From the NCBI GenBank assembly GCA_964639285.1, contig CAZXCI010000003.1:31187-95186 (forward strand): a stretch of 64,000 nucleotides of DNA. Reading direction: 5' to 3'. Numbering within the stretch: position 1 is the first letter of the stretch; every line of letters starts with the position of its first letter. Shown piece after piece: positions 1-64,000 of the stretch. The stretch is from an uncultured Candidatus Saccharibacteria bacterium. Lineage in GTDB: Bacteria; Patescibacteriota; Minisyncoccia; Phycocordibacterales; XYD1-FULL-46-19. The translations under genes were made by a program, and so were the position numbers. The notes beneath the pieces were generated by a model. It was not told where the DNA came from. It saw only the letters and a list, made by a program, of their open reading frames with translations, and ran no database searches.

Positions 1-216
1 TATGAAAAAATTCGTTCTTTCTGGGTAGAAGAAAATAAAGAAGACCATAGCCCTACTCTTATCCTTCACTACCAACGTTTATTTGTTCCCAATATTCATA
101 TCCCCATCATTGGCCCCAGCCCTGAGGAGGTAAGAGAAACGCTCCTTAAGTTTGGCGAGGAAGAAAAGCATCAGGAAACAGCGACCGAACATATCTTTGA
201 GACGTTTGGCTTTTAG
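1..216 (+). CDS. 3' end of a CDS entering from upstream (hypothetical protein, C-terminal 71 codons; ...EEKHQETATEHIFETFGF*)
   Basis: Open frame from position 1 to TAG at 214-216; no recognisable family. The ORF-track entry 152..385 is a different frame overlapping the tRNA. Confidence 0.3.
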   Translation, partial: YEKIRSFWVEENKEDHSPTLILHYQRLFVPNIHIPIIGPSPEEVRETLLKFGEEEKHQETATEHIFETFGF

Positions 217-269
217 AAAATTTGTGATAAAGTTTCAGAGTTACCTTTTTGTCCCTAAAAGCAACCCCT

Positions 270-341
270 CCCCCTGTAGTTTAACGGATAGAACGCGAGC
301 TTGCGGAGCCCGTAATCGAGGTTCGATTCCTCGCGGGGGGA
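270..341 (+). tRNA. tRNA (72 nt), anticodon ambiguous; most likely loop TTGCGGA giving anticodon GCG (Arg), with an A-C mismatch in the anticodon stem; no encoded CCA
   Basis: Cloverleaf by eye: acceptor CCCCCTG/CGGGGGG (C1:G72), D-arm GTTT-AACGGATA-GAAC, T-arm CGAGG-TTCGATT-CCTCG, discriminator A. Confidence 0.5.
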
Positions 342-349
342 CCCAAAAC

Positions 350-378
350 AAAAATCCCCAATCGAGGGGATTTTTGTT
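350..378. terminator. Bidirectional intrinsic terminator hairpin (AAAAATCCCC-AATCGA-GGGGATTTTT) shared by the tRNA (+) and rpsT (-)
   Basis: Perfect 10-bp stem flanked by an A-tract on one side and a T-tract on the other; lies between convergent genes. Confidence 0.5.
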
Positions 379-629
379 TACTTAGAAATTTTAATTGATT
401 TGGCTAGGCGAGATTTCTTGCGAGCGGCCGTATTCTTCTTGATAATCCCCCGCTTAGCCGCTTTGTCGATAGCCTTGTAAGCTTTAGAGAGCTCGGCCTT
501 AGCTTCTGCCCCGGTCAATTTCTTAACTCCCTTAATAGCAAGTTTCATCGCCTTGGAGCGACGATCATTGTAAACTTTTTTTGTCTTCGAAGCACGAAGT
601 GCTTTTTGAGCCGATTTGATTATTGGCAT
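378..629 (-). CDS. rpsT: 30S ribosomal protein S20
   Basis: MPIIKSAQKALRASKTKKVYN... lysine/alanine-rich, S20 length and motif pattern; start taken at the second Met (MPIIKS). Confidence 0.85.
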   Translation of the reverse strand: MPIIKSAQKALRASKTKKVYNDRRSKAMKLAIKGVKKLTGAEAKAELSKAYKAIDKAAKRGIIKKNTAARKKSRLAKSIKISK

Positions 630-696
630 ACAGGGCAAGAATACAAGATTTTTACCTTAATTGCAAGCCCCTACCCCGCTAGTGTATTATAGAGAA

Positions 697-1278
697 ATGA
701 TCGGTCAACTTACAGGCAAAATCTCTCATGCTGAAGAACGCTTCTTAATCCTAGAGGTTGGGGGTGTTGGTTATAAAATTTTCACCTCAACCGAAACGCG
801 AGAGAAACTCAAGAAAAGCTCAGAGAGCACAACAATCTTTACCCATTTAGTAGTGAGAGAAGACGCCCTTGATCTTTATGGCTTCCTCGAAAAAGTCGAG
901 CAAGACTTCTTCGAATTGCTCATCGGTATCTCTGGCGTTGGACCCAAGAGTGCCCTTTCAATACTATCTCTCGCCCCCCCGGAAACCTTAAGAAAGGCAA
1001 TTTCTTCTAACAATACGAGCTACTTGACCCAAGTCTCAGGCATTGGACGCAAAATTGCCGAAAAGATTGTTCTTGAATTGCGTGACAGAATTGATGCTCT
1101 CGATAACGACGATACTAGTCTCAACCAAGAAAGCGAAGCGATCATGGCAATGGAAGCGCTTGGCTATTCCACGAGAGAAGCCCGTGAAGCTCTTCGTCAT
1201 GTCCCCGTCGAGATTACAGAGACTAGTGCCAAGATTAAAGAAGCTCTTAAAAATTTAGGTAATAAAAACCGCAAATAA
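697..1278 (+). CDS. ruvA: Holliday junction DNA helicase subunit RuvA
   Basis: MIGQLTGKISHAEERFLILEVGGVGYKIF..., helix-hairpin-helix region GISGVGPKSALSIL, C-terminal RuvB-interaction domain; start chosen at the internal Met (ORF opens at 661). Confidence 0.85.
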   Translation: MIGQLTGKISHAEERFLILEVGGVGYKIFTSTETREKLKKSSESTTIFTHLVVREDALDLYGFLEKVEQDFFELLIGISGVGPKSALSILSLAPPETLRKAISSNNTSYLTQVSGIGRKIAEKIVLELRDRIDALDNDDTSLNQESEAIMAMEALGYSTREAREALRHVPVEITETSAKIKEALKNLGNKNRK

Positions 1279-1280
1279 AT

Positions 1281-2510
1281 ATGATAGAAAAAATATTAGA
1301 TATTTTAAGAAAATTTATACCAAGAAAAGCCTTCACTTTCTTCCAACCTTTTTATCACTACGCCTTGGCCGTCGTGGGAGCGATAATTTGTCGTTTCCCT
1401 TCCCGTCAGATTAAGGTCATTGCTGTTACTGGCACCAAAGGGAAAACCAGCACGACCGAAATTTTATCTAAAATCCTCGAAACGGCCGGCCACAAAGTCG
1501 CTACCACTTCTACTCTCCAATTCAAGATTGATGGCAAAATTCGTCGTAACTTATACAAAATGAGTATGCCGGGACGAATGTTTATGCAAAAATTCTTGAG
1601 ACAAGCCGTCTCAGCCAAGTGTGATTTTGCTGTCCTCGAGATGACCTCTGAAGGATCTAGGATGTTTCGTCACAAATTTATTGATCTCGACGGCTTAATC
1701 TTCACTAATATTTCTCCCGAGCATATTGAATCTCATGGCTCTTACGAAAAATATCTAGAAGCTAAACTTTCTTATGCTCGAGCTCTAAATAATTCTGCCA
1801 AAAATAACAAAATTATTGTCGTCAATGGTGAAGATCCCGAAGCCCCTAAATTCTTAGCCCTTGCTCCCGAAGCTCGGCAAATAAAATTTGGTTTTGCTGA
1901 CAATGAAAATTATCCAGAGACAGCTCTCGTCGGCAAGTTCAATCGCTACAATATTATCGCAGCTTCCAAAATGGCAGAGGCGCTTGGTGTGAGTAAAGAG
2001 AAAATTGCTGAGGCCCTGACCAAACTCACTATAATCCCTGGCCGGATGGAGCAGATAAAATCTGGCCACCCCAAACAAGACTTCGAGGTTATCGTGGATT
2101 ATGCCCACACCGCTGACTCTCTTACTAAAGCCTATGAGGCTCTTGGCGACAAAAGAAAAATTTGTGTTCTTGGCTCTTGTGGAGGAGGCCGAGACCGCTG
2201 GAAGAGACCTCAGATGGGCACTGTCGCGAACAAATTCTGCGATCAAATAATTCTTACCAACGAAGACCCTTATGACGAGGACCCCAACCTGATTATCTCT
2301 GAAGTCGCCCAGGGAATTAAAAAACCTTTTCAGAAAATTCTTGATCGCCGAGAAGCCATCAATACCGCCATTCGCCTGGCGAGACCTGATGATGTCGTCA
2401 TCATCACCGGCAAGGGCACTGACCCCTTCCTGATGGAAGCCGGCGGCAAAAGAACTCCCTGGAGTGACCACGACGTCGCTCGTGAAGAAATTTTAAAAGT
2501 TTTAGGCTAA
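1281..2510 (+). CDS. murE: Mur ligase family protein, MurE-like (UDP-MurNAc-tripeptide synthetase); N-terminal domain reduced
   Basis: Walker-type VIAVTGTKGKTST; C-terminal GRMEQI...VIVDYAHTADSL...GSCGGGRDRWKRPQMG motif block characteristic of MurE; only 409 aa. Confidence 0.6.
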   Translation: MIEKILDILRKFIPRKAFTFFQPFYHYALAVVGAIICRFPSRQIKVIAVTGTKGKTSTTEILSKILETAGHKVATTSTLQFKIDGKIRRNLYKMSMPGRMFMQKFLRQAVSAKCDFAVLEMTSEGSRMFRHKFIDLDGLIFTNISPEHIESHGSYEKYLEAKLSYARALNNSAKNNKIIVVNGEDPEAPKFLALAPEARQIKFGFADNENYPETALVGKFNRYNIIAASKMAEALGVSKEKIAEALTKLTIIPGRMEQIKSGHPKQDFEVIVDYAHTADSLTKAYEALGDKRKICVLGSCGGGRDRWKRPQMGTVANKFCDQIILTNEDPYDEDPNLIISEVAQGIKKPFQKILDRREAINTAIRLARPDDVVIITGKGTDPFLMEAGGKRTPWSDHDVAREEILKVLG

Positions 2511-2516
2511 CCCCGA

Positions 2517-3401
2517 ATGCCCGAATTACCCGAAGTAGAAACTTTAAAACGCGAATTGTCCCGCGTTGTTGTTGGTTTGAAAATAAAAAACTGCAAAGTC
2601 CTTTGGGCTAAAACGGTAAGCCCCCTCTCTCCTAAAAAATTCGCCAAACAAACTAAGAATAAGAAAATTGTCGGGGTAAGGCGAAGGGCTAAAATGCTTT
2701 TTCTCGATCTCGAAGGTAGTCAGGCTCTGGCGGTACATCTCAAAATGACGGGGCAACTTATTTTTCTCCCCCCAAGGACAGTCCTTAGGGGCAGTTCAAG
2801 GGCTGTCCTCGGGGGTCACCCAGATGACCAAATGCTCGAGAAACAGCCTTCTAAATATACTAGACTAATTTTTGAATTTACCGATAAGTCCAAGCTCTAC
2901 TTCAACGACCTGCGCAAATTTGGTTGGATAAAGCTTGTAACAGATAAAGAAATGAGTAAGCTGACAGAAAAGGTCGGCCCTGAACCACTCTCCCCCATCT
3001 TCACACCAAACCTTCTCATTGAGATATTTAAGAAATATAAAAATAGAACAATCAAGCAAATTCTCTTAGACCAAAGTCTAATTGCCGGTATTGGTAATAT
3101 CTATGCTGATGAAGCCTGCTTCTTGTCCAAGCTAAGGCCAGATAGAAAAACCCAAACGTTGAAACCAGCCCAAATAAAAAATCTGAGAGAAAATATTATA
3201 AAAGTTCTCAAACTCTCAATTCAGAAAAAAGGTACCTCGTCGCGCAATTATCGCCGGAGCGACGGCTCACGGGGCGGCTTCGTCCCCCACCTAAATGTCT
3301 ATGGTCGAGAAAGTGAACATTGCAAAGTTTGTCACCGGACCATCCAAAAAATCCGCCATATTGGACGAGGGACCCACTTCTGTCCCCATTGCCAGAAGTA
3401 A
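2517..3401 (+). CDS. mutM: Formamidopyrimidine-DNA glycosylase (Fpg/MutM)
   Basis: N-terminal MPELPEVET catalytic Pro2/Glu3 signature, H2TH region, C-terminal zinc finger CxxC...CPHCQ. Confidence 0.85.
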   Translation: MPELPEVETLKRELSRVVVGLKIKNCKVLWAKTVSPLSPKKFAKQTKNKKIVGVRRRAKMLFLDLEGSQALAVHLKMTGQLIFLPPRTVLRGSSRAVLGGHPDDQMLEKQPSKYTRLIFEFTDKSKLYFNDLRKFGWIKLVTDKEMSKLTEKVGPEPLSPIFTPNLLIEIFKKYKNRTIKQILLDQSLIAGIGNIYADEACFLSKLRPDRKTQTLKPAQIKNLRENIIKVLKLSIQKKGTSSRNYRRSDGSRGGFVPHLNVYGRESEHCKVCHRTIQKIRHIGRGTHFCPHCQK

Positions 3402-3508
3402 TTTCCCTTGTTAAGATCAGGGCAAGCCATCGCAACTCCCTAATAGTGGAGCGGACTGCGCTGACCTGCCTATTTTGGCGGGAAACCCTGAGGGCTCCAA
3501 CTCAAATC

Positions 3509-3538
3509 AAAAAAGGCCCGCCTGCGATGGCCTTTTTT
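3509..3538. terminator. Bidirectional terminator hairpin AAAAAAGGCC-loop-GGCCTTTTTT between mutM (+) and the SpoU methyltransferase (-); the methyltransferase stop codon lies inside the 3' arm
   Basis: 10-bp perfect stem with A-tract/T-tract symmetry. Confidence 0.5.
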
Positions 3539-4019
3539 ATATACCAAGAATCCGAAACAAGGCTACACCCACAGATACAGAAACATTAAGTGACTCCTTC
3601 TCCCCCCTCATAGGGATCTCAGCAATTGTGTCACACTTTTTAAGAATATTTTTTGCTAAACCATCAACTTCATTACCAAAAATAAAAGCAGTTTTGCTCT
3701 TAGCCTGAACTTTTTTATAATCAACAGAATTGTCCGCTTGCTCAATTGCAATTAAATAAAAACCCTCTTTTTTTAACTTGATTAATAATTTCGAAATATC
3801 TTCAACTTTTTCCCAAACAATATTTTTCTCAGCCCCGAGGGCCGTCTTCTCGATCTCCTTATTAATTCTCCCAAACTTATCAATCGGCGCCGGTGTGTAC
3901 CCCGTTAGATAAATCTTATTTACCCCACAAGCATCCGCTGTACGGAAAATCGAACCCACATTAAGAGCGCTCCGAATATCCGGGAGAATAACGAAAACTT
4001 TTTTCTTCTTCTTTTCCAT
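3537..4019 (-). CDS. SpoU/TrmH-family RNA 2'-O-methyltransferase (TrmL-like, 160 aa)
   Basis: ALNVGSIFRTADACGV and FGNEVDGL motifs of the SPOUT fold; size typical of TrmL. Confidence 0.7.
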   Translation of the reverse strand: MEKKKKKVFVILPDIRSALNVGSIFRTADACGVNKIYLTGYTPAPIDKFGRINKEIEKTALGAEKNIVWEKVEDISKLLIKLKKEGFYLIAIEQADNSVDYKKVQAKSKTAFIFGNEVDGLAKNILKKCDTIAEIPMRGEKESLNVSVSVGVALFRILGI

Positions 4020-4039
4020 ACTTTACTACTCTACTACTT

Positions 4040-4453
4040 TTGTTACTTTTTTGTTACAATACCAGCATGTTAAGTTTATTGCCAGGCCTCCTAGATTTCT
4101 CCTCCTTCGCCCCTATTCTTTTGAGACTCGCCCTTGGTGGGACCTTCCTTGGTTATGGCCTAAGTGAATTGATTAAACCCAGATATCTACCAACCGGAGT
4201 TGGCATTTCCCCAAAACTTGCTCGCCTTATTGGACTCTGGGAATCACTTCTGGGATCTCTCCTTATTATTGGCCTCTTCACTCAAATTGTGGCCCTCTTA
4301 ATGGGGCTTGAACTCTTGGGCTACCTATTCCTCCGTCTGAAGGACAAAACCAAAATGCCCCTCCCAATCGACCACCTCCTCGTCATGTTGGCAATTGCCG
4401 TCTCCCTCATGCTTCTCGGTCCGGGCCTAATTGCTTTCGATTTGCCTCTCTAG
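4040..4453 (+). CDS. Small polytopic membrane protein (DoxX-like), hypothetical
   Basis: Four predicted hydrophobic helices; LALGGTFLGYGL motif reminiscent of DoxX; start may be the downstream Met at about 4067. Confidence 0.4.
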   Translation: MLLFCYNTSMLSLLPGLLDFSSFAPILLRLALGGTFLGYGLSELIKPRYLPTGVGISPKLARLIGLWESLLGSLLIIGLFTQIVALLMGLELLGYLFLRLKDKTKMPLPIDHLLVMLAIAVSLMLLGPGLIAFDLPL

Positions 4454-4475
4454 TTTTATGGGCCTTAATTTGGAG

Positions 4476-4503
4476 TTGAAAATACTAGAATTTCTGGTAT
4501 TAT
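4476..4503 (+). promoter_or_regulatory. Sigma70-like promoter for tRNA-Lys (TTGAAA - 16 nt - TATTAT)
   Basis: Consensus-like -35/-10 hexamers about 20 nt upstream of the tRNA 5' end. Confidence 0.35.
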
Positions 4504-4524
4504 TTTTTTGTTAGCTAATAATAT

Positions 4525-4597
4525 CCGCCCATAGCTCAGTTGGTAGAGCAGCTCCCTTTTAAGGAGACGGTCCAAGGTTCGAATCCTTGTGGGCGGA
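4525..4597 (+). tRNA. tRNA-Lys (anticodon TTT), no encoded CCA
   Basis: Acceptor CCGCCCA/TGGGCGG, D-arm GCTC-AGTTGGTAG-AGC, anticodon loop CTTTTAA, T-arm CAAGG-TTCGAAT-CCTTG. Confidence 0.8.
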
Positions 4598-4599
4598 CA

Positions 4600-5334
4600 C
4601 TAAACACTCAGCAATATCTTCTCCAAACCAAACTCAAATTCGTCGGTGCCGAGATAAGTCATGTGGTAGAGATCAAGAAAGCTAGCGGAGAGTCTTTTAA
4701 GTTCTTCATTAGAGAAAGTTTTGGCTGCCGCTTTAGCCTTAGCTAGCGGATAGGGCTTCAACTTAAGCTTATTGGAATCTTTGGTATTCTTAACTAAGAG
4801 CAAATTATTAGTTGACCAAATCAACTTCCACAATATTTCTTCAGCTGAGATCCCATGAATTAAGGCTTCTTGATAGAGAACCCAAGCTCGATTCTTGTTC
4901 TTCGCGGCAAAAGCGTCGGTAATAGAGAAAATATTAAAGGCCCCATGCTTAGATAACTCTCCTGCTTTCTTCTCAAATTTCTGAGCCTTGCTAGCCAACT
5001 TCTCAAGTTCAGCCAAAACCTTCGCGTCCGTGTTATTCTCCAAGAGGAGAAAGACGTTATCTGATCGAACCATGAGAGAAAGTCGGCCCCTAGCCTTTCT
5101 CAAGATCTCCTCATTGCCTTTGGTACTCGAAAATAAATTATCACAACCAACAATAAATTTTTGATAAAAGAGACCCTGGCCCTTTGTTAACTCCTCAAGC
5201 GTCTGACTGGCAAAATTCTCACTCGTTAATTTGAAGAGGCTAGCTTCAGGATTCTTGGCCAACAACGAACTACTAAGCGCCCGATATTTATCACGACTTC
5301 TTAACTCATCATTACCATAAATTAAAATTATCAT
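4600..5334 (-). CDS. holA: DNA polymerase III delta subunit (HolA)-like, short form
   Basis: N-terminal LIYGNDELRSRDKY (compare LLLGNDPLL of HolA) and C-terminal FNIFSITDAFAAKNKNRAWVLYQEAL...ILWKL block matching the delta C-terminal domain pattern. Confidence 0.5.
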   Translation of the reverse strand: MIILIYGNDELRSRDKYRALSSSLLAKNPEASLFKLTSENFASQTLEELTKGQGLFYQKFIVGCDNLFSSTKGNEEILRKARGRLSLMVRSDNVFLLLENNTDAKVLAELEKLASKAQKFEKKAGELSKHGAFNIFSITDAFAAKNKNRAWVLYQEALIHGISAEEILWKLIWSTNNLLLVKNTKDSNKLKLKPYPLAKAKAAAKTFSNEELKRLSASFLDLYHMTYLGTDEFEFGLEKILLSV

Positions 5335-5340
5335 AAAAAA

Positions 5341-6132
5341 TTAAATCTCAAGAACGATCCCGACTGGGCAATGGTCTGAGCCGAGGACAGTATCGACGAT
5401 AAAAGCTTCCTTAAGAGACTTCTTCAATTTAGCACTTATGAGAAAATAATCTATCCGCCAACCAATATTACGCGCTCGCGCCGCGAGCCGATAGCTCCAC
5501 CACGAATATTGTACCTTGTCGCCATTAATCAATCTAAAAGTGTCAATTAAACCATGATCAACAAAGCGCTCAAACCAAGACCGCTCCTCTTTGGTAAAGC
5601 CGGCATTCCCGACATTATCTTTGGGCCGAGCCAGGTCAATCTCTTGATGAGCCACGTTGAAGTCGCCACAAGTGACCACCGGTTTTTTCTCCTCCAATTT
5701 CTTAATATAGTTTAACCAATTTTTATTAAATTCTTCTTTGAACCCGAGTCGCGATAATTCGTGATTGGCGTTAGGGAAATAAGTATTAACAAAATAGAAT
5801 TTCTCAAATTCTAGGGTAATCACTCGCCCCTCGTCATCCCCCTCTCCTTGTTTTTTTGAACTCGGCACATTAAATCCCCTGCTTATAGTGCTGGGTTCTA
5901 TTTTTGATAAGACAGCTGTCCCACTATAGCCTGGCCTATTGGCCGAGTGCCAATATTCGTTGTAACCGGCAAAATCAAAAGTCTCCTTGGCCCGAGCCTC
6001 ATCATTGATCTTGATCTCTTGCAAGCCCACAATATCGGGCCTCTCCTCTTTGAGCCACTCGACAAAACCATTCTTCACACAAGCGCGAATCCCATTAACG
6101 TTCCAAGAATAAATTTTAAGTTTTTGCAACAT
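5341..6132 (-). CDS. xth: Exodeoxyribonuclease III / AP endonuclease (Xth family)
   Basis: MLQKLKIYSWNVNGIRA N-terminus, GLQEIK, catalytic motifs through ...SDHCPV at the C-terminus; alternative upstream start at 6153. Confidence 0.8.
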   Translation of the reverse strand: MLQKLKIYSWNVNGIRACVKNGFVEWLKEERPDIVGLQEIKINDEARAKETFDFAGYNEYWHSANRPGYSGTAVLSKIEPSTISRGFNVPSSKKQGEGDDEGRVITLEFEKFYFVNTYFPNANHELSRLGFKEEFNKNWLNYIKKLEEKKPVVTCGDFNVAHQEIDLARPKDNVGNAGFTKEERSWFERFVDHGLIDTFRLINGDKVQYSWWSYRLAARARNIGWRIDYFLISAKLKKSLKEAFIVDTVLGSDHCPVGIVLEI

Positions 6133-6227
6133 AGCTGTTTTATAGACATTCAACCTTATTACAACACATTTGCCCCCAAGACCAAGGACGATCCTTCTAC
6201 TAATTCTACTATCATACTTCTTGTTAA

Positions 6228-6836
6228 TTATTTAAATTTTTCTAAAACTTTAAAATCTTTCTTCAGGGTCTTAATCAGATTCTGATTATAAATCGCGGCG
6301 GCGGGGTGGTAGAGCGGGACTATAGATATCTTACCATATGGCGCTTCTGTCTCGAAAACTTGACCATGAAGCCCACTGATTGATCGACTGGCCTCACTTA
6401 GGCCAAATTTTTCTAAAATATATTTGGTTGAATAACGACCAAGAGTTGCTATTACTTGGGGCTGAATAAGGTTAATTTGACGATCTAAGAAAGGACCATA
6501 AATCCTGATCTCTTCAAGTGAGGGGTCACGATTATTCTCCGGCCGATCTTTTACTATGTTGGTGATATAGACTTCTTCCCTTTTTATCCCCACTCCAACT
6601 AAAAGGTTATCGAGAATTTTGCCGGCCGAACCACAAAAGGGGCGCCCCGCCTTGGCCTCGTTGCGACCAGGAGCTTCACCAATTAGCATAATTGAAGCCA
6701 AATGACTCCCCTCGCCAATCACAGGGAAATACTTATTTTCTGTGCGATAAGAAAAAAGGGGCGAGTCGCTTAAAGCCAAGACCTCGTCCCTGATTTTCTT
6801 AAGTTCTAAATCCCGATGATTAAGATCCTTCACCAT
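6228..6836 (-). CDS. Uracil-DNA glycosylase, family 4
   Basis: GEAPGRNEAKAGRPFCGSAGKILDNLL motif and C-terminal HPAAAIYN block typical of family-4 UDG; start set at the internal Met to limit overlap with mgtC. Confidence 0.75.
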   Translation of the reverse strand: MVKDLNHRDLELKKIRDEVLALSDSPLFSYRTENKYFPVIGEGSHLASIMLIGEAPGRNEAKAGRPFCGSAGKILDNLLVGVGIKREEVYITNIVKDRPENNRDPSLEEIRIYGPFLDRQINLIQPQVIATLGRYSTKYILEKFGLSEASRSISGLHGQVFETEAPYGKISIVPLYHPAAAIYNQNLIKTLKKDFKVLEKFK

Positions 6837-7323
6837 TGGCTTCCTTAATTGTCTTCTCTCTTCCCAAGGTCTTGGCAAGATCACGCTGAACATAGTCACG
6901 TTCAATTATCCAGAGAATAGTAAAGATGGAAATCGACAAGCCGGTCGCAAATAAAGCTAAAGTGTAGAGACCAAAACCGCAAGCCATCCCAATCCCAGCC
7001 GAAACCCAAAGGCCAGCGGCCGTGGTAACCCCCGTTAAGTGTCCGCCCCTTAAGATAACGAGTCCTGCTCCGATGAAACCAATTCCGGTAACAACCTGAG
7101 CGGCCAAACGTAAAGGATCATAATTTACCCCCACTACTCCTGCGTCAAGAATAACCAGACGAGAAATATCGACAAAAAGGGCCGAACCCATGCTAACAAG
7201 AGCATAAGTTCTCATGCCAGCCATCTTGCCTGACAAATTACGCTCTACTCCCAAAAGAGCACCAAAAAAAAGAGCGGCCAACAAACCAATAAAAATATCC
7301 GGATAACTGATGATAGTAAGCAT
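6820..7323 (-). CDS. MgtC/SapB family membrane protein
   Basis: LLGVERNLSGKMAGMRTYALVSMGSALF signature of the MgtC family; polytopic. Confidence 0.7.
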   Translation of the reverse strand: MLTIISYPDIFIGLLAALFFGALLGVERNLSGKMAGMRTYALVSMGSALFVDISRLVILDAGVVGVNYDPLRLAAQVVTGIGFIGAGLVILRGGHLTGVTTAAGLWVSAGIGMACGFGLYTLALFATGLSISIFTILWIIERDYVQRDLAKTLGREKTIKEANGEGS

Positions 7324-7357
7324 ATTCCTAAATTATAAACTTCTTTAAAGAAATAAT

Positions 7358-7390
7358 AAAGGCCTCAACATTAAGCTGAGGCCTTTATTT
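7358..7390 (-). terminator. Intrinsic terminator hairpin (AAAGGCCTCA...TGAGGCCTTT) downstream of the 68-aa membrane protein gene
   Basis: 10-bp stem followed, on the minus strand, by a U-rich tract. Confidence 0.45.
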
Positions 7391-7406
7391 TGAATTAAGT
7401 GCAAAC

Positions 7407-7613
7407 TTATTCAGCAACAGGAGCTTCTACGGTAGGAACCTCATCAACGGCAGGAGCAGCCTCGACATTGACATCAACGACATCAACCGGAGCTGGTTCA
7501 GTGGTAACAGCTTCCTCACCAGGGACAACAGGAGCTGGGCTCTTCATCTTGAACCATACAACACCAACAATAATGAGGATGATGATAATGGCTACGATAA
7601 CGTAATTCTTCAT
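7407..7613 (-). CDS. Small membrane-anchored protein (N-terminal TM helix, Pro/Val/Glu/Ala-rich tail), hypothetical
   Basis: Clean ORF with its own terminator; hydrophobic N-terminus IVAIIIILIIVGVVWF. Confidence 0.35.
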   Translation of the reverse strand: MKNYVIVAIIIILIIVGVVWFKMKSPAPVVPGEEAVTTEPAPVDVVDVNVEAAPAVDEVPTVEAPVAE

Positions 7614-7741
7614 CTTGAAAATTCAAAAAAGGTTAATAAACGACCTTTATTTTTGGTTTGCAATTTCTCTTGCTCTTTAAGCATAACGGTTAAGACCCTA
7701 AAAATCAAGCTTCCGCCTTTGTGGATAAAGTGGCTTAATTT

Positions 7742-10195
7742 TCACGCCATTTTCTCAAGCCCGCCCCAACAAGAGCCAATAGCTGAAGAAACCTCAATTG
7801 GAACTGATACCGACACCACCTTCTCCATGGCTTTCTTAATAATCGGTAGAGCCTCTCCGACCACCCCCTCTTTAAGTTCAAAAATTAATTCATCATGTAT
7901 CTGAAGCAAGAGAAAAACTCTGTCGGACAAACCAGCCTCCCGAAGACCTTGGTCGGCCCTAATCATAGCAAGCTTAATAATATCAGCTGCCGTTCCTTGA
8001 AGTGGGGCATTCATCGCCATCCGCTCAGCCCCGGCCTTAATCTGTGGCAAAGATGAGCGAAGGGCTGGTAAATAGCGGCGGCGACCAAACAGAGTCTCGG
8101 TATAACCCCGTTCTCTAGCCTCGACAATAACTGAATCAAAATATTTTTTGATCGTTGGGAAAGAAGCAAAATAATTATCCATGAAGGCCTGAGCCTCATC
8201 TCGTGTTGTGCCCAAATTTGTCTTAAGCGCATTGACCCCCATACCATAAATAATGCCAAAATTAATAACCTTGGCCCTTCGCCTCATCTCTTTAGTCACT
8301 TCGTCCTCGCCAACACCGAAGACTCGGGCTGCTACCGAAGCGTGAATATCTTTCCCCTCTCGGAAAATCTTAACCAAGTCAGGATCCTCCGACAATACAG
8401 CCAAGACTCGTAACTCAATTTGCGAATAATCAAGAGATAAGAGCTCGTAGCCGGGGCGAGAGATAAAGGCATTCCTAACAACCGCCCCCTGCTCACCTCG
8501 AGTTGGGATATTCTGAATATTTGGGTTCGTCGAGGACATGCGCCCGGTAGTTGTCCCCGCCTGATTTAGAGTTGGGTGCAAAATATCGCCCTTATCTAAG
8601 AGATCCGGAATATTGTCAATATAAGTCGAAAGCAATTTCTGCAACTCACGATAGGCCAAGATCTCTTCGATAATTGGGTGAACGTCCTTCAGTTTCATTA
8701 GTTCTGATTCACGAGTGGATTGGCTCCCGCCGGCAGTCTTCTTCAGCCCCTTAATTGATAGATTCAATTTGGTAAATAGAATCTCGCCAAGCTGTTTGGG
8801 CGAATTAATGTTGAACTCACTACCAGCAAGGACATGAATCTTCTTTTCTAGTCCTGATAATTTGCTGTGGTAATCCTGAGAAAGTTTCTCCAACAACTTC
8901 TTGTCAACTTTAATCCCTCGCTCTCTCGCTCTATCTAATATTGATATAAGGGGTAACTCAATTTCTTGGTAAACTTTTGTTAAACCAAGCTTCTCGAGAT
9001 CAGCAATAATTTTTTCTCTAGCTTTAACCAAGTTATCGGTCCCGGCTTCGGTAGGCAAGCCGACGTAATTGAAGATATCTTCGGGCTTAGGATTGGTTAA
9101 GTCAGAATTGATGAGCCAGAGGGCAAGGGCGAGTTTTTTGATTTCTGTTTCTTCTGGCTCGGTGCGAAAAACGACTTGGCTACGCGAAGTCGCATTTCTC
9201 ACCTCGCCAGATGTGACTTCTTGCCCAGAAGGTCCGTCCTTAAGTGTGCCCAAGGTCGGACCTTGATTGGGGCCCGTTTCTTTCAATTTCTTCAATCTCC
9301 CAATTAAAGTTCGAAAATCTAGCTCGATAAATAATTCTTCAGCCAATTTAGTGTCAAAAGTTTCTACCCAAGTTTCTTTCGATAATTTGAAGTCAATCTT
9401 AGCGTCACGCCGGATCATCGCTAAAGTTTTAGAAAAAACGGCTTCTTCTTCACTCGCCTTCAAAATCTCAACAATTCTCGGTTTAATCCCCTTCTCTGAA
9501 AAAGATTCCTCGTTTTTCTTAATTTTTTTATAAAGGTCTTCAATTGTCCCAAATTCTTGAATCAGGGTCGTCGCCGTCTTCTCCCCTACACCTTCAACAC
9601 CAATAATATTATCAGATGGATCTCCACGCAAACCCTTATAATCAGTTAAGAATTTGGGCTCAAAACCATAACGCTCTTTTACCAATTTCTCATCATAAAT
9701 AACCGTATCGTTCAAACCCTTCTTCAAGGTAAAGACGACCACGCGATCATTATCAACCAACTGGAGAGTATCCATATCGCCAGAGGCAATAATTATCTGT
9801 GCCTCTTTCTCCTTCTTCAATTTCTCGACAATCGTCCCAATAATATCGTCCGCCTCAAAACCAGGTTGATCATAAATGGGGATATGGAAAGAAGTAAAAA
9901 TGTCTCGCGAGCGAATAATCTGTGAGATTAGCCCCGGCTCTGCCTTTGGTCGCTTGGCTTTATAATCATCATAGATCTGTTTGCGAAAAGTTGGTTCGGC
10001 TCGATCATAACAGGCAAAGATATAATCAGGTTTAAGATCGGTGATAATACGCATCATCATCGAAGCCAGCCCATAGAGACCCCCAGTTGGTTCCCCTTTG
10101 CTCGACGAGAAATCTGGTAAAGCGTGATAAGCTCGATGCAAGATCGCATGAGCGTCAATCAAAACTATTTTTGTCTTATAAGTTTTCTTAGCCAT
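7742..10195 (-). CDS. polA: DNA polymerase I (5'-3' exonuclease plus polymerase domains; 817 aa, 3'-5' exonuclease region reduced)
   Basis: N-terminal 5'-3' exo motifs (IVLIDAHAILHRAYHAL), polymerase motif A/B/C region (RRRAKVINFGIIYGMG, QIHDELIFE). Confidence 0.9.
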   Translation of the reverse strand: MAKKTYKTKIVLIDAHAILHRAYHALPDFSSSKGEPTGGLYGLASMMMRIITDLKPDYIFACYDRAEPTFRKQIYDDYKAKRPKAEPGLISQIIRSRDIFTSFHIPIYDQPGFEADDIIGTIVEKLKKEKEAQIIIASGDMDTLQLVDNDRVVVFTLKKGLNDTVIYDEKLVKERYGFEPKFLTDYKGLRGDPSDNIIGVEGVGEKTATTLIQEFGTIEDLYKKIKKNEESFSEKGIKPRIVEILKASEEEAVFSKTLAMIRRDAKIDFKLSKETWVETFDTKLAEELFIELDFRTLIGRLKKLKETGPNQGPTLGTLKDGPSGQEVTSGEVRNATSRSQVVFRTEPEETEIKKLALALWLINSDLTNPKPEDIFNYVGLPTEAGTDNLVKAREKIIADLEKLGLTKVYQEIELPLISILDRARERGIKVDKKLLEKLSQDYHSKLSGLEKKIHVLAGSEFNINSPKQLGEILFTKLNLSIKGLKKTAGGSQSTRESELMKLKDVHPIIEEILAYRELQKLLSTYIDNIPDLLDKGDILHPTLNQAGTTTGRMSSTNPNIQNIPTRGEQGAVVRNAFISRPGYELLSLDYSQIELRVLAVLSEDPDLVKIFREGKDIHASVAARVFGVGEDEVTKEMRRRAKVINFGIIYGMGVNALKTNLGTTRDEAQAFMDNYFASFPTIKKYFDSVIVEARERGYTETLFGRRRYLPALRSSLPQIKAGAERMAMNAPLQGTAADIIKLAMIRADQGLREAGLSDRVFLLLQIHDELIFELKEGVVGEALPIIKKAMEKVVSVSVPIEVSSAIGSCWGGLEKMA

Positions 10196-10196
10196 C

Positions 10197-10703
10197 TTAG
10201 AAAGAAGAGTCTATCTCTCTTGTCTTCTCGTCGATAAATTTAAAATTAATTTTGTGCTCAGCCCTGGTAAAAAGGTCGGCAACTTTCTCTGGCCATTCTA
10301 CCACAATTAGATTGTCGGGGTTGGCAACGAGTTCAGCCCAGCCCAAATTTAATAAATCCGCCCCCGAATTCAAACGATAAGCATCGATATGGACCAAATT
10401 TTTCACTGAGAGGTGGAACTTCTCCGTCGCGGACGGTGAGATTTTATAACTTTTCATTAAAACAAAGGTTGGACTAGTTACATAATTTTTAACGCCCAAC
10501 TCACGAGCAAGAGCTTGAGTAAAAGTAGTTTTGCCCGAGCCCAAGTCCCCTTCTAATAACAAAACTACTGCTCCGTTTCTAACTAAGTGCGCTTCCGAAC
10601 TTTGAGCTCCCAAACTTAATAAAATTTTAGTCGCAAAGTTAGAAGTTTCTTCAATAGATTTAGAAAGAGTTTCCATCTCTTTAAGATTAGCAAACGAGAA
10701 CAA
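10197..10703 (-). CDS. tsaE: tRNA threonylcarbamoyladenosine biosynthesis protein TsaE
   Basis: P-loop GDLGSGKTTFTQALAREL, about 160 aa, YjeE/TsaE family pattern. Confidence 0.75.
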   Translation of the reverse strand: MFSFANLKEMETLSKSIEETSNFATKILLSLGAQSSEAHLVRNGAVVLLLEGDLGSGKTTFTQALARELGVKNYVTSPTFVLMKSYKISPSATEKFHLSVKNLVHIDAYRLNSGADLLNLGWAELVANPDNLIVVEWPEKVADLFTRAEHKINFKFIDEKTREIDSSF

Positions 10704-10711
10704 AAAGAAAA

Positions 10712-10742
10712 GGCGCCGGGAAAGGAAACCTTTCCCGGCGCC
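10712..10742. terminator. Strong GC-rich hairpin (GGCGCCGGGAAAGG-AAA-CCTTTCCCGGCGCC) between convergently ending genes
   Basis: 14-bp perfect stem; flanked by an A-tract upstream and GAAACG downstream. Confidence 0.5.
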
Positions 10743-10757
10743 GAAACGCCTGCGCAG

Positions 10758-11267
10758 TTAATAACGAAATCGATTTAACTGCGCTTGATAATTCAGGTTC
10801 AACTGGTCACAGGCCAGTCGATGATCCAGACTTAGCTGGTCCAGCCGAAGTTGGTAATCCAGGCTGAGCTGAGAAAGCTGGTCCTGCTGGCCCCGAAGCT
10901 CATCTCTTTCGGCTTGGTACCAAATCTGAAGTTGGCCCTTTTGGCTCCGATATTCCATATCGAGCCGACCTTTCTCCTGACGGTACCACATTTGGAGCTC
11001 ATTCCTCATCTGGCGATTCCGGTCAGACTGAGCCCGCTGAATACTTCTTCCGATTCCCCGAAATAAAGAGCTGGCCACGTTATTATTGTGGTAATAACGT
11101 GGGGCCGAGCAATGAGAAGAAGAGTGGTGCCCAGAGCCAACCGACACCCGGAGACCTCCATGACCGATGAACACGGAGACAGGTCGATGGCTACTGTGAC
11201 CCGCAAAGGCCGGACCGGCAACCAGGACAACCAACAACACGATAACAATAACGACAAAGTGCTTCAT
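10758..11267 (-). CDS. Secreted His-rich protein with tandem Q/L/Y/R heptad-like repeats (CpxP/Spy/ZraP-like?), hypothetical
   Basis: Signal peptide MKHFVVIVIVLLVVLVAGPAFA, His clusters (HSSHRP, GHHSSSH), C-terminal repeats LQMWYRQEKGRLDMEYRSQKGQLQIWYQAERDELRG...LSLDYQLRLDQLSLDHRL. Confidence 0.5.
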   Translation of the reverse strand: MKHFVVIVIVLLVVLVAGPAFAGHSSHRPVSVFIGHGGLRVSVGSGHHSSSHCSAPRYYHNNNVASSLFRGIGRSIQRAQSDRNRQMRNELQMWYRQEKGRLDMEYRSQKGQLQIWYQAERDELRGQQDQLSQLSLDYQLRLDQLSLDHRLACDQLNLNYQAQLNRFRY

Positions 11268-11593
11268 GATCTTTCTCCCAAGCTTCCGTCTTAGGCGGAG
11301 CCATTGTAGTTTTCGTTCAGAATTTTAACACTAACTCTATTTTCTATTATAGCACAATGCCTATCTCTTTGTCAAGCTAATTTGACGAAATTGCCAGAAA
11401 ATGGCCTATTTAAGGGACTTATCCACTCCTCTGGGTTGCCGAAATACTCAGTCCTGCTAGTAATGAATAAGGAAAAAAGGTAAAATAATTGAAATGAGTC
11501 CCGTTAGAAATTTAAACATAAAAAAAGAAGTGCTTTTGATACCTGGTAAAAACAAAGGTCCAAAATTTTATAATGAAGTAAATTTCTAATGGG

Positions 11594-13309
11594 ATGAGTG
11601 ACGAACAAAGCAACATCCAAACCAGTAATCGCCAGATCGAGGAGCTCCGAGCCAAAGAGGCTGAAGAATTAGCTCAAGTGTTAGCTGACCACTACAAACT
11701 CCCCTATCTTGACCTCTCGAAGACACTTATAAACACCGACGCCCTTCGACTTATTCCCGAAAACGAGGCCAGACAAGCTGGAGTCGCCGCCTTTCGTTTA
11801 AACGGCAAGAGTCTTAGCCTGGCGTTAATTTCTCCAGAAAGAAATGAAGCTCAAGCCTTAATTGAAGAGCTAAAAAATAAAAACTTTAAATTGTCTCTCT
11901 ACTTGGCCTCCGAACCAGGGATAGAGACGGCCTGGGAAAAATATGCCGAAATTTCTAAATCTAACCGTTCTCGAGCTGGTTTAATCGAAATCTCCAGCGA
12001 AAGCATTGCTGAGTTTAGTGAAAAGTTTAAAACACTAAAAGATATTGAAGCCGAAATTACCAAAGAAAGCCTCATTGCCGAAAAAGAAGGGGGGATCTCT
12101 GGCATCCTAGAGATTATTATGGCCGGCGGTCTCGTCACCGAAGCCTCCGATATCCATATCGAACCAGAGCAAGACGACATCCGTCTTCGCTATCGACTCG
12201 ACGGCGTCCTTGAGGATATTTCCTCTTTTCCAACCAAAATCTATATCCAAGTGATTTCCAGACTTAAACTAGTCTCAGGAATGAAATTAAACATCAAAAA
12301 ATCTTCTCAAGATGGCCGCTTTAGTATTGTTCTTAAAAATACCGAGATTGAAATTCGTACCTCTGTCATCCCTTCAGCTTATGGCGAGTCTGTTGTCATG
12401 CGTATTCTTAACCCAGAATCAATCAATGTCACTTTTGAGAAACTAGGGATTGAGCCAGAACTTTTCGCCACCTTCAAGAGAGAGATTAGTAAACCAAACG
12501 GTCTCGTCTTGCTTACTGGTCCAACAGGATCAGGTAAGACAACGACACTCTACTCTTTCTTGCGAGAAGTTAATTCAACTGAGAGCAAAATTATAACGAT
12601 TGAAGACCCTATCGAATACCACCTTGAGGGAATAAACCAAACTCAAGTTAACCGTGGGCAAGGTTATACTTTCCTTTCAGGTCTGCGAAGTGCTCTGCGT
12701 CAAGATCCCGATATCATAATGGTGGGAGAAATTCGTGACCCAGAAACAGCCAAGATCGCGATTCAGTCATCCTTAACTGGCCATCTCGTTTTCTCTACGC
12801 TTCACACCAACAATGCTCAAGGTGCTATTCCTCGCCTAATTGATCTCGGCCTTAACCCTAAGATTATCACCTCGGCCTTAACCCTCTCTATCGCCCAACG
12901 CCTTCTGCGTAAACTTTGCGAATCTTGCAAAAAAGAGCGGGAAATGAAAGATTGGGAAAAAGATCTTATTGAGAAAGTTCTCGAAAGCGCCAAGAAGAAA
13001 CGTCCTGAGCTAATCCCGGCTAATTGGACCGGCGAAATTACCGGCAACAAGATTTATGAAAAAGTTGGTTGTGAGAAATGTCACGGCACCGGCTTCAAGG
13101 GCCGAGAAGGTATCTTCGAGGCTATTTATATGGATGACGCTGTTGCGGCCGCAGCTATTTCTAACCCAAACGAAAAAGAAATTAAGATTGCCGCCATACC
13201 ACAAAAAATCCTCGACATGCGCCAAGATGGAATGCTAAAAGTGGTTAAGGGTGAGACAACAATAGAAGAAATGGGGAGAGTTATTGACCTTTACGAGGAA
13301 ATTATTTAG
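11594..13309 (+). CDS. pilB: Type IV pilus assembly ATPase PilB (GspE family)
   Basis: N-terminal GspII_E N domain, Walker A LLTGPTGSGKTTTLYS, Asp/His boxes, tetracysteine motif CESCKK...CEKCHGTG. Confidence 0.85.
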   Translation: MSDEQSNIQTSNRQIEELRAKEAEELAQVLADHYKLPYLDLSKTLINTDALRLIPENEARQAGVAAFRLNGKSLSLALISPERNEAQALIEELKNKNFKLSLYLASEPGIETAWEKYAEISKSNRSRAGLIEISSESIAEFSEKFKTLKDIEAEITKESLIAEKEGGISGILEIIMAGGLVTEASDIHIEPEQDDIRLRYRLDGVLEDISSFPTKIYIQVISRLKLVSGMKLNIKKSSQDGRFSIVLKNTEIEIRTSVIPSAYGESVVMRILNPESINVTFEKLGIEPELFATFKREISKPNGLVLLTGPTGSGKTTTLYSFLREVNSTESKIITIEDPIEYHLEGINQTQVNRGQGYTFLSGLRSALRQDPDIIMVGEIRDPETAKIAIQSSLTGHLVFSTLHTNNAQGAIPRLIDLGLNPKIITSALTLSIAQRLLRKLCESCKKEREMKDWEKDLIEKVLESAKKKRPELIPANWTGEITGNKIYEKVGCEKCHGTGFKGREGIFEAIYMDDAVAAAAISNPNEKEIKIAAIPQKILDMRQDGMLKVVKGETTIEEMGRVIDLYEEII

Positions 13310-13326
13310 TTCTTTCCGTTCTTTGT

Positions 13327-13514
13327 CAATCAAGGGTACAAATCTCTAAACAATCTCTTTCGTAATGCAACTAAAGTTAGGAAAATTATCCAGGAGAGTT
13401 CCCGTCTGATCCACTGCGAGGGTGGGGACCGGAACATCCTATCAAAAAGACCCGTTAGGTCAATAAATTGACCTAGATTGTTTAGAGATTTGTAGGCTTG
13501 ATTGTCTGAGTTCT
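13327..13514. repeat. Intergenic element bounded by 29-bp near-perfect inverted repeats (CAATCAAGGGTACAAATCTCTAAACAATC / GATTGTTTAGAGATTTGTAGGCTTGATTG) enclosing a 130-bp core with an internal palindrome (TAGGTCAATAAATTGACCTA)
   Basis: 27 of 29 nt complementary between arms at 13327-13355 and 13486-13514; sits between pilB and ruvB. Confidence 0.6.
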
Positions 13515-13536
13515 ATGTTAGCACAAAAGAAATTAT

Positions 13537-14535
13537 ATGTCAAGTATAGAAAATGATGTTTTTTTAGACCGCTCCCTCCGCCCCTCAACCTGGGACGAGT
13601 ATGTTGGGCAGAAATCAATCAAGGACAACTTGGTAATCCTCCTCCAAGCGGCTAAAGAGCGCTCCCATCCACCAGAACACCTCTTATTTTATGGTCCCCC
13701 AGGTCTGGGAAAAACCACTCTGGCTCACCTTATCTCACACGAAATGGGTACTCCTATTAAGGCCACCTCCGGACCAGCCATTGAGAAGGTCGGCGACCTC
13801 GCCTCTATCCTCACTAATCTCTCGCCGGGAGACATTCTCTTTATTGACGAAGTCCATCGTCTCAACAAAATGATTGAAGAGGTGCTCTACCCCGCCATGG
13901 AAGCCGGATCTCTTAATATTGTTATTGGCAAGGGACCGGGGGCTCGAGTCATCCAAATTGATCTGCCTCCCTTCACCCTCATTGCCGCAACCACCAGAGT
14001 TGCCATGATCTCTGCCCCTCTTCGCTCACGCTTCTCAGGTGGAACTTACCGCCTAGAGTTCTATACTGAAAATGAAATAAAGACAATTATTAAGCGCTCA
14101 GCCCAACTTCTAGGAATTAAGATTGATGATGAGGCCAGCACCGAAATCGCTCGTCGATCCCGCTTCACTCCCCGCTTGGCCAATCATCTCCTAAAGCGTT
14201 GTCGAGACTATGCCCAAATTTCTAAGAAACCCCTCTCAGCCAAAATAGTAAAAGAAGCACTGGCCATGCAAGGCATTGATGAATTAGGTCTCTCTGAAGC
14301 TGATCGAAAATTACTGGAAGTGATCATTAGTAAGTTTAATGGCGGCCCAGTAGGGCTTGGCACCGTCGCGACCGCCCTGTCTGAAGAAGAAGAAACCATC
14401 GAAGACGTCAATGAACCCTACCTTATCCAACTCGGCTTCCTCGAACGCACCCCTAGGGGTCGTATTGCCACCCCAAGAGCCTATGAGCATCTAGGATATG
14501 ACGCGCCAACAAACAAACAAGAGAAATTAATTTGA
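13537..14535 (+). CDS. ruvB: Holliday junction DNA helicase RuvB
   Basis: LLFYGPPGLGKTTLAHLISHEMG Walker A, sensor motifs, C-terminal winged helix. Confidence 0.9.
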   Translation: MSSIENDVFLDRSLRPSTWDEYVGQKSIKDNLVILLQAAKERSHPPEHLLFYGPPGLGKTTLAHLISHEMGTPIKATSGPAIEKVGDLASILTNLSPGDILFIDEVHRLNKMIEEVLYPAMEAGSLNIVIGKGPGARVIQIDLPPFTLIAATTRVAMISAPLRSRFSGGTYRLEFYTENEIKTIIKRSAQLLGIKIDDEASTEIARRSRFTPRLANHLLKRCRDYAQISKKPLSAKIVKEALAMQGIDELGLSEADRKLLEVIISKFNGGPVGLGTVATALSEEEETIEDVNEPYLIQLGFLERTPRGRIATPRAYEHLGYDAPTNKQEKLI

Positions 14536-14538
14536 CAC

Positions 14539-14568
14539 AAAAAAACCGGCCTCAGGCCGGTTTTTTTT
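14539..14568. terminator. Bidirectional terminator AAAAAAACCGGCC-TCAG-GCCGGTTTTTTTT after ruvB
   Basis: Perfect stem with symmetric A/T tracts. Confidence 0.55.
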
Positions 14569-14572
14569 GTAA

Positions 14573-14791
14573 TTATTGTTTCTCTAAATTATGCTGCTCG
14601 TCTAAAACGTCATAAAGCTTAGCTAAACTAGAAGCGGCTTCTTCATCTGAAATTTTATCAGCTGACAACCGGGAGAAAAGATCACGGCCAATAGCCAAAG
14701 ACTCTTCTTTTTTTGCGACGTCAACAAACTCATCTTGAGCTCTCTGTAAGAAATTTTCGACCCCTGAGATCAATTGTCCTGTCGTGACCAC
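14573..14791 (-). CDS. Hypothetical small acidic protein (72 aa, GTG start)
   Basis: ORF only; no family recognised; alternative start codon. Confidence 0.2.
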   Translation of the reverse strand: MVTTGQLISGVENFLQRAQDEFVDVAKKEESLAIGRDLFSRLSADKISDEEAASSLAKLYDVLDEQHNLEKQ

Positions 14792-14927
14792 CTCAAAAAA
14801 CTCTTGTAAGCCACCTCCTCATCATCGAGGGGAACAAGGGCGCCTTTAACCCTTTGGGGGAGAACTTGACCAAGGTCGAATAACTTCCCCACCCCCCGTC
14901 TCTCGGCCAATCACCAACCCGCTACTG

Positions 14928-14970
14928 TTCCAACGGAAAATCCGCTGAGAGGTAGCGGGTTTTCTTTTTG
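14928..14970 (+). terminator. Plus-strand intrinsic terminator (CCCGCTAC...GTAGCGGG followed by TTTTCTTTTT)
   Basis: 8-bp stem with 24-nt loop and a T-tract; no plus-strand CDS precedes it, implying a non-coding transcript from 14.8-14.96 kb. Confidence 0.4.
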
Positions 14971-14971
14971 C

Positions 14972-14998
14972 AATGTTCAACACTGGGTGTTGAACATT
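14972..14998. promoter_or_regulatory. Perfect 12-bp-arm palindrome AATGTTCAACAC-TGG-GTGTTGAACATT (operator-like site) immediately upstream of a promoter
   Basis: Exact dyad symmetry seen in sequence; located 14 nt upstream of the -35 hexamer at 15013. Confidence 0.35.
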
Positions 14999-15012
14999 TT
15001 GACTGAAAAAAC

Positions 15013-15040
15013 TTGACTTTTTGATGAGAAAGTCTATACT
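15013..15040 (+). promoter_or_regulatory. Sigma70-like promoter (TTGACT - 16 nt - TATACT) driving a roughly 60-nt transcript that ends at the 15076-15110 hairpin
   Basis: Near-consensus hexamers; downstream hairpin GGAAGCCCCC-TAAA-GGGGGCTTCC plus U-rich tail. Confidence 0.4.
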
Positions 15041-15075
15041 GTAAGGACATTTTGCTTCCCTTGTGGAAGTTCCGA

Positions 15076-15110
15076 GGAAGCCCCCTAAAGGGGGCTTCCG
15101 TTTAGTTTAG
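15076..15110 (+). terminator. Hairpin GGAAGCCCCC-TAAA-GGGGGCTTCC followed by GTTTAGTTTAGTT
   Basis: 10-bp perfect stem; the U-rich tail is on the plus strand only, although it also abuts the 3' end of the minus-strand MazF-like gene. Confidence 0.4.
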
Positions 15111-15515
15111 TTAAAAAAACTTTTTTAGTTCTTTCACCACTTGTTCGAAATCAGGTTCAGCCATTTCTCCAACCTTTCTGATAAACCTTCGACTATCAAG
15201 GGTCCTCAATTGGGATAAATTGACTGTGTTCTTGGCGCCTTCACCATTCATAAATTCTATTTTATATCTCCCCCTTTTGATCGAACTTGAAATCGGGGCA
15301 ACCAAAGAGGAGTCTTTATTAAAAACCTTGGTGACAAGAACAGGCCTTTCAAATTTTTTATTCTTACCATTTGTCTCGACTCCAACATTCTGACCAAGGC
15401 TAACCCACCAAATCTCTTTCTTATTAGGAAAAGTAAGACTTTCCGTAACATGTATCCTTATTTTTAGTTTAATCCAGTCAGCAAAGATTTTTACCAATTC
15501 TCTAGTTATTTCCAT
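15111..15515 (-). CDS. PemK/MazF-family endoribonuclease toxin-like protein with a roughly 30-aa N-terminal extension; no adjacent antitoxin gene
   Basis: EIWWVSLGQNVGVETNGK..RPVLVTKVFNKDSSLVAPISSS...VNLSQLRTLDSRRFIRKVGEM matches the Kid/PemK pattern (EIWLVSLDPTAGHEQQGTRPVLIV...PVTS...DQ.RTID). Confidence 0.5.
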   Translation of the reverse strand: MEITRELVKIFADWIKLKIRIHVTESLTFPNKKEIWWVSLGQNVGVETNGKNKKFERPVLVTKVFNKDSSLVAPISSSIKRGRYKIEFMNGEGAKNTVNLSQLRTLDSRRFIRKVGEMAEPDFEQVVKELKKFF

Positions 15516-15553
15516 GGCTTTTATTTTATCACAAAGTTTGTTATCTTAGGATT

Positions 15554-16090
15554 ATGTCAGGGCATAATAAATGGTCACAGATTAAAGTGAAGAAGGGGGC
15601 CGAAGATGCCAAGCGCAGTAAATTATTCTCAATGCTCGTCCGAGGAATAACAATGGAGGCCAAGAAGGCCGGCGGGAACCGCGAAGCTCCCGGGCTAAAA
15701 GCGGCTATTCAGCGAGCCAAAGATGCCAATATGCCACTTGATAATGTAGAGCGCGCTATTCAGAAGGGTTTTGGTAGTGAGGGTGATAACTTTGAAGAGG
15801 TTATCTATGAGGCCTATGGGCCAGCTGGGGTGGCTTTAATTATCGTTGGTGTTACTGACAACAAGAATCGAACGACACCAGAAATCAAACATCTTCTCTC
15901 TCAAAAGGGCACGACTTTAGGCGGGGCTGGTTCAACCACCTGGGCTTTTATCAGACAAAACGACGGGAACTTTGTAGCCCAAAATCAAGTCCCCCTTATT
16001 GATACAGACAAAGAGAAATTACTCGAGTTAATCGAAACACTAGAAGAACACGAGGATATTAAAACTATCTATCACACAGCAAACCTTTAG
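15554..16090 (+). CDS. yebC: YebC/PmpR family probable transcriptional regulator (short, 178 aa)
   Basis: MSGHNKWSQIKVKKGAEDAKRSKLFSMLVRGIT N-terminal signature. Confidence 0.8.
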   Translation: MSGHNKWSQIKVKKGAEDAKRSKLFSMLVRGITMEAKKAGGNREAPGLKAAIQRAKDANMPLDNVERAIQKGFGSEGDNFEEVIYEAYGPAGVALIIVGVTDNKNRTTPEIKHLLSQKGTTLGGAGSTTWAFIRQNDGNFVAQNQVPLIDTDKEKLLELIETLEEHEDIKTIYHTANL

Positions 16091-16132
16091 CCCCCCTACA
16101 TACTACATACTAAATACTATATACTGTTTATT

Positions 16133-16627
16133 ATGGTAATTTTAGGTATTGACCCGGGATATGAAAGATTAGGGTTAGCTGTTGTTGACCAAGAAAACAG
16201 TAAAACAAAACTCTTATATTCAGACTGCTTTACAACAAACAAAAAAAGTCTCTTTAATGAGCGACTTCTTTCTCTTGGTATTGAGATAGAGCGGGTTATT
16301 AAAGAATGGAAGCCAGATTTTGTTGCAACAGAAAAACTTTTTTTCACGGTCAACCAAAAAACAGCCATGAATGTGGCTGAAGCTCGAGGGGCAATAAACT
16401 ATCTTTGCGCCAAACATAAGTTACCAGTCATTGAATATACCCCCTTAGAAATTAAAACCTGTATTACCGGCTATGGTTCGGCTGACAAAAAACAGATGAC
16501 AAGCATGATTCCGCACTTGATAAAAATTGATAAAAAAATAAAGTATGATGATGAATATGACGCCATCGGTGTAGCCCTAACTCACCTTGCTCGCGCCCCC
16601 CTCTCGAGGTTATCCACAAGTAAGTAG
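16133..16627 (+). CDS. ruvC: Crossover junction endodeoxyribonuclease RuvC
   Basis: MVILGIDPGYERLGLAVVD catalytic N-terminus, yebC-ruvC synteny. Confidence 0.85.
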   Translation: MVILGIDPGYERLGLAVVDQENSKTKLLYSDCFTTNKKSLFNERLLSLGIEIERVIKEWKPDFVATEKLFFTVNQKTAMNVAEARGAINYLCAKHKLPVIEYTPLEIKTCITGYGSADKKQMTSMIPHLIKIDKKIKYDDEYDAIGVALTHLARAPLSRLSTSK

Positions 16628-16705
16628 CGTACTTTTCTTGCAGAAAAAAACCCTCCATGATAAAAAGATTAAGAAATTGTTATATTAAAAATTAATTTTT
16701 AATTT

Positions 16706-16858
16706 ATGGTTGATGACCAAGATTGGAGTGACGATCCGGGTGCCGTCCTGCCGGTAGACACCGAGCTAGATGACGGCGACGATCTTATCTCTTCAGAAGA
16801 TATGGACCTCTACTCAGGAAACGACCCAGAGGACGCTGATAACCCAGAAAATTGGTAA
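16706..16858 (+). CDS. Possible 50-aa highly acidic small protein (MVDDQDWSDDPGAVLPVDTELDDGDDLISSEDMDLYSGNDPEDADNPENW)
   Basis: Below the ORF-track cutoff; clean ATG-to-TAA frame in an otherwise empty 280-bp gap; followed by a hairpin; no SD. Confidence 0.2.
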   Translation: MVDDQDWSDDPGAVLPVDTELDDGDDLISSEDMDLYSGNDPEDADNPENW

Positions 16859-16906
16859 GACAACAAAAAAGAAAAGCCCAAGCAAGTCTTAGTTGGGTTT
16901 TTCTTT

Positions 16907-19195
16907 TTGACAAAATATGCTAATATGGTGCAAATGAAAAGGACTTTTTTTTCTTTTAGGAAGATTGCTCGGCTTATCCTCTTTGGAGGTATACTTATTT
17001 TTCTGTTTGGAGGGTTTTCAACAATTTGGGCCATTACCCTTCCCGTCCCCGACTTTGAATCTTTTTTTGAAAAACAAATTACTGAACAGTCAACAAAAAT
17101 CTACGATCGTTCAGGGGAAATATTACTTTATGACGTTAGAGGGGTCAGGCAAACAGCTGTCGGTTTTGCCGAGATTCCATCAGCTATTAAACTAGCCACT
17201 CTCGCAATAGAGGATGCTGGCTTCTATCAACATCAGGGAATACAACCAAGCTCTATAGCCCGAGCTTTCTTGGTAAATTTTAAATCTGGCGGGGTTAAAC
17301 AGGGTGGTTCAACTATCACTCAGCAGGTTGTTAAGAATTCTCTCCTAACCAGAGACAAAACTCTTACTCGTAAAATTAAAGAGGTTATCTTGTCTGTTAA
17401 ACTAGAAAAAACGATGTCTAAGGATGAAATACTTAATGTCTATCTAAACCAAACGCCTTACGGTGGCAACATTTATGGTGTTCAAGAGGCTTCTCGAGCT
17501 TATTTTAAGAAAGATGTCCGCAACATCACGCTTGCTGAAGCTGCTTACTTAGCTGCGATGCCTCAAGCTCCAAATTATTATTCCCCTTATGGAACACATC
17601 GCGACAAATTAGAAGAGAGAAAGAACCTTGTTCTTGATCGTATGTTTGACGTTGGTTTTATCACAAAAGATATTCGCGATCGAGCCAAACAAGAGAGAGT
17701 TGTTTTTTATGAAAAAATAAACCAGAGCATTAAGGCCCCCCACTTTGTCTTCTGGCTTAAAGATTATCTAGATAAAAGATACGGTAAAGATAATATTGAA
17801 ACAAACAGTTTTAAAGTTATCTCTACTATTGATTGGAATCTGCAACAAAAAGTTGAAGAATTAGCAAAAACATACGGCGACCAGAATGAAAAGAATTTTG
17901 GTGCCCAAAACAACAGTGTTGTTGTTATTGACCCGAGAACAGGACAGATTCTCGCTCTTACGGGGTCAAGAGATTACTTTAACCAAGAGATTAGTGGTAA
18001 CTTCAATGTCGCTACCGCTCATCGCCAACCAGGATCATCTTTCAAACCTTTCGTCTACGCGACAGCCTTTAATAGGGGTTACACCGACAAAACAATCCTC
18101 TTTGACCTCAAAACAGAGTTCAACACCAACTGTGACCCAACAGGAAAGCCTTTAGCTGGAGCAAAAGCCTCCGATTGTTATATGCCTAGAAACTATGATA
18201 ATACATATCTAGGTCCAATGACCCTAAGAGACGCCTTAGCCCAATCAAGAAATATCCCGGCGATCAAAGTTCTTTATCTTGCAGGTATTAACAACTCCCT
18301 TGCCACAGCCAAAAAAATGGGAATTACGAGCCTTGGGACAAAAAATCAATATGGTTTAACTTTAGTTCTTGGTGGTGGTGAAGTTTCCCTCCTCGAAATG
18401 ACTGGGGCTTATGGAGCCTTCTCCCAGGAGGGTGTTAAACATGAGACAGTTGGTATTCTTAAGGTGACTGGCCCCCAAAATAACACCTTAGAAGAGTACA
18501 CTGATAAAAGTGAGCAGGTTCTACCAACAAACACAGCAAGAATGATAAGCGATATCCTCTCTGACAACAAAGCGAGACAGCCTGCTTATAGCCCAAACTC
18601 TCCCCTCTTCTTCCCAGGACGACAGGTGGCAGTAAAAACAGGAACAACAAACGACTATAAGGATGCCTGGATTATTGGCTACACCCCAAGTTTTGTAGTT
18701 GGAGCTTGGGCTGGCAATAATGACAACACTCCAATGGAAAAAAAGGTGGCCGGGACTATTATTGCTCCACTTTGGCATGCAGTAATGGCTGAGGTGACAA
18801 AAAATACCCAAGCTGAAACCTTTATCCCTCCTTCAATTAATTATGTTGGTTTGAAACCGGTTCTAAGAGGTTTTTGGCAAGGGGGACAAATTAGAGATTT
18901 TTATCTACCAACAATTCCAGGCCAAACAGCAAAAAAAGTAGAAATACTTACTGTTAATGCTCATTCTATTCTTTATTGGCTAGACAAAAATAACCCCCTT
19001 GGCCCAGCTCCATATAATCCAGAAGCTGATCAACAGTTCAGACTTTGGGATTACCCCGTTCAAATGTGGTTTAGAACAAATAAACTCAAAAATGGTCAGG
19101 AAATAATTATTGATCAACCAGAAAACAAACAAGGACCCTTAGAACAACTTATAAATATTTCTTCTTCAACAGCCAGCTCAACTCTTCCTAATTAA
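16907..19195 (+). CDS. mrcA: Penicillin-binding protein 1A family (bifunctional glycosyltransferase/transpeptidase)
   Basis: GT51 motifs (ATLAIEDAGFYQHQGI, GGSTITQQ), transpeptidase SxxK (PGSSFKPF), SxN, KTGT (KTGTTND); true start may be a downstream Met at 16925 or 16934. Confidence 0.85.
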   Translation: MTKYANMVQMKRTFFSFRKIARLILFGGILIFLFGGFSTIWAITLPVPDFESFFEKQITEQSTKIYDRSGEILLYDVRGVRQTAVGFAEIPSAIKLATLAIEDAGFYQHQGIQPSSIARAFLVNFKSGGVKQGGSTITQQVVKNSLLTRDKTLTRKIKEVILSVKLEKTMSKDEILNVYLNQTPYGGNIYGVQEASRAYFKKDVRNITLAEAAYLAAMPQAPNYYSPYGTHRDKLEERKNLVLDRMFDVGFITKDIRDRAKQERVVFYEKINQSIKAPHFVFWLKDYLDKRYGKDNIETNSFKVISTIDWNLQQKVEELAKTYGDQNEKNFGAQNNSVVVIDPRTGQILALTGSRDYFNQEISGNFNVATAHRQPGSSFKPFVYATAFNRGYTDKTILFDLKTEFNTNCDPTGKPLAGAKASDCYMPRNYDNTYLGPMTLRDALAQSRNIPAIKVLYLAGINNSLATAKKMGITSLGTKNQYGLTLVLGGGEVSLLEMTGAYGAFSQEGVKHETVGILKVTGPQNNTLEEYTDKSEQVLPTNTARMISDILSDNKARQPAYSPNSPLFFPGRQVAVKTGTTNDYKDAWIIGYTPSFVVGAWAGNNDNTPMEKKVAGTIIAPLWHAVMAEVTKNTQAETFIPPSINYVGLKPVLRGFWQGGQIRDFYLPTIPGQTAKKVEILTVNAHSILYWLDKNNPLGPAPYNPEADQQFRLWDYPVQMWFRTNKLKNGQEIIIDQPENKQGPLEQLINISSSTASSTLPN

Positions 19196-19196
19196 A

Positions 19197-19448
19197 TTAT
19201 CTTAGGTCCCCTATTTTTAAACCTTGCTCCTTAAAGACAGAGAGTATTTTTTCTTTTTTTAAAATAAGCTCAAGTTTATATTTTGGTTTAATCTTTAAAA
19301 AAAGGACCCCCTCTTTCAGTCTTACTTCCTCATTAGTAATAGTTAAACCTGTTTCTTTTTTTATTGTCTCAACAATTAAAGACAACTCAAGGGCCTTATT
19401 GTTAAAGAGATTTTGATAGCGAGCCAATAAACCACCAATTAATTCCAT
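19197..19448 (-). CDS. Small protein downstream of dnaN, possibly DUF721/DciA-like
   Basis: Position immediately after dnaN; C-terminal half (GVLFLKIKPKYKLELILKKEKILSVFKE) resembles the DUF721 pattern; weak. Confidence 0.3.
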   Translation of the reverse strand: MELIGGLLARYQNLFNNKALELSLIVETIKKETGLTITNEEVRLKEGVLFLKIKPKYKLELILKKEKILSVFKEQGLKIGDLR

Positions 19449-19450
19449 TT

Positions 19451-20554
19451 TTATTTATTAATAGGCATCACGAGATAAAGAAAGTTTTCATCCCCTACTC
19501 CAGATATTAAGAGAGGTTGGTTTTTATCAGTAAAACGAAGATAAACATCATCGGCGCCTATTGACGGCAAACAATCTAAAAGATATTTGGCATTAAAACT
19601 GCTTTCCAAATTATCTCCTTTTACTTTTGTAATTAAAGAAAAGTTATTTTCCCCAATATCTTGATTGCGAGAACTTATCTCTAAAGTGTTTGTTTTATTA
19701 TCAATTTTAAAGTCAATCTGATTGAATTTATCAGTAAAAATGTTTGATAATTTGAGGATACTAGACAACTCATCTTTTTTAACATTAAGTTCTGTTTTGA
19801 ATTTTGTTGGAATAATTTGTTGATAATCAGGATAAGAACCATCAATAATTCTAAGAGTTAAATATAGGTTGTCGGTTTGAATCGCCAGCTGATTCTTATT
19901 AAAACTAACAATAAGGTTTGCTTGGAGCCCATCAATTGTCTTTATTATCTCAGTGACACTCTTAAGAGGAATAATTAGAGCAATTTGTTCTTTAAATTTA
20001 TGGTCAACAACTATCTTTTTTTCGACTAGACGGAAAGAGTCGGTTGCAACAAAAAATAATTCATTTCCTTTATTGTAAACATAAACACTAGATATTTCAG
20101 GTTTAATATCCGATAAGGCAGCAGCAAAGATAACCGACTTTAACCCAGCGGTTAAGGTGGTTGAATCAATAGTAAAACCATTTTCTTGATTAATTTTAGG
20201 AATAATAGGAAAATCATCAGTATTTAAACCTTTTATTAAAGTATTAGTATTTTCTGTTGTTATTTTAAGATTATCGCTTATTGTCGTTAATTCAACTTTT
20301 ATCTCTTTATTTAAATTGGAGAGAAAATTATTTAAAACAGTGGCACTAACGGTAATTGATCCAACTTCTTGAATCTTGGCCGGAATTTCTATTTCTACCC
20401 CAACCTCTAAATTTGTTGATTTTATAATTAAAGCCTTATTGCTCGTCTCAAGGAGAATTGATCCTAAAATTGGTAAAGTTAAATTACGACCAGCAACTCG
20501 CTCAGCAATTGCTACTCCGTCCTTTAATTTATCTTTTACACATTCAATTTTCAT
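19451..20554 (-). CDS. dnaN: DNA polymerase III beta sliding clamp
   Basis: MKIECVKDKL...LTLPILGSILLE N-terminus, three-domain length (367 aa), dnaA-dnaN synteny. Confidence 0.9.
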   Translation of the reverse strand: MKIECVKDKLKDGVAIAERVAGRNLTLPILGSILLETSNKALIIKSTNLEVGVEIEIPAKIQEVGSITVSATVLNNFLSNLNKEIKVELTTISDNLKITTENTNTLIKGLNTDDFPIIPKINQENGFTIDSTTLTAGLKSVIFAAALSDIKPEISSVYVYNKGNELFFVATDSFRLVEKKIVVDHKFKEQIALIIPLKSVTEIIKTIDGLQANLIVSFNKNQLAIQTDNLYLTLRIIDGSYPDYQQIIPTKFKTELNVKKDELSSILKLSNIFTDKFNQIDFKIDNKTNTLEISSRNQDIGENNFSLITKVKGDNLESSFNAKYLLDCLPSIGADDVYLRFTDKNQPLLISGVGDENFLYLVMPINK

Positions 20555-20757
20555 ATTTTTTATTTTTAAGACTTATTAATATTAAACTTGTGGATATGTT
20601 GATAAGTTTAATATATCTTTATAGATAAAGAGTTTTTGTTTTTTTAAATTACCCATTCCTGTTAATTAAAGTGTTTATAAAAATCTTTTTTAAAATATCA
20701 ATTCAACTCTTGTTTTTTATCCCCAATTAATACTAATCTTTATCCCAATTTTTTCCA
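20555..20757. promoter_or_regulatory. AT-rich dnaA-dnaN intergenic region with DnaA-box-like 9-mers (TGTGGATAT at 20589; TTATCCCCA at 20717; TTATCCCAA at 20740): candidate oriC / DNA-unwinding element
   Basis: DnaA box consensus TTATCCACA with one or two mismatches, both orientations, in a roughly 75 percent AT spacer. Confidence 0.45.
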
Positions 20758-22152
20758 CTAGCTATTAACATAAAGTAAAGACCTGATCTGTTCTACTTCT
20801 TGATTTAACAGAGAATCTGTTTTTATATCTTTTTTTATTTTCTCATAAGCGTGGATAACGGTTGTGTGATCTCTTCCTCCCAATTTTTGCCCAATATAAG
20901 GATAAGATGTATTAAAATCCTCTCTTAGTATATACATAATAACCTGTCTTGGTTTTACAATCTCTTTACGGCGGGTCTTTTCATAAAGAACTTTTTCTTC
21001 AATATTATAATAATTGGCAACAACACCGAGAACGTCCTTAATTGAGAGGGTTTTTTGTGGCTTGGTGTTGTTTTTTATTATCCCTTTAACCTCTTGAAGA
21101 GTGACATCTCTTTTTTTTGCTTGAGCTTGGCAAATAATAGAATTAAGGGCCCCTTCCAACTCTCGAATACTATCTTGGACAACAGAGGCAATGTATTCAA
21201 TAATTTCTGGAGCTAGAGAGAGATTGTTTACCTTAATTTTATTATTTAAAATAGCTAATCGAGACTCATAATCTGGTTTGGCAACATCAATAATTGTTCC
21301 TCCTTCAAAACGAGATCTTAAACGTTCTTCAAGACTTGGTATATACTTAGGCGGTTTGTCAGAAGAAAAAATAATTTGTTTATTATTTTCATAATAATGA
21401 TTAAAAAGATGAAAAAGCTCTTCCTGAGAATGTTCTTTATTGGAAAAAAATTGAACATCGTCAATGATTAGGAGGTCATATTTACGATAACGCTCTTTGA
21501 AAGCGTTACCTTTATTGTTTTGGATATTATTAATAAGTTCAACTATAAAATTCTCTGAGGTTATATAATAAACCGTCTTGTTTGGGTAGTTCTTCTTGAG
21601 CTGGTTGCCAATAGCCTGAAGAAGATGTGTTTTACCTAATCCTGTACCCCCATAAATAAAGAGTGGATTATGAATTGTTCCAGGATTTTTAACAATCGCC
21701 TGGCTAGCAGCATAGGCGACATCGTTAAAAGAGCCAACTGTGAAGGTTTCAAAAGTGTATTTAGGGTTAAGATTACTCTCTTTGTTGATATAGAGGTCTT
21801 TCAAGCCGAGATCGTTCACAATTAAGGCTGTTTTGTCCCCCTGAGAGCCCTTGTTCTTCTGTGAACTGTCTTTTTCATCATTTCGACTGATGATGTACTC
21901 TATTGAGCGTACCCCCTCCTCTATCTCGCGCAGGGCCTTAAGGATGAATTTGTGGTACTTAGTCATAAGCCAATCTCGAACAAAGGCGTTTGGGACTCCA
22001 ATATAGATGACACCCTCGTCATTCTTAACAATATGGGTGTTTTTAAACCAAGTACCAAAATTGGCTTTAGAGAGAGATAATTCTATCTCGTTGAGGGCGC
22101 TATCCCAGAGCTTCTTGTTATCTAAAATACTCTCCATAGCAATTGTCCCCAT
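20758..22152 (-). CDS. dnaA: Chromosomal replication initiator protein DnaA
   Basis: AAA+ Walker A GGTGLGKTHLL, sensor motifs, C-terminal DNA-binding helix YIGQKLGGRDHTTVIHA. Confidence 0.9.
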   Translation of the reverse strand: MGTIAMESILDNKKLWDSALNEIELSLSKANFGTWFKNTHIVKNDEGVIYIGVPNAFVRDWLMTKYHKFILKALREIEEGVRSIEYIISRNDEKDSSQKNKGSQGDKTALIVNDLGLKDLYINKESNLNPKYTFETFTVGSFNDVAYAASQAIVKNPGTIHNPLFIYGGTGLGKTHLLQAIGNQLKKNYPNKTVYYITSENFIVELINNIQNNKGNAFKERYRKYDLLIIDDVQFFSNKEHSQEELFHLFNHYYENNKQIIFSSDKPPKYIPSLEERLRSRFEGGTIIDVAKPDYESRLAILNNKIKVNNLSLAPEIIEYIASVVQDSIRELEGALNSIICQAQAKKRDVTLQEVKGIIKNNTKPQKTLSIKDVLGVVANYYNIEEKVLYEKTRRKEIVKPRQVIMYILREDFNTSYPYIGQKLGGRDHTTVIHAYEKIKKDIKTDSLLNQEVEQIRSLLYVNS

Positions 22153-22161
22153 TATAGTGAT

Positions 22162-22222
22162 TGTGGATAAACAAGCAAACTTCCCTAATTTGTTTATATA
22201 TGGTGGATTACTTGTGGATTAT
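22162..22222. promoter_or_regulatory. Cluster of three co-oriented DnaA boxes upstream of dnaA (TGTGGATAA perfect at 22162-22170; TGGTGGATTA; TGTGGATTA at 22214-22222): oriC / dnaA autoregulation region
   Basis: Exact reverse complement of TTATCCACA plus two one-to-two-mismatch copies within 60 bp. Confidence 0.55.
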
Positions 22223-22230
22223 TTCAAACC

Positions 22231-22258
22231 TTGCCAAAAGACAAATTTTTGTTATACT
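22231..22258 (+). promoter_or_regulatory. Sigma70-like promoter for rpmH-rnpA-yidC (TTGCCA - 16 nt - TATACT); the predicted start site lies only 1-3 nt before the rpmH ATG (leaderless)
   Basis: Hexamers seen directly; ATG at 22267. Confidence 0.4.
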
Positions 22259-22266
22259 AGCGGGGT

Positions 22267-22407
22267 ATGTCATTTACCTACAAGCCATCTAAGAAGAAAA
22301 GAGCTACCACTCACGGCTTTTTGTCTAGAACCAAAACTGCTAATGGTAAAAAAGTTTTAGCTCGTCGCCGTACTAAGGGACGAAGCAGTTTGTCTGTTTC
22401 TAAATAA
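22267..22407 (+). CDS. rpmH: 50S ribosomal protein L34
   Basis: [46 protein letters not shown], a classic L34 sequence; below the ORF-track length cutoff. Confidence 0.85.
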
Positions 22408-22758
22408 ATGCTTCCTAAAAACAGGAGAATATCCACCTCTCTTCTTCTCCCGGCGCTTAAAAGAAGCACTGTTTATTCTTCTGAAAATCTAACCCTCAGA
22501 ATTCATCGTCTATCCCCTAATGAACAAACTAAACCCGCTAAAATTGCCATTATCGTCCCCCGTAAGGTCAATAAATTAGCTGTTGATCGTCATCTAAGTA
22601 AAAGAAAAATTAGCGCTTTTTTAGAAAAAGAATTAAAATTAATTAAGCCTGGCCAATATCTTATTTTTCAAATTAAGAAAGATATTGCCAAGCTCCCTTC
22701 TTTAGTGTTAGCACAAGAGGTTAAGGGTCTTCTTTTAAATCATGATTGCCTTTTTTAA
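22408..22758 (+). CDS. rnpA: Ribonuclease P protein component
   Basis: Immediately follows rpmH (stop/start abutting); basic 116-aa protein with an RnpA-like LLKRSTVYSSENLTLRI region. Confidence 0.75.
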   Translation: MLPKNRRISTSLLLPALKRSTVYSSENLTLRIHRLSPNEQTKPAKIAIIVPRKVNKLAVDRHLSKRKISAFLEKELKLIKPGQYLIFQIKKDIAKLPSLVLAQEVKGLLLNHDCLF

Positions 22759-23488
22759 AGTTATCCTCTTTATTCCCCTATATAACCTCCTTGTTTTTAT
22801 TACCTCGGTTATTCCTGGTGGAGATTTGGGCTTAGCAATAATTATTCTAACGCTTTTGGTGAAACTGCTTATTTTTCCTCTCTATACCAAGTCTGTCAGA
22901 ACTCAAATCAAATTAAAATCGGTAGAAGCGAAACTAAAAGAAATCAAAGAGAAATATAAAGACAATCTCTCCGAACAGTCTCGTCAAACAATGGAACTTT
23001 ATCGACAAGAAAGGATTAATCCTTTCTCAACAATTATTGTTCTTTTTATCCAAATCCCAATCATTATCTCTCTTTTTTATGTCTTTAGAGATAGCTTTAC
23101 TATCCACACTGAGATTCTTTATTCTTTTATCACCGCTCCTCTTCAGATCAACACCAATTTCTTGGGTTGGTTCGACTTGACGGCGAGTAGGAACATTATT
23201 CTGGCGGCCTTAACCGGAGTCACTCAATATCTTCAGGTTCGTTATTCTCTTCCCCCTCCCCCCATTAAAGATAAAAAAGTTGGTGAATCTTTCAAAGAAG
23301 ACTTGATGCGTAGTATGGACCTTCAGATGCGTTACTTTATGCCCCTAATAACTGTCTTTATTGCCTTCACTCTTCCCTCGGCTATTGCCCTCTACTGGAT
23401 AACAAGCAATAGCTTCTCAGCCATCTATGAGTTAATGGTGATTAAGAAAATAAAGAAGGAAGCCGAGCTTTCTAAAGTGGCAAACTAA
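22742..23488 (+). CDS. yidC: Membrane protein insertase YidC (short Oxa1-type)
   Basis: Five-TM 248-aa protein, conserved YidC core (PLYTKSVRTQIKLK..., LIFPLY), rpmH-rnpA-yidC synteny. Confidence 0.8.
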   Translation: MIAFFKVILFIPLYNLLVFITSVIPGGDLGLAIIILTLLVKLLIFPLYTKSVRTQIKLKSVEAKLKEIKEKYKDNLSEQSRQTMELYRQERINPFSTIIVLFIQIPIIISLFYVFRDSFTIHTEILYSFITAPLQINTNFLGWFDLTASRNIILAALTGVTQYLQVRYSLPPPPIKDKKVGESFKEDLMRSMDLQMRYFMPLITVFIAFTLPSAIALYWITSNSFSAIYELMVIKKIKKEAELSKVAN

Positions 23489-24719
23489 AAGATTGGAGAG
23501 AATTATCTATTTTGTTAATAGCATAGATCCACCCTCTCTCTGGAGCGACAATAAGATTTACAAGGTCGAGAGAACCTTTAATTGGGGCGATTAGAGTGAC
23601 AGTCTTTTGTTTCAGGTTAACCTTCCAAATATCATCAGAAAAAGTAATTTTGCCTTGGTACCAGTTGTCGGGGTATGAGCCAGTTGGAATTGTTTTTGGC
23701 ACAGCACAATAGAGAGTGTCACTGTCTTGCCACAAGCATTTCTCGGGCAGGGTTTTAACTCCAACTGGTAAGGCTTTTTCTGTTTTTACATCATGTAAAT
23801 AGAGATCAAGAAGACCTAAGTTATTGCGAGAAAAAATAATCTTGTTTCCATCAGGGGAAACGCTTGTCGTTAGGCCGTTGATACCACTAAGAATTTTGAT
23901 AAAAGATCCAGTGTTGGGATTAAGAAAGTAGAGGTGGCCAGAACTACGAGCACTTGGGGTGGTGGTAAGGCTGATGATGTCACTTTTGGGCCAAGAAGCT
24001 TGCCAGTCACCATAAGGGAAGGACCAAACCTTCTTCTTGTTTTTCCCTGCCCAGTCATTAACGTAGCCTATTACCCCGGATCCAGATGTCTCTAAAGTAA
24101 AAAATTTGCTTCGGTCTGGGGAGACAGCAATTGCCGAGATATTCGTACCTAGAGCTTGATTTTTCAACGAACCAAGTTCTGTCCCAACTGGTTCTTTGAT
24201 GAGTCCAACAAGGGTGATAGTTTGGTCGAATTGGTAAAATCTAGTAATCAGTCTTTCTCCCGTTTTGTCTTTCCCCCACAAGACCTCTTGGATGTTGGTG
24301 AGAGTCTCCCCGGTGAGGCGAGAGAGATCATTTTGACTGGTTATTTCGTAAATATTACCACTTGATTTCTCAACAAAAAGAACTCGTTCTGTTTTACCCT
24401 CTCCTGCCATCGTTAGTCCAATGGCGCTAGTTCCGGCTATGGTCGGATTGATTATTGGTTCTGGTTGGTCAAAAGAAATAATGTTGGTCGGCTGGTTTGC
24501 GACGTTGGTATTGTTGGAAAAGCCAGAGTTAGAGATCATCGCTCCCTCGGGGAAGAAATTCTCAGGCACAGGAGGAACCTCTGTTCCAGATTTAACTCTC
24601 AATGGCCACAAGCTGGTTAGACTAGATGCCCCGCCTTGAGATAAGACTATATAACCAATAACTCCGAAGGAAGCAATGATGAGGACGATGAGAATGATGA
24701 TAATTACCTTTTTTATCAT
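23472..24719 (-). CDS. Membrane-anchored WD40-like beta-propeller protein (PD40/TolB-like repeats), last gene of the T4SS-like operon
   Basis: N-terminal TM helix; repeated SPDG/SPDR...F.. PD40-like motifs (SPDRSKFF, SPDGNKIIFSRNN). Confidence 0.5.
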   Translation of the reverse strand: MIKKVIIIILIVLIIASFGVIGYIVLSQGGASSLTSLWPLRVKSGTEVPPVPENFFPEGAMISNSGFSNNTNVANQPTNIISFDQPEPIINPTIAGTSAIGLTMAGEGKTERVLFVEKSSGNIYEITSQNDLSRLTGETLTNIQEVLWGKDKTGERLITRFYQFDQTITLVGLIKEPVGTELGSLKNQALGTNISAIAVSPDRSKFFTLETSGSGVIGYVNDWAGKNKKKVWSFPYGDWQASWPKSDIISLTTTPSARSSGHLYFLNPNTGSFIKILSGINGLTTSVSPDGNKIIFSRNNLGLLDLYLHDVKTEKALPVGVKTLPEKCLWQDSDTLYCAVPKTIPTGSYPDNWYQGKITFSDDIWKVNLKQKTVTLIAPIKGSLDLVNLIVAPERGWIYAINKIDNSLQSFSLPL

Positions 24720-24725
24720 AAGAAA

Positions 24726-25169
24726 TTAAATCGCATCTAGTAGTAAATTAAGATTAAGTAGGTCGGGATTTATTAAATTAAGTAACAGATAAGAGGTCAG
24801 AGCGATAAATAAACCCAGAAGAGCTTTCCGAATTTTACTTTTACCATCAAGTTTGATTCCCGGGATATCGGATGTAATATATTCAAGTCCGCCAAGGATA
24901 AAATAAAAAACAGTCGCACTGATGATAAGGACAAACATGAGGAGATAAATGGTCTTAAGATAATCAGTTAAGCCATATTCTGTTGGTTGTGTTCCTCCTT
25001 GGTCGATGATAATCGTGGGTTCAAGCAAGGTGTAACCATCAACGGCGAAAGCAAGAGACATTGGTAAATTGAAAACCATGAAGCAAAAAGTCATTAAACA
25101 GAGGGAGACTAATTTTCTTTGGAAAGGGGTCATATCTTTATTGTAATGGTTTAAGTAGGCCATTGCCAT
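24726..25169 (-). CDS. Small two-TM protein with a signal-peptide-like N-terminus, candidate VirB2/TrbC-type pilin of the T4SS-like operon
   Basis: Hydrophobic N-terminus ending LAFA, then two long hydrophobic helices; size and topology typical of conjugative pilins; start may be an internal Met. Confidence 0.35.
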   Translation of the reverse strand: MAMAYLNHYNKDMTPFQRKLVSLCLMTFCFMVFNLPMSLAFAVDGYTLLEPTIIIDQGGTQPTEYGLTDYLKTIYLLMFVLIISATVFYFILGGLEYITSDIPGIKLDGKSKIRKALLGLFIALTSYLLLNLINPDLLNLNLLLDAI

Positions 25170-26139
25170 ATTTAATAATAAAAGAATTATTGGCAGACGA
25201 AAGGAGGCTTTGAGCTAAGAAATTTACAAGATTAGATCCAGAGACCTCTGTGGATCTTCTCAGGGTAATTGCTTGGGGGTCATCGGATTTTCCTTGGGCA
25301 TTGGATCGGTCAATTTGCCAAGAATATTTGTAGTCATTGTCGTTTCCCAAGGGTAGAAAATAGGGTTCAGCTTTGATAGTGACTTCCTCCTCAAAGAGAG
25401 GGTATTCTTTAGGAATAATCTTTCCGTAAATTACCCCCTCCAGAGGCTTCTTCTCATAAAAAAGAACTTCTGGCGAGACAAGATTGATGACCACGTTTTC
25501 GTTGGCCGTTATGTTGTCGGTGACGCTCTTGGCCTCAACTTCAAGTTTAACTTGAGAAGCCCCCTTGTCTGTTTCTAAAGAAATAACATTTTTCCCTACG
25601 CCCGAGAGGTTCGTCAGAATCGCCCCATTCTTTTTCCAAGTATAAGATAGTTTGGCGGGATCTATTTTTTGTCCAGACCTACTTACAATATAGGGCAGGG
25701 CGACAATTTTTATCTTAGCCCCAGCGCTAGGCAAAGCCTTCCCCTTGTAAGGGCCAGGCTTTGAGGTCTTAGTTTCCCAAAAGAGCTCTAGCTCGGTTGG
25801 GTCAAAAATGAATGTTTTGCTCGCTTTTTGTCCTCCTCGAGCTTGAACATAAACTGAAATTTTTGTTTGGACTCCGACGGGGCCGAGATTAAAAGAAAAT
25901 TTATCAGTCCCAATACCGCGACTTTTTAGCTCATTGTCAACATACCAACTTATTACGCTGGTGTTTATTTTGAAACCATAACTCGATAAACCAATAGTGA
26001 CTGTCTCCCCCGCTCCTGGGCTAGTCGGGCTAACTTCAGCAACCAAATTATTATTCATACTCGTCTCTTGGAAAGCTTGTAGCCCCAAAGGAAGAGCCAG
26101 GAGGAAGAGAGTTGTAATTAAGGGGATTTTTTTAAACAT
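25138..26139 (-). CDS. Secreted protein with tandem Ig-like/beta-sandwich-like segments (hypothetical; T4SS-associated)
   Basis: Signal peptide MFKKIPLITTLFLLALPLGLQA; beta-rich repeats; no family recognised. Confidence 0.5.
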   Translation of the reverse strand: MFKKIPLITTLFLLALPLGLQAFQETSMNNNLVAEVSPTSPGAGETVTIGLSSYGFKINTSVISWYVDNELKSRGIGTDKFSFNLGPVGVQTKISVYVQARGGQKASKTFIFDPTELELFWETKTSKPGPYKGKALPSAGAKIKIVALPYIVSRSGQKIDPAKLSYTWKKNGAILTNLSGVGKNVISLETDKGASQVKLEVEAKSVTDNITANENVVINLVSPEVLFYEKKPLEGVIYGKIIPKEYPLFEEEVTIKAEPYFLPLGNDNDYKYSWQIDRSNAQGKSDDPQAITLRRSTEVSGSNLVNFLAQSLLSSANNSFIIKYGNGLLKPLQ

Positions 26140-26144
26140 CTTAT

Positions 26145-26579
26145 TTAAGTGGCAACACTTCTGGCCTTACCAAGTTTAGAACCACTTAGGGCCTTGGATA
26201 GTGCTGCCGCTGCTTGTGGCGATAATTTAGCGACAAGATCTTCGCTATAAGTCATCGCTAGAAGTATTATAACACTTAAAGTTATGGTTGGTATATTACT
26301 AAGAAGAGGAATAACTTCGATCAAATAAGAAACACCCACTGTCATGGCTTTTCCTGGTTTAGCATAACTGACTCCAAATAAAGAGAACCAGGTGAAGAAG
26401 GTCAGGAAAGACCAAAAAGAAATGAGCGGATTAATAATCCAGCCGAGAAGGCCAAAAGACAGGAGATCAACTAGGTTTTGAGAACCATCATAAATTAACG
26501 CCACACCAACCATCAATATGCCGATAAAGACATGGATTCTTAATTTGGGCTTTTCTTTTTTCTTTTCATCATTCTCCAT
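26145..26579 (-). CDS. Polytopic small membrane protein (hypothetical; T4SS-associated)
   Basis: 3-4 predicted TM helices; lysine-rich N-terminus; translationally coupled to neighbours. Confidence 0.45.
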   Translation of the reverse strand: MENDEKKKEKPKLRIHVFIGILMVGVALIYDGSQNLVDLLSFGLLGWIINPLISFWSFLTFFTWFSLFGVSYAKPGKAMTVGVSYLIEVIPLLSNIPTITLSVIILLAMTYSEDLVAKLSPQAAAALSKALSGSKLGKARSVAT

Positions 26580-26581
26580 TA

Positions 26582-28414
26582 CTAATTAGGTGTCGCCCCG
26601 GCTTGTCTAGATGTTTCGAAGTCAGCTTTAGCTTTCTTAATCGCTAAAATTTGTGACGGATCAGAAGTAATAATTTGCTCTTCAGTGTAAGAGGCGATAA
26701 CTTTGATTTCTACTCGCTTGAGACCAGCAATGAAGATGCCGTGACCGATGGGGGCCTCAAGTAAGAAGTATTTCTCTTCCTCGGTGAGGTTAAAAGTTTT
26801 TTGGACAAGATCAATAGACGCAGAAGATTGTTTGAGGAGTATTTGGATAGAACCGTTGGTGATAATTGGCCCACCATACTCAGACTTTAGGAAGTCATCA
26901 ACATCCTGGGTAATTGTGGCAACCCCGAGATAATATTTGCGACCTCTTTTTACCAAAGAATACAGGAAGGAGGCGGCATCTTTGGACTTCATCATAACCC
27001 AAGCCTCATCAACAACGAAGAGGCGTTTCTTAAGATTACGACGAATAGCATTCCAGATGTGGTGAGTAATGATATACATGGCAACAGCCTTTAATTCCTC
27101 CTCCATGTCTCGAATGGAGAAGACGACGAATTTCTTGTTGATGTCAACGTTCGTTGGCTTGTTAAGGAAGCCAGCCCAAGTTCCTTGGGTGTATTTAAGG
27201 AGGCGTTGGGCCAAAGACTCCCCTCCTTCCATCCCCGCTAGGACTAATTCTAGGTCAGAGAGAAGTGGGGCTGGTTTATTAGTGAAATCGGAGTCAGGGG
27301 TAATATCTTTAAGGGCATAAGTTTCAGAAATAGCGTTGTCGAGGATAGAATCTTCCTCTGGGGTAAGTCCGCCGAGCATAATGCGGAAGAGCCCTACGAG
27401 GTTGATGATGTTTGAGCGAAGAACGTCTGATGGCGCCTCATCTTCACGAGGAAAAGGTAGGTCAAAGGGATTAAGGTGGTGTTCGGAAGTTAGTGAGATA
27501 TTGAAGTAACGGCCGCCAACCGCTTCAGCCAAGAACTCGTATTCCCTCTCTGGGTCGATGACGAGAACATCGGTGTCAAACATGAGGCTACGGAGAATCT
27601 CCAGCTTGGTCGTAAAAGATTTTCCTGAACCAGATTTAGCAAAGATAACTGAGTTGTAGTTCTCTAGGGAAAAACGGTCGAAGATAATAAGGGAGGAGTT
27701 ATGAAGGTTTTGTCCATAGAGGATACCTTTATTAGATGTTAAGTCAAAAGAAACAAAGGGAAAGATGCTTGAGAGGGGGGAAGAATTTAACTTAGAGTTA
27801 ACCCCTAAGTAGTCAGTGGCAAAGGGCACTACACTCTTGAAGCCTTCATCTTGCTGGAAGAGAGCCGTCTTGAGATAAATGAGGCGGGAGTCAAGAATTG
27901 ACTTAACCTCATTTTCTACATGTTCAAGCTCATCTTCGTTGTCGGCGTAGATGGTAAGGTAGAGACCGACGTTAAATATCTTCTCAGTAGCTTGCTGTAA
28001 TTGGTCACGAAGGTTCTCGATATCAGCCTGGGCGGTATCGAGTTGGGGGTCACGAACCATTCCCTTCTGCTCTCGGACCATTATCTGACTCTCTACCTCG
28101 GCAATTTTTTTCTGCAGGGCGCGAAGGGCAGTAGTGGTATCTAATGGATGAATGAAAATAGAGATATCGAAGACTTTATCTAAATTTACAATCGGAGAAA
28201 ACCATTCCTCAGGCAAGAAGCGGGGGTAGGAAATGACGAAGAGGGTTCGAGCGACCTTCTCGCCGAGATTGAGGTTCTTGGGGGTAATACGAAGAGCAGA
28301 AGGGGCAATAATATCCCGCAGTTCAAGCTCCCCCATCTGGTAGATATCTTGAGGGAAAATAGGAATAAGGTTTTCCTGTTTCTTGTTTGATTTGCCTAAA
28401 AAGGGTATCTTCAT
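26582..28414 (-). CDS. VirB4/TrbE/TraC-family conjugal-transfer ATPase, C-terminal two thirds (contains Walker A and B)
   Basis: Walker A FAKSGSGKSFTTK, Walker B LFVVDEAW, AAA-like (DUF87) architecture; the N-terminal region resembles the start of the ATPase part of Gram-positive ConE/TrsE-type VirB4. Confidence 0.75.
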   Translation of the reverse strand: MKIPFLGKSNKKQENLIPIFPQDIYQMGELELRDIIAPSALRITPKNLNLGEKVARTLFVISYPRFLPEEWFSPIVNLDKVFDISIFIHPLDTTTALRALQKKIAEVESQIMVREQKGMVRDPQLDTAQADIENLRDQLQQATEKIFNVGLYLTIYADNEDELEHVENEVKSILDSRLIYLKTALFQQDEGFKSVVPFATDYLGVNSKLNSSPLSSIFPFVSFDLTSNKGILYGQNLHNSSLIIFDRFSLENYNSVIFAKSGSGKSFTTKLEILRSLMFDTDVLVIDPEREYEFLAEAVGGRYFNISLTSEHHLNPFDLPFPREDEAPSDVLRSNIINLVGLFRIMLGGLTPEEDSILDNAISETYALKDITPDSDFTNKPAPLLSDLELVLAGMEGGESLAQRLLKYTQGTWAGFLNKPTNVDINKKFVVFSIRDMEEELKAVAMYIITHHIWNAIRRNLKKRLFVVDEAWVMMKSKDAASFLYSLVKRGRKYYLGVATITQDVDDFLKSEYGGPIITNGSIQILLKQSSASIDLVQKTFNLTEEEKYFLLEAPIGHGIFIAGLKRVEIKVIASYTEEQIITSDPSQILAIKKAKADFETSRQAGATPN

Positions 28415-28417
28415 ATC

Positions 28418-29086
28418 TTATTTTTTTGGTGATTCGTCGATGGTCGGAGTCCCAGATTCTCCGGGGTTAAAAATCTTAAAGTAAATCTCGATTAACTCTT
28501 CAGTCTCTAAGATCTCATTTCTTAGGCCAACACGAGAAAGTCCGCTTCGGATAACATTGACACGTTGGTTGAGCTGGGCAACATTCTCTTCAAAATTGCT
28601 GTTGGCGATTTCTTGACTCGATGATTTATCGTTACGACCCAAAAGACCCGACAAGAATCCCCCTTTTCGGGTGTTTAGTATTGGCGGAGTATAAGGAATG
28701 ACAACAAAGAAATTCTTAGTCATGACGTTATGGGTATCGGTAAAAAATTTGATGAACTCAATGTACTCCTTAATCTGGACCTTCAGAAGCTCGTTTGTTT
28801 GGGCGAGCTTCCTCTCCTCTAAGATATTCAGATATGGTCTGATATCAAGACGTCTCGATTGAATAAAAATCTGGATAGAGAAGTCGATAGAGTTTAGAAA
28901 ATTCTGAAATTCGGCAATAATGGCCAGGCGCTCATCACTTGACTTGAGTCCGAAGTTAACTGAAGAGACCATAACCAAAGAGCGGAGAGAACCATCCTTG
29001 AGAACCGCCACCCCGCTCCTGATCTCTCTGATCGGGACGAAGTCTTGGGTCGTATTAGAAACCTTTATAATATCTTTAAAGTCCAT
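28418..29086 (-). CDS. VirB4-family N-terminal domain encoded as a separate 222-aa ORF (stop TAA directly abuts the ATG of the ATPase ORF)
   Basis: FKDIIKV...VAVLKDGSLRSLVMVSSVNFGLKSSDERLAIIAEFQNFL...IQIFIQSRRLDIRPYL matches the N-terminal pattern of Gram-positive VirB4 homologues (IKDG...ILEV.PINF.L.S..E...II..F). 222 + 610 aa is about a full VirB4. Confidence 0.55.
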   Translation of the reverse strand: MDFKDIIKVSNTTQDFVPIREIRSGVAVLKDGSLRSLVMVSSVNFGLKSSDERLAIIAEFQNFLNSIDFSIQIFIQSRRLDIRPYLNILEERKLAQTNELLKVQIKEYIEFIKFFTDTHNVMTKNFFVVIPYTPPILNTRKGGFLSGLLGRNDKSSSQEIANSNFEENVAQLNQRVNVIRSGLSRVGLRNEILETEELIEIYFKIFNPGESGTPTIDESPKK

Positions 29087-29196
29087 CCCGTTAGAAACAG
29101 ATCGCGATCAAAAAATCGCTCTCTCTTCTTAATTTATTTTTTAATAATATCGGATTCATGTTTTGTTTCAATAAGTTATTTGAGCGATCGCGGTTT
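29087..29196. repeat. Intergenic 110-bp element bounded by a perfect 11-bp inverted repeat (CCGTTAGAAAC ... GTTTCTAACGG) with internal GATCGCGATC palindromes and an AT-rich core carrying a minus-strand promoter-like TTGAAA-16-TATTAT
   Basis: Seen directly; fills the exact gap between the PrgI-like gene stop and the VirB4 N-domain ORF start. Confidence 0.4.
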
Positions 29197-29637
29197 CTAA
29201 CGGGGTCCATTATCTTCTTCTTTTAAATTAGTATTGTCTTTAACATCGAGACTCCAGGAGAGTTCCTTCAATTTACTCTCAGAGAGTCGAGGGAGATTGA
29301 GGTTGGCTGTGGTCTCTCCGGCCGTTTTTGTTGTAGATTTTTGAGTAATGACCTGGCGTTCAGACTTCTTCCATAAATAGAGTTTCTTGGTGGTACTATA
29401 CTTGAAGAAGGATTCAGCTAGAAAAATGAAATCTCGACCGTTGTATTTGTAGAAAGTTAGAGCGGCGGCTAAGCTAAGACAGCCAAAGATGAAAAAAATT
29501 GATATATAGATAGGTAGATAAACGTAGAATATAAAGCTAAGACCAACCCCGCCCGCCATGTAGAGGAATTGTTTGAAGGTAAATGGCCCAAAAACCTTAT
29601 CTTCGACTTCAATAAATTGTGGAACTTGGAATTGCAT
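29197..29637 (-). CDS. PrgI-family / VirB3-like small membrane protein
   Basis: MQFQVPQFIEVEDKVFGPFTFKQFLYMAGGVGLSFIF... N-terminal pattern and two-TM topology typical of PrgI-family proteins that sit immediately upstream of VirB4 in Gram-positive T4SS. Confidence 0.5.
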   Translation of the reverse strand: MQFQVPQFIEVEDKVFGPFTFKQFLYMAGGVGLSFIFYVYLPIYISIFFIFGCLSLAAALTFYKYNGRDFIFLAESFFKYSTTKKLYLWKKSERQVITQKSTTKTAGETTANLNLPRLSESKLKELSWSLDVKDNTNLKEEDNGPR

Positions 29638-30164
29638 TAAACAATGGGCTCACGATATGGATCCCTTGTCTTATTATCTCCTGTTTGAGGCGTAACGGCA
29701 ACTTCTTGTTTGGGGACATTGGCGATTGTTTTCATCTTATTGTCGAAAACTTGGGTTGCCGAAGGGCCAGGGGAAGCGGGAGTTGTCGCAGAACCCTCAA
29801 TTTTCTCTGGAGGAATTTGTTTTTGCTCCGTTTCTTTGACGGGTTCGGCTCGTTCCCGAGAAAGTTCCTCTAGTTCTCGACGAATCTTGGAGAAAATTTG
29901 TTGGTTGAGATCGTAGATTATCAAGTTGACAATATCTTGAGCTAGACCAGTTTTATCTTTTATTTTTTGGCTAAAGTCCGTTACTTTAGTTAGTCCAACC
30001 ATGGCTAGGGTGATTTCTTCAGCGATTCTTCCCAGTTGATCAACGTGTAAATTGTATTTTTTTCGTAATTCATCAGTGATAGCTCCCATATCGAGGTTGG
30101 CGATAACACTCTTTAGTTTTTCGGGCAGAGTGTCAAATTTTTTTCCGATTTCTTGTTTATTCAT
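29637..30164 (-). CDS. Hypothetical soluble protein (175 aa) of the T4SS-like operon
   Basis: Translationally coupled (1-nt overlap) to the PrgI-like gene; Pro/Thr-rich C-terminus. Confidence 0.45.
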   Translation of the reverse strand: MNKQEIGKKFDTLPEKLKSVIANLDMGAITDELRKKYNLHVDQLGRIAEEITLAMVGLTKVTDFSQKIKDKTGLAQDIVNLIIYDLNQQIFSKIRRELEELSRERAEPVKETEQKQIPPEKIEGSATTPASPGPSATQVFDNKMKTIANVPKQEVAVTPQTGDNKTRDPYREPIV

Positions 30165-30193
30165 TTTTCTATTTATCTTTTAGCCTTTTATAA

Positions 30194-32713
30194 TTAGAAA
30201 GCTGCTCCTCCTTGACGAGGATCGTTTAGGTATTGATAAGCGTTCTCGATGGTTCGGTCTGTCGGGTGAGGACCTGCACCACGATGGTGTTCGATCGCAG
30301 TTCTGATCGCTTGCCTCTCTGTATGTGGAACACCCATAGTTAAGGCACTTCGCAACTGTTCATTTGTTAGATAGGGGTATATGTCAGCATAAGCACCATT
30401 AAAGAGGTCGGTATTGGTGGCAAATTCGACAAATTCTGGCCCTGCAAGATTTCTTAGGGCATTTATTCTATTTATCTCATTAGGATTAGCAGCTGCCCAT
30501 GCTGGATTAAAGGAAGACATTGGGTGGGCAAGGGGCGTTCTCCCTGGGGTTCCAATATTTAATTCGGCCGTTGCCTGTTCTGTTCTGTTGACTCGACCCC
30601 TTTCTCTTGCCACTTCGCCCCTCGCTGTGGCTGTCGTCCTGGCATTTCTTTCAAAGGCCCCTCTTGCTGTTGCAACGTTAGCTCCTAGTGCCGATGGTAT
30701 TGGTGGTGCGCCGGCTACTCCTGGTGTGGGAGGAGCCATCCTGTTGACAAAAGCTTCAAGGTCCGCCTTTTCTCTGGCATTTAATCCTTCATAGAGATTA
30801 TTGAGCTGAGGTCCATCTAGGGAATTGAGATGGGCTAGTCTTTCGGCATCATTCCCTGGGTCGATTCCTCTCCAAGAGGCGGCGGATGTTTCTCTTGCTG
30901 CTCGTCCGCTTCCACTGGCTAGGAGTCTATTGGCCTCATTTCCTCGCCCTTGAGTTCTTAATTGCTGGACGACAGTGGCCTTGTCCTCTGGTGATAAGCT
31001 ACGGAAATAGGCATCTCTATCATCAGTTGACCTCAAACGTGACATATAAGAGGCTCTTTGGGCCCCAGCTTGTGGACCAGTGAAACCTGCGGCCCTCTGT
31101 TGTTGAGCTCTCTGTCTTTCTTCCACTCTTGTTCTGTAACCACGAGTGCCTGTGCCAAAGCCAGAGTTACCAATAGAACCAAGCGCTCGTCGGGCCCCCA
31201 TTGCTACTCGTCCAGTGATTGGTCTTGCCGACGAGGCCCAGGCCTGCATTCTCTGGCTCGTTGCTAGCCGGTTAGCAAGGTTACCGACGGTGTAACCTCC
31301 GGCTATACCGAGGGCTCCAAAACCGAGTCTCCTGCCCCAACTTCGGGCAGCCCCGGCTCCAGCGGCACCAAGGCTGTTTGCAATTAAGATACAGCCAAAG
31401 AGAAGGCCAACAATCATGAAATTCATAAAGACAAGGATCATTGGCCCCATAGACCCTAAACTGTTGGCGTCCTTGCCCAGTAGTCCTCCGATTCCATCCT
31501 TTAAGAAAATGAAAACTACATAAAGTGGAACGATTATTCCAGGGGCAACGAAGGCTTGATGAAGAAGTTTCTTAAGCCAGGTGTCAAAGTGATGTCTACC
31601 ATTTGGTATGACGTATAAGACAAAAGCAATGGGTGAAATAACATAGAGAAAAATAAGATAAACAGTTCTAATGAGAAACATAATTGACATAGCTATTAGG
31701 ACAAAACAAGAAACCAGAATAATAATAATGTTCCCGAAAGTTTGAATAATTATACCAGCGATACTTAAGCTCCCGATCACTGGGGCGAGAATAATGACTT
31801 CATTTCCATCAGCATCAGTCGCCTTAACCGGGATTGAAGGACCACCAAGAAACTGTTGGCTTAAATTTAGCTTACTAACTAATTGTCCGCCGATGCCAAG
31901 TTTGTTTCCCCCTGTCGCGATACCACCACCCATCTTGACGTAGAATTCATAAGCAACAACATTGGAGGCATCGATAATGATTCTAGTGAAGAAACCGCTG
32001 AAGTTGACAAGGAGAGCAATAATTATAACATTGACGATTAATTTCTTGGGATCACCTATTCCTTGGAGTTCAAAAATTGTCCCGATGGCGATATAGAGTA
32101 AGATGAAAACAAAACAGAGATTCCCGATGTCACGCAATACTGTCCAAGCGTTATCGATGCCGGAGTTTATTAACCAATCCTTTACGCTTAGGATAGAGAC
32201 TTTTATCGAGATATCTAGAATAGTTCCTGCGGCGACTAAGAGACTACCAAAGACCCAAGTTAAAGCATCGCCGATGGCGGCGAGGACTCCCCGGACACAC
32301 CCTCCGATATTTAAGGGGCTACAAGAATCATCTTGGTTTGCTTCAAGGTATTGTCTAGCTGATTCTTCGTCAACAAATTTTCCTCTAAATTCTCCAAATC
32401 CTCCTCCTGATATGAGAGCAGCTTCTCGCATGGCAGCTAAACCCTCTTTTTGGCTTTTCCCTACAGACAGATCGGGGAACCAGGTAAAACCGTAATTATG
32501 AAGGGTTGAAGAGACTCCTGATACAGGGTTCAGTATCATCGCCCCATAATGTAGCCCCATGTCCCAGAAATTACCAACCACTGATGTTATCGGTGCACTA
32601 TAACCTCCACCGATAGGAACGTTCTGGCTTAGGCTTATCAGGGGGAAGACTATTGCTAAGAGCAATACCCCTGAGATAAGAATATTTATTTTTAATTTCT
32701 TTCTTAAGCTCAT
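30194..32713 (-). CDS. VirB6/TrbL-like polytopic membrane protein (839 aa) with a long Ala/Arg/Gly-rich hydrophilic C-terminal tail
   Basis: N-terminal signal/TM, extracytoplasmic segment, at least 6 closely spaced TM helices in the middle third, then a roughly 380-aa low-complexity tail; architecture typical of TrbL/VirB6. Confidence 0.5.
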   Translation of the reverse strand: MSLRKKLKINILISGVLLLAIVFPLISLSQNVPIGGGYSAPITSVVGNFWDMGLHYGAMILNPVSGVSSTLHNYGFTWFPDLSVGKSQKEGLAAMREAALISGGGFGEFRGKFVDEESARQYLEANQDDSCSPLNIGGCVRGVLAAIGDALTWVFGSLLVAAGTILDISIKVSILSVKDWLINSGIDNAWTVLRDIGNLCFVFILLYIAIGTIFELQGIGDPKKLIVNVIIIALLVNFSGFFTRIIIDASNVVAYEFYVKMGGGIATGGNKLGIGGQLVSKLNLSQQFLGGPSIPVKATDADGNEVIILAPVIGSLSIAGIIIQTFGNIIIILVSCFVLIAMSIMFLIRTVYLIFLYVISPIAFVLYVIPNGRHHFDTWLKKLLHQAFVAPGIIVPLYVVFIFLKDGIGGLLGKDANSLGSMGPMILVFMNFMIVGLLFGCILIANSLGAAGAGAARSWGRRLGFGALGIAGGYTVGNLANRLATSQRMQAWASSARPITGRVAMGARRALGSIGNSGFGTGTRGYRTRVEERQRAQQQRAAGFTGPQAGAQRASYMSRLRSTDDRDAYFRSLSPEDKATVVQQLRTQGRGNEANRLLASGSGRAARETSAASWRGIDPGNDAERLAHLNSLDGPQLNNLYEGLNAREKADLEAFVNRMAPPTPGVAGAPPIPSALGANVATARGAFERNARTTATARGEVARERGRVNRTEQATAELNIGTPGRTPLAHPMSSFNPAWAAANPNEINRINALRNLAGPEFVEFATNTDLFNGAYADIYPYLTNEQLRSALTMGVPHTERQAIRTAIEHHRGAGPHPTDRTIENAYQYLNDPRQGGAAF

Positions 32714-35700
32714 ATACTCATTGTCTTCTGGGTTGTCCCTTTGTCATTGGTGCAATCTAATTTATATTCTCTGGCGGTGGTGGAAGCGGTGACAAGGAGG
32801 TTTGCTCGCTTGGTGAGACTATCCCCTTTTTTCTTAATGATCTCTTCGCCGTTGGCCCAATCATTTCCGGCTTTGCAGTCGGTGGCATTGGGTGAAGCCC
32901 AGTAGAGAAGATATTGGCCGTCTCCCTTATCTTTATCAGCAAAGTAGACGAGAGGCTTAATATTCTTATAAGCGTTGGCTAGGAATTCTATGAGTAATTC
33001 TAGTAGATTGAGACTGTCAGATGACGGAGAGTCTGATTCCCCGATTACTAAGTCGAGTAAACCGGTGAAATTTGACCATTCGGTGCCTCCTTCACCCCCA
33101 TCAGTGCCATCACCATCATCGCCTTCACCAGTTCCTCCCTCGGTTCCCCATTCGCTCGTATCGGGAGTATAAGTGCTAGCTTGTTCAATTTGGTCAGGAA
33201 TCCCGTCAGGGCCGACCATGCCCGGGCCAGGGGCCCCACCCCCGTCAGTCGTGGGGGTGAAGTTGTAGAGCTCACTCACGTTCGGCTCATTGCCCACGTT
33301 GATATCACCCATATCTTTGGCTGTCTCATATTGCGTTAGCCTGGTTCCCATTCCTTGAGCAGCTGTTTCTTTGACGATACTAGCAGGAGTTTGGGTTTCC
33401 CACATAATACATGTTTTGATTGAAGAATCTTCTGGGTCAGTAATCCATTTATTGCATTTTCGGACCGGAAGGAATCCTTGGCCAGCGATCATCTCATCTC
33501 GGACATTTGCTTCGGCTAAGGCCTGACTTCTTTTTAGTTGATCATTGGCGATTAGATAGCTACCATAACGGTTGTTTTGCGGTTGGAACATTTTGAGTAG
33601 GGCTGTCCAATATTCTGCGTCTGTGTAATCCTCAGAATCTGAGGCTTCTTCTTCCGCATAACTAGTTTTTATCCCAAAGAGGGAAGACAGTTTGTCTATC
33701 GGATTAGCCAAATAGCCTAAGAAAGGGATGTTTCTCAGTGTGGCAAGAATCGAAGTATTTTTTTCTTGAGCAACTATTTCTTCCGACTGATCACTGGCCT
33801 TGAACCCATTTTCTTCGGCGGAGCTGATTATTTTTATCTCTTTCTCTGTAAGCGTTGGCTGGAAAGGACGGCCAACTGAATCTATCTGCAAGGCATCGGC
33901 GATCTCATCTTTGTACATGTTCTTTGAGTTTCTAATGCGATCAAGGACAATTCTTTTTGCTTCATCTCTTGCCTGAGCGATTAAGACTCCTTCGTTGACG
34001 ACATAGAGAGGAGCACTATTCCCGTTGGAGTCTTGATATCCCTTTTTAATAAGCCCTTCTTCTCCCAACAGCGCCCCCTTATACTGTTCAATCACTGTTG
34101 AGGCGGCTCGTCTTACGGCGGCATCCTCAACCATTTTTTCTTCAAATCTCTGTTGGATACGTTTAACGGCGCGGATATGGGTACAAATTTGAACATTTAA
34201 CTCTCTTATCTCTCTTGTTCTTCTCTCGATACTATTGGTTAGACTCATTAGTTGGCCGTTTTGCTCGACAACCGGGACATAGAGACCACCGGTGACAGTG
34301 TCTGTCACGGTATCGACGACCGTGTCGACAACTCCCCCCTCGTCGAGGATCCCTTCTAGTCCGGGAATGCTGTTTATAATATCGCTAACACCTGGTAATT
34401 CGTCTAAGGCACCAGAGAAGTCATCGATAAGACCATCGACAGATAGTCCGTTGACCATATCACCCAATAAATCTTCTGGTAGGTCAGAGAGGACACTGTC
34501 AACAATTTCGGGGAGGCCGTTGTTTAGAATATTGCCCAAAGCCCCTTCGCCCAAGAGGGAGAAGACGGTCTCACTCACGTCTCCGTCTAAGAAACTCAGG
34601 ACTTGATTGAGCTGGCCACCACCCAACTGGCTGAAGATGTCATTGAGAGAACTCATGTTGAGATTGCCAAGGATAGAGTTAAGGTTACCTTCACTCAAGT
34701 TACCGAAGATGCCGTTGATGGCCCCATCTCCGAGTCGTCCGATAATTCTATCAAGACTCCCTGATGAGATGTTGTCTATGACGTCGTCAAAATCTTCTAG
34801 ATTATAAGTATTGTTGATGAAGTTATTTAGAGAAGTATCGTTCAGGTCATTGAGCAAACTTGTCAGTTGAGAGGAAGAGAATTGAGTGAGGATGGTCTCG
34901 TTTGACTCGTAAGATAGCCGTCCAATAATACCACCAAGATTACTAGAGGGGAGTTCATCAATAACTTCACTTAGATTACTAATGTTTAAGTTTTCGAGAA
35001 CATGATTGAGGCTATCATAAGGGAGTTTGGTGATAATATCTCGAATATTTATTGTGCTCTCTGTTGGAGAGGAGAGTATCCGATTGAATGAGTCATTAAT
35101 TTGCGATTCGTCGAGAGCCAAAAGTATTTCTGATAAATCGGTGGGGGTGGCCTTATCTAAGTCAACCGGTGTTGTCCCAAGGAGAACAGTCCTTACGGGG
35201 TCGGTCTTCTCAGCATGCACAAGGTTATGAAGAGATAAGTTGTCAGAAAGGAAGTTATCAATATAAGTAATTAGTTTGTCCAAAGGCGAATCAATGAGGG
35301 CTGTTTTTCCCCCGCCGACAGTTCCGCTGAGTTTTGCGTGCCAATGATCACCATATTTTGCACCTTTTTCTCGAGTGAAGACGTCTCCGTTATCGAGATA
35401 ATGTGTTTTAAACTTGGTTTTTTTAGATATTGTGGTGCTTACTGTGTGTTTTTCAATATACTCATTGAGTTTTGCGTTGTCGGGACTATAGTCTACGACG
35501 TTAGCACCGGGTTTATGTTCAACATGCCCAGCCTCTGTTCCAGAAGTTATCACTAGGCCACCTCCTATTTCCCTATTTATCTCGGCGGATCGGTCGATTG
35601 AATGTTGGGGTAATCCGCCGACACTGGTACAGCCACCTTTGACCGTGCGGAAGTCTCTTCCTGCACAATCAGCTTTGTTCACGGTTATTCCTTCCGCCGC

Positions 35701-36276
35701 AAGTTTGTCTCTTGTTTCTTGTTCGCCTCCCGCTGGCTCTCCGTAACCGTTCGCTCCTTCTCCGCCTTGCTCGTCTGAGTCAGGATTCTGAACGGGGTCG
35801 CTATCGCTGGGTTGGCCTTGGTCTCCTGCCCCATCCCCTTCCCCAGTTGTGCCATCTCCTGTTCCGCTCCCCGTCCCGGTCGTGCCAGAACTTCCACCGC
35901 TATAACCGCCAGCCTCAGCTTCACAACGGATCTCGTCTTCTTTTTGGAGTTTGGCCAACTCTTCGGCTTCTTTGTCTGTAGTTTTCTTATCTTTCCCTAC
36001 TCTTTCTTCTAGGGAGTCTTCTCCGCTATTGCCACTGGCGCCATTACTGCCACTATCTCCACCGTCGCCTCCACTGTTGATGATGATGTCGGCGACGTCA
36101 TTTATATCAATGTCGCCAACGCTATCACTTCCTCCACCACTGGGGAAACCCGTATCAGGGACAGGAAGGTTAGATATCTGAGCCCCAGTATTTTGGGCGA
36201 TTAAGAAAATAACTAAGGCTGAGAAAATGACCAGAGTTAGTTTCTTGAATATATTTTGTGAGGTTCTCGTGGTCAT
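32710..36276 (-). CDS. Giant secreted/surface protein (about 1190 aa) with acidic Gly/Asp/Ser-rich N- and C-terminal regions and a central array of degenerate Leu/Asn/Ser-rich repeats
   Basis: Signal peptide after the internal Met (MTTRTSQNIFKKLTLVIFSALVIFLIAQNTGAQ); the ORF opens at 36321. Repeats of the form S/N-L-N-x-x-L-x-x-L-x-(I/L)-x-x (LNHVLENLNISNLSEVIDEL, LGGIIGRLSYESNETIL, LDRIIGRLGDGAINGIFGNLSEGNLNSILGNLNMSSLNDIFSQLGGGQLNQVLSFL). 4-nt overlap with the VirB6-like gene. Confidence 0.6.
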   Translation of the reverse strand: MTTRTSQNIFKKLTLVIFSALVIFLIAQNTGAQISNLPVPDTGFPSGGGSDSVGDIDINDVADIIINSGGDGGDSGSNGASGNSGEDSLEERVGKDKKTTDKEAEELAKLQKEDEIRCEAEAGGYSGGSSGTTGTGSGTGDGTTGEGDGAGDQGQPSDSDPVQNPDSDEQGGEGANGYGEPAGGEQETRDKLAAEGITVNKADCAGRDFRTVKGGCTSVGGLPQHSIDRSAEINREIGGGLVITSGTEAGHVEHKPGANVVDYSPDNAKLNEYIEKHTVSTTISKKTKFKTHYLDNGDVFTREKGAKYGDHWHAKLSGTVGGGKTALIDSPLDKLITYIDNFLSDNLSLHNLVHAEKTDPVRTVLLGTTPVDLDKATPTDLSEILLALDESQINDSFNRILSSPTESTINIRDIITKLPYDSLNHVLENLNISNLSEVIDELPSSNLGGIIGRLSYESNETILTQFSSSQLTSLLNDLNDTSLNNFINNTYNLEDFDDVIDNISSGSLDRIIGRLGDGAINGIFGNLSEGNLNSILGNLNMSSLNDIFSQLGGGQLNQVLSFLDGDVSETVFSLLGEGALGNILNNGLPEIVDSVLSDLPEDLLGDMVNGLSVDGLIDDFSGALDELPGVSDIINSIPGLEGILDEGGVVDTVVDTVTDTVTGGLYVPVVEQNGQLMSLTNSIERRTREIRELNVQICTHIRAVKRIQQRFEEKMVEDAAVRRAASTVIEQYKGALLGEEGLIKKGYQDSNGNSAPLYVVNEGVLIAQARDEAKRIVLDRIRNSKNMYKDEIADALQIDSVGRPFQPTLTEKEIKIISSAEENGFKASDQSEEIVAQEKNTSILATLRNIPFLGYLANPIDKLSSLFGIKTSYAEEEASDSEDYTDAEYWTALLKMFQPQNNRYGSYLIANDQLKRSQALAEANVRDEMIAGQGFLPVRKCNKWITDPEDSSIKTCIMWETQTPASIVKETAAQGMGTRLTQYETAKDMGDINVGNEPNVSELYNFTPTTDGGGAPGPGMVGPDGIPDQIEQASTYTPDTSEWGTEGGTGEGDDGDGTDGGEGGTEWSNFTGLLDLVIGESDSPSSDSLNLLELLIEFLANAYKNIKPLVYFADKDKGDGQYLLYWASPNATDCKAGNDWANGEEIIKKKGDSLTKRANLLVTASTTAREYKLDCTNDKGTTQKTMSI

Positions 36277-36280
36277 GTTA

Positions 36281-36973
36281 TTAATTACTGACAAAAATCT
36301 GGATTTTTTCGTTATCAGCAAAAGTTACCTTATTTAAAACAAAGAATTGGTTTAGCGTTTCGATAGATTTGATGAAGTCTGAATAATCATGGTTGAAGGT
36401 CTGGCTATTTTCCAGAGCGAGAGTCGGCTGAGACAAGGCTTGTTCCATATTCTTAAGACGACTGACAAGCAGATTTATTTGACTGACGATTTTGAAATGG
36501 CGGCTGGCCAATTCCTTGGGAACGGGAATTTTTGTCAGACTTAGAGCTACCTGCTCGTGGAGAATCCTAGAGAAGGTTACTGATTTGATGAACGAACCGT
36601 CATTTTTATCAATGGCCGACAGCACGGCCCTGGCCTCACTCTCTCTCCTCCCGCTTAGGGGTTTGAAGGTCTCGGCCAGACGAAGTCCGTAGGTTCGGAA
36701 GTCTTGCGGACTGCTTACTCCAGTAGTCGAACTAGCGATGATCGGTTTCTCGGCCAATTGACTGATCGAGACATTTGTTTTATTGGAGGAGAGTTCCTGT
36801 CGAGAGAGGTCCTCGAGGTTCTTATGTTTTTCTAAAATGTCGCTTAGATAAGCTTGTCGTTTTTTTTCTTCTCTGGATTTTTTTTGATGGCCGACAAACC
36901 ATAAAGAGACAATGGTAAGTACCACTAAAACAATCACTAGCCGTATCACATTTTTGCTTGGTAAATGGGCCAA
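36281..36973 (-). CDS. Membrane-anchored hypothetical protein (230 aa), first gene of the T4SS-like operon
   Basis: N-terminal TM (LVIVLVVLTIVSLWFV), coiled-coil-like remainder. Confidence 0.45.
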   Translation of the reverse strand: MAHLPSKNVIRLVIVLVVLTIVSLWFVGHQKKSREEKKRQAYLSDILEKHKNLEDLSRQELSSNKTNVSISQLAEKPIIASSTTGVSSPQDFRTYGLRLAETFKPLSGRRESEARAVLSAIDKNDGSFIKSVTFSRILHEQVALSLTKIPVPKELASRHFKIVSQINLLVSRLKNMEQALSQPTLALENSQTFNHDYSDFIKSIETLNQFFVLNKVTFADNEKIQIFVSN

Positions 36974-37058
36974 CTGTACTCAATATTATATAACGGTCAG
37001 CTACTTTATGCACTGAAAAAAGGTGGATAAATAAACAATTTTAATCTATTATTTAGGG

Positions 37059-38096
37059 ATGAGAAATTTTTTTTTAATTTTTCTAATTTTGTTGATGGTT
37101 CTTCTGTCTTTCCCTACTCCCTCTTCCGCTCAAGTTCTGCCTTTTGGTGGGAAAATCCTCTATACAGACTGGTGTTCTTGTTCAATGAATTTACTCATTT
37201 ATTATTTGCGGGTTCGCGATTTCATGCCTCAACTTCTCTCTTATCGGGTCGGAGGGAGTAAGCTGTATTCTTATTATAATCTTACCGAGGGGATGGAGAT
37301 CTTGGGGACGACCGTTTCTCCTGATGTTTGTTTGACAGGATCACATTGCCATCCTCATCCTCTTGTCGCGGCCATGGGAACTCCTTGGCTAATTAGTATT
37401 GTCGGGACTTCTGACCCTTCTCATCGAGCCTCTGGCTCTGGCTCTGGCTCCGGTTCGGGCTCAGGTACAGGTACAGGGACAGACACGGGGACAACTGGCC
37501 CCACTTCGACCACGACCCCAGACGGAGCTCCTCCTTGTTCTAGTGATGCTGACCGTCTCGCTTCTAGTTATATTATGGCCAATGAGGGTTGGAGTAATTC
37601 CTGTTATCCCGATGCCGGAGGACGCTCGGTTGGAGTTGGCCACTTCATCACTCCTGGGGACGGGATTGATTGTAGCCGTCCTCTCTCAGATGCTGAAGTC
37701 CAAGAGCTCTTTGAAGAAGATTATCCTCAATATCGGGCTGATGCTGAAGCTTCAGCCGCTCGTAACGGTGTCGATTGGGATGCTTTGTCGCCAGAGCGAC
37801 AGGCGGTGCTCACTGATATGGCTTACAATATGGGAGCTGAAGGGGGAGGGGGGCTGAACGGCTTCACTGAGATGTGGGGGGCGATAAGACAAGCTCAATC
37901 AACCAGTGGGACCCAAAGTCAGCATCATTGGAATACGGCTGGTGATGAAATTATCGAGACTACGACACCTTATGGACAAGGTGCTCGAGCCGGGCGAAAC
38001 AGGACAATAATGAGGACGAATGGTAGTTCGACCATCAATCGCCAAGTTAATTCCGATCCTCACGCTAGAAATTATTGCGCTGAAGAGACAACTTAG
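37059..38096 (+). CDS. Secreted GH24 (phage/T4-type) lysozyme-like muramidase with an N-terminal Cys/His-containing domain and a (SG)n/(TG)n/Thr-rich linker; candidate VirB1/PrgK-type cell-wall hydrolase
   Basis: Signal peptide; linker SGSGSGSGSGSGTGTGTDTGTTGPTSTTTPDG; C-terminal domain ANEGWSNSCYPDAGGRSVGVGHFIT...LSDAEVQELFEEDY...NGVDWDALSPERQAVLTDMAYNMGAEGGGGLNGFTEMW parallels T4 lysozyme (EGYYTIGIGHLLT...KDEAEKLFNQD...[31 protein letters not shown]). Confidence 0.65.
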   Translation: MRNFFLIFLILLMVLLSFPTPSSAQVLPFGGKILYTDWCSCSMNLLIYYLRVRDFMPQLLSYRVGGSKLYSYYNLTEGMEILGTTVSPDVCLTGSHCHPHPLVAAMGTPWLISIVGTSDPSHRASGSGSGSGSGSGTGTGTDTGTTGPTSTTTPDGAPPCSSDADRLASSYIMANEGWSNSCYPDAGGRSVGVGHFITPGDGIDCSRPLSDAEVQELFEEDYPQYRADAEASAARNGVDWDALSPERQAVLTDMAYNMGAEGGGGLNGFTEMWGAIRQAQSTSGTQSQHHWNTAGDEIIETTTPYGQGARAGRNRTIMRTNGSSTINRQVNSDPHARNYCAEETT

Positions 38097-38497
38097 GGCA
38101 AGACCCCAGCGTTTATTTCTAAAGCAAAACTAATTTTTTGGGGTGGGTAGATTACTTGTGGGTAAGAGCTTGGTTCAAAATTCTTTTCTATCCCGATAAT
38201 TTTTTTGTTTTCGTCAAGCCAAACAATATCAATAGGGAAATTCATGTCTTTCATCCAGAAACCAGGCTGGCTTGGTTGATCGAAGACGAAGAGCAGGCCG
38301 TGATCTCTGGGGAGACTCTTCCGGCCAGAGAGACCGAGAGTCTTCTTTGCTTTGGTATTGGCCACTTCGGCGGTGAAGGTCCTTGAGCCGATTTTTATTT
38401 TAGTAGTCTGATAATTGTCGAAACTATGTTGTCTCAGACCAAGACAAAGCCCGATAAGAAAAATAACGACAAAACTCCAAAGAATTATTTTTTTCAT
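38093..38497 (-). CDS. DUF192 (COG1430) family secreted protein
   Basis: AEVANTKAKKTLGLSGRKSLPRDHGLLFVFDQPSQPGFWMKDMNFPIDIVWLDENKKIIGI...ALEINAG matches the DUF192 signature. Confidence 0.6.
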   Translation of the reverse strand: MKKIILWSFVVIFLIGLCLGLRQHSFDNYQTTKIKIGSRTFTAEVANTKAKKTLGLSGRKSLPRDHGLLFVFDQPSQPGFWMKDMNFPIDIVWLDENKKIIGIEKNFEPSSYPQVIYPPQKISFALEINAGVLP

Positions 38498-38501
38498 CTT
38501 T

Positions 38502-39326
38502 TTATTCTTTATTTATTTGTTTATCATTTATCTCTTTTGCCAAACATTCCCAATTCTCAAGACTTAAGTTTTCGGCCCGGGCTCTTGGTGGAACTTGGCA
38601 TGCCTGGAGAGTGGCCTCTTCTACTTCGAGATTACTCTTGAGTAGTTTTCGCTTTTGTTTGAAGCCTTTTTTCAAAATTTCAAAAAATGTTTTTTCTTTG
38701 ATCTCGCTAAAGAAATCACGAGAAATATTTTCGATTAGGAGAATAGCTGAATCAACTTTTGGTTTGGGTTCGAAGGCTCCCGCCGGGACAGTTTTAACAT
38801 ATTTGGGGGTACCATAAACTTTGACCGAGATCGAGAGGAGAGATTCTTTTTTATCGCTGGCGATAATTCTCTTGGCCACCTCCTTCTGTATCATCAGGAC
38901 CATTCGGCCTGGCTGGCATTCTTCTTCGCTCAAGAATTTCCTGATTACTTGGCCGGTGATGTAGTAAGGAATATTGGCCACTAATTTGTAATTTTTCTCC
39001 GAGAAAAGTTTCGAGGCGTTGACTGTCAGGATATCGCCGTGAGCGATAAACATTTTTTTGTCATTTATTTCAGGCGCAAATTCTTCAAGTAAGTGATCGA
39101 GGAGTTCATCGTCCTTCTCGACGGCGAGAACCTGAGCCCCTGTCTCGATTAGGGCGCGAGTGAGGGCGCCTCTTCCTGGTCCAATCTCTAGGACTTCCTC
39201 CCCCTCCTTCAAGTCAGCTGTCTTGATGATTTCTCTAATTGCACTTTCTGATTTTAGCCAATTTTGCCCTAGGGATTTCTTGGCTCGGGGCTTCGTCTCT
39301 AAGTTTTTATTTTCTTCTTTCTCCAT
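38502..39326 (-). CDS. rsmA: 16S rRNA (adenine1518/1519-N6)-dimethyltransferase
   Basis: LGQNWLKSESAIREI, SAM-binding LEIGPGRGALT, NIPY motif. Confidence 0.85.
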   Translation of the reverse strand: MEKEENKNLETKPRAKKSLGQNWLKSESAIREIIKTADLKEGEEVLEIGPGRGALTRALIETGAQVLAVEKDDELLDHLLEEFAPEINDKKMFIAHGDILTVNASKLFSEKNYKLVANIPYYITGQVIRKFLSEEECQPGRMVLMIQKEVAKRIIASDKKESLLSISVKVYGTPKYVKTVPAGAFEPKPKVDSAILLIENISRDFFSEIKEKTFFEILKKGFKQKRKLLKSNLEVEEATLQACQVPPRARAENLSLENWECLAKEINDKQINKE

Positions 39327-39434
39327 TTCTCTAATTATGCCCTAAATAATCTTTTTTAGACAGAGGCTTGTTAAACTCCTGTCCTTTGCGATATAATCGA
39401 GGTATTAAAAGTCTTAATTTAAAATATAAATAAT

Positions 39435-39647
39435 ATGTTAAATGATATGGAAGGAACTCCTAACTTAGAAAATCCGGCTGAAATACAGAAAGTTATCGAG
39501 AGGACAAAGGCCGAGATTGATGAAATTTGCACCGAGTTAGAAGGAAAGAACAAAGAGCAAGAAGTTCTCTTGGCGTCTCTCAAAAAGGCGACCACCGAAT
39601 TAGCTAGGCTCATAAGCGTCTTAGAAGGGTTTCTCCCTTCTGCCTAG
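39435..39647 (+). CDS. Hypothetical 70-aa coiled-coil protein
   Basis: Clean ORF exactly filling the gap between two minus-strand genes; no family recognised. Confidence 0.3.
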   Translation: MLNDMEGTPNLENPAEIQKVIERTKAEIDEICTELEGKNKEQEVLLASLKKATTELARLISVLEGFLPSA

Positions 39648-39653
39648 AGCTTG

Positions 39654-41570
39654 TCAGACTATCGTCCAGAGGCCGGATTCGGCCTCAATGAGGTTCTCCT
39701 CGATATCGAAGATAAATTCGGACGGCATATTGACGCGACGTTGACCGAAAACCTGGCGAGTTTGAGCGTAAGAAAGATAGAGCTTGTGGCGGGCTCGAGT
39801 AATCGCCACGTAGAAAAGTCGGCGTTCTTCCTCGCCGTCTTTTTTGCTATCGCTTAAGCCGGCGTGCGGGAAGAGGTCCTGTTCGAGACCAGTGACGAAG
39901 ACATAATCAAATTCAAGCCCTTTGGCTGCGTGGACAGTCATTAATTTTACTCCAACCTTCGGCTGGTCGAGCTCGTCTTGGTCTGTTGCCAGAGCAATCT
40001 CGGTCATCATGGCCTCTATCGCCTCTTCTGGCTCTAAGTTGTCATATTTGGTGGCGACACTGACTAATTCTTTAATATTTTCTAATCTTTCTAATCCTTC
40101 TTCGCCGTCTTCCCTTAGACTTTTTTCTAGGCCGGTTTGGGTGAGGATAAATTTTATTAACTCAGAGGGTTTATTACTTAGAGCAAAATCTCCAATCTCG
40201 CTCACGATTTTCTTAAATTGGGAGATTTTCTGTCTCATCGTCGCTGGCAATTCTTCGAATTGTCCGCTGGCCAATTTAAGGAGCGTTATTTTACCAATGC
40301 CTCGAGCGGGTATATTGATGACACGTTTTGCACTTTCCCAATCATCAGGGTTAAGACTAACTCTAATGAAGGCGACGATATCTTTGACCTCTTTGCGTTC
40401 GAAGAAGCGGGTGCCGAGTACTTGGTAGGGCACATTTTCTCGAAGGCAAGCCTCTTCAAGCACTCGGGATTGGAAATTGGCTCGATATAATACAGCAATC
40501 TCGTTTGGGTGTGTTTCTTCCCCGATCAATTCCTTAGCTTTCTGGGCGACAAAACCAGCTTCATCCCCCTCCTCCATACCGGTATAGAGTCCGATTTTGG
40601 CCCCGGCTTTATTTTTAGTAAAAAGTTTTTTCTCGTGACGTTTTTTGTTTTTTTCAATGATTTGGTTAGCGGCAGTGAGGATTGTTTGGGTCGAGCGATA
40701 ATTTTCTTCAAGCAGAACAATTTTGGCCTTAGGATAATCTTTCTCAAAATGAAGAAGGTTGGTGAAGTCGGCTCCGCGCCAGCCGTAGATAGATTGGTCC
40801 ATGTCCCCTACCACACAGATATTCTTTTCTTTGTGGGCTAGAAGATTGGTTAGTTCGTACTGGATAACGTTGGTGTCTTGGTACTCATCGACGTGGATAT
40901 AGTGGAAACGGTCTTGGTAATGAGCGAGAACGTCAGGATTCTTTTTAAGAAGTTCCACGGTCTTTAGCAGGAGATCGTCGAAGTCGAGGGCTTTGTTGGT
41001 CCTTAATAATTCTTCATATCTGGCCCAGACTTGGCTAATAACTCTGGCAAAAGGATTATTCGAATTACTATTCTGGAATTCTTGCTGGCTAATGTTGTCT
41101 CCTTTTTGGCGAGAAATAGTGTTGAGCACCTTCCTTGGCTCATATCTCTTCTCGTCAAGACTCATGGCACGCATTGCCTCTTTAACCTTAGAGATTGAGT
41201 CGTCACGGTCGAGAATTGAGAAGTGGTGAGAGAGCCCAAGTCGGTCGCCATGGTGTCTTAATATATAGACTCCGAGAGAGTGGAAGGTGGTTACCATGGG
41301 TTCAACCCTTACTCGCCCCTCCAAGAGTTTAGTTACTCGTTCGCGCATTTCGCGCGCCGCCTTGTTGGTGAAGGTGATGGCCAAGATATTCTCGGGTTTA
41401 ATCCCTGACTCAATAAGGTGCAAGATGCGATAGGTGATGGTTCGTGTTTTGCCCGCGCCAGCACCAGCAATGACTAATAAGGGCCCGTCTTGATGCAAGA
41501 CAGCCTCCTTCTGTGGTGGATTTAATTGGTCAAGATAAGACATAAAATGTTTTAATTGATAGACGAGCAA
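39654..41570 (-). CDS. pcrA: ATP-dependent DNA helicase, UvrD/PcrA/Rep family (638 aa)
   Basis: LNPPQKEAVLHQDGPLLVIAGAGAGKTRTITYRILHLI helicase motif I, motifs II-VI (VDEYQDTN, TFHSLG ... VHAAKGLEFD). Confidence 0.85.
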   Translation of the reverse strand: MLVYQLKHFMSYLDQLNPPQKEAVLHQDGPLLVIAGAGAGKTRTITYRILHLIESGIKPENILAITFTNKAAREMRERVTKLLEGRVRVEPMVTTFHSLGVYILRHHGDRLGLSHHFSILDRDDSISKVKEAMRAMSLDEKRYEPRKVLNTISRQKGDNISQQEFQNSNSNNPFARVISQVWARYEELLRTNKALDFDDLLLKTVELLKKNPDVLAHYQDRFHYIHVDEYQDTNVIQYELTNLLAHKEKNICVVGDMDQSIYGWRGADFTNLLHFEKDYPKAKIVLLEENYRSTQTILTAANQIIEKNKKRHEKKLFTKNKAGAKIGLYTGMEEGDEAGFVAQKAKELIGEETHPNEIAVLYRANFQSRVLEEACLRENVPYQVLGTRFFERKEVKDIVAFIRVSLNPDDWESAKRVINIPARGIGKITLLKLASGQFEELPATMRQKISQFKKIVSEIGDFALSNKPSELIKFILTQTGLEKSLREDGEEGLERLENIKELVSVATKYDNLEPEEAIEAMMTEIALATDQDELDQPKVGVKLMTVHAAKGLEFDYVFVTGLEQDLFPHAGLSDSKKDGEEERRLFYVAITRARHKLYLSYAQTRQVFGQRRVNMPSEFIFDIEENLIEAESGLWTIV

Positions 41571-41597
41571 CTTATATCATAATATAATTAAAGACAT

Positions 41598-42029
41598 ATG
41601 AATAATCTTGAAAGTGAGATCGCTGAATTACAAAAAATGATCGAGGCCAAGCGCGATCAATTAGAGAAGGAGGTAGGCATTGTTGAAGAGAAGGAGTTGG
41701 TTCGTCAGTCGGTGCGAGAAATGTTTCTCGATACGACGACACCGCCTCTTTCTTCGTCGGCCAACCCTTTGCCTGCTCAAAGTCCCACCCCGGTTAGCAC
41801 GCCTTCGGTCAAAGTTCAGCCAAATTCTGCTAGCGCTAGTTACTTAGATTATCTCGATGCCGACACGACAGAGAAGATCAACCACTTGATCGAAGAGATT
41901 CCGGCTAAGGGTGTAGCTCTTGTCATTGACGAGGTCGCGGCACAGGAGCCTTTTGTCATCGACGCTTTCCATGATGCCCTTGTTGACAAGCTCTACGATG
42001 AGCTCAAGGCTCGTGGTTTAGTAAAATAA
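41598..42029 (+). CDS. Hypothetical protein (143 aa), 8 nt upstream of the coupling-ATPase gene
   Basis: N-terminal coiled coil, Pro/Ser-rich linker, C-terminal alpha-helical part; no family recognised. Confidence 0.45.
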   Translation: MNNLESEIAELQKMIEAKRDQLEKEVGIVEEKELVRQSVREMFLDTTTPPLSSSANPLPAQSPTPVSTPSVKVQPNSASASYLDYLDADTTEKINHLIEEIPAKGVALVIDEVAAQEPFVIDAFHDALVDKLYDELKARGLVK

Positions 42030-42036
42030 ATTAATA

Positions 42037-44400
42037 ATGCCCCCCCATCTAATTTTAAGTTTTGCAATTATTGTTGTCGTGGTCGCTGTGGCCGGTATTG
42101 TTCTTTGGTATAAGCGGAAGCATCGCCAATGGGAAAGTCTTAACCTCAAGATTCTTTCAATTAAGATTCCTCGGACCGGAAGCGAAGACAAAGTAGATTT
42201 TCTGAAGGAGATAAACTTGACCGAACAACTTTTTAATTCACTCTCTTCAATTAAACAGCCTTTTGTTTTTGAGCTGTCGGTTAAGAATGTGGGCGAAGAA
42301 ATTAATTTTTTCCTCTCGGTCCCTCGCTCGGTTGTTGATTTTGCTAAGCGGGAGATTCAAGGTCTCTTCTTAGACGCCAAGGTTGAGGAAGTTCCCGACT
42401 ACACCATCTTCCAACCGCAAGGGACGGCCGTGGCTGGTTATCTCGCCCTAGACAAAGAATATTTTTTACCGATCGGCACATACCAAGAGGCTCAAGCTGA
42501 TATTTTTGCCCCGATCCTAAGTACTTTATCTCGGGTTAATGAACGTGATGAGGGGGCTTCGGTTCAGATTGTCGTGCGCCCAGCTCCTGAGAAAACGAAA
42601 AAGACTCTCATTTGGGTCGCTGAAAAACTTAAAAGCGGGGCCAAGTTTTCCGATGTTTCTCGTCTTGGAAGCCTAAGTTTAAAAGATGTTAGTCAGGAGT
42701 GGAGTGGTAAACCAAAACCAAAGGAGGGGGAAGCCGGTCCCCCGCCCAAGATCGATGAAGAGATGGTCAAGGCGGTGGGACTTAAGCTGGCCAAACCGCT
42801 CTTCGAGGTTAATGTTCGTCTTGTTACCTCCTCGGTTGATGTTAACCGAGCGGAGGATATGTTTGTGGCTCTCTCGAGTGCTTTTTCTAAATTTTCTTCA
42901 CCGATTCGCAATGGTTTCAAAATTATCAAACCAAAGAAAAATCGTCACCTTGTCTTCAATTATGTCTTCCGTGATTTCAATCGTTATCAGACGATTGTTC
43001 TCAACACTGAAGAATTGGCCAGCATCTTCCACCTTCCAACTCACACTTCTGATGTCCCTAATGTCTCTTGGCTCCGGGCTAAGGAAGCCGCCCCTCCAGA
43101 AGTTATGCCCAAGGAAGGTCTCAAGTTGGGGGATAGTGTCTTCCGGGGAGCAATTAAAGAGGTTCGTTTGACCGACGAGGACCGTCGACGTCATCTCTAT
43201 GTTGTTGGGCAGACTGGTACTGGTAAATCTGTCTTGATTCAAAATTTGGCAATGCAAGACATGATTAATAATAAGGGTCTTTGCGTTATTGACCCTCATG
43301 GCGAGACAATTGAGAAGATCCTGGCTTACGTTCCTAAAGATCGGATTGACGATATTATTGTCTTCGACCCCGGTGATCGGGAGCGACCAATTGGGCTTAA
43401 TATGCTCGAATATGATTTTAACAAACCAGAAGAAAAAACCTTTATCGTTAATGAACTTCTGTCTATTTTTAATCAACTATTTGATAAGCAGGCGCTTGGA
43501 CCAATGTTTGAACGATATATGCGCGGAGCTCTCAATCTCTTAATGGACGATATGGTCAATGAACCGGCGACTTTGGTGGAAGTTCCCCGCGTTTTTACCG
43601 ATGACGAGTTTCGCAAGCGCAAATTAGCCCGCTCGCAAAATCAGCAAATCATCGATTTTTGGACAAAGGAAGTGCCTAAGACCTCGGGTGATCAGAGTCT
43701 TGGTAATTTTGCTCCCTACGTTTCGTCCAAATTTGATAATCTTATTTCCAATTCCTATATTCGCCCCATTATTGGACAACCCAAATCTTCTTTTGACTTC
43801 CGCCAAGCTATGGATGAAGGGAAGATTATTCTGGTAAACTTGTCTAAGGGTAAAGTTGGTGATCTCTCCTCATCTCTATTGGGCATGGTGATCGTAGGTA
43901 AAATTCTTAAAGCTGCTCTTTCTCGCGTTGATATTGCTGATGAGCGTTCTCGTCGGGATTTCTATCTCTATATTGATGAGTTCCAGAACTATACGACCGA
44001 ATCAATTGCTACTATTCTCTCTGAGGCCCGTAAATATCGGCTCAACCTTATTGTCGCCCATCAATTTATTGCTCAACTCAAAGACAACATTCGCGAGGCT
44101 GTATTCGGCAATGTGGGTAACATGATCTCCTTCCGAGTTGGCCCGCCTGACGCTGAGACCCTGGTTAAACATTTCGGTCCGGTCTTCAATGAGAAGGATC
44201 TCATTAGTATTGAGAATCTCAATGCTTTTACCAAGATTCTTGTCAATGGTGAACCGTCCAAACCTTTCAATATGAAGATTACTTGGCCCACGGGTGGCTC
44301 AGCCGTCGTTCGAGATGGTCTTAAGGAGCTCTCTCGCCTTCGTTTCGGCCAAGATCTCGACCAAATTGAGGAAGATATCCTTAAACGCCTGAGAGATTAA
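42037..44400 (+). CDS. Membrane-anchored type IV secretion coupling-protein-like ATPase (VirD4/TraG/TraD- or FtsK-like)
   Basis: N-terminal TM helix; Walker A HLYVVGQTGTGKSVLIQN; Walker B LYIDEFQNY; NLIVAHQ; overall 787-aa architecture typical of T4CPs. Confidence 0.55.
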   Translation: MPPHLILSFAIIVVVVAVAGIVLWYKRKHRQWESLNLKILSIKIPRTGSEDKVDFLKEINLTEQLFNSLSSIKQPFVFELSVKNVGEEINFFLSVPRSVVDFAKREIQGLFLDAKVEEVPDYTIFQPQGTAVAGYLALDKEYFLPIGTYQEAQADIFAPILSTLSRVNERDEGASVQIVVRPAPEKTKKTLIWVAEKLKSGAKFSDVSRLGSLSLKDVSQEWSGKPKPKEGEAGPPPKIDEEMVKAVGLKLAKPLFEVNVRLVTSSVDVNRAEDMFVALSSAFSKFSSPIRNGFKIIKPKKNRHLVFNYVFRDFNRYQTIVLNTEELASIFHLPTHTSDVPNVSWLRAKEAAPPEVMPKEGLKLGDSVFRGAIKEVRLTDEDRRRHLYVVGQTGTGKSVLIQNLAMQDMINNKGLCVIDPHGETIEKILAYVPKDRIDDIIVFDPGDRERPIGLNMLEYDFNKPEEKTFIVNELLSIFNQLFDKQALGPMFERYMRGALNLLMDDMVNEPATLVEVPRVFTDDEFRKRKLARSQNQQIIDFWTKEVPKTSGDQSLGNFAPYVSSKFDNLISNSYIRPIIGQPKSSFDFRQAMDEGKIILVNLSKGKVGDLSSSLLGMVIVGKILKAALSRVDIADERSRRDFYLYIDEFQNYTTESIATILSEARKYRLNLIVAHQFIAQLKDNIREAVFGNVGNMISFRVGPPDAETLVKHFGPVFNEKDLISIENLNAFTKILVNGEPSKPFNMKITWPTGGSAVVRDGLKELSRLRFGQDLDQIEEDILKRLRD

Positions 44401-44472
44401 GGTGCTTTTTCTAGATCTTGCCGAGGGGATAACTTGATTGAAAAAAGGCTCTTTTTGGGCTAAGATGCGAAG

Positions 44473-45519
44473 GTGAAAAAGATCTGGATAGTCCCACTTT
44501 TTTTGTCTTTATTGCTAGTGGCGCAGACGGCCGAAGGAGGCATTTTCTCCTCTATTGTCGGCTTTTTTAGTCCTTCGGTGAGCAAAGTTAGCGCCAATGT
44601 CCTCCAAGAGGAAAACGAACAAACTGAGACAAATTCTCAAAATATGGACCTCTTAGAACCAGTGCTCGGGGAAACTTCGACGAGTTCCCCTCGTGACGAT
44701 GCAGAGATGTCCATTGTCAGTGGTGGTGCCGTTCTCCCTGAATCTGGGCCTTTAGGGACGATGGCTGATATTAAGGATACTCCAATGCCCTCAGATCTTA
44801 TTAGTGTCTATATTGTCCGTCCTGGAGACACCATTGGGACAATCGCTAAGATGTATAATGTCTCAGTCAATACTATTCGTTGGACTAACGAGCTTAAGAA
44901 AAGTGATGTTATTAAGCCAGGGGACAGCCTTATCATTCTTCCGATTACAGGTATCCAACACACAGTCAAGAAGGGTGATACAATTAAGAGCTTGGCCAAA
45001 AAATATGGGGGGAATTTTGAAGAAATTCTTGCTTATAATGATCTTGACCCCGCCAAGGGCTTGGTGGTTGGCGATACTATTATTATTCCTGACGGGGAGG
45101 AAAGTACGATCATCTCTTCGACTAAACCAGTGGCAAAGTCCCCATCTAAGTACAGTGGTCCAAGTTCCTCTGGTTACTTTATGAAGCCAGTTACTAATTA
45201 TCGCCGAACTCAAGGTCTCCATGGTTATCTTCACAATGCTATTGATATGGCCGCGTCTCTTGGCACCCCTATTTATGCGGCCGCTGAGGGTAAAGTTATC
45301 ATTGCTAAAGGTAGCGGTTGGAATAGTGGCTATGGTAATTATGTTGTTATCTCGCACCCTAACGGCACTCAGACTCTCTATGCTCATCTGAGTAAGTTAA
45401 ATGTCAGTGTTGGTCAACGCGTCGACAAGGGTGATAATATCGGAGGCATGGGTAGTACGGGCAAATCAACTGGTTCTCACCTTCACTTCGAGATTCGTGG
45501 CGCTTCGAATCCTTTCTGA
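44473..45519 (+). CDS. Secreted peptidoglycan endopeptidase: two LysM domains plus a C-terminal M23 (LytM) metallopeptidase domain
   Basis: Signal peptide; LysM repeats (YIVRPGDTIGTIAKMYNVSVNTIRWTN; HTVKKGDTIKSLAKKYGGNFEEILAYN); M23 motifs HNAIDMAA...YGNYVVISHPNGTQTLYAHL...GSTGKSTGSHLHFEI. Confidence 0.8.
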   Translation: MKKIWIVPLFLSLLLVAQTAEGGIFSSIVGFFSPSVSKVSANVLQEENEQTETNSQNMDLLEPVLGETSTSSPRDDAEMSIVSGGAVLPESGPLGTMADIKDTPMPSDLISVYIVRPGDTIGTIAKMYNVSVNTIRWTNELKKSDVIKPGDSLIILPITGIQHTVKKGDTIKSLAKKYGGNFEEILAYNDLDPAKGLVVGDTIIIPDGEESTIISSTKPVAKSPSKYSGPSSSGYFMKPVTNYRRTQGLHGYLHNAIDMAASLGTPIYAAAEGKVIIAKGSGWNSGYGNYVVISHPNGTQTLYAHLSKLNVSVGQRVDKGDNIGGMGSTGKSTGSHLHFEIRGASNPF

Positions 45520-45543
45520 GCCAGTATTTAGGAGTTAGCATTT

Positions 45544-47079
45544 TTACTCAAAAATATTTTTAGGTCTGTATTGTAAAGCTTCAAGCAGATGTTGATCTTG
45601 GATGTTGTCAGAATTATCGAGATCAGCAATGGTGCGGGCCAGTTTAATTATGCGATGGTAGGCGCGGGCTGACAAATTTAATCTTTTGGCCGAGTCGTTG
45701 AGAAGTTTTGTTGCGGAGTCAGAGAGTGGGGCATATTTTTTAATCTCTTTAACACCCATCTCTCCATTGGTATTAACGGTTTTAATTCCGGCAAAACGTT
45801 TGGCCTGTTGTTCTCGGGCGAAAAGTACCCTCTCGCGAATTTTTTGCGATGATTCCCCGCTTGGTTTATCACTTGATAATTCTTCGTGTTTGACCTGGGG
45901 CACATCGAGCCAAATATCAATGCGGTCGATAATCGGCCCCGAAACTTTGCGACTATATTTCTGGATTTGGGATTGTGTGCAGGTGCAATCTTTAATCCGC
46001 GAACCCTTGAAACCGCAAGGGCAAGGATTAAGGGCAGCGACTAAGATAAAGCTGGCGGGGAAATTGATAGATCCACGAGCGCGAGCAACGCTTATCACTT
46101 TGTCTTCGAGTGGCTGGCGAAGAGATTCAATCACTTTTTTATCAAATTCGGGGAATTCATCTAAGAAGAGGACCCCACGGTGAGCCATGGTGATCTCGCC
46201 CGGCTTAGGCCAAGCTCCGCCGCCAACCAGAGAAACATAAGATGAAGTATGATGAGGGGAACGGAAGGGTGGATGGGTGACAAGTTCCTCGCTTAAGACT
46301 CCAGAGGCTGAATGAATCCCGGTAACTTCAATAATTTCGTCAATCGAGAGAGGTGGCATAATGGCAGTGAAGGCGCGAGCGAGCATTGTCTTGCCAGTGC
46401 CGGGCGGTCCATACATGGCCACATTGTGGCCACCCGCCGCCGCAATCTCTAATCCCCTTTTGGCAGTGTGTTGACTTCTAATTTCTGAGAAGTCGGAGGC
46501 ATAATCTTTGTCTATAATGATTATTTCTGTCTCTCTGGCTGGGAGGATTTTGGGTTCTTCGACCTTGGGAGATAGGTGGGCGGTAATTTCTTTAAGTGAT
46601 TGACAAGGATAAATAGTAATACCCCTAATCAGGGCCGCTTCCCTGGTATTTTCGGCTGGGAGATAAATTTCCTCGAAGCCTTTTTCTTTAGCTTTTTGGG
46701 TGATGAGAAGGGCACCGGCCACTCCACGTAAACTACCATCGAGAGCTAGTTCCCCAACAAAGAGTTTTTTCTTCGGGTTAAATTTGATCTCCGTGGCTGC
46801 GGACAGATAACCCAAGGCAATGGCTAAATCAAAAGTTGAGCCTTCCTTTCTAAGATTGGCCGGGGCGAGGGAGACGATAACCTTCTTGTTTCCCTTTTGC
46901 GGGGCCTTGAAGCCAGAATTTTTTATGGCTGAGTTGATACGATCCTTTGCTTCGGCGACGGCTTTGTCGGGGAGGCCGACAATGCTGAAGGATTGTAGTC
47001 CCCGATTGATATCAACTTCAACCTCAATAATATCGGTCTTAAGACCGATAATTTGAGCGGAGTTTATCTTTGCAACCAT
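45544..47079 (-). CDS. comM: YifB/ComM family Mg-chelatase-like AAA+ ATPase (competence-associated)
   Basis: N-terminal Lon-like domain (VEVDINRGLQSFSIVGLPD), Walker A MYGPPGTGKTMLA, Walker B VLFLDEFPEF, Cys cluster CPCGFKGSRIKDCTC. Confidence 0.8.
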   Translation of the reverse strand: MVAKINSAQIIGLKTDIIEVEVDINRGLQSFSIVGLPDKAVAEAKDRINSAIKNSGFKAPQKGNKKVIVSLAPANLRKEGSTFDLAIALGYLSAATEIKFNPKKKLFVGELALDGSLRGVAGALLITQKAKEKGFEEIYLPAENTREAALIRGITIYPCQSLKEITAHLSPKVEEPKILPARETEIIIIDKDYASDFSEIRSQHTAKRGLEIAAAGGHNVAMYGPPGTGKTMLARAFTAIMPPLSIDEIIEVTGIHSASGVLSEELVTHPPFRSPHHTSSYVSLVGGGAWPKPGEITMAHRGVLFLDEFPEFDKKVIESLRQPLEDKVISVARARGSINFPASFILVAALNPCPCGFKGSRIKDCTCTQSQIQKYSRKVSGPIIDRIDIWLDVPQVKHEELSSDKPSGESSQKIRERVLFAREQQAKRFAGIKTVNTNGEMGVKEIKKYAPLSDSATKLLNDSAKRLNLSARAYHRIIKLARTIADLDNSDNIQDQHLLEALQYRPKNIFE

Positions 47080-47121
47080 TCGCTAATTATATTACAAAAA
47101 AGCGAAATTTATAAATCAAAA

Positions 47122-47511
47122 TTAGGCGACCGTTCGGATCGAGAGATTATCGTCTTCGTGATCGAGATGTTCCAAGCAGGTTACTGAAGCCACATCAGCA
47201 TTGAGTCTCTTGTCTTCTATTTCTTTTCCGCAGACTTGGCAAATAAAACCGTGCCCTTCCCCCTCTACCCAGGCTATCGTTTTTTCTATCTCTTGGAGTC
47301 GTTCTTGGGCAGTTATGAGTAACTCCTCGTTTCTAACTCGTGATTGTTGGGTGCTAGGAAAATCATCGCCCGATACTGGCTCATCGAAATTTCTTTCTTT
47401 TAGAGTTTTAATTTCTTGGAGAGACTTTTGTTTTTCTCTCTTTAATATCTCCAAGTATCTTTGGGTTTTTCCCTCGAAGCTTTCTTTTTGGGGGAATGAT
47501 TCTGTCGTCAT
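47122..47511 (-). CDS. dksA: DksA/TraR-family C4-type zinc-finger regulator
   Basis: Coiled-coil N-terminus and C-terminal CQVCGKEI...C zinc finger. Confidence 0.65.
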   Translation of the reverse strand: MTTESFPQKESFEGKTQRYLEILKREKQKSLQEIKTLKERNFDEPVSGDDFPSTQQSRVRNEELLITAQERLQEIEKTIAWVEGEGHGFICQVCGKEIEDKRLNADVASVTCLEHLDHEDDNLSIRTVA

Positions 47512-47562
47512 AATGCGCTTATATTAGCATTATGAGGGGTTTTGTCAACGAGGTAAAATCCC

Positions 47563-48816
47563 TTATTTTACAACAGGTTTTGGGGTTAGGAACGAGCTTA
47601 AGATTTTTTCTAGAGTGATTTCGTTTGTCGTTACCGCAATCGTGTTTTTATCTAGCCAGGTATAGGCAGCTAAGGTCATGTTGTCTTGATTGGTGACCAT
47701 GCGAATATCGCGATTTTTAACCATTTTATCTTGGAAAGGGGTGAAGCGAATTCTCGTTTCTGTCTCAGTATCGATAAAGGGTAACAAAAGTTGGCTAATT
47801 ATTCTATTCTCATCATAAAGAAGAGCGTCGGCGGAATTTTTATAATATTTTGTTTTGAAAATATAAAAGGGCTCATCTTGTACCCCCAGTTGGAATCCAA
47901 GCATGAAGTCAGAATCAAGGAAACGTAATAAGTCATTGGTTATCGCAAGGCCGGTACTGGTGGCAAAAAGTTCTGGTCCGGCAATTTTCTTCTCGATGAT
48001 GAGACCTTGGTCGGTGTTTCTTGATTCTTCGTAAATAAAATAGATATCTTTGATTCTCTCTTTGGGCCCTCCTTCGAGGGAGACGGGCACAGTTAATCTG
48101 AGATCTTTAATTTCTTGTCGAACTTGCTCAGGGGTCATACCCTTTAGGTCGATGGCGACATGTTCGTCGGCAAAGATAATTGGATCATGGGTGATTTGGG
48201 TGGGGGCGATACTTTTCTGTGTTCGTTGCCAGGCTGACCAGCTAATAGCAGTTAATCCACTTAGGAAGATAATTAAGCTGAGACTAAAGATTATTGTTTT
48301 TCTCAAGGAAACGGGCTTCTCCGCTTCTTTTTTTTCTTGCTTGTTGGCTTGGGCCAATCTGGCGGCAGTCATTCCTCGATTTTTAATGGCGTCACTTAAG
48401 TCATCGGTCAGGGTATGAACCGAAGAAAGACGACTAAGGGGGGCCCTCTTTATCCCTTCAATTTTTTTCTTTGATTCAAGAATTTGTTTTATTTTCTCTT
48501 GACGAAGTTTTTCTTGAGCGAAATCTTTCTCTCTTTGTTCTCGGCCAATATCTTTTTTCCTTAATTCTTCTTGTGCCTTTCTTTCCTCCTCGAGTTCGGC
48601 CAATTTTTTTTGAGCCTCTAATTTATGGGCGATGGCTCGGTCTTTCTCTTCCTGGATTTTCTTTTGTTCGTCAGAGGCCATAGCCTTAGCCGCCTCAATT
48701 TTTCTTTTCTCAAGGTATTGTTCTTCTTCCTTCCAATTAGCAATATCTCGCTCGCCCGTTAAAGCTAATCGAGCCCGAAGCCTTTTGTCGCTGTCGTTGT
48801 TTTGAGGAATGGCCAT
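47563..48816 (-). CDS. Bitopic membrane protein: roughly 170-aa cytoplasmic E/K/R-rich coiled coil, one TM helix, roughly 220-aa extracytoplasmic domain (hypothetical)
   Basis: TM helix IIFSLSLIIFLSGLTAISW; N-terminal heptad-rich charged segment. Confidence 0.5.
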   Translation of the reverse strand: MAIPQNNDSDKRLRARLALTGERDIANWKEEEQYLEKRKIEAAKAMASDEQKKIQEEKDRAIAHKLEAQKKLAELEEERKAQEELRKKDIGREQREKDFAQEKLRQEKIKQILESKKKIEGIKRAPLSRLSSVHTLTDDLSDAIKNRGMTAARLAQANKQEKKEAEKPVSLRKTIIFSLSLIIFLSGLTAISWSAWQRTQKSIAPTQITHDPIIFADEHVAIDLKGMTPEQVRQEIKDLRLTVPVSLEGGPKERIKDIYFIYEESRNTDQGLIIEKKIAGPELFATSTGLAITNDLLRFLDSDFMLGFQLGVQDEPFYIFKTKYYKNSADALLYDENRIISQLLLPFIDTETETRIRFTPFQDKMVKNRDIRMVTNQDNMTLAAYTWLDKNTIAVTTNEITLEKILSSFLTPKPVVK

Positions 48817-48821
48817 ATTTG

Positions 48822-50132
48822 CTATTTTGCCCAGGGGAAAATCTTTTTGTTCACTCGCGCGAGGTCATCAGAGGTTATCCTATTGTCTTTTTTGGCAGTT
48901 TCAAGATCTCCCCTTAGGGTGCGCAAAGGTTCAAGTTCTCCTTCGGACTCTTTTATCTCATCAATTGTCGAACGATTTTCTCCCATTGTTTGTTTTTCTC
49001 TTTCGGCCTCAGCCTCGGCGTTCTCGCGTTTGATTCGCTCAAGTTCGAGGGCTCGGAGAAGAGCCATTTCTTTTTCTTCAGCTTCGCTTCTTGGCACTTC
49101 TTCCGAAAGAATTGTCTGTTGTTTGGGAAGAGGTTGAACCTTCGGAGTTTGTTGTTCTTTGCTTACTTCTGTCGCTTGTTTTTGGCTATTATCGATAGCT
49201 TCGGCAATTTTCTTTTTTAAATCCTGCTCCTTCTCCTGTTGGGCCATGAGGCGTCGAGTTGTTTCTGTTCTTTGTCGTTCTTCTTCGGCTTTGCGTAAGG
49301 CTTCTAGACGATCCTTTTCGAGGGATTTCATCTGCTCCTCTGTTTGTTTTTGGGCTTCGGTCTGCTTCCTCTCCTCTTCGGCGCGGAGACGATCTTCCTC
49401 TGCTCTCTTGATGTCGAGCAAGCGCTTTCTTTCGATTTCCTCAGCTCTTTTCTTCTCCTCGACTTGCCTCAAGGTGTCTTGTCGGCGTTTTTGCTCATCT
49501 AGTTCATGTTGTTGGCGCAAGACTTCTTGTTGAAGGAGCATTTTCTCGTCAATGGCTTGAATTTTTTGGCGCAGTTTTTCTTCCTGAGTGAGAAGCTCTT
49601 GATATTTTTGTTTCACCTCACTGATTTGTTCGTCGATCTTCTGGATTTTTTCTTCGATTAGCCATTTTTCTTCTTCAGTTTTTTTGCGAGACTCTTGAAC
49701 TTGCCATCGTTTTTGTTCTAATTCTCTTCTCGCTTTTGGTTCGAGGGTCACCTCTTCTTGGCTTTCTATACTTGTCTCTTCGTCCTCGAGTTTGTCCTCT
49801 CTTTCTAAGATGGGCTCAAGTATTTTCTTTAAGCTCCCTCGCTTGTCGTCGAGGTTTACCCAAGTGAGCTCCATTAACTCCTTCTCGTGATCGAGAGAAA
49901 GAAGTAGCTTGTTTAGTTGTTGTTTTTCTTCGCTTGCCTCCTCCTCTTTCTCGGTGGCTTCTCGGCGGATTGTTCGATCAAGGCCCTCCATGGCAATTTT
50001 TGCTCGACGGAGTTTTTCTTCACGACTCTCGCTTTTTTGTTTTGTCTCTGTTGGCTCAGGAACGACGGCCGGATTATCAGAATTATCATCTGTCTGCGAA
50101 ACAGGCGTTGTTTGTTTTACAACATCAACCAT
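48822..50132 (-). CDS. 436-aa E/K/R/Q-rich predicted all-coiled-coil protein (hypothetical)
   Basis: Continuous charged heptad-like sequence (EEKQQLNKLLLSLDHEKELMELT...RQQHELDEQKRRQDTLRQVEEKKRAEEIERKRLLDIKRAEEDRLRAEEERKQTEAQK). Confidence 0.5.
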   Translation of the reverse strand: MVDVVKQTTPVSQTDDNSDNPAVVPEPTETKQKSESREEKLRRAKIAMEGLDRTIRREATEKEEEASEEKQQLNKLLLSLDHEKELMELTWVNLDDKRGSLKKILEPILEREDKLEDEETSIESQEEVTLEPKARRELEQKRWQVQESRKKTEEEKWLIEEKIQKIDEQISEVKQKYQELLTQEEKLRQKIQAIDEKMLLQQEVLRQQHELDEQKRRQDTLRQVEEKKRAEEIERKRLLDIKRAEEDRLRAEEERKQTEAQKQTEEQMKSLEKDRLEALRKAEEERQRTETTRRLMAQQEKEQDLKKKIAEAIDNSQKQATEVSKEQQTPKVQPLPKQQTILSEEVPRSEAEEKEMALLRALELERIKRENAEAEAEREKQTMGENRSTIDEIKESEGELEPLRTLRGDLETAKKDNRITSDDLARVNKKIFPWAK

Positions 50133-50159
50133 TGATTAGTATTATAACCAATTATAGTT

Positions 50160-52313
50160 TTAGTTTCTAGGCGTGAAGCCATTTCGTGGTGGATTAGTCG
50201 CAGGACTTAAGCCTTTGTTCTTGGCCCAATCGGGGTCAGCTTGTTTGATAGAGAGATTGATTCTGTTTTTTTCGTCAATTTCTTTGATGATGACAGGGAC
50301 GATATCGCCAATTTTAACAGCATCGCTTATCTTCTCAATACGGAAAGGAGCAACCTCTGAGACATGGACGAGCCCGTCGGTATCTTTAGCAATTTGGACA
50401 AAGGCGCCGAAGTCCATGAGGCGGACAACCTCTCCTTCGAAACGTTCACCGGCTTTATATTCGTGACACATTGTCTCAATAATCTCTTTGGTCTTATTTG
50501 CTTCCTCGATCTTGCCGGTGATATAGACAGAGCCATCATCTTCAATTTCAATCTCAACAGAATTTTCGGCAGAGATCTTTTGAATCATCTTACCGCCGGG
50601 ACCAATGACTGAACCAATTTTCTCAACCGGGATAGTAATCTTGATAATTTTTGGGGCGGCAGTATTAATTTCTTGTCGGGGCTCAGGGATGGCCTTGGTC
50701 ATGGTCTCGAGAATTTGTTCGCGAGCGATTCGAGCGCGATCGATGGCCTCATCCAAGATTTTAACGGGGATACCGCCCACCTTGATATCAAGCTGGATGC
50801 CAGTGATACCTTCTTTGGTCCCAGCAACTTTGAAATCCATGTCACCATAATGATCTTCAACCCCTTGAATGTCAGTTAATAATTCATAAGTATTATCATC
50901 TTCTGACATTAAGCCAATTGAGATACCAGCCACTGGGTTTTTAATTGGAACGCCTCCATCCATGAGGGCAAGGGTGCTTGCACAAATCGAAGCTTGAGAA
51001 CTTGAACCGTTAGAAGCAAAAACTTCGGAAACTAGGCGGATAGTGTAAGGAAAGATGTCGCGACTGGGAATAACGCCGCGCAGAGATTTTTCGGCAAGAG
51101 CGCCATGGCCAATCGAGCGACGAGAGGGATTGCCGACACGGCCAGTTTCCCCAACCGAGAAGGGTGGGAAATTATAGTGATGCAGGAAGTATTTGGTACT
51201 CTCCCCCTCCATCCCTTCTATGAGTTGGGCATTCTTAGGACCGCTTAAAGTAAGGGTGGTGAGAACGTGGGTGGCTCCTCGGTAGAAGAGGCCGGTACCG
51301 TGAACAATATTAGAGAGGCCTCCTGCTTGAGCAAAGAGAGGGCGAACCTCATCTAGTTTGCGTCCATCAGTACGACGTTTGTTTTTGATTGCTTCTTGGT
51401 GGACAATCCCGTCAATTTTTTCTTCGAAAAACCCAAGCCAAGCGCCGAGATTTGTCTCGGGGAATTGTTCCTTTCTAATTTTGAGCCAATCTTCTTTTAA
51501 ACTGTCAGCCGACTTTTTTCCGATGCCTTCAAAAAGAATGGACTCGATTTGCAGAGCAATTTTGTCAGCAAAAATTTGAGCTGTTTCTTCAGGCAAGGTT
51601 GGTAAATCAAGTTCACGTTTTATCGTTGCCATTTCGCCGATGATTTGATTTTGCCAAGTTTGAATTTTCTCGGCTTCGTTTACAGCGAGCTGGAAGGCCT
51701 CTTTAACCTTAGCTTCAGGAATTTGGGCTCCTTCGGCTTCAATCATGTTAACTTTGCCTTGATTGCTGCAGACGAGAAGATCGAAGACCCCTACTTTTCT
51801 CTCGGCATAGCTTGGGTTGATGATTAAATCTTTGCTCGAATCTAATTGGCCGAGACGAATAGCTGAGACCGGTCCAGCCCAAGGGATGTTCGAAGTAGCT
51901 AGGGCCAAAGAAGCGCCAATGACGGCTGGGACATCGGGGTCGTTCTCTTCGTCTTTAGCTAAGACGGTAATAACAACTTGAACTTCATTTCTAATTGCAC
52001 TGTTGAAGAAGGGTCGGATGGTGCGGTCGATGATACGGCCAGAGAGAACGGCTTCTTCGGAAGGTCGGCCTTCTCGCTTCTGATAACGGCCACCGCCAAT
52101 TACTCCCGCGGCGTAATAACGCTCTTCGTATTCGACAGTGAGAGGGAAATAATCGATATCTTCCTTTTTGTTGTTGCTCATCACGGCGGTCGCTAAGAGC
52201 ATAGTCTCGCCATATTTGATAATAACCGAACCCGTGGCTTGGTCTGCGAGGTCGGTAAACATGGCCGTTAAAGTTCGGCCTCCAACCTCAAGCGAATATT
52301 CCTTTTTTGTCAT
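50160..52313 (-). CDS. pnp: Polyribonucleotide nucleotidyltransferase (PNPase)
   Basis: Two RNase PH domains, KH and S1 C-terminal domains; N-terminal FETG...EVGGRTL pattern; 717 aa. Confidence 0.9.
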   Translation of the reverse strand: MTKKEYSLEVGGRTLTAMFTDLADQATGSVIIKYGETMLLATAVMSNNKKEDIDYFPLTVEYEERYYAAGVIGGGRYQKREGRPSEEAVLSGRIIDRTIRPFFNSAIRNEVQVVITVLAKDEENDPDVPAVIGASLALATSNIPWAGPVSAIRLGQLDSSKDLIINPSYAERKVGVFDLLVCSNQGKVNMIEAEGAQIPEAKVKEAFQLAVNEAEKIQTWQNQIIGEMATIKRELDLPTLPEETAQIFADKIALQIESILFEGIGKKSADSLKEDWLKIRKEQFPETNLGAWLGFFEEKIDGIVHQEAIKNKRRTDGRKLDEVRPLFAQAGGLSNIVHGTGLFYRGATHVLTTLTLSGPKNAQLIEGMEGESTKYFLHHYNFPPFSVGETGRVGNPSRRSIGHGALAEKSLRGVIPSRDIFPYTIRLVSEVFASNGSSSQASICASTLALMDGGVPIKNPVAGISIGLMSEDDNTYELLTDIQGVEDHYGDMDFKVAGTKEGITGIQLDIKVGGIPVKILDEAIDRARIAREQILETMTKAIPEPRQEINTAAPKIIKITIPVEKIGSVIGPGGKMIQKISAENSVEIEIEDDGSVYITGKIEEANKTKEIIETMCHEYKAGERFEGEVVRLMDFGAFVQIAKDTDGLVHVSEVAPFRIEKISDAVKIGDIVPVIIKEIDEKNRINLSIKQADPDWAKNKGLSPATNPPRNGFTPRN

Positions 52314-52422
52314 AATTAACTTGGGAGTGCTGGCCAGATTTTAGATCTGGCTTTTACCAAACCTACATATCTAACCACCACTCAATTTAATTTATTAATT
52401 TACCCCGTAGAGTAAACTTTAC

Positions 52423-52457
52423 CACAAAAAAAACCAGGCCGCCACTTCGTGGCGGCC
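52423..52457 (-). terminator. Intrinsic terminator (GGCCGCCAC-TTCG-GTGGCGGCC followed by an 8-U tract on the minus strand) between the 66-aa ORF and pnp
   Basis: 9-bp GC stem, tetraloop, T8 tail (A8 on the plus strand). Confidence 0.5.
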
Positions 52458-52477
52458 CGAGATGTTTTTGCCCTTCT

Positions 52478-52678
52478 TTATTGCTTTGGGCGAAAGATAA
52501 TAAGAGCCGAGAATCTTGTGTTGCCAGAGTTATCTTTTTCTTGGCCACTCTCCCATTTTACGATCCTAACTTTCGGGTGATCGCGAAACCACTCTTTCAC
52601 TCTGGTGACATAGGCTGAAAATCCTTGCCCCATCACACTGTCTACTGTCGACCCCTCTGTCTCAAATCCTGTCTCCAT
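52478..52678 (-). CDS. Hypothetical 66-aa protein
   Basis: Discrete ORF bracketed by two minus-strand terminators, which argues for independent expression; no family recognised. Confidence 0.35.
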   Translation of the reverse strand: METGFETEGSTVDSVMGQGFSAYVTRVKEWFRDHPKVRIVKWESGQEKDNSGNTRFSALIIFRPKQ

Positions 52679-52697
52679 TGGAAATTCCTTTCCTCAA

Positions 52698-52735
52698 AAA
52701 GAAAAAAACAAAAAGCTCATCGTCCTTAATGAGCT
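52698..52735 (-). terminator. Terminator hairpin (AGCTCAT-CGTCCTTA-ATGAGCT) with a U-rich tail on the minus strand, downstream of the NYN-domain gene
   Basis: 7-bp stem; the plus-strand A-rich tract 52698-52713 equals the minus-strand U-tract. Confidence 0.45.
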
Positions 52736-52762
52736 GTCTGTTTATATAATTACATAACTCCT

Positions 52763-53320
52763 CTATTTAGCAAGCGGGGCGGATTTTTTCTTATAGTCAG
52801 GATTATGTCCCGAACTCATGATCAAGTATTTCTTTGGATTTTCGCAAAGATCTAAGAAGTCATCGGTTGCCTCCTTAAGCTTAGAAGAAGAACTCTTGCC
52901 GAAGGCAACAACTTCAACCTGGGCGCCCATATTTTCCTTAAGATATTGGACAAGAGGGACGAAGTCGCCGTCACCCGAACCGATAATAACGGTGTCGAGT
53001 TTGGGGGCCATCTTAATTGCGTCGACAGCCAGACCGACGTCCCAGTCGGCCTTCTTGGACCCATCAACGAAAATTTGGAGATCTTTGGTCTTAACTTCAA
53101 TCCCAATTTTCCCGAGAGCCTCAATAAAATTCTTTTCATCGCCGGCTTCGGTGGTGACCATATAAGCCAAGGCGCGGATAAGTTGGCGGCCGCCAAGGGC
53201 ATCCTTCAGCACTTGACCGAAATTAACCCTCGCTCCCCCATAGAGATTCTTAGCACTATGATAAAGGTTCTGGGTATCAATAAAGACCCCAACCCTCTGA
53301 TTTTTGTGTTTAATAGACAT
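52763..53320 (-). CDS. NYN/LabA-like domain protein (predicted RNase)
   Basis: VGVFIDTQNLYHSAKNLYGGARVNFGQVL...IRALAYM...VIIGSGDGDFVPLV, the NYN/LabA signature. Confidence 0.7.
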   Translation of the reverse strand: MSIKHKNQRVGVFIDTQNLYHSAKNLYGGARVNFGQVLKDALGGRQLIRALAYMVTTEAGDEKNFIEALGKIGIEVKTKDLQIFVDGSKKADWDVGLAVDAIKMAPKLDTVIIGSGDGDFVPLVQYLKENMGAQVEVVAFGKSSSSKLKEATDDFLDLCENPKKYLIMSSGHNPDYKKKSAPLAK

Positions 53321-53417
53321 AATATATTTATTAAAAAATAGAACTTAATTTATAAAAACAAACGACCTAGGCAAATAATACCACGGCAACAGAGTAAAGA
53401 GAAAAATGATTTAAAAT

Positions 53418-53666
53418 CTAGACAGCAAGCTTGAGCTCTGCCTTCTGCTTCTTGGTGTCGAGATAGCGTTGGTGAGCACGTCGATCGGCTACAAGTTTAA
53501 GTAAACCTCGGCGAGAATGGTAGTCTTTAGGATTTTTCTTCAAATGGTTGGCTAACTCTTCAATACGTTCAGTAATCAAAGCGATCTGGACATCAGCGGA
53601 GCCGGTATCCTTATCGTGTTTAGCCACTTTTTTGATAATTGTCTCTTTCTTTTTTGTTGAAATCAT
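53418..53666 (-). CDS. rpsO: 30S ribosomal protein S15
   Basis: ...[42 protein letters not shown]..., a classic S15; start at the internal Met (the ORF opens at 53687). Confidence 0.85.
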
Positions 53667-53764
53667 GGTGCTATTAGTATAGCACACCCCCTAAAATAAT
53701 GCAAGCCCCTTTTTTGTTTATGAAAAAGGCCAGGGGTTCTGTCGGTAGAACCCCTGGCGTGGGC

Positions 53765-53998
53765 CTAGGCTAAGGTATTGGCAATTGCCTCGGCCGAAAT
53801 TTGGGGCGGAACATTTATCCCCCTTTGTCTGGCTAGGGCAACGAGTGCTAACCTTCCTCCTTCGAAGTTTCTTTTTGCCTCTGCTAGAGCTACGGCTGCC
53901 TTTCGTTGATCAATAGCGAGAAGAGACAAAGTGTCGACTGCTTCTCCTAGGCCGGCACCTCGGCAATCATCGAGGAGTCCTCGTGTGTCGTCTGACAT
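53765..53998 (-). CDS. Hypothetical 77-aa Ala/Arg/Leu-rich protein; its start abuts the stop of the upstream ORF
   Basis: Noticeably higher GC than its surroundings; no family recognised. Confidence 0.35.
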   Translation of the reverse strand: MSDDTRGLLDDCRGAGLGEAVDTLSLLAIDQRKAAVALAEAKRNFEGGRLALVALARQRGINVPPQISAEAIANTLA

Positions 53999-54445
53999 TT
54001 AATCACCTCCTATCCTTTCTTTTATGATACGGGTTGAAACATTCAAAGCCCAATCTCTAACTTGATTCCTATGAGACCCTACCACATTCCTCCAGTTAGT
54101 GTCAAGCCCATTTTTGACACAATAACGAGAGAGAATATTTAAATTACTGATCAGAGCTTCGTGGGCTGATCGTCGGGCTCGGTCGGCATTCTCTGTTTCT
54201 TTGGGATCCTCCTTTCTTATCCTAGAGCTACTCAACTTGTCAACCGCCCCAACATATCGAATGACCGAATCTTCGAGATCTTTGACCAGGGCCTTGGATG
54301 TCTCGTCATGATTTCTGAGCTTTTTTATCTCTTGATAGACATTAAGCGCCTTTTCTTCTTCTTTTGTATAGATCTCATCAAAATCGTGACCCTCTTCGTG
54401 CTTAGCCAAATCTCCCCAAGATTCATTTAAAAATGGTTCAAACAT
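53999..54445 (-). CDS. Hypothetical 148-aa protein with an R-x(4-6)-H (HEPN-like?) motif RARRSAHEAL; possible toxin-like partner of the 77-aa ORF
   Basis: Start set at the internal Met (the ORF opens at 54613 and would overlap the xer promoter region); motif assignment is weak. Confidence 0.4.
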   Translation of the reverse strand: MFEPFLNESWGDLAKHEEGHDFDEIYTKEEEKALNVYQEIKKLRNHDETSKALVKDLEDSVIRYVGAVDKLSSSRIRKEDPKETENADRARRSAHEALISNLNILSRYCVKNGLDTNWRNVVGSHRNQVRDWALNVSTRIIKERIGGD

Positions 54446-54649
54446 ATAATTAATAATACTACGTTTTGTGGCAAATAGGGAATTTTCTCTCTTGTTGGGG
54501 TTAATATGTCGCACAATATTTGATATACTTAGAGGTGTGGCAGATTTAAATAGATTAAAACAAGAATTTCCTGCCCTACTTCGCCCCGACTTCACTAAAG
54601 TTTCGCCGGGCAAGCAAGGCTTCGTAGGACCAAAAACTCTTATTATTCT

Positions 54650-55675
54650 ATGAATGACATTTTTAAATTAAAGAGGGAATTTTTGGAATATCTGGAGATT
54701 GAGAAGGGGCGGTCGTTGAAGACGGTAGAGAATTATGATCGTTACCTGACGAGATTTTTCAAACAAGCGGGCGTCAAGTCCCCTGCCGATATTACCGATG
54801 ACGCAGTAAGGCAGTATCGGTTGTGGTTGAATAGGCAAAGCGCTAACCCTACTTCGCCCGCTGACAACGGGCTACGAAGGGTTCAAAGTAGCTCTGCTAC
54901 TTTGAAGAAAAATACACAGAATTATCATCTGATTGCCTTGCGGGTGTTTCTCAAGTATCTGGCCCGGCGCTCTATCTCCTCTCTGCCACCGGAGAAAATA
55001 GAATTGGCCAAGACCGCCGGGCGAGATCTCGACCTGATCTCTGATGCCGAATTATCTCGGCTGATTGAGATGCCAGGCAAAGATCTCTCGGGCAAGTCTC
55101 AGGGCAAGAAGGCTGGCTCAGGTAAGAATGATGAGGTCAAGAGGTTGCGAGATAAAGCAATGCTTGAACTCTTCTTCTCCACGGGCTTACGTGTCTCGGA
55201 GTTGTGTTCGCTTGATCGCGATACCATCAACCTCGCTCGTGACGAGTTCTCTATCAGGGGTAAGGGTGAGAAAGTACGCTTGGTCTTTCTCTCCGACAAA
55301 GCGCGCGAAGCAATTAAGGATTATCTCGTCAAGCGCCAAGATATGGACGAGGCACTCTTCACCAATCTCTCGCTTATCAATTCTAATTCCTCGGGTTCTC
55401 TCAAGGTTAATAAGGGTGGTGGCAGTGATAGGCTGACACCAAGAAGTGTCGAGAGAATTATCAAGAAATATGCGATTAAAGCGGGCATCACCAAGAAGGT
55501 TACGCCCCATACTCTTCGTCACTCCTTCGCTACCGATCTTCTGCAAAATGGCGCGGATATTCGTTCGGTGCAAATGATGCTTGGGCACTCTAGTGTCTCA
55601 ACAACGCAAATTTATACTCACGTGACCGACAAACACTTAAGAGATATTCATAAAAAATTTCATAGTCGGTCATAA
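54650..55675 (+). CDS. xerC: Tyrosine site-specific recombinase, XerC/XerD family (with an inserted Ser/Gly-rich linker)
   Basis: N-terminal SAM-like core-binding domain; catalytic R...HxxR...Y block LRHSFATDLLQNGADIRSVQMMLGHSSVSTTQIYTHV. Confidence 0.85.
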   Translation: MNDIFKLKREFLEYLEIEKGRSLKTVENYDRYLTRFFKQAGVKSPADITDDAVRQYRLWLNRQSANPTSPADNGLRRVQSSSATLKKNTQNYHLIALRVFLKYLARRSISSLPPEKIELAKTAGRDLDLISDAELSRLIEMPGKDLSGKSQGKKAGSGKNDEVKRLRDKAMLELFFSTGLRVSELCSLDRDTINLARDEFSIRGKGEKVRLVFLSDKAREAIKDYLVKRQDMDEALFTNLSLINSNSSGSLKVNKGGGSDRLTPRSVERIIKKYAIKAGITKKVTPHTLRHSFATDLLQNGADIRSVQMMLGHSSVSTTQIYTHVTDKHLRDIHKKFHSRS

Positions 55676-55687
55676 TTTTTTTGTCTT

Positions 55688-55724
55688 GTGGATAACTCTC
55701 ATTTTTGAGTTATCCACTTTTTAT
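55688..55724 (+). terminator. xer terminator: hairpin GTGGATAACT-loop-AGTTATCCAC followed by TTTTTAT; each arm is itself a DnaA-box consensus TGTGGATAA / TTATCCACA
   Basis: 10-bp perfect stem; DnaA-box identity seen directly. Confidence 0.5.
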
Positions 55725-55738
55725 AAGGGACAAGGGCT

Positions 55739-55766
55739 TTGACTCACTTGTCCTATAAGTTATAAT
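55739..55766 (+). promoter_or_regulatory. Sigma70-like promoter TTGACT - 16 nt - TATAAT driving the downstream non-coding transcript
   Basis: Consensus hexamers; no CDS follows before the 56049-56089 terminator. Confidence 0.45.
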
Positions 55767-55772
55767 TCTATT

Positions 55773-56089
55773 GGACGTGATTTGGTCTTCGCACTTACCT
55801 CCAACCGATAGGACTGTCCTCTTAAGGACAATGTCTTGAAGTAATTAAGGTTTGGCGGTAGCTTGAGATAAGCAGTACGTTTCTCGTGTGGTACCCTAAG
55901 GTGTTTGGTGTATAGTAGCAGTTTGAGACCACAGAAGCGGTGTTATCTTAAGAGGTTGGGCAGAATTCGTTGATCTGCCAAGGGTTCGCCAGAACCTCAG
56001 GGAATCTGGAACAATTGCGGCTTGTTATCATTGCCGCTACTCTATATCGGGCCAGCTGACTCATCATTGGGCGGGTGGCCCATTTTTTA
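55773..56089 (+). ncRNA. Candidate roughly 315-nt non-coding RNA of unassigned family, delimited by a consensus promoter and an intrinsic terminator (GGGCCA...TGGCCC followed by ATTTTTT)
   Basis: No credible ORF on the plus strand; multiple internal hairpins; short tmRNA- and RNase P-like sequence resemblances were examined and not considered sufficient. Confidence 0.3.
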
Positions 56090-56108
56090 TCCAGAATTTT
56101 TCGAGGGA

Positions 56109-57593
56109 TTATTTTACTCGATATTTATCCCTGATTTTTTTGAGCTCTTCTTTTTCTACTTCTTCTTTTTTATTTTTTCCTTTTTCGGCCAGTTCAATCA
56201 ACTCTTTTTCTGACAATTTTGATAATTCTCCTGCTCGTTTCACGAGAAACTCTTCACTGTTTATATCAGGGTTCTCTAGAGCTTCTTCTAATAAAGCGTT
56301 TAAAATATGGCCTATTTTTGGTCCGGGTGTTTCGCGTGTAACAGCCATGACTTGTTTCCCGTCTATTTTCAACATACCAACTGAGGTTGGAGAACGGAGA
56401 GCTTCTTCAATCATGGACTCGTATTTTCTTAATCTGTAAGGCTCTTCCTTGGGTCGGCCCATCCCGATGCGGTCACAAATGCGTAAATTCATTAGGTCCC
56501 AGATATATTCTGGCCCCACATTGGCGATAACTCGCCTGACGGCTGATAAGGTAATTTTCTCTGGATCAGCAAAAAACATGTGATTTCGAACCATTTTTTG
56601 CACTAGCTCTATCTCTTTGTTAGAGAATTTTAAGCGCGACATTATCTCTACGGCCATTCTCTCCCCGACTACCTCGTGTCCGTAGAAGGTATATTCTTTG
56701 GACTTTTGCCCTGTTCGGCGAGATTTGGGCTTCCCTAGGTCATGAAATAGGGCCGCTAGTTTCACGTGTAAAGGGTAATTTTTGTCAGCCGCATGTTGCA
56801 CGGAGCGAAGAAGGTGTTCCCAAACGTCATAAATATGTTCTCCCTTCTGCTCTATCCCTATCCCCCTCTCTAATTCTGGTAAAATATACTGCAAAATGCC
56901 GATTTTGTGGCTAAGAATAAGACCATCCATCGGCTCTGGGGAGTCTATTATCTTAACCAATTCCTCCCTAATTCTCTCGGTGGAGATCTCCCTAAGTAGG
57001 CTAGAATTGCGAGAAATGCTGTCTAAAGCTTCCTTGTTGCACGTGAAACCAAGCTCGCAAGCGAATCTAACGGCCCTTAGCATGCGTAAAGCGTCCTCAG
57101 CGAAGCGTATATCAGCCTCCCCTACTGTTTTGACAATCTTGTCCTTTATGTCCTTTACCCCACCATATAGGTCGATTAATTCGCCCTCAGCGGGGTTATA
57201 GGCCAGTGCATTGATGGTAAAGTCGCGACGAGACAAATCATCTTCGAGCTTATCGCTAAATTTAATATTGTCAGGATGTCGTCGATCAGAATAATTGGCT
57301 TCGGTGCGGAAGGGTGTGACTTCGACATTTTTTAATTTTTCGTCCCCTGCTTCTTCGTTGATCACTGTGACTGTGCCAAACTTATTCTCATAAACAGTTT
57401 TGGGGAAAAGAGCCACAATCTCTTCGGGCGTGGCGTTGGTGGTAATATCCCAGTCCCTGGGCTCACGTCCAATCAAGCTATCCCGGACGCATCCGCCGAC
57501 AAGATAAGCCAAAAAGCCACTATTTTGTAAGGTTTTAGTGATTTCCATGATTTCACGTGGAACGTTTAAGTTTATCTTGACAGTATTGATCAT
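56109..57593 (-). CDS. cca: CCA-adding tRNA nucleotidyltransferase (poly(A) polymerase head domain plus HD domain)
   Basis: GGCVRDSLIGREPRDWDITT nucleotidyltransferase motif, HD domain (HDLGK), 494 aa. Confidence 0.85.
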   Translation of the reverse strand: MINTVKINLNVPREIMEITKTLQNSGFLAYLVGGCVRDSLIGREPRDWDITTNATPEEIVALFPKTVYENKFGTVTVINEEAGDEKLKNVEVTPFRTEANYSDRRHPDNIKFSDKLEDDLSRRDFTINALAYNPAEGELIDLYGGVKDIKDKIVKTVGEADIRFAEDALRMLRAVRFACELGFTCNKEALDSISRNSSLLREISTERIREELVKIIDSPEPMDGLILSHKIGILQYILPELERGIGIEQKGEHIYDVWEHLLRSVQHAADKNYPLHVKLAALFHDLGKPKSRRTGQKSKEYTFYGHEVVGERMAVEIMSRLKFSNKEIELVQKMVRNHMFFADPEKITLSAVRRVIANVGPEYIWDLMNLRICDRIGMGRPKEEPYRLRKYESMIEEALRSPTSVGMLKIDGKQVMAVTRETPGPKIGHILNALLEEALENPDINSEEFLVKRAGELSKLSEKELIELAEKGKNKKEEVEKEELKKIRDKYRVK

Positions 57594-57681
57594 GCCGTTA
57601 TTTTATCTTTTTATGGTGAGCTTGTCGAACTAATTTTTGCTAAATATTCAAAAAGTCTATAGAATTAAGGGGTCAATCACC

Positions 57682-57754
57682 CGCCCCTGTGGTGAAATGG
57701 ATATCACAACAGTCTTCGGAACTGTCGTTGGGGGTTCGAGTCCTCCCGGGGGCA
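57682..57754 (+). tRNA. tRNA-Arg (anticodon TCG), no encoded CCA
   Basis: Acceptor GCCCCTG/CGGGGGC, D-arm GTGA-AATGGATA-TCAC, anticodon arm ACAGT-CTTCGGA-ACTGT, T-arm GGGGG-TTCGAGT-CCTCC. Confidence 0.75.
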
Positions 57755-57804
57755 CAGGCTCAAAAGAACAAAAGTGTTTAGATGAAGATATCACAACAAA
57801 GAAA

Positions 57805-57888
57805 GCCGAAGTGGTGGAATTGGCAGACACGCACGCTTCAGAGGCGTGTAAGCGCAAGCTTGTGAGGGTTCAAATCCCTCCTTCGGCA
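57805..57888 (+). tRNA. tRNA-Leu (anticodon CAG), class II with a long variable arm
   Basis: Acceptor GCCGAAG/CTTCGGC, anticodon arm CACGC-TTCAGAG-GCGTG, variable arm TAAGCGCAAGCTTGTG, T-arm AGGGTTCAAATCCCT. Confidence 0.75.
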
Positions 57889-57936
57889 CATGGTAGTTTG
57901 AAAATAGAATAATTTTTGTTAGAATAGAAAAGTTCT

Positions 57937-58007
57937 GCGGGTATGGTTTAGTGGTAGAACACGTCCTTGCCAAGGATGAGACGGGAGTCCGATTCTCCCT
58001 ACCCGCA
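57937..58007 (+). tRNA. tRNA-Gly (anticodon GCC)
   Basis: Acceptor GCGGGTA/TACCCGC, D-arm GTTT-AGTGGTA-GAAC, anticodon arm CGTCC-TTGCCAA-GGATG, T-arm GGGAG-TCCGATT-CTCCC. Confidence 0.8.
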
Positions 58008-58218
58008 CACACTAGCTTGTCTAAAATACTCTAAAACTGTGGATAACCCTGTGGTTAAGGGGGATAAAAGACGTCTTTTCTTTCTAAAGACTTTCTTATA
58101 GAAACTAAAGGAAAATGGCTAAAAATAAGGGTTTTTTATATAAAACAGTCTATAAAAATGTCGTTTTAGAAGCTTTGACCTATAGTGTTTCATACGAAAC
58201 GTTTTAATATAGTTACAC

Positions 58219-58623
58219 GTGGCACAATTACCTAAGAATAAGACCCAAAAGCAGATAATTGGGCAAAAAGGGGAGGACGAAGCAGTAAAATACCTTCAAA
58301 ATAAAGGTTTTTCTGTCCTTGACCGTAATTATCTTAAACCTTGGGGGGAGTTAGATATTATTGCCAAGAAAGGGGAGTGGCTCTATTTTGTCGAAGTAAA
58401 GACAGTGACTCGTGAGGCGCAAGCTTGGAAGGCGAACGACAATTATGAGCCCGAAGATAATATTCATCCGTGGAAAATCAAGCGTTTGTCCCGCGCGATC
58501 AATACCTATCTCCTAGAAAAAAAGATTGATGACGAATCCGATTGGCAAGTGGACTCAATTTCTGTCTACCTCAATGGTAGGGGAGAGCTCCTCAAAATTG
58601 ACCACCTGGAGGATATTTTTTAG
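58219..58623 (+). CDS. yraN: YraN/UPF0102 family endonuclease
   Basis: GQKGEDEAVKYLQNKGFSVLDRNY...GELDIIAKKGEWLYFVEVKT, the YraN signature; GTG start. Confidence 0.7.
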   Translation: MAQLPKNKTQKQIIGQKGEDEAVKYLQNKGFSVLDRNYLKPWGELDIIAKKGEWLYFVEVKTVTREAQAWKANDNYEPEDNIHPWKIKRLSRAINTYLLEKKIDDESDWQVDSISVYLNGRGELLKIDHLEDIF

Positions 58624-58819
58624 TTACGCTAACTATTGCAAAGTATCTTTAACTTATGTTAAGCGTTTGGCTGTCGCTACTTTATTGATCTTTCTAATTA
58701 AAAATAGAGACTCTAGCTAACTGCTATAAGGTGTGCTAAGATATGACGGTAACCTTAATCGCCTACGCGAAATTCGACGGGCTTTGCCACGCCGTAGATT
58801 CGCTTCGACGAATCGAAGA

Positions 58820-58891
58820 CGGGGTGTAGTGCAACGGCTAGCACGAGTCCTTTGGGAGGATTTAATCCGAGTTCGAATCTCGGCACCCCGA
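58820..58891 (+). tRNA. tRNA-Pro (anticodon TGG), C1:G72
   Basis: Acceptor CGGGGTG/CACCCCG, D-arm GTGC-AACGGCTA-GCAC, anticodon arm AGTCC-TTTGGGA-GGATT, T-arm CCGAG-TTCGAAT-CTCGG. Confidence 0.75.
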
Positions 58892-58895
58892 CAAA

Positions 58896-59555
58896 ATGTT
58901 GAATGGCTTAATTCAAACTTTAACAGCCAGTCTCTTGCTTTGGGCGGAGAGTGCCCCGGTTCCGCTTTTTGTTTTTGTTGGCTCGATAGTAGAAGAGCTT
59001 ATCCCGATGATTCCTTCATCGGTTGTGATGATTACGGCTGGTTTCATGGCTCAAGTCCAGGGCGATCATTGGTGGTGGTTATTAGTTCTTGCTCTTCTTG
59101 CTTCAATAGGCAAGACGCTCGGTTCTTGGGTTTTCTATTTTCTTGCTGACAAGGCCGAAGATTTGGCCACTGGTCGTTGGGGAAAAGTCTTGGGCCTTTC
59201 TCATCAAGAAATTGAACATGCGGGAGAAGTTTTGAGTAAGAAAAAATTGGATACCGTCTTCCTCTTCACAACTCGAATTATTCCAGTTTTGCCCACCACT
59301 ATTTTCTCGGTAGCTTGCGGGTTGATAAAGCTGGATCTCAAACTTTATCTTAAGGTGACGTTGGCTGGTTTCTTTATTCGTTCATTGATTGTCATTGTTA
59401 TTGGTTATCTTGGTGTAACGGGTTCTCATTGGATTGCTACCATGCTTGATCAAACTGAGACGGCAATTCTTGGCATTTTAGTTTTGACTGTAGTTATCCT
59501 TTTAGGATATTTTTATTGGCGACGTCGGCGACAAAAAAGAAAAGATATTGATTAG
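58896..59555 (+). CDS. dedA: DedA/TVP38-family membrane protein
   Basis: VPLFVFVGSIVEELIPMIPSSVVMITAGF...LFTTRIIPVLPTTIFSVACGL, DedA core motifs. Confidence 0.75.
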   Translation: MLNGLIQTLTASLLLWAESAPVPLFVFVGSIVEELIPMIPSSVVMITAGFMAQVQGDHWWWLLVLALLASIGKTLGSWVFYFLADKAEDLATGRWGKVLGLSHQEIEHAGEVLSKKKLDTVFLFTTRIIPVLPTTIFSVACGLIKLDLKLYLKVTLAGFFIRSLIVIVIGYLGVTGSHWIATMLDQTETAILGILVLTVVILLGYFYWRRRRQKRKDID

Positions 59556-59576
59556 ATTTTAAAATCATTTAAAATC

Positions 59577-59648
59577 GGAGTGTAGTGTAACGGTAACATC
59601 CACGATTCGGGTTCGTGGGACTCAGGGTTCGAATCCCTGCACTCCGAC
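59577..59648 (+). tRNA. tRNA-Pro (anticodon CGG), C1:G72
   Basis: Acceptor CGGAGTG/CACTCCG, anticodon arm CACGA-TTCGGGT-TCGTG, T-arm CAGGG-TTCGAAT-CCCTG. Confidence 0.75.
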
Positions 59649-59683
59649 AAAACTGAAGGTTTTGGAGGAGGGTGAAAAATCAC

Positions 59684-59754
59684 GGGCTGTAGTATACCGG
59701 TAGTACGTGCCCATGGGGTGGGTATAGACCGAGTTCGATTCTCGGCAGCCCGAC
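59684..59754 (+). tRNA. tRNA-Pro (anticodon GGG), C1:G72
   Basis: Acceptor CGGGCTG/CAGCCCG, anticodon arm TGCCC-ATGGGGT-GGGTA, T-arm CCGAG-TTCGATT-CTCGG. Confidence 0.7.
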
Positions 59755-59928
59755 AAAAGAAAAAGACAGGGGAGTATTTCCTTGTCTTTTTCTTTTGTCG
59801 TGAGAATCGAACGGGAAGGGGTCGGGAAACGGGAGTTTCCCGTGGCGGAATTATTCAAACCGAGGGGTTTGAAAGCGGAGCGAGTGACAATGAAGCGAGC
59901 AGTGAGTGTTCTCGGCAGCCCGACAAAA
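59740..59928 (+). repeat. Exact 20-bp direct repeat TTCTCGGCAGCCCGACAAAA: copy 1 at 59740-59759 is the 3' end of tRNA-Pro(GGG), copy 2 at 59909-59928 is 149 bp downstream; the intervening segment forms a long imperfect palindrome that includes the tRNA terminator
   Basis: Identity seen directly; classic signature of integrase-mediated insertion at a tRNA 3' end (attL/attR-like), here with only a remnant between the repeats. Confidence 0.6.
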
Positions 59929-59974
59929 AAGTCCTTATTGACATTGTACACACAATGTATATACTTAGTGCATT

Positions 59975-60223
59975 ATGACGACTTTAAATATAAGAATTGA
60001 AAACAAGGCTAAGGCTGATGCGAATAGGGCTCTTGCTCGCATGGGTCTTGACATGTCCAGCGCGGTCAAGCTCTTTCTCTCTCAGGTGGTGAAGGAGGAC
60101 GGCCTTCCTTTCTTGCCAACAAATAATCCGATAGTTATTAAAGCGCGTTTTGATGCACAAGTGGCCGAAGCCAGGAAGAGTCGCGGATTCAGGACGGGCA
60201 AAGGGGCACTGCGTGGTTTATAA
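59975..60223 (+). CDS. dinJ: Type II antitoxin, RelB/DinJ family
   Basis: TLNIRIENKAKADANRALARMGLDMSSAVKLFLSQVVKEDGLPF matches the DinJ/RelB ribbon-helix-helix antitoxin pattern. Confidence 0.7.
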   Translation: MTTLNIRIENKAKADANRALARMGLDMSSAVKLFLSQVVKEDGLPFLPTNNPIVIKARFDAQVAEARKSRGFRTGKGALRGL

Positions 60224-60229
60224 TTTGTC

Positions 60230-60517
60230 ATGCCTTTTCTCATAAAACGAACTAAGGATTTCGAAAAATCTTTCAAAAGAATTAGTCGCTCTGGTTTAAG
60301 TCTGAGAACGAGAGGGAAATTGGAGACGATAATTGATTCTCTTGCTAGTGGCGAGAGACTAGAAAGTAAACACAAAGACCATCGACTAAAAGGGGAGCTT
60401 AATGCTTACCGCGAATGTCACATCATCCCCGACCTTTTGCTTATTTATAAATTGGAGGAAAAAGAAGATGTCTTAATCTTGGTTGATATTGGGAGCCACT
60501 TCCAGTTATTTGGCTAG
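60230..60517 (+). CDS. yafQ: Type II toxin, YafQ/RelE family mRNA interferase
   Basis: ...KDHRLKGELNAYRECHIIPDLLLIYKLEEKEDVLILVDIGSHFQLF matches the YafQ signature (KDHPLTGNWKGYRECHIKPDWLLIYK...RTGSHSELF). Confidence 0.7.
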   Translation: MPFLIKRTKDFEKSFKRISRSGLSLRTRGKLETIIDSLASGERLESKHKDHRLKGELNAYRECHIIPDLLLIYKLEEKEDVLILVDIGSHFQLFG

Positions 60518-60638
60518 CTTTCTCTCTTATAATCTCTACTTGACAAGATACTAGTCATTATGCTATACTTAAAGGGTATTAAGGTGCTAATCGATGGTCG
60601 GTTAGCAAAACTTGGTCTTTGAAAGGAGGTGAAAAGTT

Positions 60639-60926
60639 ATGCCTATAACGCAAGAAAGAAGGACGCAGATTTTGGAGAAGCTAGTCTCATTGGCTATTGC
60701 CAACGAGAGGGTATCTCTCCTTCCGCAGAACGAGTTTCGCCGCAAGATGCACTCCACTGCTCAGAGTATCGATGTGAGAGTAGAAGAGCTTCGTGAGGTC
60801 ATTGTTCCTATTATTCAGGAACGTTTTGACGCAATGATTTCTCTGCCGGAGGCGAATTCGGGCTCTTCAAAAGGCGTCCCGGTTTCTGGCGGGCCGTTCG
60901 ATCCAGGCCCTAATCACCAAGAATAA
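60639..60926 (+). CDS. Hypothetical 95-aa protein with a strong SD (AAGGAGGTGAAAAGTTATG)
   Basis: Only gene in the window with a canonical Shine-Dalgarno sequence, consistent with a foreign-island context; no family recognised. Confidence 0.45.
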   Translation: MPITQERRTQILEKLVSLAIANERVSLLPQNEFRRKMHSTAQSIDVRVEELREVIVPIIQERFDAMISLPEANSGSSKGVPVSGGPFDPGPNHQE

Positions 60927-61141
60927 CTGGCAAGGTCTGAGCTGTGACAGCTCACTAAAGGGTAATTGACTCTCCCAAAATTTTTGGCTAGAGTCAGAAC
61001 AAGAACCTCACCTTCCAGCCCAGTTCCCTGTCTTCCCCAGAACCCCATGCTAGCTAGTATGGGGTTCTTCTTTTGTGTGTAAAACGTTTCATCGCTAGCA
61101 GGGCTCTTGAGAAGAAATTTTTAAATTGGTAATCTGGGGGT

Positions 61142-62032
61142 GTGAAACAAGACTTAGCTTCAAAAATAAAAGCTGATTTGCGCCAAGTGGCCAGCAAAGA
61201 TAAGGCCAAGATTTTGGCGCGCTTCTTCAAAACGGGGAGAGGGGAGTATGGCGAGGGCGATAAGTTCTTGGGCGTGGTGGTGCCAGAGCAGAGGCGGATT
61301 GCGAAGGAATGGCTTAGAGGTTTCACCTCGGCCTGCCCGCAATGCTTTGCAACGCAAGGCAGGCGGGGCTCACTTGAGGAGAAACCTCAAGCCGTGCGAA
61401 GTCTCAATACTCGTTTAGTTGTGAGAAGTCGTTTCTCGCGTAGCCAGATGCGACTTCGCACAACCCTCGATGAGCTTCAAAAACTTTTGCAAAGTCCGTT
61501 TCATGAAGAGCGACTAACAGTACTTCTGATTTTGATTGAGTTGTATAAGAAGGGAGATAAGGAGAATAAGAAACAAATTTTTAATTTTTATATCAATAAT
61601 ATTAAAAACATTAATAATTGGGATCTTGTTGATTTAAGTGCGCCGAATATTGTAGGCGATTATTTATTAAACTTTTATCTAAACGGGAAAGAGGTTAATA
61701 AGTTTTTATTAAAACTAGCGCGGTCAAAAAATCTTTGGTCCCGCCGGGTGGCGGTCTTGGCTACTTTCCCTTTTATAAAAAATAATAAATTTGCCGAAAT
61801 CTTGGCACTTACCAAATTTTTACTTTTTAAACAAAAAGAAAAACATGATCTCATGCACAAGGCCTTGGGTTGGATGCTCCGCGAAGTGGGGAAGCGCGAC
61901 AAAAAAGTTTTAATTAATTTCTTGGATGAGTCTGGGGCGCGACTTCCTCGCGTTACTCTTCGTTATGCGATTGAAAAATTTCCCGAGAAAGAAAGGCGGG
62001 AATATCTGACTCTTCGGTATTGTTCAGAGTAA
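61142..62032 (+). CDS. alkD: DNA alkylation repair protein, AlkD/AlkC-like HEAT-repeat glycosylase family, carrying a roughly 46-aa in-frame insertion
   Basis: N-terminal ...KILARFFKTGRGEYGEGDKFLGVVVPEQRRIAKEW and later ...NNWDLVDLSAPNIVGDYLL...WSRRVAVLATFPFIK parallel AlkD (...MKNHFLFLGIRTPVLRKIAKRIY...VDNWDSVDSFAPHVVGDLL...WVRRAALLALL); GTG start. Confidence 0.6.
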   Translation: MKQDLASKIKADLRQVASKDKAKILARFFKTGRGEYGEGDKFLGVVVPEQRRIAKEWLRGFTSACPQCFATQGRRGSLEEKPQAVRSLNTRLVVRSRFSRSQMRLRTTLDELQKLLQSPFHEERLTVLLILIELYKKGDKENKKQIFNFYINNIKNINNWDLVDLSAPNIVGDYLLNFYLNGKEVNKFLLKLARSKNLWSRRVAVLATFPFIKNNKFAEILALTKFLLFKQKEKHDLMHKALGWMLREVGKRDKKVLINFLDESGARLPRVTLRYAIEKFPEKERREYLTLRYCSE

Positions 62033-62086
62033 AATAAAAAACCTGATCATTTCTAGATCAGGTTTTTTAGATTAAGAATTAAATAA

Positions 62087-62353
62087 TTATTTTTTGCCCC
62101 ACTTCTTTTTATAGACGTAGAAGTAGTAGATGATATCTAAGATCCCAACGGTGTTGACCAGGAGAAGGATGATAAACCAAATCTTGGCACCATTACGAGC
62201 TGCTCGCCACATGGCTAGACCTTTCCACAAAAGGGTCCAGACAATGATCGCGATTAATAAAGTGGTCATGCCAGCAACGCTGGCGATAACCGTACCCCAA
62301 GCGCCAGTGGGCAAAGCACTGAGGCCTTCGGTTGCATTGATAATGTTTTCCAT
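62087..62353 (-). CDS. Small two-TM membrane protein (hypothetical)
   Basis: Two hydrophobic helices, basic C-terminus KKKWGKK. Confidence 0.4.
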   Translation of the reverse strand: MENIINATEGLSALPTGAWGTVIASVAGMTTLLIAIIVWTLLWKGLAMWRAARNGAKIWFIILLLVNTVGILDIIYYFYVYKKKWGKK

Positions 62354-62441
62354 ATATTAACTATTATATCACAATTTTTATTTGTGCTATAATCAAACTG
62401 TTAATAATAATTATTAGTAATCTTTTAATCTATTTTTTGTT

Positions 62442-63443
62442 ATGGAAAAATTAATTGGCGTTGGTGATCTCTTCAAGAATACTTGGAAGATCTATCGGGA
62501 AAAGTTTGCTTTGCTTGTTGGTCTTATGGCCCTACCTTTCTTACTAATGGCTCTCAATCAAGTTCTGATGAGTCTGGGGAAAGGGATAATTATTACGCTT
62601 GGTTCGTTGATTAATATTGTTGTTTCAATCGGCGTGATCTGGGCTTTAGCCGGGATCTTGCTTGTTCTAAGTAATAACCAAGTGTTAACGGTCAAAGAAG
62701 CTTATCGTCTTAGTAGAGGGAAATTGCTTTCGTATCTCTGGGTTTCAATCTTGGCGATGTTTATTGCTGGTGGGGGTTTCATGCTCTTTGTTATACCGGG
62801 AATTATTTTGTCTGTTTGGTTAGCCTTTGCTCAGATTATTTCTGTTGTCGAGGGGGAGAAAGGGCTTCGAGCTATTGTCAAAAGTCGTGAGTATGTTCGT
62901 GATTATTTCTGGCCAATTCTTGGACGTTTCTTGCTCCTGTCTGTAATCTTGTTTGTTGTCTATTTCATTCTGATGGCTATTGCTGGCTTTGTCGCTTCGT
63001 TATTTAGTTCTTTCGGTTCCACGGTCTTTGTTTTAGTTTTGAGTCTTCTTGGCTCTGCTATTAATTTTCTCTTTGTTCCCTTAGGAGTTATCTATGCCTA
63101 TCTTCTTTACGGGAATGTTAAGCAGGTTAAAGGAGAGGTCTTAATTGACCCGGCCAAAAAACAAGGACTTCGTTACCTCTTAGTTGGTCTTGCTGGTTGG
63201 GTTCTTATTGCCGTTGTCAGCATCTTTCTCCTATCACTTCTTGTTAGTCTTTTCGCCGGACTCTTCTTTGGCCAAGCTTTGAGTGGAATGAATTCTGGAG
63301 CGATAAATGAGCTTCCTAGGGTTATTCCCAAGATCCCAACAGAGATGCCTGCTGGGTTGACAGCTGAACAACAGCAACAATTGCAGACGCAATTAGATGC
63401 GATGAAAAAATTACAGGACAAACTTAATATCCCGACCGAGTAA
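62442..63443 (+). CDS. Polytopic membrane protein (6-7 TM) with a Gln-rich C-terminal tail (hypothetical)
   Basis: Multiple long hydrophobic segments; no family recognised. Confidence 0.5.
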   Translation: MEKLIGVGDLFKNTWKIYREKFALLVGLMALPFLLMALNQVLMSLGKGIIITLGSLINIVVSIGVIWALAGILLVLSNNQVLTVKEAYRLSRGKLLSYLWVSILAMFIAGGGFMLFVIPGIILSVWLAFAQIISVVEGEKGLRAIVKSREYVRDYFWPILGRFLLLSVILFVVYFILMAIAGFVASLFSSFGSTVFVLVLSLLGSAINFLFVPLGVIYAYLLYGNVKQVKGEVLIDPAKKQGLRYLLVGLAGWVLIAVVSIFLLSLLVSLFAGLFFGQALSGMNSGAINELPRVIPKIPTEMPAGLTAEQQQQLQTQLDAMKKLQDKLNIPTE

Positions 63444-63685
63444 TGCATTACGGCTTCATCATTATTACTGTGGCCTGGGTCTGGCAATGGTGGAAGATGC
63501 GCTCAGGCCAACGCAGTCTTGATCCTTGGTTTCTCCGTATCTACGCTTTGGGCCTCTTAGTGATCTTACTCGACACCTTCCGTACCGGTGATTGGCTCAC
63601 TTGGGCCAATGTTGCAGCCATGACCATTATCCTCCTGCTTATCTGGCGGATTAAGCGACGGGGGAAGAAAGGTGGGTTGATCTAA
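63443..63685 (+). CDS. Small Trp-rich two/three-TM membrane protein (hypothetical), start overlapping the upstream stop
   Basis: ATG overlaps the TAA of the upstream gene (TAATG); hydrophobic. Confidence 0.4.
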   Translation: MHYGFIIITVAWVWQWWKMRSGQRSLDPWFLRIYALGLLVILLDTFRTGDWLTWANVAAMTIILLLIWRIKRRGKKGGLI

Positions 63686-63695
63686 ATTTACAACC

Positions 63696-63738
63696 TCCCC
63701 CGTTGTGCCGTTTTAAGGCCACGGGGGCCTTTTTTTTA
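63696..63738 (+). terminator. Intrinsic terminator (CCCCCGT...ACGGGGG with a nested GGCC hairpin, then CCTTTTTTTT)
   Basis: 7-bp outer stem plus T8 tail directly after the membrane-protein operon. Confidence 0.45.
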
Positions 63739-63782
63739 TTCAAAATTTTTGCTAAGATACTAAGGTCTAGTTAGAAGGCGGG

Positions 63783-63814
63783 CCCCGTTAGAGGCTCTCA
63801 AGCCTCTAACGGGG
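63783..63814 (+). other. Perfect 14-bp-stem hairpin CCCCGTTAGAGGCT-CTCA-AGCCTCTAACGGGG whose 3' arm ends at the first nucleotide of tRNA-Gly(TCC)
   Basis: Seen directly; no U-tail, so not a canonical terminator. Confidence 0.5.
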
Positions 63815-63887
63815 CGGGATTAGTTTAGCGGTAAAATATCAGTTTTCCAAACTGAGGTCGGGAGTTCGACTCTCCCATCCCGCACCA
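63814..63887 (+). tRNA. tRNA-Gly (anticodon TCC) with genomically encoded CCA
   Basis: Acceptor GCGGGAT/ATCCCGC, D-arm GTTT-AGCGGTAAAAT, anticodon arm TCAGT-TTTCCAA-ACTGA, T-arm GGGAG-TTCGACT-CTCCC, ACCA 3' end. Confidence 0.8.
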
Positions 63888-64000
63888 TGCTAAAGAAATA
63901 TATCTGGGTCAACGGCCCGACTGCGCAGGCAGGCAAAATCGTGCTGGCTAGCAAGCCGGCGGTTTTAGTTAGCGATATCGGTTTTCTCCGTGGGTATGGG
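63887..64000 (+). CDS. 5' end of a CDS running off the window (MLKKYIWVNGPTAQAGKIVLASKPAVLVSDIGFLRGYG...), higher GC than its surroundings; its ATG overlaps the tRNA CCA
   Basis: Open frame to the window edge; no family assigned. Confidence 0.25.
   Translation, partial: MLKKYIWVNGPTAQAGKIVLASKPAVLVSDIGFLRGYG

Follow-up and report, generated by a model that had tools for sequence, protein, structure and literature searches.

A probable Patescibacteria-clade type IV secretion system fixed beside the chromosomal origin of a Paceibacteria genome

Patescibacteria are ultra-small, host-dependent bacteria. In a 64,000-nucleotide stretch of DNA (the window) we describe a gene cluster which very probably encodes a type IV secretion system (T4SS) of the Patescibacteria clade, a monoderm, MPF_FATA-related machine that is fixed in the chromosome beside oriC and shows a Paceibacteria arrangement. 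The source genome is a Vogelbacteria-like member of the Paceibacteria and not of the Saccharibacteria, where the window had been placed before. This kind of system is already known as the Patescibacteria-clade T4SS (Wang 2023; Quinonero-Coronel 2025). In the literature searched we did not find the pilin-enzyme fusions, the module swap of the p1203 family and the p1203 core without a matching solved fold which are reported below.

Gene layout and channel components

Eleven closely spaced genes run on the minus strand from 36973 to 23472, and a secreted lysozyme gene diverges from them at 37059-38096 on the plus strand. The original prediction had listed eleven co-directional genes and a divergent lysozyme gene, and all 12 of these 12 ORFs lie where it placed them. 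Spacing among the eleven genes is -41 to +29 nt, with the sole exception of a 110-nt gap between the PrgI and TrsD genes, which contains a promoter-like site. This packing is consistent with a single operon, as judged from gene spacing. Topology prediction gives one N-terminal hydrophobic segment each to p230, p1203, p333, p415 and p345. It gives p839 nine hydrophobic segments, p144 three transmembrane segments and the pilin two hydrophobic helices behind a signal peptide, and as a whole it agrees with the topology described earlier.

Concerning the energising ATPase, the product of 26582-28414 (p610, 610 aa) matches NCBIfam conju_CD1110 at 2.5e-112 and 376.5 bits (cut-off 325) over model positions 181-732 of 752, and also matches Pfam P-loop_TraG (2.8e-26), AAA_10 and DUF87. 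It carries Walker A (AKSGSGKS) and Walker B (LFVVDE) motifs and is 23% identical to R388 TrwK over 309 aa. By these matches p610 is the C-terminal two-thirds of a VirB4-type ATPase. The adjoining p222 (28418-29086, 222 aa) matches NCBIfam TrsD (9.2e-8), N-terminal stretches of whole VirB4 models (VirB4_plasma 99-233 at 9.5e-12; CD1110 2-115) and, in a precomputed record, the TraC-like PF26593; by similarity it is a TrsD-like VirB4 N-terminal domain in its own gene. Since p222 covers the N-terminal model positions and p610 the remainder, VirB4 is split, and both the ATPase and the separate N-domain of the original prediction are borne out. The 146-aa protein at 29197-29637 matches Pfam PrgI at 8.3e-10 and 39.5 bits (cut-off 27) and is by this match the PrgI/VirB3-like membrane protein that had been proposed. 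In p839 (30194-32713, 839 aa) a hydrophilic tail of ~390 aa follows the nine segments. The window copy has just a weak match to the MMCAP2_0566 conjugal-transfer model (2.5e-4) and none to Pfam TrbL, which is matched by 8 of 45 orthologues (best E 1.9e-10); hhalign against R388 TrwI gave E 4.5e-4 at a probability of 33%. We consider p839 an extended VirB6/TrbL-like polytopic protein, an assignment made earlier and now carried by its orthologues rather than by a direct above-threshold match. The split VirB4 is the energising ATPase, and the PrgI/VirB3-like protein together with p839 provides the membrane channel parts.

Three small proteins may be lineage-specific parts. The cytoplasmic p175 (29637-30164, 175 aa) has no transmembrane segment; its N-domain is helical and is followed by a disordered linker and, at the C-terminus, by the conserved motif DPYREP (alignment A7); Pfam, NCBIfam and PDB profiles gave no match. 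p144 (26145-26579, 144 aa), whose equivalent position is held by a three-segment ORF in relatives, has no match in Pfam or NCBIfam and no relationship to the pilin family by hhalign. p230 (36281-36973, 230 aa), the operon's first gene product, is bitopic with its transmembrane segment at aa 9-27 and a C-terminal domain that appears alpha-helical by eye; it has no significant match among Pfam and PDB profiles. A VirB8-like (NTF2) component was not identified, and the profiles of p175, p230 and p333 had no PDB sequence match.

Pilin, wall enzymes and surface proteins

The cluster encodes one VirB2-like pilin (24726-25169, 147 aa; a start at the ATG at 25136 would give 136 aa), and the family HMM found no second copy in the window. 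The window copy matches PF18895 at 7.7e-4, under the cut-off. The assignment as a VirB2-like T4SS pilin is supported by its orthologues, since 40 of 44 match PF18895 (best 2.1e-10) and nine match TrbC/VirB2; this bears out the earlier description as pilin-like. Orthologous pilins are frequently fused to cell-wall enzymes. Among 48 pilin genes 32 encode more than 200 aa, and Pfam detects YkuD (4), VanY (3) and NlpC/P60 (3) domains among the 44 orthologues, besides Peptidase_M15_4, M15_3/HH_signal and CHAP in one each. The enzyme domain is C-terminal to the pilin domain in the five fusions examined closely; the window pilin itself is unfused.

In the divergent p345 (345 aa) a GH24 lysozyme domain of the T4 type occupies the C-terminal part (~aa 165-320). 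As a single sequence it matches nothing in Pfam. An 8-sequence profile with p345 as its first row matches T4 lysozyme at 3e-18 (residues 10-155) and the lysozyme domain of T4 gp5 at 7e-18, and the Glu and Asp aligned to T4L E11 and D20 are invariant in it. On this profile evidence p345 is a secreted GH24 lysozyme, as originally predicted, and supplies cell-wall lytic capacity.

p1203 (32710-36321, 1203 aa) is a large, N-terminally anchored modular protein. An alternative ATG at 36276 would yield 1188 aa; a secreted repeat protein of roughly 1190 aa had been announced before. In it a Cys-rich LAS-like module (~aa 190-345) precedes MgtE_N-like repeats (~aa 360-670); the conserved core spans aa 672-1030, and aa 1100-1203 form a C-terminal domain. 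The core yields a confident structural model, for which no solved fold matches. The LAS-peptidase-like assignment builds on motifs and on hhalign, where the match is weak (E 0.004, probability 8%), and the module may add further lytic capacity. Modules of this family, hydrolase or lectin-like, are swappable: a GH24 module is exchanged for the Cys-rich LAS-like module ahead of the conserved core, with the LAS-like module in 11, GH24 in 8 and both in none of the best 150 core-family representatives by score. The GH24 domain of p345 recurs, 42-48% identical, within the p1203 orthologues of loci L002, L005 and L007, and the LAS-like module is joined to pilins in loci L014, L011, L066 and L067. These two placements and the mutual exclusion of the LAS-like and GH24 modules tie the hydrolases to the system.

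Two further exported proteins would be wall-spanning or wall-binding accessories outside the cell. p333 (25138-26139, 333 aa) has a signal-like segment at its N-terminus and three W..NG motifs in the consensus of orthologue alignment A2. Its Ig-like matches are weak (PKD_2 0.011, Hoc 0.04), and it probably consists of three beta-sandwich (Ig-like) repeats. p415 (23472-24719, 415 aa), encoded by the operon's last gene, matches PD40 (0.002) and TolB (3e-4) weakly. Its family profile matches TolB propellers of the PDB at 5e-7 to 1e-5, in line with the propeller originally suggested, and we regard it as a membrane-anchored TolB-like beta-propeller.

Conservation, chromosomal setting and the coupling ATPase

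The comparison set consisted of 80 Paceibacteria VirB4 loci, each from a distinct GTDB species. The gene order around VirB4, between ksgA and yidC-rnpA-dnaA, is repeated in all of them, and by this recurrence the cluster is conserved far beyond chance; the synteny expected by the original prediction is thus present. By tblastn (E<=1e-5; many of the 80 loci are incomplete) TrsD was detected in 79, p333 in 75, PrgI in 74, the VirB6-like protein in 63, the TolB-like propeller in 61, p175 in 55 at an unchanged position and the pilin in 50. For p1203, p230 and the lysozyme just 7-18 of the 80 loci gave a match; p230 was found in 16, in each directly upstream of the p1203 orthologue. VirB4 is 71-93% identical across the 80 genomes, exceeding the conservation of DnaA in the same loci, and the accessory proteins, at 21-65%, complete a gradient of conservation. 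The very slowly evolving VirB4 would represent the engine, and the fast-evolving, module-swapping p1203, p230, lysozyme and pilin extensions the host-facing parts.

This constraint bears on the idea that the T4SS is degenerate, has lost transport and serves to build an adhesive or wall-remodelling surface organelle, its VirB2-like proteins anchoring cell-wall enzymes in the membrane. The long pilins, some with enzyme domains, and the swappable p1203 modules would suit such an organelle, and bulky fusions may fit poorly in a helical pilus. We consider it quite improbable, however: VirB4 is more constrained than DnaA, the channel parts VirB3, VirB4 and VirB6 are all kept, a coupling ATPase is retained beside the locus and the window pilin carries no fusion. 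An active translocase fits the first three of these observations better than a scaffold does.

The genes dnaA and dnaN adjoin the cluster, DnaA-box clusters lie near it and the cumulative GC-skew minimum falls at ~22-24 kb. Given dnaA, dnaN and the DnaA boxes, the neighbouring region is the chromosomal origin rather than a plasmid replicon, and the earlier statement that replication genes were lacking has to be corrected. A conjugative element or its remnant, an ICE or integrated plasmid moving DNA between Patescibacteria, is extremely improbable here, even though the models nearest to VirB4 are conjugative MPF_FATA ones (CD1110 of CTn-type ICEs, Mycoplasma ICE VirB4), a VirD4-like ATPase is present and a tyrosine recombinase is encoded at 54650-55675. 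This recombinase is XerC/D-like in appearance and lies 16 kb off among housekeeping genes, the operon edges show no jump in GC content, and Pfam found no relaxase family, in agreement with the original prediction, in 47 window ORFs of at least 116 aa, including all of at least 270 aa. Moreover, the chromosomal neighbours (ksgA, yidC, rnpA, dnaA, dnaN) are the same genes in the 80 species and the divergence of the locus parallels that of host genes. Relaxases occur in only ~100 Patescibacteria genomes, seldom near virB4, according to the main text of PMC12102498. The link to CPR bacteria and the view of a chromosomal, not conjugative machine were part of the original prediction and are backed by PMC10633639, PMC12857230 and the main text of PMC12102498. 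The Patescibacteria-clade T4SS of the window would then not conjugate.

The earlier parts list overlooked a coupling ATPase, whose gene (42037-44400, plus strand, 787 aa) lies outside the region then described, ~4 kb past the operon head and 12 genes from virB4. The protein has an N-terminal transmembrane segment, an unassigned ~340-aa domain, Walker A (GQTGTGKS) and Walker B (YLYIDE) motifs. It matches Pfam T4SS-DNA_transf (5.4e-9, 35.8 bits, cut-off 20.1), TrwB_AAD_bind (26.1 bits, cut-off 20.5) and TraG-D_C, matches NCBIfam SXT_TraD (1.3e-11) and CD1115 (5.4e-9) well under their cut-offs, and aligns with R388 TrwB around Walker A (BLASTP, 2e-9). By these matches it is a VirD4/TraD-like coupling ATPase. 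Its position beside uvrD-ksgA and the T4SS is kept in loci L081-L084, where, as in the window, a cytoplasmic protein is encoded directly upstream (in the window 143 aa, 41598-42029, plus strand, ending 8 nt ahead; no match in Pfam or NCBIfam). It is followed by a gene for a secreted LysM-LysM-Peptidase_M23 endopeptidase (44473-45519, plus strand; Peptidase_M23 6.3e-34, LysM 1.5e-25), which adjoins the coupling protein gene in L081, L083, L084 and L085 and, by position, may be part of the T4SS.

A nucleic-acid import machine comparable to the Helicobacter ComB T4SS or archaeal Ced, in which the VirD4-like ATPase is the motor and host DNA or RNA, taken in by way of the pilus or conduit, feeds a cell incapable of making nucleotides, seems rather doubtful. 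The ATPase has matches to DNA-binding domains (TrwB_AAD_bind; weakly CedD and CedB), and neighbouring genes encode a UvrD/PcrA helicase as well as a Mg-chelatase-type ATPase with a domain set that we take to be that of the YifB/ComM family; these two are nevertheless ordinary housekeeping genes. A 2026 preprint (10.64898/2026.06.21.733656) describes host-RNA feeding by a cultivated parasite of the Patescibacteria phylum with tubular structures, possibly T4SS pili. On the other hand, transformation of S. epibionticum requires ComEC and type IV pili, and growth is possible without comEC but not without the T4SS (PMC12857230). Furthermore, the t4cp homologue of S. epibionticum is far from virB4 and not essential (PMC12102498, main text), so the window's coupling ATPase may even be unrelated to the T4SS machine. 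The DNA-uptake alternative of the original prediction thus gained no specific support. As a Patescibacteria-clade T4SS, the machine would build a pilus or conduit through its own wall and against the host cell and would move macromolecules between the two cells, effectors out, host material in, or both.

Comparison with known systems

In Southlakia epibionticum ML1 (Saccharimonadia) the cluster SEML1_0004-0019 is largely essential for epibiotic growth and encodes Ig-like exported proteins, a lysozyme, VirB4, a hypothetical gene at the TrsD position, PrgI, two VirB6-like proteins, PF18895 pilins and a 1113-aa protein with a Hedgehog/DD-peptidase domain (PMC10633639). The window resembles it in its chromosomal place beside dnaA/dnaN and in having no relaxase, and it has counterparts of VirB4, the TrsD-position gene, PrgI, the VirB6/TrbL-like proteins, the PF18895 pilins, the Ig-like exported proteins, the lysozyme-like protein and the ~1100-aa protein with its Hedgehog/DD-peptidase (LAS) domain. 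Where S. epibionticum has an array of six pilin genes and two VirB6-like genes, the window has one of each; it has no recognised NTF2/VirB8-like protein, and in addition the TolB-like propeller, p175, p144 and p230. Its hydrolase genes stand at the operon head rather than downstream of virB4, its lysozyme is GH24 rather than of the phage-tail-lysozyme/glucosaminidase type, and its VirD4-like gene is within 12 genes of virB4.

For the Patescibacteria VirB4 clade, the main text of PMC12102498 reports TrsD, PrgI, VirB6 and VirB2 near virB4, a location near dnaA/rnpA/ksgA, and rare relaxases. As far as that account goes, the window agrees with the Quinonero-Coronel clade in its MPF_FATA-related VirB4, in encoding TrsD, PrgI/VirB3, VirB6 and a VirB2-like pilin close to virB4, in the neighbours dnaA, dnaN, rnpA and ksgA and in the lack of a relaxase, and Paceibacteria are among the classes surveyed. 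A coupling protein gene near virB4 was counted in just 148 cases there, whereas that of the window lies close to it and keeps its place in near relatives. Pilin-hydrolase fusions and the modular p1203 family are not described in the same main text.

With monoderm MPF_FATA conjugative T4SSs (pCF10 Prg/Pcf, pGO1 Trs, Clostridioides difficile CTn2, Mycoplasma ICEs), the window shares the CD1110-type VirB4 (above the NCBIfam cut-off), TrsD, PrgI, a VirB6-like protein, dedicated cell-wall hydrolase(s), a VirD4-like ATPase and the absence of an outer-membrane core complex. It differs from them by its lack of a relaxase and of a recognised VirB8-like protein, by a fixed chromosomal position instead of mobility, and by its VirB2-like pilin, which is absent from MPF_FATA conjugative systems (PMC12857230). 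The C-terminal domain of p345 resembles phage T4 lysozyme (gpe) and the gp5 spike lysozyme domain, with T4L residues 10-155 aligned and the catalytic Glu and Asp conserved. Unlike T4 lysozyme, p345 has a signal peptide, a Cys-containing N-domain and a Gly/Ser/Thr linker and is chromosomally encoded in a pair with a T4SS, and in sister genomes the GH24 domain lies inside a large T4SS-associated protein.

Gene organisation and the secretion engine

The gene cluster analysed here is a type IV secretion system (T4SS) already described in three papers and not a new system. In Southlakia epibionticum, Wang et al. 2023 described a T4SS cluster next to dnaA and found most of its genes essential for epibiotic growth (PMC10633639), a need demonstrated in this organism only, by Tn-seq. 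Quinonero-Coronel et al. 2025 describe a monophyletic VirB4 clade related to MPF_FATA, with TrsD, PrgI, VirB6 and VirB2 encoded close to virB4 (PMC12102498). In a 2025 review the Patescibacteria systems form a new branch within the T4SS superfamily (PMC12857230).

The layout of the cluster is that of the original prediction. Eleven consecutive minus-strand open reading frames (ORFs) run from 36973 to 23472, one ORF diverges from them at 37059-38096 (+), and the sizes agree. Genes of the predicted operon overlap or are spaced by at most 29 nt, with the single exception of 110 nt between the genes encoding the 146-aa and 222-aa proteins, and the last gene overlaps the convergent yidC by 17 nt. 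The predicted topologies likewise fit the pattern of hydrophobic segments: a single N-terminal anchor or signal in the 230-, 1203-, 333-, 415- and 345-aa proteins, nine segments in the 839-aa protein, three in the 144-aa protein, and a signal followed by two helices in the 147-aa protein.

Promoter and terminator scans were informative at two places only, the divergent region (36974-37058), which contains one or more promoter-like sites, and the 110-nt gap (29087-29196, -), the only sizeable intergenic gap of the operon. Inside this gap a sigma-70-like match (10/12) lies at 29171-29144, and a 39-aa ORF is called there on two matching Logan contigs (L087, L090). The gap could hold an internal promoter or a small gene. 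The 85-nt divergent region between the first operon gene and the lysozyme gene carries a DnaA-box with one mismatch (TTATCCACC, 37022-37030, -), a match which may be due to chance.

The 610-aa protein is a VirB4 ATPase, as had been proposed. It reaches 376.5 bits with NCBIfam conju_CD1110 (cut-off 325), covering model positions 181-732, and scores above cut-off for Pfam P-loop_TraG, AAA_10 and DUF87. The gene of the 222-aa protein ends 3 nt ahead of virB4. This protein matches NF041427 TrsD at 9.2e-8, with 32 bits where the curated cut-off is 200. It also matches the models VirB4_plasma and CD1110 in their N-terminal parts, and a precomputed PF26593 TraC-like match is on record for it. Since it supplies N-terminal model positions absent from the 610-aa protein, VirB4 is split in two genes, in agreement with the predicted separate gene for the VirB4 N-domain. 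A split VirB4 is also reported for the Patescibacteria clade (PMC12102498).

The 146-aa protein belongs to the PrgI/VirB3 family (Pfam PrgI 39.5 bits, cut-off 27), again as predicted. For the 839-aa protein the window copy gives no Pfam match; PF04610 (TrbL/VirB6) is matched by 8 of 45 orthologues (best 1.9e-10), and hhalign against R388 TrwI is weakly positive (E 4.5e-4, probability 33%). By transitive homology the protein is likely VirB6/TrbL-like. The 147-aa protein scores 19.9 bits with PF18895, below the cut-off of 26.6; this family is matched by 40 of 44 orthologues, and TrbC/VirB2 (PF04956) by nine. Judged by these orthologues, which carry the call, it is a VirB2-like pilin. Its gene is present in single copy in the window, and the 144-aa protein was ruled out as a second pilin by hhalign.

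A beta-propeller had been predicted for the 415-aa protein. The family profile matches TolB propeller domains in the PDB over about 120 residues (5e-7 to 1e-5), in addition to designed propellers, and PD40 is reached at E 0.01 or better by only 5 of 56 family members. No relatives of the 175-, 144- and 230-aa proteins were detected in Pfam, NCBIfam or PDB. The 333-aa protein contains a W..NG motif repeated three times and has weak Ig-like matches. Neither sequence nor profile comparison matched the 230-, 175-, 333- or 144-aa proteins to VirB8-like proteins (NTF2-fold; PrgL/TraM/TcpC type); by eye, the 230-aa protein looks all-alpha. PDB profile searches with the 839-, 333-, 175- and 230-aa proteins yielded nothing significant, and no internal similarity was found among the family-less proteins. 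The 175-aa protein (29637-30164, -) is cytoplasmic, and its family has at the C-terminus, after a disordered linker, a nearly invariant DPYREP motif, which looks like a short docking peptide.

Chromosomal setting and the coupling ATPase

One side of the operon is occupied by yidC, rnpA (22408-22758), dnaA (20758-22152) and dnaN, the opposite side by a DUF192 gene, ksgA (38502-39326) and a gene for a UvrD-type helicase. DnaA-box matches form clusters that flank dnaA (20589-20725 and 22162-22221), and the minimum of the cumulative GC skew falls at about 22-24 kb. The 13.5-kb operon therefore adjoins the chromosomal origin, on the lagging-strand side. Its transcription runs head-on towards oriC, and its orientation relative to dnaA is kept in related loci.

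A scan with one genome per GTDB species recovered 80 loci with a VirB4 71-93% identical to that of the window, all in Paceibacteria-type metagenome-assembled genomes labelled Vogelbacteria, Nomurabacteria, Taylorbacteria, Adlerbacteria, Wolfebacteria or generically. Logan contigs of several SRR89257xx-SRR89258xx runs contain an identical VirB4 sequence. The expected conservation of gene order in relatives was borne out: ksgA, a variable region, the bitopic protein, the large anchored protein, the VirB6-like protein, the 175-aa protein, PrgI, TrsD and VirB4 are followed by a 3-TM protein, the 333-aa protein, the pilin, the propeller, yidC-rnpA and dnaA-dnaN. Across these loci VirB4 (71-93% identity) is better conserved than DnaA (48-91%) and YidC (33-81%); in the locus L080, for instance, VirB4 has 73% and DnaA 48%. 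Such constraint is unusually strong for a secretion ATPase. Accessory proteins fall to 21-35% identity, and divergence often puts the large protein, the bitopic protein and the lysozyme beyond detection.

A VirD4/TraD-like ATPase was missing from the original inventory. We found one, a 787-aa coupling protein (T4CP; 42037-44400), which matches T4SS-DNA_transf (35.8 bits, cut-off 20.1) and TrwB_AAD_bind (26.1 bits, cut-off 20.5) and has both Walker A and Walker B motifs. It belongs to a three-gene unit (41598-45519, +) that begins just past uvrD; some 4 kb separate the unit from the head of the operon. The gene of a 143-aa protein ends 8 nt before the T4CP gene, and a gene encoding a LysM-LysM-Peptidase_M23 protein follows. 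The position of this unit beside uvrD-ksgA and the T4SS is kept in the few close metagenomic relatives recovered. In the loci L081-L085 the T4CP is 70-93% identical and the 1203- and 230-aa proteins only about 35%. The T4CP is a candidate member of the T4SS by a positional link that was checked in near relatives.

A coupling protein is one feature that the window has in common with conjugative T4SSs and integrative and conjugative elements of monoderms. A relaxase and signs of mobility were not found. As predicted, no relaxase family was found among 47 window ORFs of at least 116 aa, every ORF of at least 270 aa included (Pfam); recognition of an oriT depends on such a family. Mobility would show as a variable insertion site or as genes for integration or excision at the borders; here the same flanks recur in 80 species. 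Because no relaxase was found in this set and the chromosomal position is fixed, conjugation is unlikely. The Patescibacteria survey, which covers Paceibacteria, likewise describes relaxases as near-absent and dnaA, rnpA and ksgA as in proximity (PMC12102498).

A viable alternative is that the machine imports host nucleic acid. The nearby coupling ATPase speaks for it, as does a 2026 preprint that describes RNA feeding with possible T4SS pili at the contact site (10.64898/2026.06.21.733656). Against it, comEC is dispensable in S. epibionticum (PMC12857230), and the survey gives the t4cp homologue of that organism as non-essential (PMC12102498).

Cell-wall enzymes and proposed host engagement

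The divergent 345-aa protein, predicted as a GH24 lysozyme, has no Pfam match as a single sequence. An eight-sequence profile matches T4 lysozyme at 3e-18 (residues 10-155) and the lysozyme domain of T4 gp5 at 7e-18. In the alignment of the family (A12), an invariant Glu and an invariant Asp stand opposite E11 and D20 of T4 lysozyme; the T26 position, read by eye, is Ser in the window protein. On fold-level homology and the catalytic Glu/Asp, the domain is assigned to the GH24 lysozymes.

The large 1203-aa protein is modular. Its core (aa 672-1030) and C-terminal domain recur in 240 representative clusters. Among the 150 best-scoring core-family representatives, 11 resemble the window protein in having its Cys-rich module (aa 190-345) ahead of MgtE_N-like repeats, and eight have an N-terminal GH24 domain 42-48% identical to the separate lysozyme of the window; the two modules are mutually exclusive in this set. 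Since GH24 is fused into orthologues of the large protein, the divergent lysozyme gene is tied to the T4SS. In three close relatives (L002, L005, L007) GH24 is built into the large anchored protein at the place of the Cys-rich module. Further orthologues have modules of other types: He_PIG, F5/8-type-C, fn3 or filamin.

LAS zinc metallopeptidases (M15/VanY, Hedgehog N-domain) bind their metal through H-x(3-7)-D and H-x-H. In the Cys-rich module and its homologues, motifs of this type are conserved as H..PG..VD and HWH. Comparison with a Pfam-verified HH_signal/M15_3 domain by hhalign gave a weak match (E 0.004, probability 8%), and the module has no match in Pfam or PDB. From its motifs, it looks LAS-like.

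An N-terminal VPV.E motif had suggested a VirB5-like core. This reading was rejected: there was no Pfam match, hhalign against TrwJ gave a probability of 0.1%, a model with a pLDDT of 80, built from the alignment of representative-search matches, had no PDB match, and a BFVD search was empty. A PDB profile search with the core found nothing significant, and homologue searches returned one match for the core but nothing when the core alignment or the LAS-like module was the query. In two more distant Paceibacteria loci (L035, L079) the VPV.E core is missing from the large protein encoded upstream of VirB6, which has a different conserved motif, W[IV]NSGF.GSP.FV; here the position is kept while the protein family is replaced.

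Fusion to wall enzymes extends to the pilin. The window copy is unfused; orthologues encode fusion proteins in most sister genomes (e.g. L011, L014, L017, L030, L032, L034 and L050), and 32 of 48 exceed 200 aa. Pfam finds YkuD in four, VanY in three and NlpC/P60 in three of 44 pilin orthologues, besides one each of Peptidase_M15_4, M15_3/HH_signal and CHAP. The enzyme domain is C-terminal to the pilin domain in all five fusions inspected in detail, and four pilin fusions contain the Cys-rich module of the large protein. No description of pilin-enzyme fusions was found in the literature searched.

The structure-based annotation of the S. epibionticum cluster comprises the same types of parts, with a lysozyme-like protein and a 1113-aa protein ending in a Hedgehog/DD-peptidase domain (PMC10633639). 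Compared with this member of Saccharimonadia, the window encodes a single pilin against six and a single VirB6-like protein against two; no NTF2-like protein is recognised, whereas a TolB-like propeller and the 175-, 144- and 230-aa proteins are present. Further differences are the hydrolase genes, which stand at the head of the operon, and the coupling-type ATPase, which is at most 12 genes away from virB4.

Homology identifies a VirB4 engine, a VirB3 and a likely VirB6 membrane part, a pilin of the VirB2 type and a muramidase of family GH24. We infer that the engine, the membrane parts and the pilin would build an envelope-spanning conduit or pilus, that wall-active enzymes would open a path through peptidoglycan, that the fast-evolving surface proteins would contact the host and that macromolecules would then pass between epibiont and host. 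A bolder reading, which we consider rather improbable, is that the Paceibacteria T4SS is an enzymatically armed conduit that cuts through the wall of a specific host, module swapping tracking host range. The pilin (in most sister genomes) and the large protein would then bear swappable GH24, LAS-like, VanY, YkuD, NlpC/P60, CHAP and lectin-like modules, wall-cleaving or glycan-binding, on an otherwise conserved and structurally unmatched core. If true, this would be a mode of host engagement undescribed for any T4SS, and the host specificity of uncultured CPR bacteria would be predictable from sequence.

Much of bacterial diversity belongs to the Patescibacteria, and no T4SS other than theirs has been shown to be essential for the growth of its bearer (PMC10633639, PMC12857230). 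The window offers a clean and complete Paceibacteria example, with a parts list in which components beyond annotation are marked. It adds a VirB4 under stronger constraint than DnaA, next to fast-evolving surface parts, and a coupling-type ATPase retained beside the locus in near relatives. It also adds fusions by which several cell-wall enzymes are physically tied to the pilin and a large protein of orphan fold. These findings are leads for the choice of targets in the few cultivable relatives.

Other features of the window

The stretch 47122-50132 (-) encodes a zinc-finger protein of the DksA/TraR-like type (129 aa) and, after it, two coiled-coil proteins rich in Glu, Lys and Arg, of 417 aa (one TM) and 436 aa. 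The coiled-coil proteins have no family matches and are conserved in the close relative L084 with 65% identity; their composition accounts for the extreme AT skew (-0.43) at 48-50 kb. A PilB/GspE-type ATPase with an MshEN domain (T2SSE 6.7e-118) is encoded at 11594-13309 (+) between a tsaE-like gene and ruvB, and its neighbourhood has no further pilus genes. A MazF/PemK-type toxin gene (15111-15515, -) lies in a group of recombination genes (ruvB, yebC, ruvC); no antitoxin ORF of at least 110 aa adjoins it. The Rfam scan of the window detected tRNAs only. A cluster of tRNA genes for Arg, Leu, Gly and three tRNA-Pro (TGG, CGG, GGG) is interleaved with short unannotated ORFs at 57683-59754 (+); near it are a tyrosine recombinase gene (54650-55675) and perfect DnaA-box matches at 55687 and 58038.

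Follow-up and report, generated by a model that had tools for sequence, protein, structure and literature searches.

The window analyzed in this work is the whole stretch of 64,000 nucleotides described above. On its minus strand there are two abutting open reading frames, here named N-part (222 aa) and C-part (610 aa). The original prediction had taken them as a VirB4 encoded in two pieces, and both were found in the places it had assigned to them. The features of the locus are the following:

29197-29637, minus strand: gene for a PrgI-family (VirB3-like) membrane protein, just upstream of N-part (Pfam PrgI, E 8.3e-10, 39.5 bits, cut-off 27)
28418-29086, minus strand: N-part, 222-aa TrsD-like protein with its own gene (ORF, profile matches and AlphaFold/Foldseek)
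28415-28420, minus strand: junction, formed by the TAA stop of N-part (28418-28420) and one GAT codon (28415-28417), then the ATG of C-part (28412-28414) (sequence)
26582-28414, minus strand: C-part, 610-aa VirB4 ATPase chain (ORF and CD1110 VirB4 profile above cut-off)
27617-27631, minus strand: Walker A, GSGKS, C-part residues 262-266 (reverse complement GGT TCA GGA AAA TCT)
26999-27016, minus strand: Walker B, VVDEAW, C-part residues 467-472 (reverse complement GTT GTT GAT GAG GCT TGG)
20758-22152: dnaA
19451-20554: dnaN

The minus-strand letters of the junction are ...AAA AAA TAA GAT ATG AAG..., and N-part, the GAT codon and C-part make up one reading frame, so that no frameshift is needed to go from one ORF to the other, as had been proposed. 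The Walker motifs attributed to the 610-aa ORF were also located in it, with G262, G264, K265 and S266 of Walker A, and D469, E470, A471 and W472 of Walker B, being invariant in an alignment of homologues (alignment A2). In the surroundings, yidC and rnpA are placed between dnaA and the cluster for type IV secretion (T4SS), which also encodes an 839-aa polytopic protein with a weak match (E 2.5e-4) to a conjugal-transfer family. The locus belongs to the chromosomal type IV secretion clusters of Patescibacteria and is near dnaA; its PrgI-family protein is the likely membrane anchor for VirB4.

C-part matched the CD1110 VirB4 family (NCBIfam NF045971) with 376.5 bits (cut-off 325, E 2.5e-112) at positions 181-732 of 752, and the VirB4 profile of the Mbov_0397 family at positions 292-893 of 894. 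The Pfam matches were P-loop_TraG, AAA_10 and DUF87. Concerning solved structures, residues 227-581 matched the VirB4 C-terminal domain 4AG5 (E 2.6e-54) and residues 446-735 of TrwK. C-part thus carries the second half of the VirB4 N-terminal domain, followed by the RecA-like ATPase domain with the Walker A and B motifs; the N-terminal domain is not complete on this polypeptide, which starts at about position 181 of 752 of the CD1110 profile. It is a VirB4 ATPase without the first ~200 residues, i.e. a split variant, as TrsE is. ATPase activity and hexameric assembly are predicted for C-part as a member of the VirB4 family.

N-part fitted the positions that C-part leaves free: 2-115 of 752 in the CD1110 VirB4 profile and 99-233 of 894 in VirB4_plasma (Mbov_0397 family, E 9.5e-12), both from NCBIfam. 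It also matched the TrsD/TraD model NF041427 of the same collection at positions 10-142 of 201 (E 9.2e-8), with 32.1 bits versus a cut-off of 200, and every NCBIfam match of N-part was likewise well under its curated cut-off. N-part is so homologous to TrsD while standing outside this Firmicutes-trained model as regards formal membership. The Pfam family PF26593 ('TraC-like') is assigned in precomputed annotation to the identical 222-aa product and to its best 120 homologues, although a local Pfam scan gave no significant match for N-part, perhaps for want of this model in the copy scanned. The AlphaFold model of N-part (pLDDT 88.6) was compared by Foldseek with the PDB, and the top 14 matches were all TrwK/VirB4 (probability 1.00, TM 0.43-0.55); the high-probability matches were TrwK/VirB4 chains only. 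The search of PDB sequences with the N-part profile gave nothing meaningful (best E 0.5, with an unrelated yeast protein), and the homology of N-part to solved VirB4 proteins is visible at the fold level only. The family placement of N-part rests on remote homology, structure and synteny taken together, and N-part is the equivalent of the first subdomain of the VirB4 N-terminal domain.

Since the profile ranges of N-part and C-part do not overlap and follow each other in order, the two ORFs are collinear pieces of one VirB4. When aligned to VirB4 profiles, N-part fits the N-terminal positions and C-part the remainder, and this, together with the fold match of N-part to TrwK/VirB4, bears out the proposal that both ORFs make up one VirB4. 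The assignment of the 222-aa ORF to the N-terminus of a VirB4 of the ConE/TrsE/PrgJ type needs to be amended: the VirB4 N-terminus stands, but TrsE is not a full-length VirB4, being itself the C-terminal chain of the pair TrsD + TrsE.

This pair is known from conjugative plasmids of Staphylococcus aureus, pSK41 and pGO1 (pGO1 subclass, MPF_FATA), in which a VirB3-like gene (TrsC/PrgI) is followed by a protein of ~220 aa and a VirB4 of ~610-670 aa, the order in pSK41 being trsC-trsD (227 aa)-trsE (672 aa). The order is the same in the window, where N-part shows the TrsD-type placement, downstream of the VirB3-like gene and immediately upstream of the shortened VirB4. The comparison of the N-part profile with pSK41 TrsD by hhalign gave E 1.8e-5 over 168 columns (probability 78%), while C-part and pSK41 TrsE aligned from residue 1 of both (E 2e-35). 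The split point in the window is thus the same as the one between TrsD and TrsE of pSK41. A like layout occurs in Sulfobacillus pL15 (194 + 607 aa) and in a Pontibacillus plasmid (274 + 621 aa). The identity to pSK41 is remote, 25% for the ATPase chain and ~18% for the N-chain, with the score against the TrsD model far under its cut-off. Moreover, the pSK41 genes belong to a self-transmissible plasmid that encodes a relaxase, whereas the system of the window is chromosomal, near dnaA, and no relaxase was seen among the ORFs scanned around the cluster.

The conservation of the split was studied at two levels. At the protein level, the homologues of N-part number at least 7877, of which the best 120 are all 205-240 aa long, and the best 120 homologues of C-part are 578-625 aa long; stand-alone homologues of each part are counted in thousands, with names such as Paceibacterota, Vogelbacteria or Kaiserbacteria. 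Among the 150 best cluster representatives of N-part, 149 have 157-443 aa, far under the length of a fused VirB4, and the representatives of 90%-identity clusters are split too. At the gene level, loci of related species were found by alignment with C-part, a query unbiased between split and fused forms. The two parts were separate genes in 78 of the 78 loci that contained both, and there was no uninterrupted ORF among them. In the 77 co-oriented loci, the frame of C-part relative to the N-part stop was the same in 15, +1 in 37 and +2 in 25; the stop codon of N-part was TAA in 55, TAG in 14 and TGA in 8; and the gaps went from -4 (ATGA overlap) to 481 nt, with 47 of the 77 between -4 and +7 nt. 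Another gene is inserted between the two parts in at least one locus, L005, where it encodes 127 aa, and N-part is on the opposite strand from C-part in locus L011. An apparent fused gene in locus L032 was rejected, as the tblastn alignment had crossed a stop at 3471 that precedes an ATG at 3480, with a real gap of 6. The identity across related species was 50-57% for N-part and 69-76% for C-part. In four assemblies, from the sequencing runs SRR8925803, SRR8925806, SRR8925766 and SRR8925774, N-parts and C-parts were 100% identical, with the junction TAA-3 nt-ATG in all. Throughout the clade of the window, N-part and C-part are both intact, and each is conserved as a gene of its own.

The original prediction had left a choice between a genuine split specific to the lineage, a VirB4 naturally made of two chains and a nonsense mutation of recent date. 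The former two are one and the same reading, and it is strongly supported by the 78 split loci and the thousands of stand-alone homologues. A recent nonsense mutation would mean that a former single virB4 of ~830 aa gained a TAA, leaving a pseudogene or a crippled system. The shared frame of the window ORFs, with only TAA GAT between them, and the existence of a fused form in a sister clade give it some appearance, but the junctions of relatives vary in frame, stop codon and length, which a single stop cannot account for: 62 of the 77 co-oriented loci are in a different relative frame, and some relatives have ATGA overlaps, long spacers or the inserted gene. Besides, C-part begins with an ATG of its own, whose position is homologous to the start of TrsE, and neither of the two parts has lost its conservation. 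A nonsense mutation is, then, refuted, and it is by coincidence that this species shows an in-frame TAA-GAT-ATG suggestive of one. A sequencing or assembly error as the origin of the stop codon is refuted as well; this is a generic concern with metagenome-derived sequence, with nothing specific in its favor, and it is contradicted by the identical junction in the four assemblies, which are independent and come from different runs, and by the split in the 90%-identity cluster representatives.

Two further alternatives accept the stop as real. Programmed readthrough or recoding of the TAA could yield a fused, single-chain VirB4 beside or instead of the two chains; the shared frame would permit it in this species, and a single-chain form, taken as functional, occurs in the sister clade. 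However, since only 15 of 77 junctions are in frame and all three stop codons are used, there is no conserved readthrough mechanism, and a TAA followed by G is not known to be a leaky context in bacteria. We consider readthrough very unlikely. The 222-aa protein could otherwise be an independent accessory factor (a regulator, a chaperone or a separate subunit of the membrane complex) that shares only ancestry with the VirB4 N-terminus. Several observations are compatible with this: TrsD is without assigned function and its Gracilibacteria homologues are encoded away from virB4 (PMC12102498), some homologues of N-part have long low-complexity C-terminal tails (P0314, 406 aa; P0340, 443 aa), and the N-part gene is inverted in L011. 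Against it, N-part supplies, in terms of profile positions, exactly the segment that C-part is missing, the fused clade joins both in the same order through a short linker, and the tight, often overlapping junctions suggest co-translation. An accessory role is therefore unlikely, though less so than the other alternatives. In summary, the VirB4 of the window is with high probability a genuine, ancient two-gene form, in which the 222-aa TrsD-like gene encodes the first N-terminal subdomain and the 610-aa gene encodes the rest.

Concerning the fused relatives, the sister clade Candidatus Colwellbacteria contains a VirB4 of ~790 aa, exemplified by P0330 (797 aa), with N-part and C-part homology within one chain. 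The P0330 model aligned end-to-end with TrwK (813 columns, TM 0.60, E 2.7e-24). In this model the residues equivalent to the junction (~208-235) form a short segment of lower confidence, so that the cut may fall in a flexible linker, a placement that is tentative because the model of the fused protein is moderate (pLDDT 71). The single-chain VirB4 proteins (TrwK of R388, the CD1110 family of Firmicutes ICEs and the ~790-aa Colwellbacteria form) have the same domains in the same order as the concatenated pair, and the Walker A and B motifs are common to both, but they are one polypeptide while the VirB4 of the window is two. A candidate for re-splitting inside the fused clade (P0409, 600 aa) was discarded, as it contains a scaffold gap of Ns within the N-terminal region. 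The C-part homologues were sampled too closely to root a tree, and parsimony mildly favors the split state as ancestral over the fused one, because in the outgroups with a split VirB4 (pSK41, pL15 and Pontibacillus) the cut has the same position.

As a separate observation, the fused P0330 model displays two halves of the N-terminal domain with a matching order of strands and helices. An internal duplication of this domain is not claimed; the profile-profile comparison of N-part with C-part found nothing (probability 0.09).

The locus can be compared with the T4SS described for Patescibacteria, a group of ultra-small bacteria, by Quinonero-Coronel et al. 2025 (PMC12102498), which, like the window, has a TrsD homologue beside virB4, with PrgI/VirB3, a VirB6-like protein and a VirB2-like pilin nearby, is chromosomal and close to dnaA, lacks a relaxase next to it, and has its T4CP encoded at a distance, the absence of a relaxase in the window applying to the ORFs scanned. 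There is no substantive difference between them, and the window is an ordinary member. According to the same paper, no T4SS component is more abundant in Patescibacteria than the TrsD homologues (2,272 in 2,221 assemblies, with 1,664 adjacent to virB4), TrsD is remotely homologous to the N-terminus of VirB4, and the essential genes listed for Ca. Southlakia epibionticum (Wang et al. 2023, as cited there) include a TrsD homologue. So, both the view that TrsD is a VirB4 N-terminus in detached form and the finding that it abounds next to virB4 in this phylum are already published. What is added here is the coincidence of the split point with that of TrsD/TrsE, the freedom of the junction in frame and length, and the fused form of the Colwellbacteria type.

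As most junctions lie between -4 and +7 nt, it seems reasonable to propose that N-chain and C-chain come from a single operon, with translational coupling as the probable mechanism. The two chains would afterwards join without a covalent bond and give a VirB4 equivalent to the enzyme made of one chain. If the structure of TrwK/VirB4-TrwM/VirB3 of R388 is taken as a model, the N-chain would be proximal to the membrane, at the end of VirB4 that contacts VirB3 (here PrgI). A more speculative idea, to which we give little credence, is that the split provides these epibionts with a separately controlled docking subunit, with the amount or availability of N-chain gating the assembly of the ATPase onto PrgI/VirB3 and thus switching the essential T4SS on or off. 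A stable hairpin at 29087-29204 buries the start region of N-part and could be the control point of such gating.

For genome annotation, the label of pseudogene is to be avoided for a pair that resembles a broken virB4, with an in-frame stop and only 3 nt in between. The T4SS of this genome should be scored as intact and is predicted to be functional. For structural biologists, the proteins made of one chain (Colwellbacteria-type, TrwK) and those made of two chains cut at a fixed point (the clade of the window, pSK41) constitute a natural experiment, and their comparison points to a boundary within the N-terminal domain of VirB4 at which a cut is tolerated.

The VirB4 of the window is encoded by two abutting minus-strand ORFs, of 222 and 610 amino acids (aa), as described in the original prediction, and both Walker motifs placed there in the longer ORF were read from the sequence at the following positions:

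28418-29086, minus strand: 222-aa TrsD-like ORF (N-part)
26582-28414, minus strand: 610-aa VirB4 ATPase ORF (C-part)
27617-27631, minus strand: Walker A, GSGKS, residues 262-266 of C-part
26999-27016, minus strand: Walker B, VVDEAW, residues 467-472 of C-part

The coding-strand sequence at the junction is AAA AAA TAA GAT ATG AAG, so N-part and C-part lie in one frame, with the TAA and a single GAT codon between them. The whole span 26582-29086, read in that frame, contains exactly one internal stop.

Both ORFs were compared with VirB4 profile models, and the matches were complementary. C-part scored 376.5 bits with the CD1110-family VirB4 model, above the curated cut-off of 325, the match starting only at profile position 181 of 752, and with the Mbov_0397 VirB4 model its match began at position 292 of 894. 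N-part matched the same full-length models at N-terminal positions (2-115 of 752 and 99-233 of 894, respectively), and also the TrsD/TraD family model (E 9.2e-8). The Pfam domains P-loop_TraG, AAA_10 and DUF87 were found in C-part, and a profile of its homologues matched, over residues 227-581, the crystal structure 4AG5 of the VirB4 C-terminal domain (E 2.6e-54), and also residues 446-735 of TrwK, the single-chain VirB4 of R388. Concerning N-part, no match to the PDB was obtained at the sequence level. Its AlphaFold model, built from 106 homologues, was confident (pLDDT 88.6, pTM 0.78), and in a Foldseek search of the PDB the best 14 matches were all TrwK/VirB4 chains of the R388 T4SS (prob 1.00, TM 0.43-0.55 on the query), those ranked after them having probabilities below 0.4. 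N-part and C-part are thus one VirB4 between them, as originally proposed, and the cut falls within the N-terminal domain as commonly defined, about 40 residues ahead of the conserved YPRF motif of C-part.

The split is real and old, according to several independent lines of evidence. A database protein 100% identical to C-part occurs on five contigs, and four assemblies, made independently from separate sequencing runs, contain genes of 222 and 610 aa with the same TAA-3 nt-ATG sequence between them; this agreement leads to rejection of an assembly error as the source of the split. At least 7877 homologues of N-part were found, the best 120 of which (55-90% identity) were all 205-240 aa long, while the best 120 homologues of C-part (77-100% identity) were all of 578-625 aa; the names of the homologues include Paceibacterota, Vogelbacteria, Kaiserbacteria and Nomurabacteria. 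A search of 1.84 billion cluster representatives with N-part gave 2316 matches, and 149 of the best 150 were 157-443 aa long, far below the length of a fused VirB4. Some TrsD-like homologues, among them P0314 (406 aa), P0340 (443 aa) and others of 300-440 aa, carry low-complexity C-terminal tails of 100-200 residues, rich in Pro, Gln and Ala, past the conserved domain.

The original prediction had left the choice between a genuine split, or two-chain VirB4, and a recent nonsense mutation. Eighty VirB4 loci from distinct species genomes were collected with the C-part alignment as the query, one neutral between split and fused forms; two had no upstream DNA, which left 78 for the architecture count. 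Two genes were present in all 78 and the fused form in none, in support of the genuine split. The N-part gene was directly upstream on the same strand in 77, and inverted in the remaining one. In the 77 junctions, the start of C-part was in the same frame as the stop of N-part in 15, in +1 in 37 and in +2 in 25; the stop codon was TAA in 55, TAG in 14 and TGA in 8; and the spacer ranged from a 4-nt ATGA overlap up to 481 nt, with 47 of the 77 within -4 to +7 nt (6 nt in locus L032). In locus L005, a 127-aa gene (2999-3382) stands between the two. A single recent nonsense mutation cannot yield this pattern across the related loci, and was rejected; conserved readthrough of the stop was rejected as well, because frame and stop codon both vary. 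Many equivalent junctions exist, the in-frame TAA-GAT-ATG of the window among them.

Some loci depart from the tight layout. Gaps of about 480 nt separate the TrsD-like gene from virB4 in L021 and L052. In L011, the TrsD-like gene (2776-3390, minus) is directly upstream of virB4 (3501-5309, plus) on the opposite strand, either by inversion or by misassembly.

Concerning the genomic neighbourhood, the T4SS cluster is chromosomal, its listed genes share one strand, and yidC, rnpA, dnaA and dnaN come next after it, within about 4 kb, so that the secretion genes adjoin the presumed replication origin. The features are:

directly upstream of N-part, same strand as the cluster: PrgI (VirB3-like) gene
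in the cluster, same strand: 839-aa polytopic protein, weak conjugal-transfer match
downstream, same strand as the cluster: 147-aa protein, weakly T4SS-pilin-like
32710-36321, minus strand: 1203-aa ORF in the T4SS gene string, in which MgtE_N-type repeats (E 8.7e-11) are the only domain recognised
19451-23488, immediately beside the cluster: dnaN, dnaA, rnpA, yidC
42037-44400, plus strand: VirD4/TrwB-like coupling protein, 787 aa (T4SS-DNA_transf, E 5.4e-9), about 13 kb from virB4 and on the other strand
11594-13309, plus strand: PilB/GspE-type ATPase (T2SSE, E 6.7e-118; MshEN domain), by which a type IV pilus system is encoded too in the window

The whole intergenic region from the PrgI stop to the N-part ATG (29087-29204, minus-strand RNA) is spanned by a 29-nt inverted repeat, 76% complementary, with 60 nt between arms. 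Its predicted fold (-32.9 kcal/mol, z = -3.65) was equalled by 1 of 200 shuffles. This hairpin could mask the ribosome-binding region of N-part, because its 3′ arm ends right at the start codon.

A fused form exists among relatives. P0330, a 797-aa representative, holds both parts in a single chain, and 118 of its 120 best matches were 775-807 aa long (59-100% identity), with PF26593 and the ATPase domains on the same chain; where names are given, this clade (P0330 and P0391-P0509) is Candidatus Colwellbacteria or Patescibacteria. The phylum thus contains VirB4 in both one-chain and two-chain form. Of the two short matches, one (P0409) was rejected as a re-split, the cause being a scaffold gap. 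The AlphaFold model of P0330 was moderate (pLDDT 71), and superposed on TrwK end to end (813 columns, TM 0.60, E 2.7e-24). Residues ~208-235, equivalent to the junction region of the window, were modelled with lower confidence than their flanks, in keeping with a linker. In the same model, residues 14-207 and 239-393 display a like order of strands and helices, which hints at a possible internal duplication of the VirB4 N-terminal region with a natural cut between repeats; profile-profile comparison gave no sequence support for that duplication (prob 0.09).

The same arrangement is found on plasmids. In pSK41 of Staphylococcus aureus, the order is trsC (VirB3-like), trsD (227 aa) and trsE (672 aa). 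TrsD matched the N-part profile (168 aligned columns, E 1.8e-5, prob 78%), and TrsE aligned with C-part from residue 1 of each (25% identity, E 2e-35), so the window and pSK41 share the position of the cut. The two-gene layout is shared by the Sulfobacillus conjugative plasmid pL15 (194 + 607 aa) and a Pontibacillus plasmid (274 + 621 aa, genes overlapping). Since pSK41 is self-transmissible, and typed conjugative in the plasmid collection, a VirB4 made of two chains is evidently functional.

The two chains are complementary and both conserved; the site of the cut is fixed, and the junctions are tight. It seems reasonable that the two genes would be co-transcribed, often with translational coupling, and that both chains would assemble non-covalently into a VirB4-like protomer. 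In the TrwK-TrwM structures of R388, the membrane-proximal end of VirB4 contacts VirB3 (TrwM); by analogy, the N-chain may be this end, and the C-chain would form the ATPase ring.

Quinonero-Coronel et al. (2025; PMC12102498) surveyed the T4SS across Patescibacteria. The TrsD homologue is the commonest component there (2,272 in 2,221 assemblies, 1,664 associated with VirB4), and the only other group with TrsD is the pGO1 subclass of MPF_FATA; beside virB4, the homologue is listed as essential in Ca. Southlakia epibionticum (PMC12102498). These T4SS are often near dnaA, relaxases are mostly absent (PMC12102498), and the essentiality and gene content are restated in a 2025 review (PMC12857230). 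According to published work, the coupling protein is usually non-adjacent in Patescibacteria, in agreement with its distance in the window. Given these matching features, the window is a typical member of the published system. The two-gene VirB4 is thus already known, and its recognition here is of little interest other than for averting a false pseudogene call.

Follow-up and report, generated by a model that had tools for sequence, protein, structure and literature searches.

PrgK of pCF10, TraG of pIP501, CwlT of ICEBs1 and Orf14 of Tn916 are encoded in monoderm T4SS clusters and have in common a large size, several domains and either export or anchoring in the membrane; the same description applies to the 1203-aa protein analyzed here. 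We propose that it could work like PrgK, TraG and CwlT without being their homologue. With the VirB1-type hydrolases (PMC12857230) the locus has peptidoglycan-hydrolase modules in common, and glycan- as well as peptide-cleaving activities are supplied in both cases, here by prediction. The modules themselves differ. According to Pfam the 1203-aa protein lacks an SLT, CHAP, LytM, NlpC/P60 or muramidase domain, and a GH24 lysozyme is provided by a neighbouring gene. Its own enzyme module has a LAS fold, sits on a 12-residue alpha-solenoid and is joined to a large core and an Ig-like domain, neither of which has been described for Gram-positive VirB1-type proteins. The gene is located 5' of VirB6, whereas VirB1-type genes lie downstream of VirB4.

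In most classes of Patescibacteria, with the exception of Paceibacteria, VirB1 homologues are rare near virB4, and adhesins were not found (PMC12102498). The T4SS cluster of Southlakia epibionticum ML1 encodes the lysozyme-like SEML1_0006 and the 1113-aa SEML1_0007 with a Hedgehog/DD-peptidase domain at residues 951-1105, both scored essential in Tn-seq (PMC10633639, PMC12102498). Compared by size, domains and position, these two represent the same pair of activities as the locus reported here, namely a Hedgehog/DD-peptidase protein of more than 1100 aa and a lysozyme-like protein. In SEML1_0007, however, the LAS-fold domain is C-terminal and the gene is downstream of virB4, while in our case the domain precedes the repeats and the gene is upstream of the VirB6-like gene. 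Gp22, the receptor-binding protein of the Clostridioides difficile phage CDHS-1 (PDB 7QLR), is also to be named among the closest known systems.

Gene, neighbourhood and domain layout

The features of the locus are collected in the table; the window is the whole stretch of 64,000 nucleotides that was analyzed. The open reading frame given in the first-pass annotation is real and encodes 1203 aa from a TTG; genes called independently for two public contigs include the identical 1203-aa product. The annotated TTG is nevertheless doubtful as the start codon. An ATG at codon 16 (window position 36276) lies 4 nt past the end of the ORF preceding it, and initiation there gives a normal signal peptide by inspection; this ATG is likely the true start.

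Features of the locus, with positions in the window and the basis of each assignment
Feature	Position	Strand	Basis
VirB2-like pilin candidate, 147 aa	24726..25169	-	T4SS_pilin 19.9 bits, below gathering score
PrgI (VirB3-like), TrsD/TraC-like protein, VirB4 ATPase of the CD1110 family	26582..29637	-	HMM
VirB6-like polytopic membrane protein, 839 aa, downstream	30194..32713	-	weak HMM matches, position
Whole ORF, 1203 aa from annotated TTG	32710..36321	-	ORF list and gene calls
C-terminal helices and Ig/FN3-like beta-sandwich, aa 1081-1203	32713..33081	-	conserved C1149, C1190
Linker 3, disordered, acidic and rich in Gly, aa 1033-1080	33082..33225	-	composition, AlphaFold2
Family-defining core C1-C2, aa 697-1032	33226..34233	-	relatives' alignment, AlphaFold2
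Motif Y681-VPVVEQNGQL-691	34249..34281	-	alignment; low-confidence predicted stretch
Alpha-solenoid, aa 393-650, with about 21 MgtE_N-type repeats of 12 residues each	34372..35145	-	periodicity, Pfam, AlphaFold2
Linker of aa 336-392, modelled with low to moderate confidence as helices plus a short beta-hairpin	35146..35316	-	AlphaFold2
LAS-fold zinc-peptidase-like domain, aa 197-335	35317..35733	-	
Gly/Asp/Thr-rich linker 2, aa 136-196	35734..35916	-	composition, alignment
N-terminal helix-like segment with Cys133, aa 105-135	35917..36009	-	alignments; R..D..QT..EA..L..LQ..D...C.AE
Acidic Gly/Ser/Asp-rich linker 1, aa 58-104	36010..36150	-	composition; length variable among relatives
N-terminal signal (peptide or anchor), aa 16-47: MTTRTSQNIFKK-LTLVIFSALVIFLIA-QNTGA/Q	36181..36276	-	sequence inspection
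Conserved 230-aa protein with N-terminal hydrophobic segment, upstream	36281..36973	-	ORF list, synteny
Secreted 345-aa protein with C-terminal GH24-like lysozyme domain, divergent	37059..38096	+	HMM, homology, conserved position

The protein had been called secreted, and this is in agreement with its N-terminal signal or anchor sequence as well as with the hydrophobic N-terminal segment of similar kind which opens all relatives. An extracellular location is suggested by the signal sequence, by six cysteines conserved in the alignments of the family and by the fusion of LAS domains to pilins elsewhere. The acidic Gly/Asp-rich stretches described previously do exist (26-32% Gly and 14-16% Asp in aa 51-100, 151-200 and 1051-1100), but they are linkers between folded modules and not simple flanks of the repeats. 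Their length differs from relative to relative, and for aa 1033-1080 the AlphaFold2 pLDDT falls below 50. The helix-like segment between linkers 1 and 2 is common even to relatives with different middle modules.

The T4SS cluster, which also encodes a VirD4-like protein, adjoins dnaA/dnaN, and this arrangement has been published for Patescibacteria (PMC12102498). Its VirB4 scores 376 bits against the CD1110-family cut-off of 325 bits, and the pilin candidate matches the pilin part of a pilin-LAS fusion profile at an E-value of 1.5e-17. The VirB6-like label arises from a below-cut-off match to the MMCAP2_0566 family of conjugal transfer proteins (E 2.5e-4) and a weak TrbL_3 match of an orthologue, and the position in the cluster is consistent with it. 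As noted before, the 1203-aa gene is located upstream of the VirB6-like gene and overlaps it, the stop of the former and the ATG of the latter sharing the sequence ATGA; a 4-nt overlap of the core and VirB6-like ORF coordinates is also present in a second locus (L008). All related loci that extend far enough have a homologue of the 230-aa protein just 5' of their core gene. The order of 230-aa, core and VirB6-like gene is kept wherever the contig reached far enough in loci of Paceibacterota, Vogelbacteria, Saccharibacteria-labelled and Patescibacteria-group MAGs, and it holds also for relatives sharing the core alone. The proposed membership in a T4SS-like system is supported by a gene that is part of a T4SS cluster and tightly linked to a VirB6-like gene in each related locus examined. 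The divergent 345-aa protein matches the endolysin family phrog_7 (E 1.7e-9), and an M23/LysM peptidase is encoded by a separate gene in the region.

The LAS-fold domain and the repeat arm

The predicted fold of aa 197-335 is the characteristic Hedgehog/DD-peptidase (LAS) fold, modelled by AlphaFold2 with a pLDDT of 96.3, and is shared with VanX, VanXYg, MepA and the N-domain of Sonic hedgehog. The pattern H..H..(7 residues)..D ... E ... H-x-H of LAS-fold proteins is invariant or nearly so: E263, H266, H269, D277 and H326 occur in all 42 sequences, E318 in 39 of 39 occupied rows of the alignment and H328 in 37 of 42. As far as can be judged from the sequences, the domain has a His...Asp, His(-x-His) set of zinc-ligand type and a Glu of catalytic type. 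Different from other LAS-fold proteins, it possesses an added conserved pair of cysteines (C219 and C231) and is fused either to the core protein or to T4SS pilins; in 23 out of 41 other proteins scanned it follows T4SS_pilin domains C-terminally.

The sole local hhalign match to E. coli MepA places GH..H..G..VD on MepA residues 107-121, at an overall probability of 4.5% that is not significant. This MepA segment presumably contains the zinc ligands H113 and D120, with which H269 and D277 are aligned in that non-significant match, and the His-to-Asp spacing is one residue longer in our domain. Neither the 1203-aa protein nor any of the 42 LAS-domain sequences belongs to an M15 or M74 peptidase family in Pfam or NCBIfam, and the domain has no sequence match in the PDB. 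This domain family is missed by current HMM libraries including Pfam. Confident homology to a known enzyme family, which the first-pass annotation had regarded as an argument against its own reading, is present in part, as a LAS-fold domain lies N-terminal to the repeats and a GH24 lysozyme is found there in relatives. The fold alone is no proof of catalysis, because Hedgehog has the LAS fold and is not known as a peptidase. The conserved residue set is what would be expected for an enzyme.

The repeats following this domain were evaluated by the mean BLOSUM62 self-similarity per lag of aa 390-660 compared to shuffled sequences. Peaks occur only at lags of 12, 24, 36, 48 and 60 residues (z = 7.1, 7.8, 5.6, 4.6 and 3.7), and the remaining lags with an absolute z above 3 are weak or negative. 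The central repeats are therefore periodic as reported, but with a period of exactly 12 instead of 13-20 residues and over approximately 260 instead of 300 residues. Eighteen units are in register without a single indel (aa 429-644), and about 21 are counted if the less regular leading ones are included (aa 393-650). Read in register, the units share two to three hydrophobic positions as well as a Leu at about position 5-6, and many end in Leu-Asn. The same period was observed in 12 out of 12 full-length or repeat-bearing relatives tested (lag-12 z 5.5 to 13). A 36-bp tandem repeat was not found in the DNA, which indicates that the repeats are old and degenerate.

The idea of a solenoid is supported by a pLDDT of 84-96 in AlphaFold2, as the region is confidently folded and not a disordered stretch of low complexity. 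It was also correct that no standard leucine-rich repeat is present: a Pfam search of the 1203-aa protein gave no LRR family at E <= 0.1, and repeats of this class, with units of 20-30 residues, an LxxLxLxxN/C consensus and a beta-strand face, are ruled out by a 12-residue period and units made of a single helix. The suggested novelty of the repeats does not stand. Pfam MgtE_N (PF03448) matches in two stretches of aa 426-503 with 42.7 bits (gathering score 25.9; E 8.7e-11), short alpha-helices recur in the region about every 12 residues and wind into a superhelix, as in the MgtE_N type, and the predicted fold is that of known alpha-superhelices. Relatives which share the repeats only, retrieved with the repeat as query, score 45-144 bits against MgtE_N. 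The repeat itself, the original reason for the flag, is an ordinary one of known type.

The N-terminal domain of MgtE is cytoplasmic, consists of approximately ten helices and is attached to CBS and transporter domains. Compared to this domain (PF03448; PDB 2YVX) the arm described here comprises about 21 helices, is extracellular by prediction and is found without a CBS or MgtE channel domain. An assignment as MgtE magnesium transporter (TIGR00400) was rejected: the score is 13 bits against a cut-off of 232.75, CBS and MgtE domains are missing, and a signal sequence and conserved cysteines are present. Whether repeat number varies among relatives had been raised as a check, and the length of the arm does vary: in relatives with a LAS domain, 317 to 455 residues separate the LAS motif from that of the core, with the 12-residue period kept.

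The core family and the exchange of hydrolase modules

C-terminal to the arm follows a short motif in which V, P, V, E, Q, G and L are invariant in the family. The adjoining core contains a 56-residue helix, further helices and a beta-hairpin with Cys956 and Cys971 (AlphaFold2). No match of aa 697-1032 to a described family was found, and the top 60 matches of a fold search with the multidomain model were solenoid and Ig-like ones. The core defines a Patescibacteria-specific protein family that is undescribed and unannotated. Constant in this family are C1-C2, the N-terminal helix of aa 105-135 and the C-terminal beta-sandwich.

In some relatives a GH24 lysozyme takes the place of the LAS domain and the repeats, and Pfam Phage_lysozyme is found in 5 of 53 members. 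Identity between the free 345-aa lysozyme and the core-fused lysozyme of one of these relatives (P0011) is 39% (E 5e-35). Conversely, in loci with a lysozyme-fused core (L010, L012 and L015) the LAS domain is found, with E 5e-26 to 7e-35, in the product of the free divergent gene, a protein of about 300 aa. Both domains are present wherever a locus is long enough to include the two genes. GH24 and LAS exchange places between fusion to the core and a free divergent gene, and the 345-aa lysozyme is the free partner hydrolase of the LAS-bearing core protein.

Potential function and competing explanations

The 1203-aa product is probably a large, exported, modular T4SS protein with a putative cell-wall-cutting enzyme on a rigid helical spacer. 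That it acts as an exported T4SS subunit presenting a putative peptidoglycan hydrolase, in a role like that of VirB1-type hydrolases, is the explanation we favor with moderate confidence. Observed here are the arrangement of the domains and their folds, conserved residues of metal and catalytic type, synteny, domain swapping and an arm of varying length, and from these we infer enzymatic activity and its substrate. The protein would represent a modular extracellular subunit of a monoderm-type (MPF_FATA-like) T4SS in a member of the Patescibacteria, most likely one from the Paceibacteria/Vogelbacteria group. Its constant part (N-terminal helix, core and beta-sandwich) could dock at the VirB6-like channel protein, which we infer from the translational coupling of the two genes, and different lineages insert differing cell-wall hydrolase modules between the N-terminal helix and the core. 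In the present case the insert is the LAS-fold zinc peptidase-like domain. A rigid alpha-superhelix, right-handed, made of about 21 repeats and by estimate approximately 7 nm long, would keep it off the core, with acidic Gly-rich tethers providing flexibility around the modules. Together with the adjacent GH24 lysozyme it might cut peptidoglycan locally, peptide stems as well as glycan strands. This might allow the secretion channel or a VirB2-like pilus to cross a wall, be it that of the bacterium itself or, possibly, that of a host. As an M23/LysM peptidase and a free lysozyme are already encoded in the region, the LAS domain could be redundant or otherwise employed.

The layout of alpha-superhelix and beta-sandwich is also that of a receptor-binding protein and fits an adhesin as well as a spacer. 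The superhelix and the beta-sandwich could bind the host and attach the T4SS or pilus, with the LAS domain as a peptidoglycan- or ligand-binding module, as the suggestion of a surface adhesin or host-contact factor implies. Among specific structural matches, the repeat region agrees best with a phage receptor-binding protein composed of alpha-superhelix and beta-sandwich, the domain at the C-terminus is Ig/FN3-like, repeat number differs between lineages as is common for surface proteins, and five of seven proteins with MgtE_N-type repeats of 72-144 bits also contain RTX repeats, an OB domain of the VgrG type or extracellular motifs known from Planctomycetes. The role would moreover be vacant, since a PrgB-type adhesin was not found in Patescibacteria T4SS clusters (PMC12102498). 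We still consider an adhesin unlikely: the repeats are dispensable, many members of the family having the core without them; where repeats and LAS domain are replaced in relatives, the replacement is a lysozyme and not another binding module; the full LAS residue set is invariant; and the Pfam search of the 1203-aa protein revealed neither a cell-wall anchor nor a known adhesin domain.

A bolder version of the favored hydrolase-presenting subunit, which we regard as rather improbable, would see in the core family the missing extracellular adaptor for the piliated, monoderm-type T4SS of Patescibacteria, a functional VirB5 equivalent on the VirB6-like platform that bores through the host wall by means of interchangeable hydrolase arms, with solenoid length tuned to envelope thickness. 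If this were true, the arms (LAS peptidase or lysozyme, also in pilin-fused form) would open the conduit on which epibionts depend.

Less probable still is that the helical core on the VirB6-like platform nucleates or caps a VirB2-like pilus, with the hydrolase arm at the base or tip of the pilus. The seating of TrwJ on TrwI in plasmid R388 is the proposed model for such an arrangement of VirB5-type on VirB6 proteins. In the virB operon virB5 is followed by virB6, and the core gene mirrors this order by its position directly 5' of the VirB6-like gene. The core is mostly helical, a pilin candidate is present in the cluster, and LAS domains are directly fused to pilins in other proteins. Patescibacteria T4SSs encode VirB2-like pilins, and VirB5 is not reported for them (PMC12857230). 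However, Pfam VirB5-type families are unmatched in the 1203-aa protein and in the 53 relatives scanned, the hhalign probability of the family profile against R388 TrwJ is 0.7%, and the core with its approximately 340 aa is much larger than VirB5 with about 220 aa.

An anti-host effector or toxin, released by Sec and lytic on host walls at a distance without connection to T4SS assembly, would agree with the Sec-type signal lacking an anchor, with the LAS-fold hydrolase-like domain and with the epibiotic or parasitic growth of cultured phylum members on other microbes (PMC12102498), but it is very improbable given the strict synteny and translational coupling with the VirB6-like gene across distant lineages, which points to a structural partnership, a non-enzymatic core as the most conserved part, and no evident immunity-like gene.

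Epibiotic growth requires the T4SS in the single species of Patescibacteria for which Tn-seq was performed (PMC10633639). To the composition of Patescibacteria T4SSs beyond ATPase, VirB3 and VirB6 the present analysis adds a new conserved and unannotated subunit, paired with the VirB6-like protein in the loci examined, and a LAS-fold domain family absent from HMM libraries. It further adds the lysozyme and the LAS peptidase-like domain as interchangeable and, in the loci seen, obligatory passengers of the core subunit, the LAS domain being a passenger of pilins as well. The catalytic-type residues H269, D277 and E318 represent targets, together with the YVPVVEQ motif and solenoid length, for the question of how an ultra-small monoderm pushes a channel or pilus through the wall, possibly into a host.

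The gene and its solenoid

The gene upstream of the VirB6-like gene encodes 1203 amino acids if counted from the first possible start codon, a TTG. The first-pass annotation took this open reading frame to be real, and the identical call of its product on two independent public contigs confirms it. An alternative ATG (codon 16) lies 4 nt past the stop of the upstream reading frame. By inspection, its product begins with a signal peptide consisting of the n-region MTTRTSQNIFKK, the hydrophobic core LTLVIFSALVIFLIA and then QNTGA|Q. Because of this position and the conventional signal peptide we regard the codon-16 ATG as the likelier start, judged from the sequence. The stop of the gene and the start of the downstream 839-aa gene share the bases ATGA, so that the previously reported overlap with the VirB6-like gene is present. 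The composition also agrees with the earlier description: residues 51-100, 151-200 and 1051-1100 are acidic and rich in Gly, Asp and Ser, and the centre is rich in Leu, Ser, Asn and Ile.

The centre had been described as a novel array of degenerate repeats of 13-20 residues. Degenerate repeats are indeed found, but they follow a strict 12-residue period: when aa 390-660 are compared with themselves using BLOSUM62, similarity peaks occur exclusively at lags 12, 24, 36, 48 and 60 (z = 7.1, 7.8, 5.6, 4.6 and 3.7 compared to shuffles), and aa 429-644 fall into 18 units in 12-residue register with zero indels, preceded by three less regular units. In the DNA, Tandem Repeats Finder detected no 36-bp array. 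From an alignment of 93 sequences, AlphaFold2 predicts that aa 393-635 form 20 helices of approximately ten residues each with two-residue turns (pLDDT 84-96), which supports the proposed solenoid and rules out disordered low complexity. Helical units with a period of 12 also rule out a beta-helix and a leucine-rich repeat (LRR), the latter as had been expected. The novelty of the repeat had to be given up, as the region matches Pfam MgtE_N (PF03448) with 42.7 bits (gathering score 25.9, E 8.7e-11); the repeat is real and forms a confident solenoid, and it belongs to a known class. A genuine MgtE transporter is ruled out, since CBS and channel domains are absent.

The model implies a superhelix geometry like that described for the Gp22 arm of phage CDHS-1, a right-handed alpha-superhelix in which each turn is made of three helices, 5-14 residues long and joined by loops of 1-3 residues. 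Proteins sharing only the repeat with the query reach up to 144 bits with MgtE_N, and 5 out of 7 also contain RTX repeats, VgrG-type OB domains or Planctomycete extracellular motifs. Sequence databases therefore already contain examples of this type of repeat in extracellular use.

A putative zinc peptidase on a conserved core

A word-indexed search with the whole protein retrieved no more than the query and a single relative, its candidate list being filled by low-complexity words. When 1.84 billion representatives were searched exhaustively with HMMER, 389 related clusters emerged, and mapping of the query segments on the best 150 of these revealed four separable modules. One of them, aa 197-335, recurs in about 45 small proteins and has no match in any Pfam or NCBIfam peptidase model. 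Its AlphaFold2 model reaches a pLDDT of 96.3; Foldseek found nothing for this model in the PDB, and PDB sequence searches with the whole protein, the profile of this domain and the core profile returned nothing meaningful. E263, H266, H269, D277 and H326 are invariant in 42 sequences of the domain, E318 is kept in 39 out of 39 and H328 in 37 out of 42. In a comparison by hhalign with E. coli MepA, not significant overall (probability 4.5%), the sole local match pairs EAGHVEHKPGANVVDY with NGGHASHQTGLDVDI of MepA, the zinc motif. H269 and D277 align on MepA residues which we take to be its zinc ligands. From the confident model, the invariant residues, the zinc-motif alignment and the lack of a family model match we infer a divergent, uncatalogued domain of the LAS (Hedgehog/DD-peptidase) fold, which is probably an active zinc peptidase.

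A hint that the LAS domain can work outside the envelope of its producer arises from fusions to pilins. Relatives of about 300 aa (P0086, P0095, P0096, P0103, P0122 and others) possess a VirB2-like pilin domain (PF18895) above gathering score and a C-terminal LAS domain; in all, 23 out of 41 other proteins scanned show this layout, with T4SS_pilin (PF18895) at the N-terminus and LAS at the C-terminus. To our knowledge, a conjugative-type pilin bearing an enzyme-like domain has not been described before.

The core (C1-C2, aa 697-1032) is common to about 100 of the best 150 representatives, while their N-terminal halves are widely different. In the AlphaFold2 prediction it consists of several helices, one of them 56 residues long, and a beta-hairpin on which the near-invariant C956 and C971 are located; pLDDT values reach 97. 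The core has no match in Pfam, NCBIfam or PDB sequences; the Pfam scan of relatives covered 53 sequences, and the fold search used a model including the solenoid and an Ig-like domain, which dominated the match list. The segment aa 105-135 with Cys133 is kept even where the middle modules of relatives differ, which suggests that it is structurally part of the core and that hydrolase and solenoid represent an insertion. Just before the core lies the motif YVPVVEQxGxL (aa 681-691; pLDDT 29-45), whose V, P, V, E, Q, G and L do not vary within the family; it may act as a docking strand or be a site of processing. In ten LAS-bearing relatives, analyzed by motif-to-motif distance and lag statistics, the H-x-H motif of the LAS domain and the core motif are 317 to 455 residues apart, a spacing equivalent to 26-38 units, and the 12-residue period is retained despite this change in spacing.

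Gene order and exchange of hydrolase modules

The window contains a monoderm-type T4SS cluster adjoining dnaA, dnaN and yidC; on the longer contig L001 rnpA comes next. This matches, including the location at the origin, the description of Patescibacteria T4SS in a published survey as MPF_FATA-like, near the origin and mostly without relaxases in the cluster (PMC12102498). A few kb from the cluster, the VirD4-like and LysM/M23 genes form a pair, and the syntenic locus L003 has this pair as well; coupling proteins close to the cluster have been reported to be uncommon in Patescibacteria. Against the profile of the pilin-LAS fusions, the pilin candidate matches the pilin portion with E 1.5e-17. 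The C-terminal part of the VirB6-like protein (aa ~450-839) is a long hydrophilic extension rich in Arg, Ala and Gly ("extended VirB6"); for VirB6-like proteins of Southlakia epibionticum a published structure-based table gives C-terminal ARM-repeat regions.

Features of the T4SS cluster and its surroundings in the window
Feature	Position (strand)	Remarks
dnaN, dnaA, yidC	19451-23488	directly beside the T4SS cluster
VirB2-like pilin candidate, 147 aa	24726-25169 (-)	T4SS_pilin 19.9 bits, under gathering score
VirB4, CD1110 family		376 bits, cut-off 325
TrsD/TraC-like protein and PrgI		in T4SS cluster
VirB6-like protein, 839 aa	30194-32713 (-)	weak MMCAP2_0566 match; TrbL_3 (weak) on orthologue
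1203-aa protein	32710-36321 (-)	putative LAS domain, solenoid, core
Motif YVPVVEQxGxL	34249-34281 (-)	within the 1203-aa gene
230-aa protein	36281-36973 (-)	upstream of the 1203-aa gene
Free lysozyme, secreted, 345 aa	37059-38096 (+)	C-terminal GH24-like; phrog_7 endolysin E 1.7e-9
VirD4-like coupling protein	42037-44400 (+)	T4SS-DNA_transf, TraG-D_C; DUF8128 on identical L001 product
LysM/M23 peptidase	44473-45519 (+)	adjoins VirD4-like gene
Two adjacent proteins, 417 and 436 aa	47563-50132 (-)	extremely E/K/R/Q-rich, coiled-coil-looking; strongest AT skew of the window (-0.43)

Related loci were searched with a 19-sequence alignment of the family. The genomic relatives of the core belong to MAGs of Candidatus Paceibacterota, of Vogelbacteria and of the Patescibacteria group and to MAGs labelled Saccharibacteria. 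Every locus with a sufficiently long contig has the 230-aa protein, the core protein and the VirB6-like protein in this order, followed by PrgI, a TrsD-like protein and VirB4, and the order holds for a 654-aa relative possessing neither LAS nor repeats.

In the relatives P0011, P0012, P0016, P0018, P0020 and P0021 a GH24 lysozyme replaces LAS and solenoid, and P0014 combines lysozyme and solenoid. The C-terminal domain of the free, divergently transcribed 345-aa protein of the window, missed by Pfam as GH24-like, is 39% identical to the lysozyme fused in P0011 (E 5e-35). Profile searches of all fetched loci gave two arrangements. In type A (window, L003, L006, L013, L014) LAS is on the core, with a free opposite-strand lysozyme in L003, L013 and L014; in type B (L010, L012, L015) the lysozyme is on the core, and LAS is located on a free divergent protein about 300 aa long (E 5e-26 to 7e-35). 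In these loci both hydrolase modules thus appear as constant passengers that swap places. The N-terminal Cys-rich domain (about 120 aa) of the 345-aa protein is also present on the free LAS proteins of L010 and L012, and may be a shared docking module for free hydrolases. We regard the hydrolase exchange as the strongest evidence that the job of the protein would be tied to cell-wall cleavage.

Potential role in the secretion system

We consider it rather probable that the protein is an exported T4SS subunit presenting the LAS zinc peptidase on an arm. Its constant core would dock at the VirB6-like channel, as suggested by the conserved adjacency and coupling of the two genes. The peptidase would sit on a superhelical arm that is rigid and has flexible acidic tethers on either side, with an estimated arm length of about 7 nm (21 helices, three per turn, about 1 nm per turn). 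Together with the partner lysozyme it would create a local opening in the peptidoglycan to admit the channel or pilus, the wall being the cell's own or the host's. The same role, local peptidoglycan opening, is that of PrgK, TraG and CwlT in Gram-positive T4SS (PMC12857230). The proposed role is further paralleled in Southlakia epibionticum, where the T4SS-cluster genes SEML1_0006 (lysozyme-like) and SEML1_0007 (Hedgehog/DD-peptidase domain) are essential (PMC10633639, PMC12102498).

An adhesin or host-contact role, to which the Ig-like domain and the resemblance in structure to a phage receptor-binding protein would point, seems unlikely to us, as it leaves both the substitution of LAS and solenoid by a lysozyme and the invariant catalytic-type residues unexplained. 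We give still less credit to a VirB5 equivalent: it agrees with the gene order, the helical nature of the core and the occurrence of pilins, but Pfam gives no support and hhalign against R388 TrwJ was negative for homology (probability 0.7%). Strict synteny and the dominance of the non-enzymatic core make a free secreted lytic effector the most improbable of these readings.

As a whole, the protein is a predicted T4SS-associated wall hydrolase of unprecedented architecture, with a putative LAS family outside the searched Pfam-A and NCBIfam copies joined to a conserved core. Such a subunit is undescribed in the accessible portion of the Patescibacteria T4SS survey (PMC12102498) and in the 2025 nomenclature review (PMC12857230), and a search for more recent publications on it returned nothing. 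While no categorical surprise, the 1203-aa protein is useful and testable for specialists of T4SS and of Patescibacteria.
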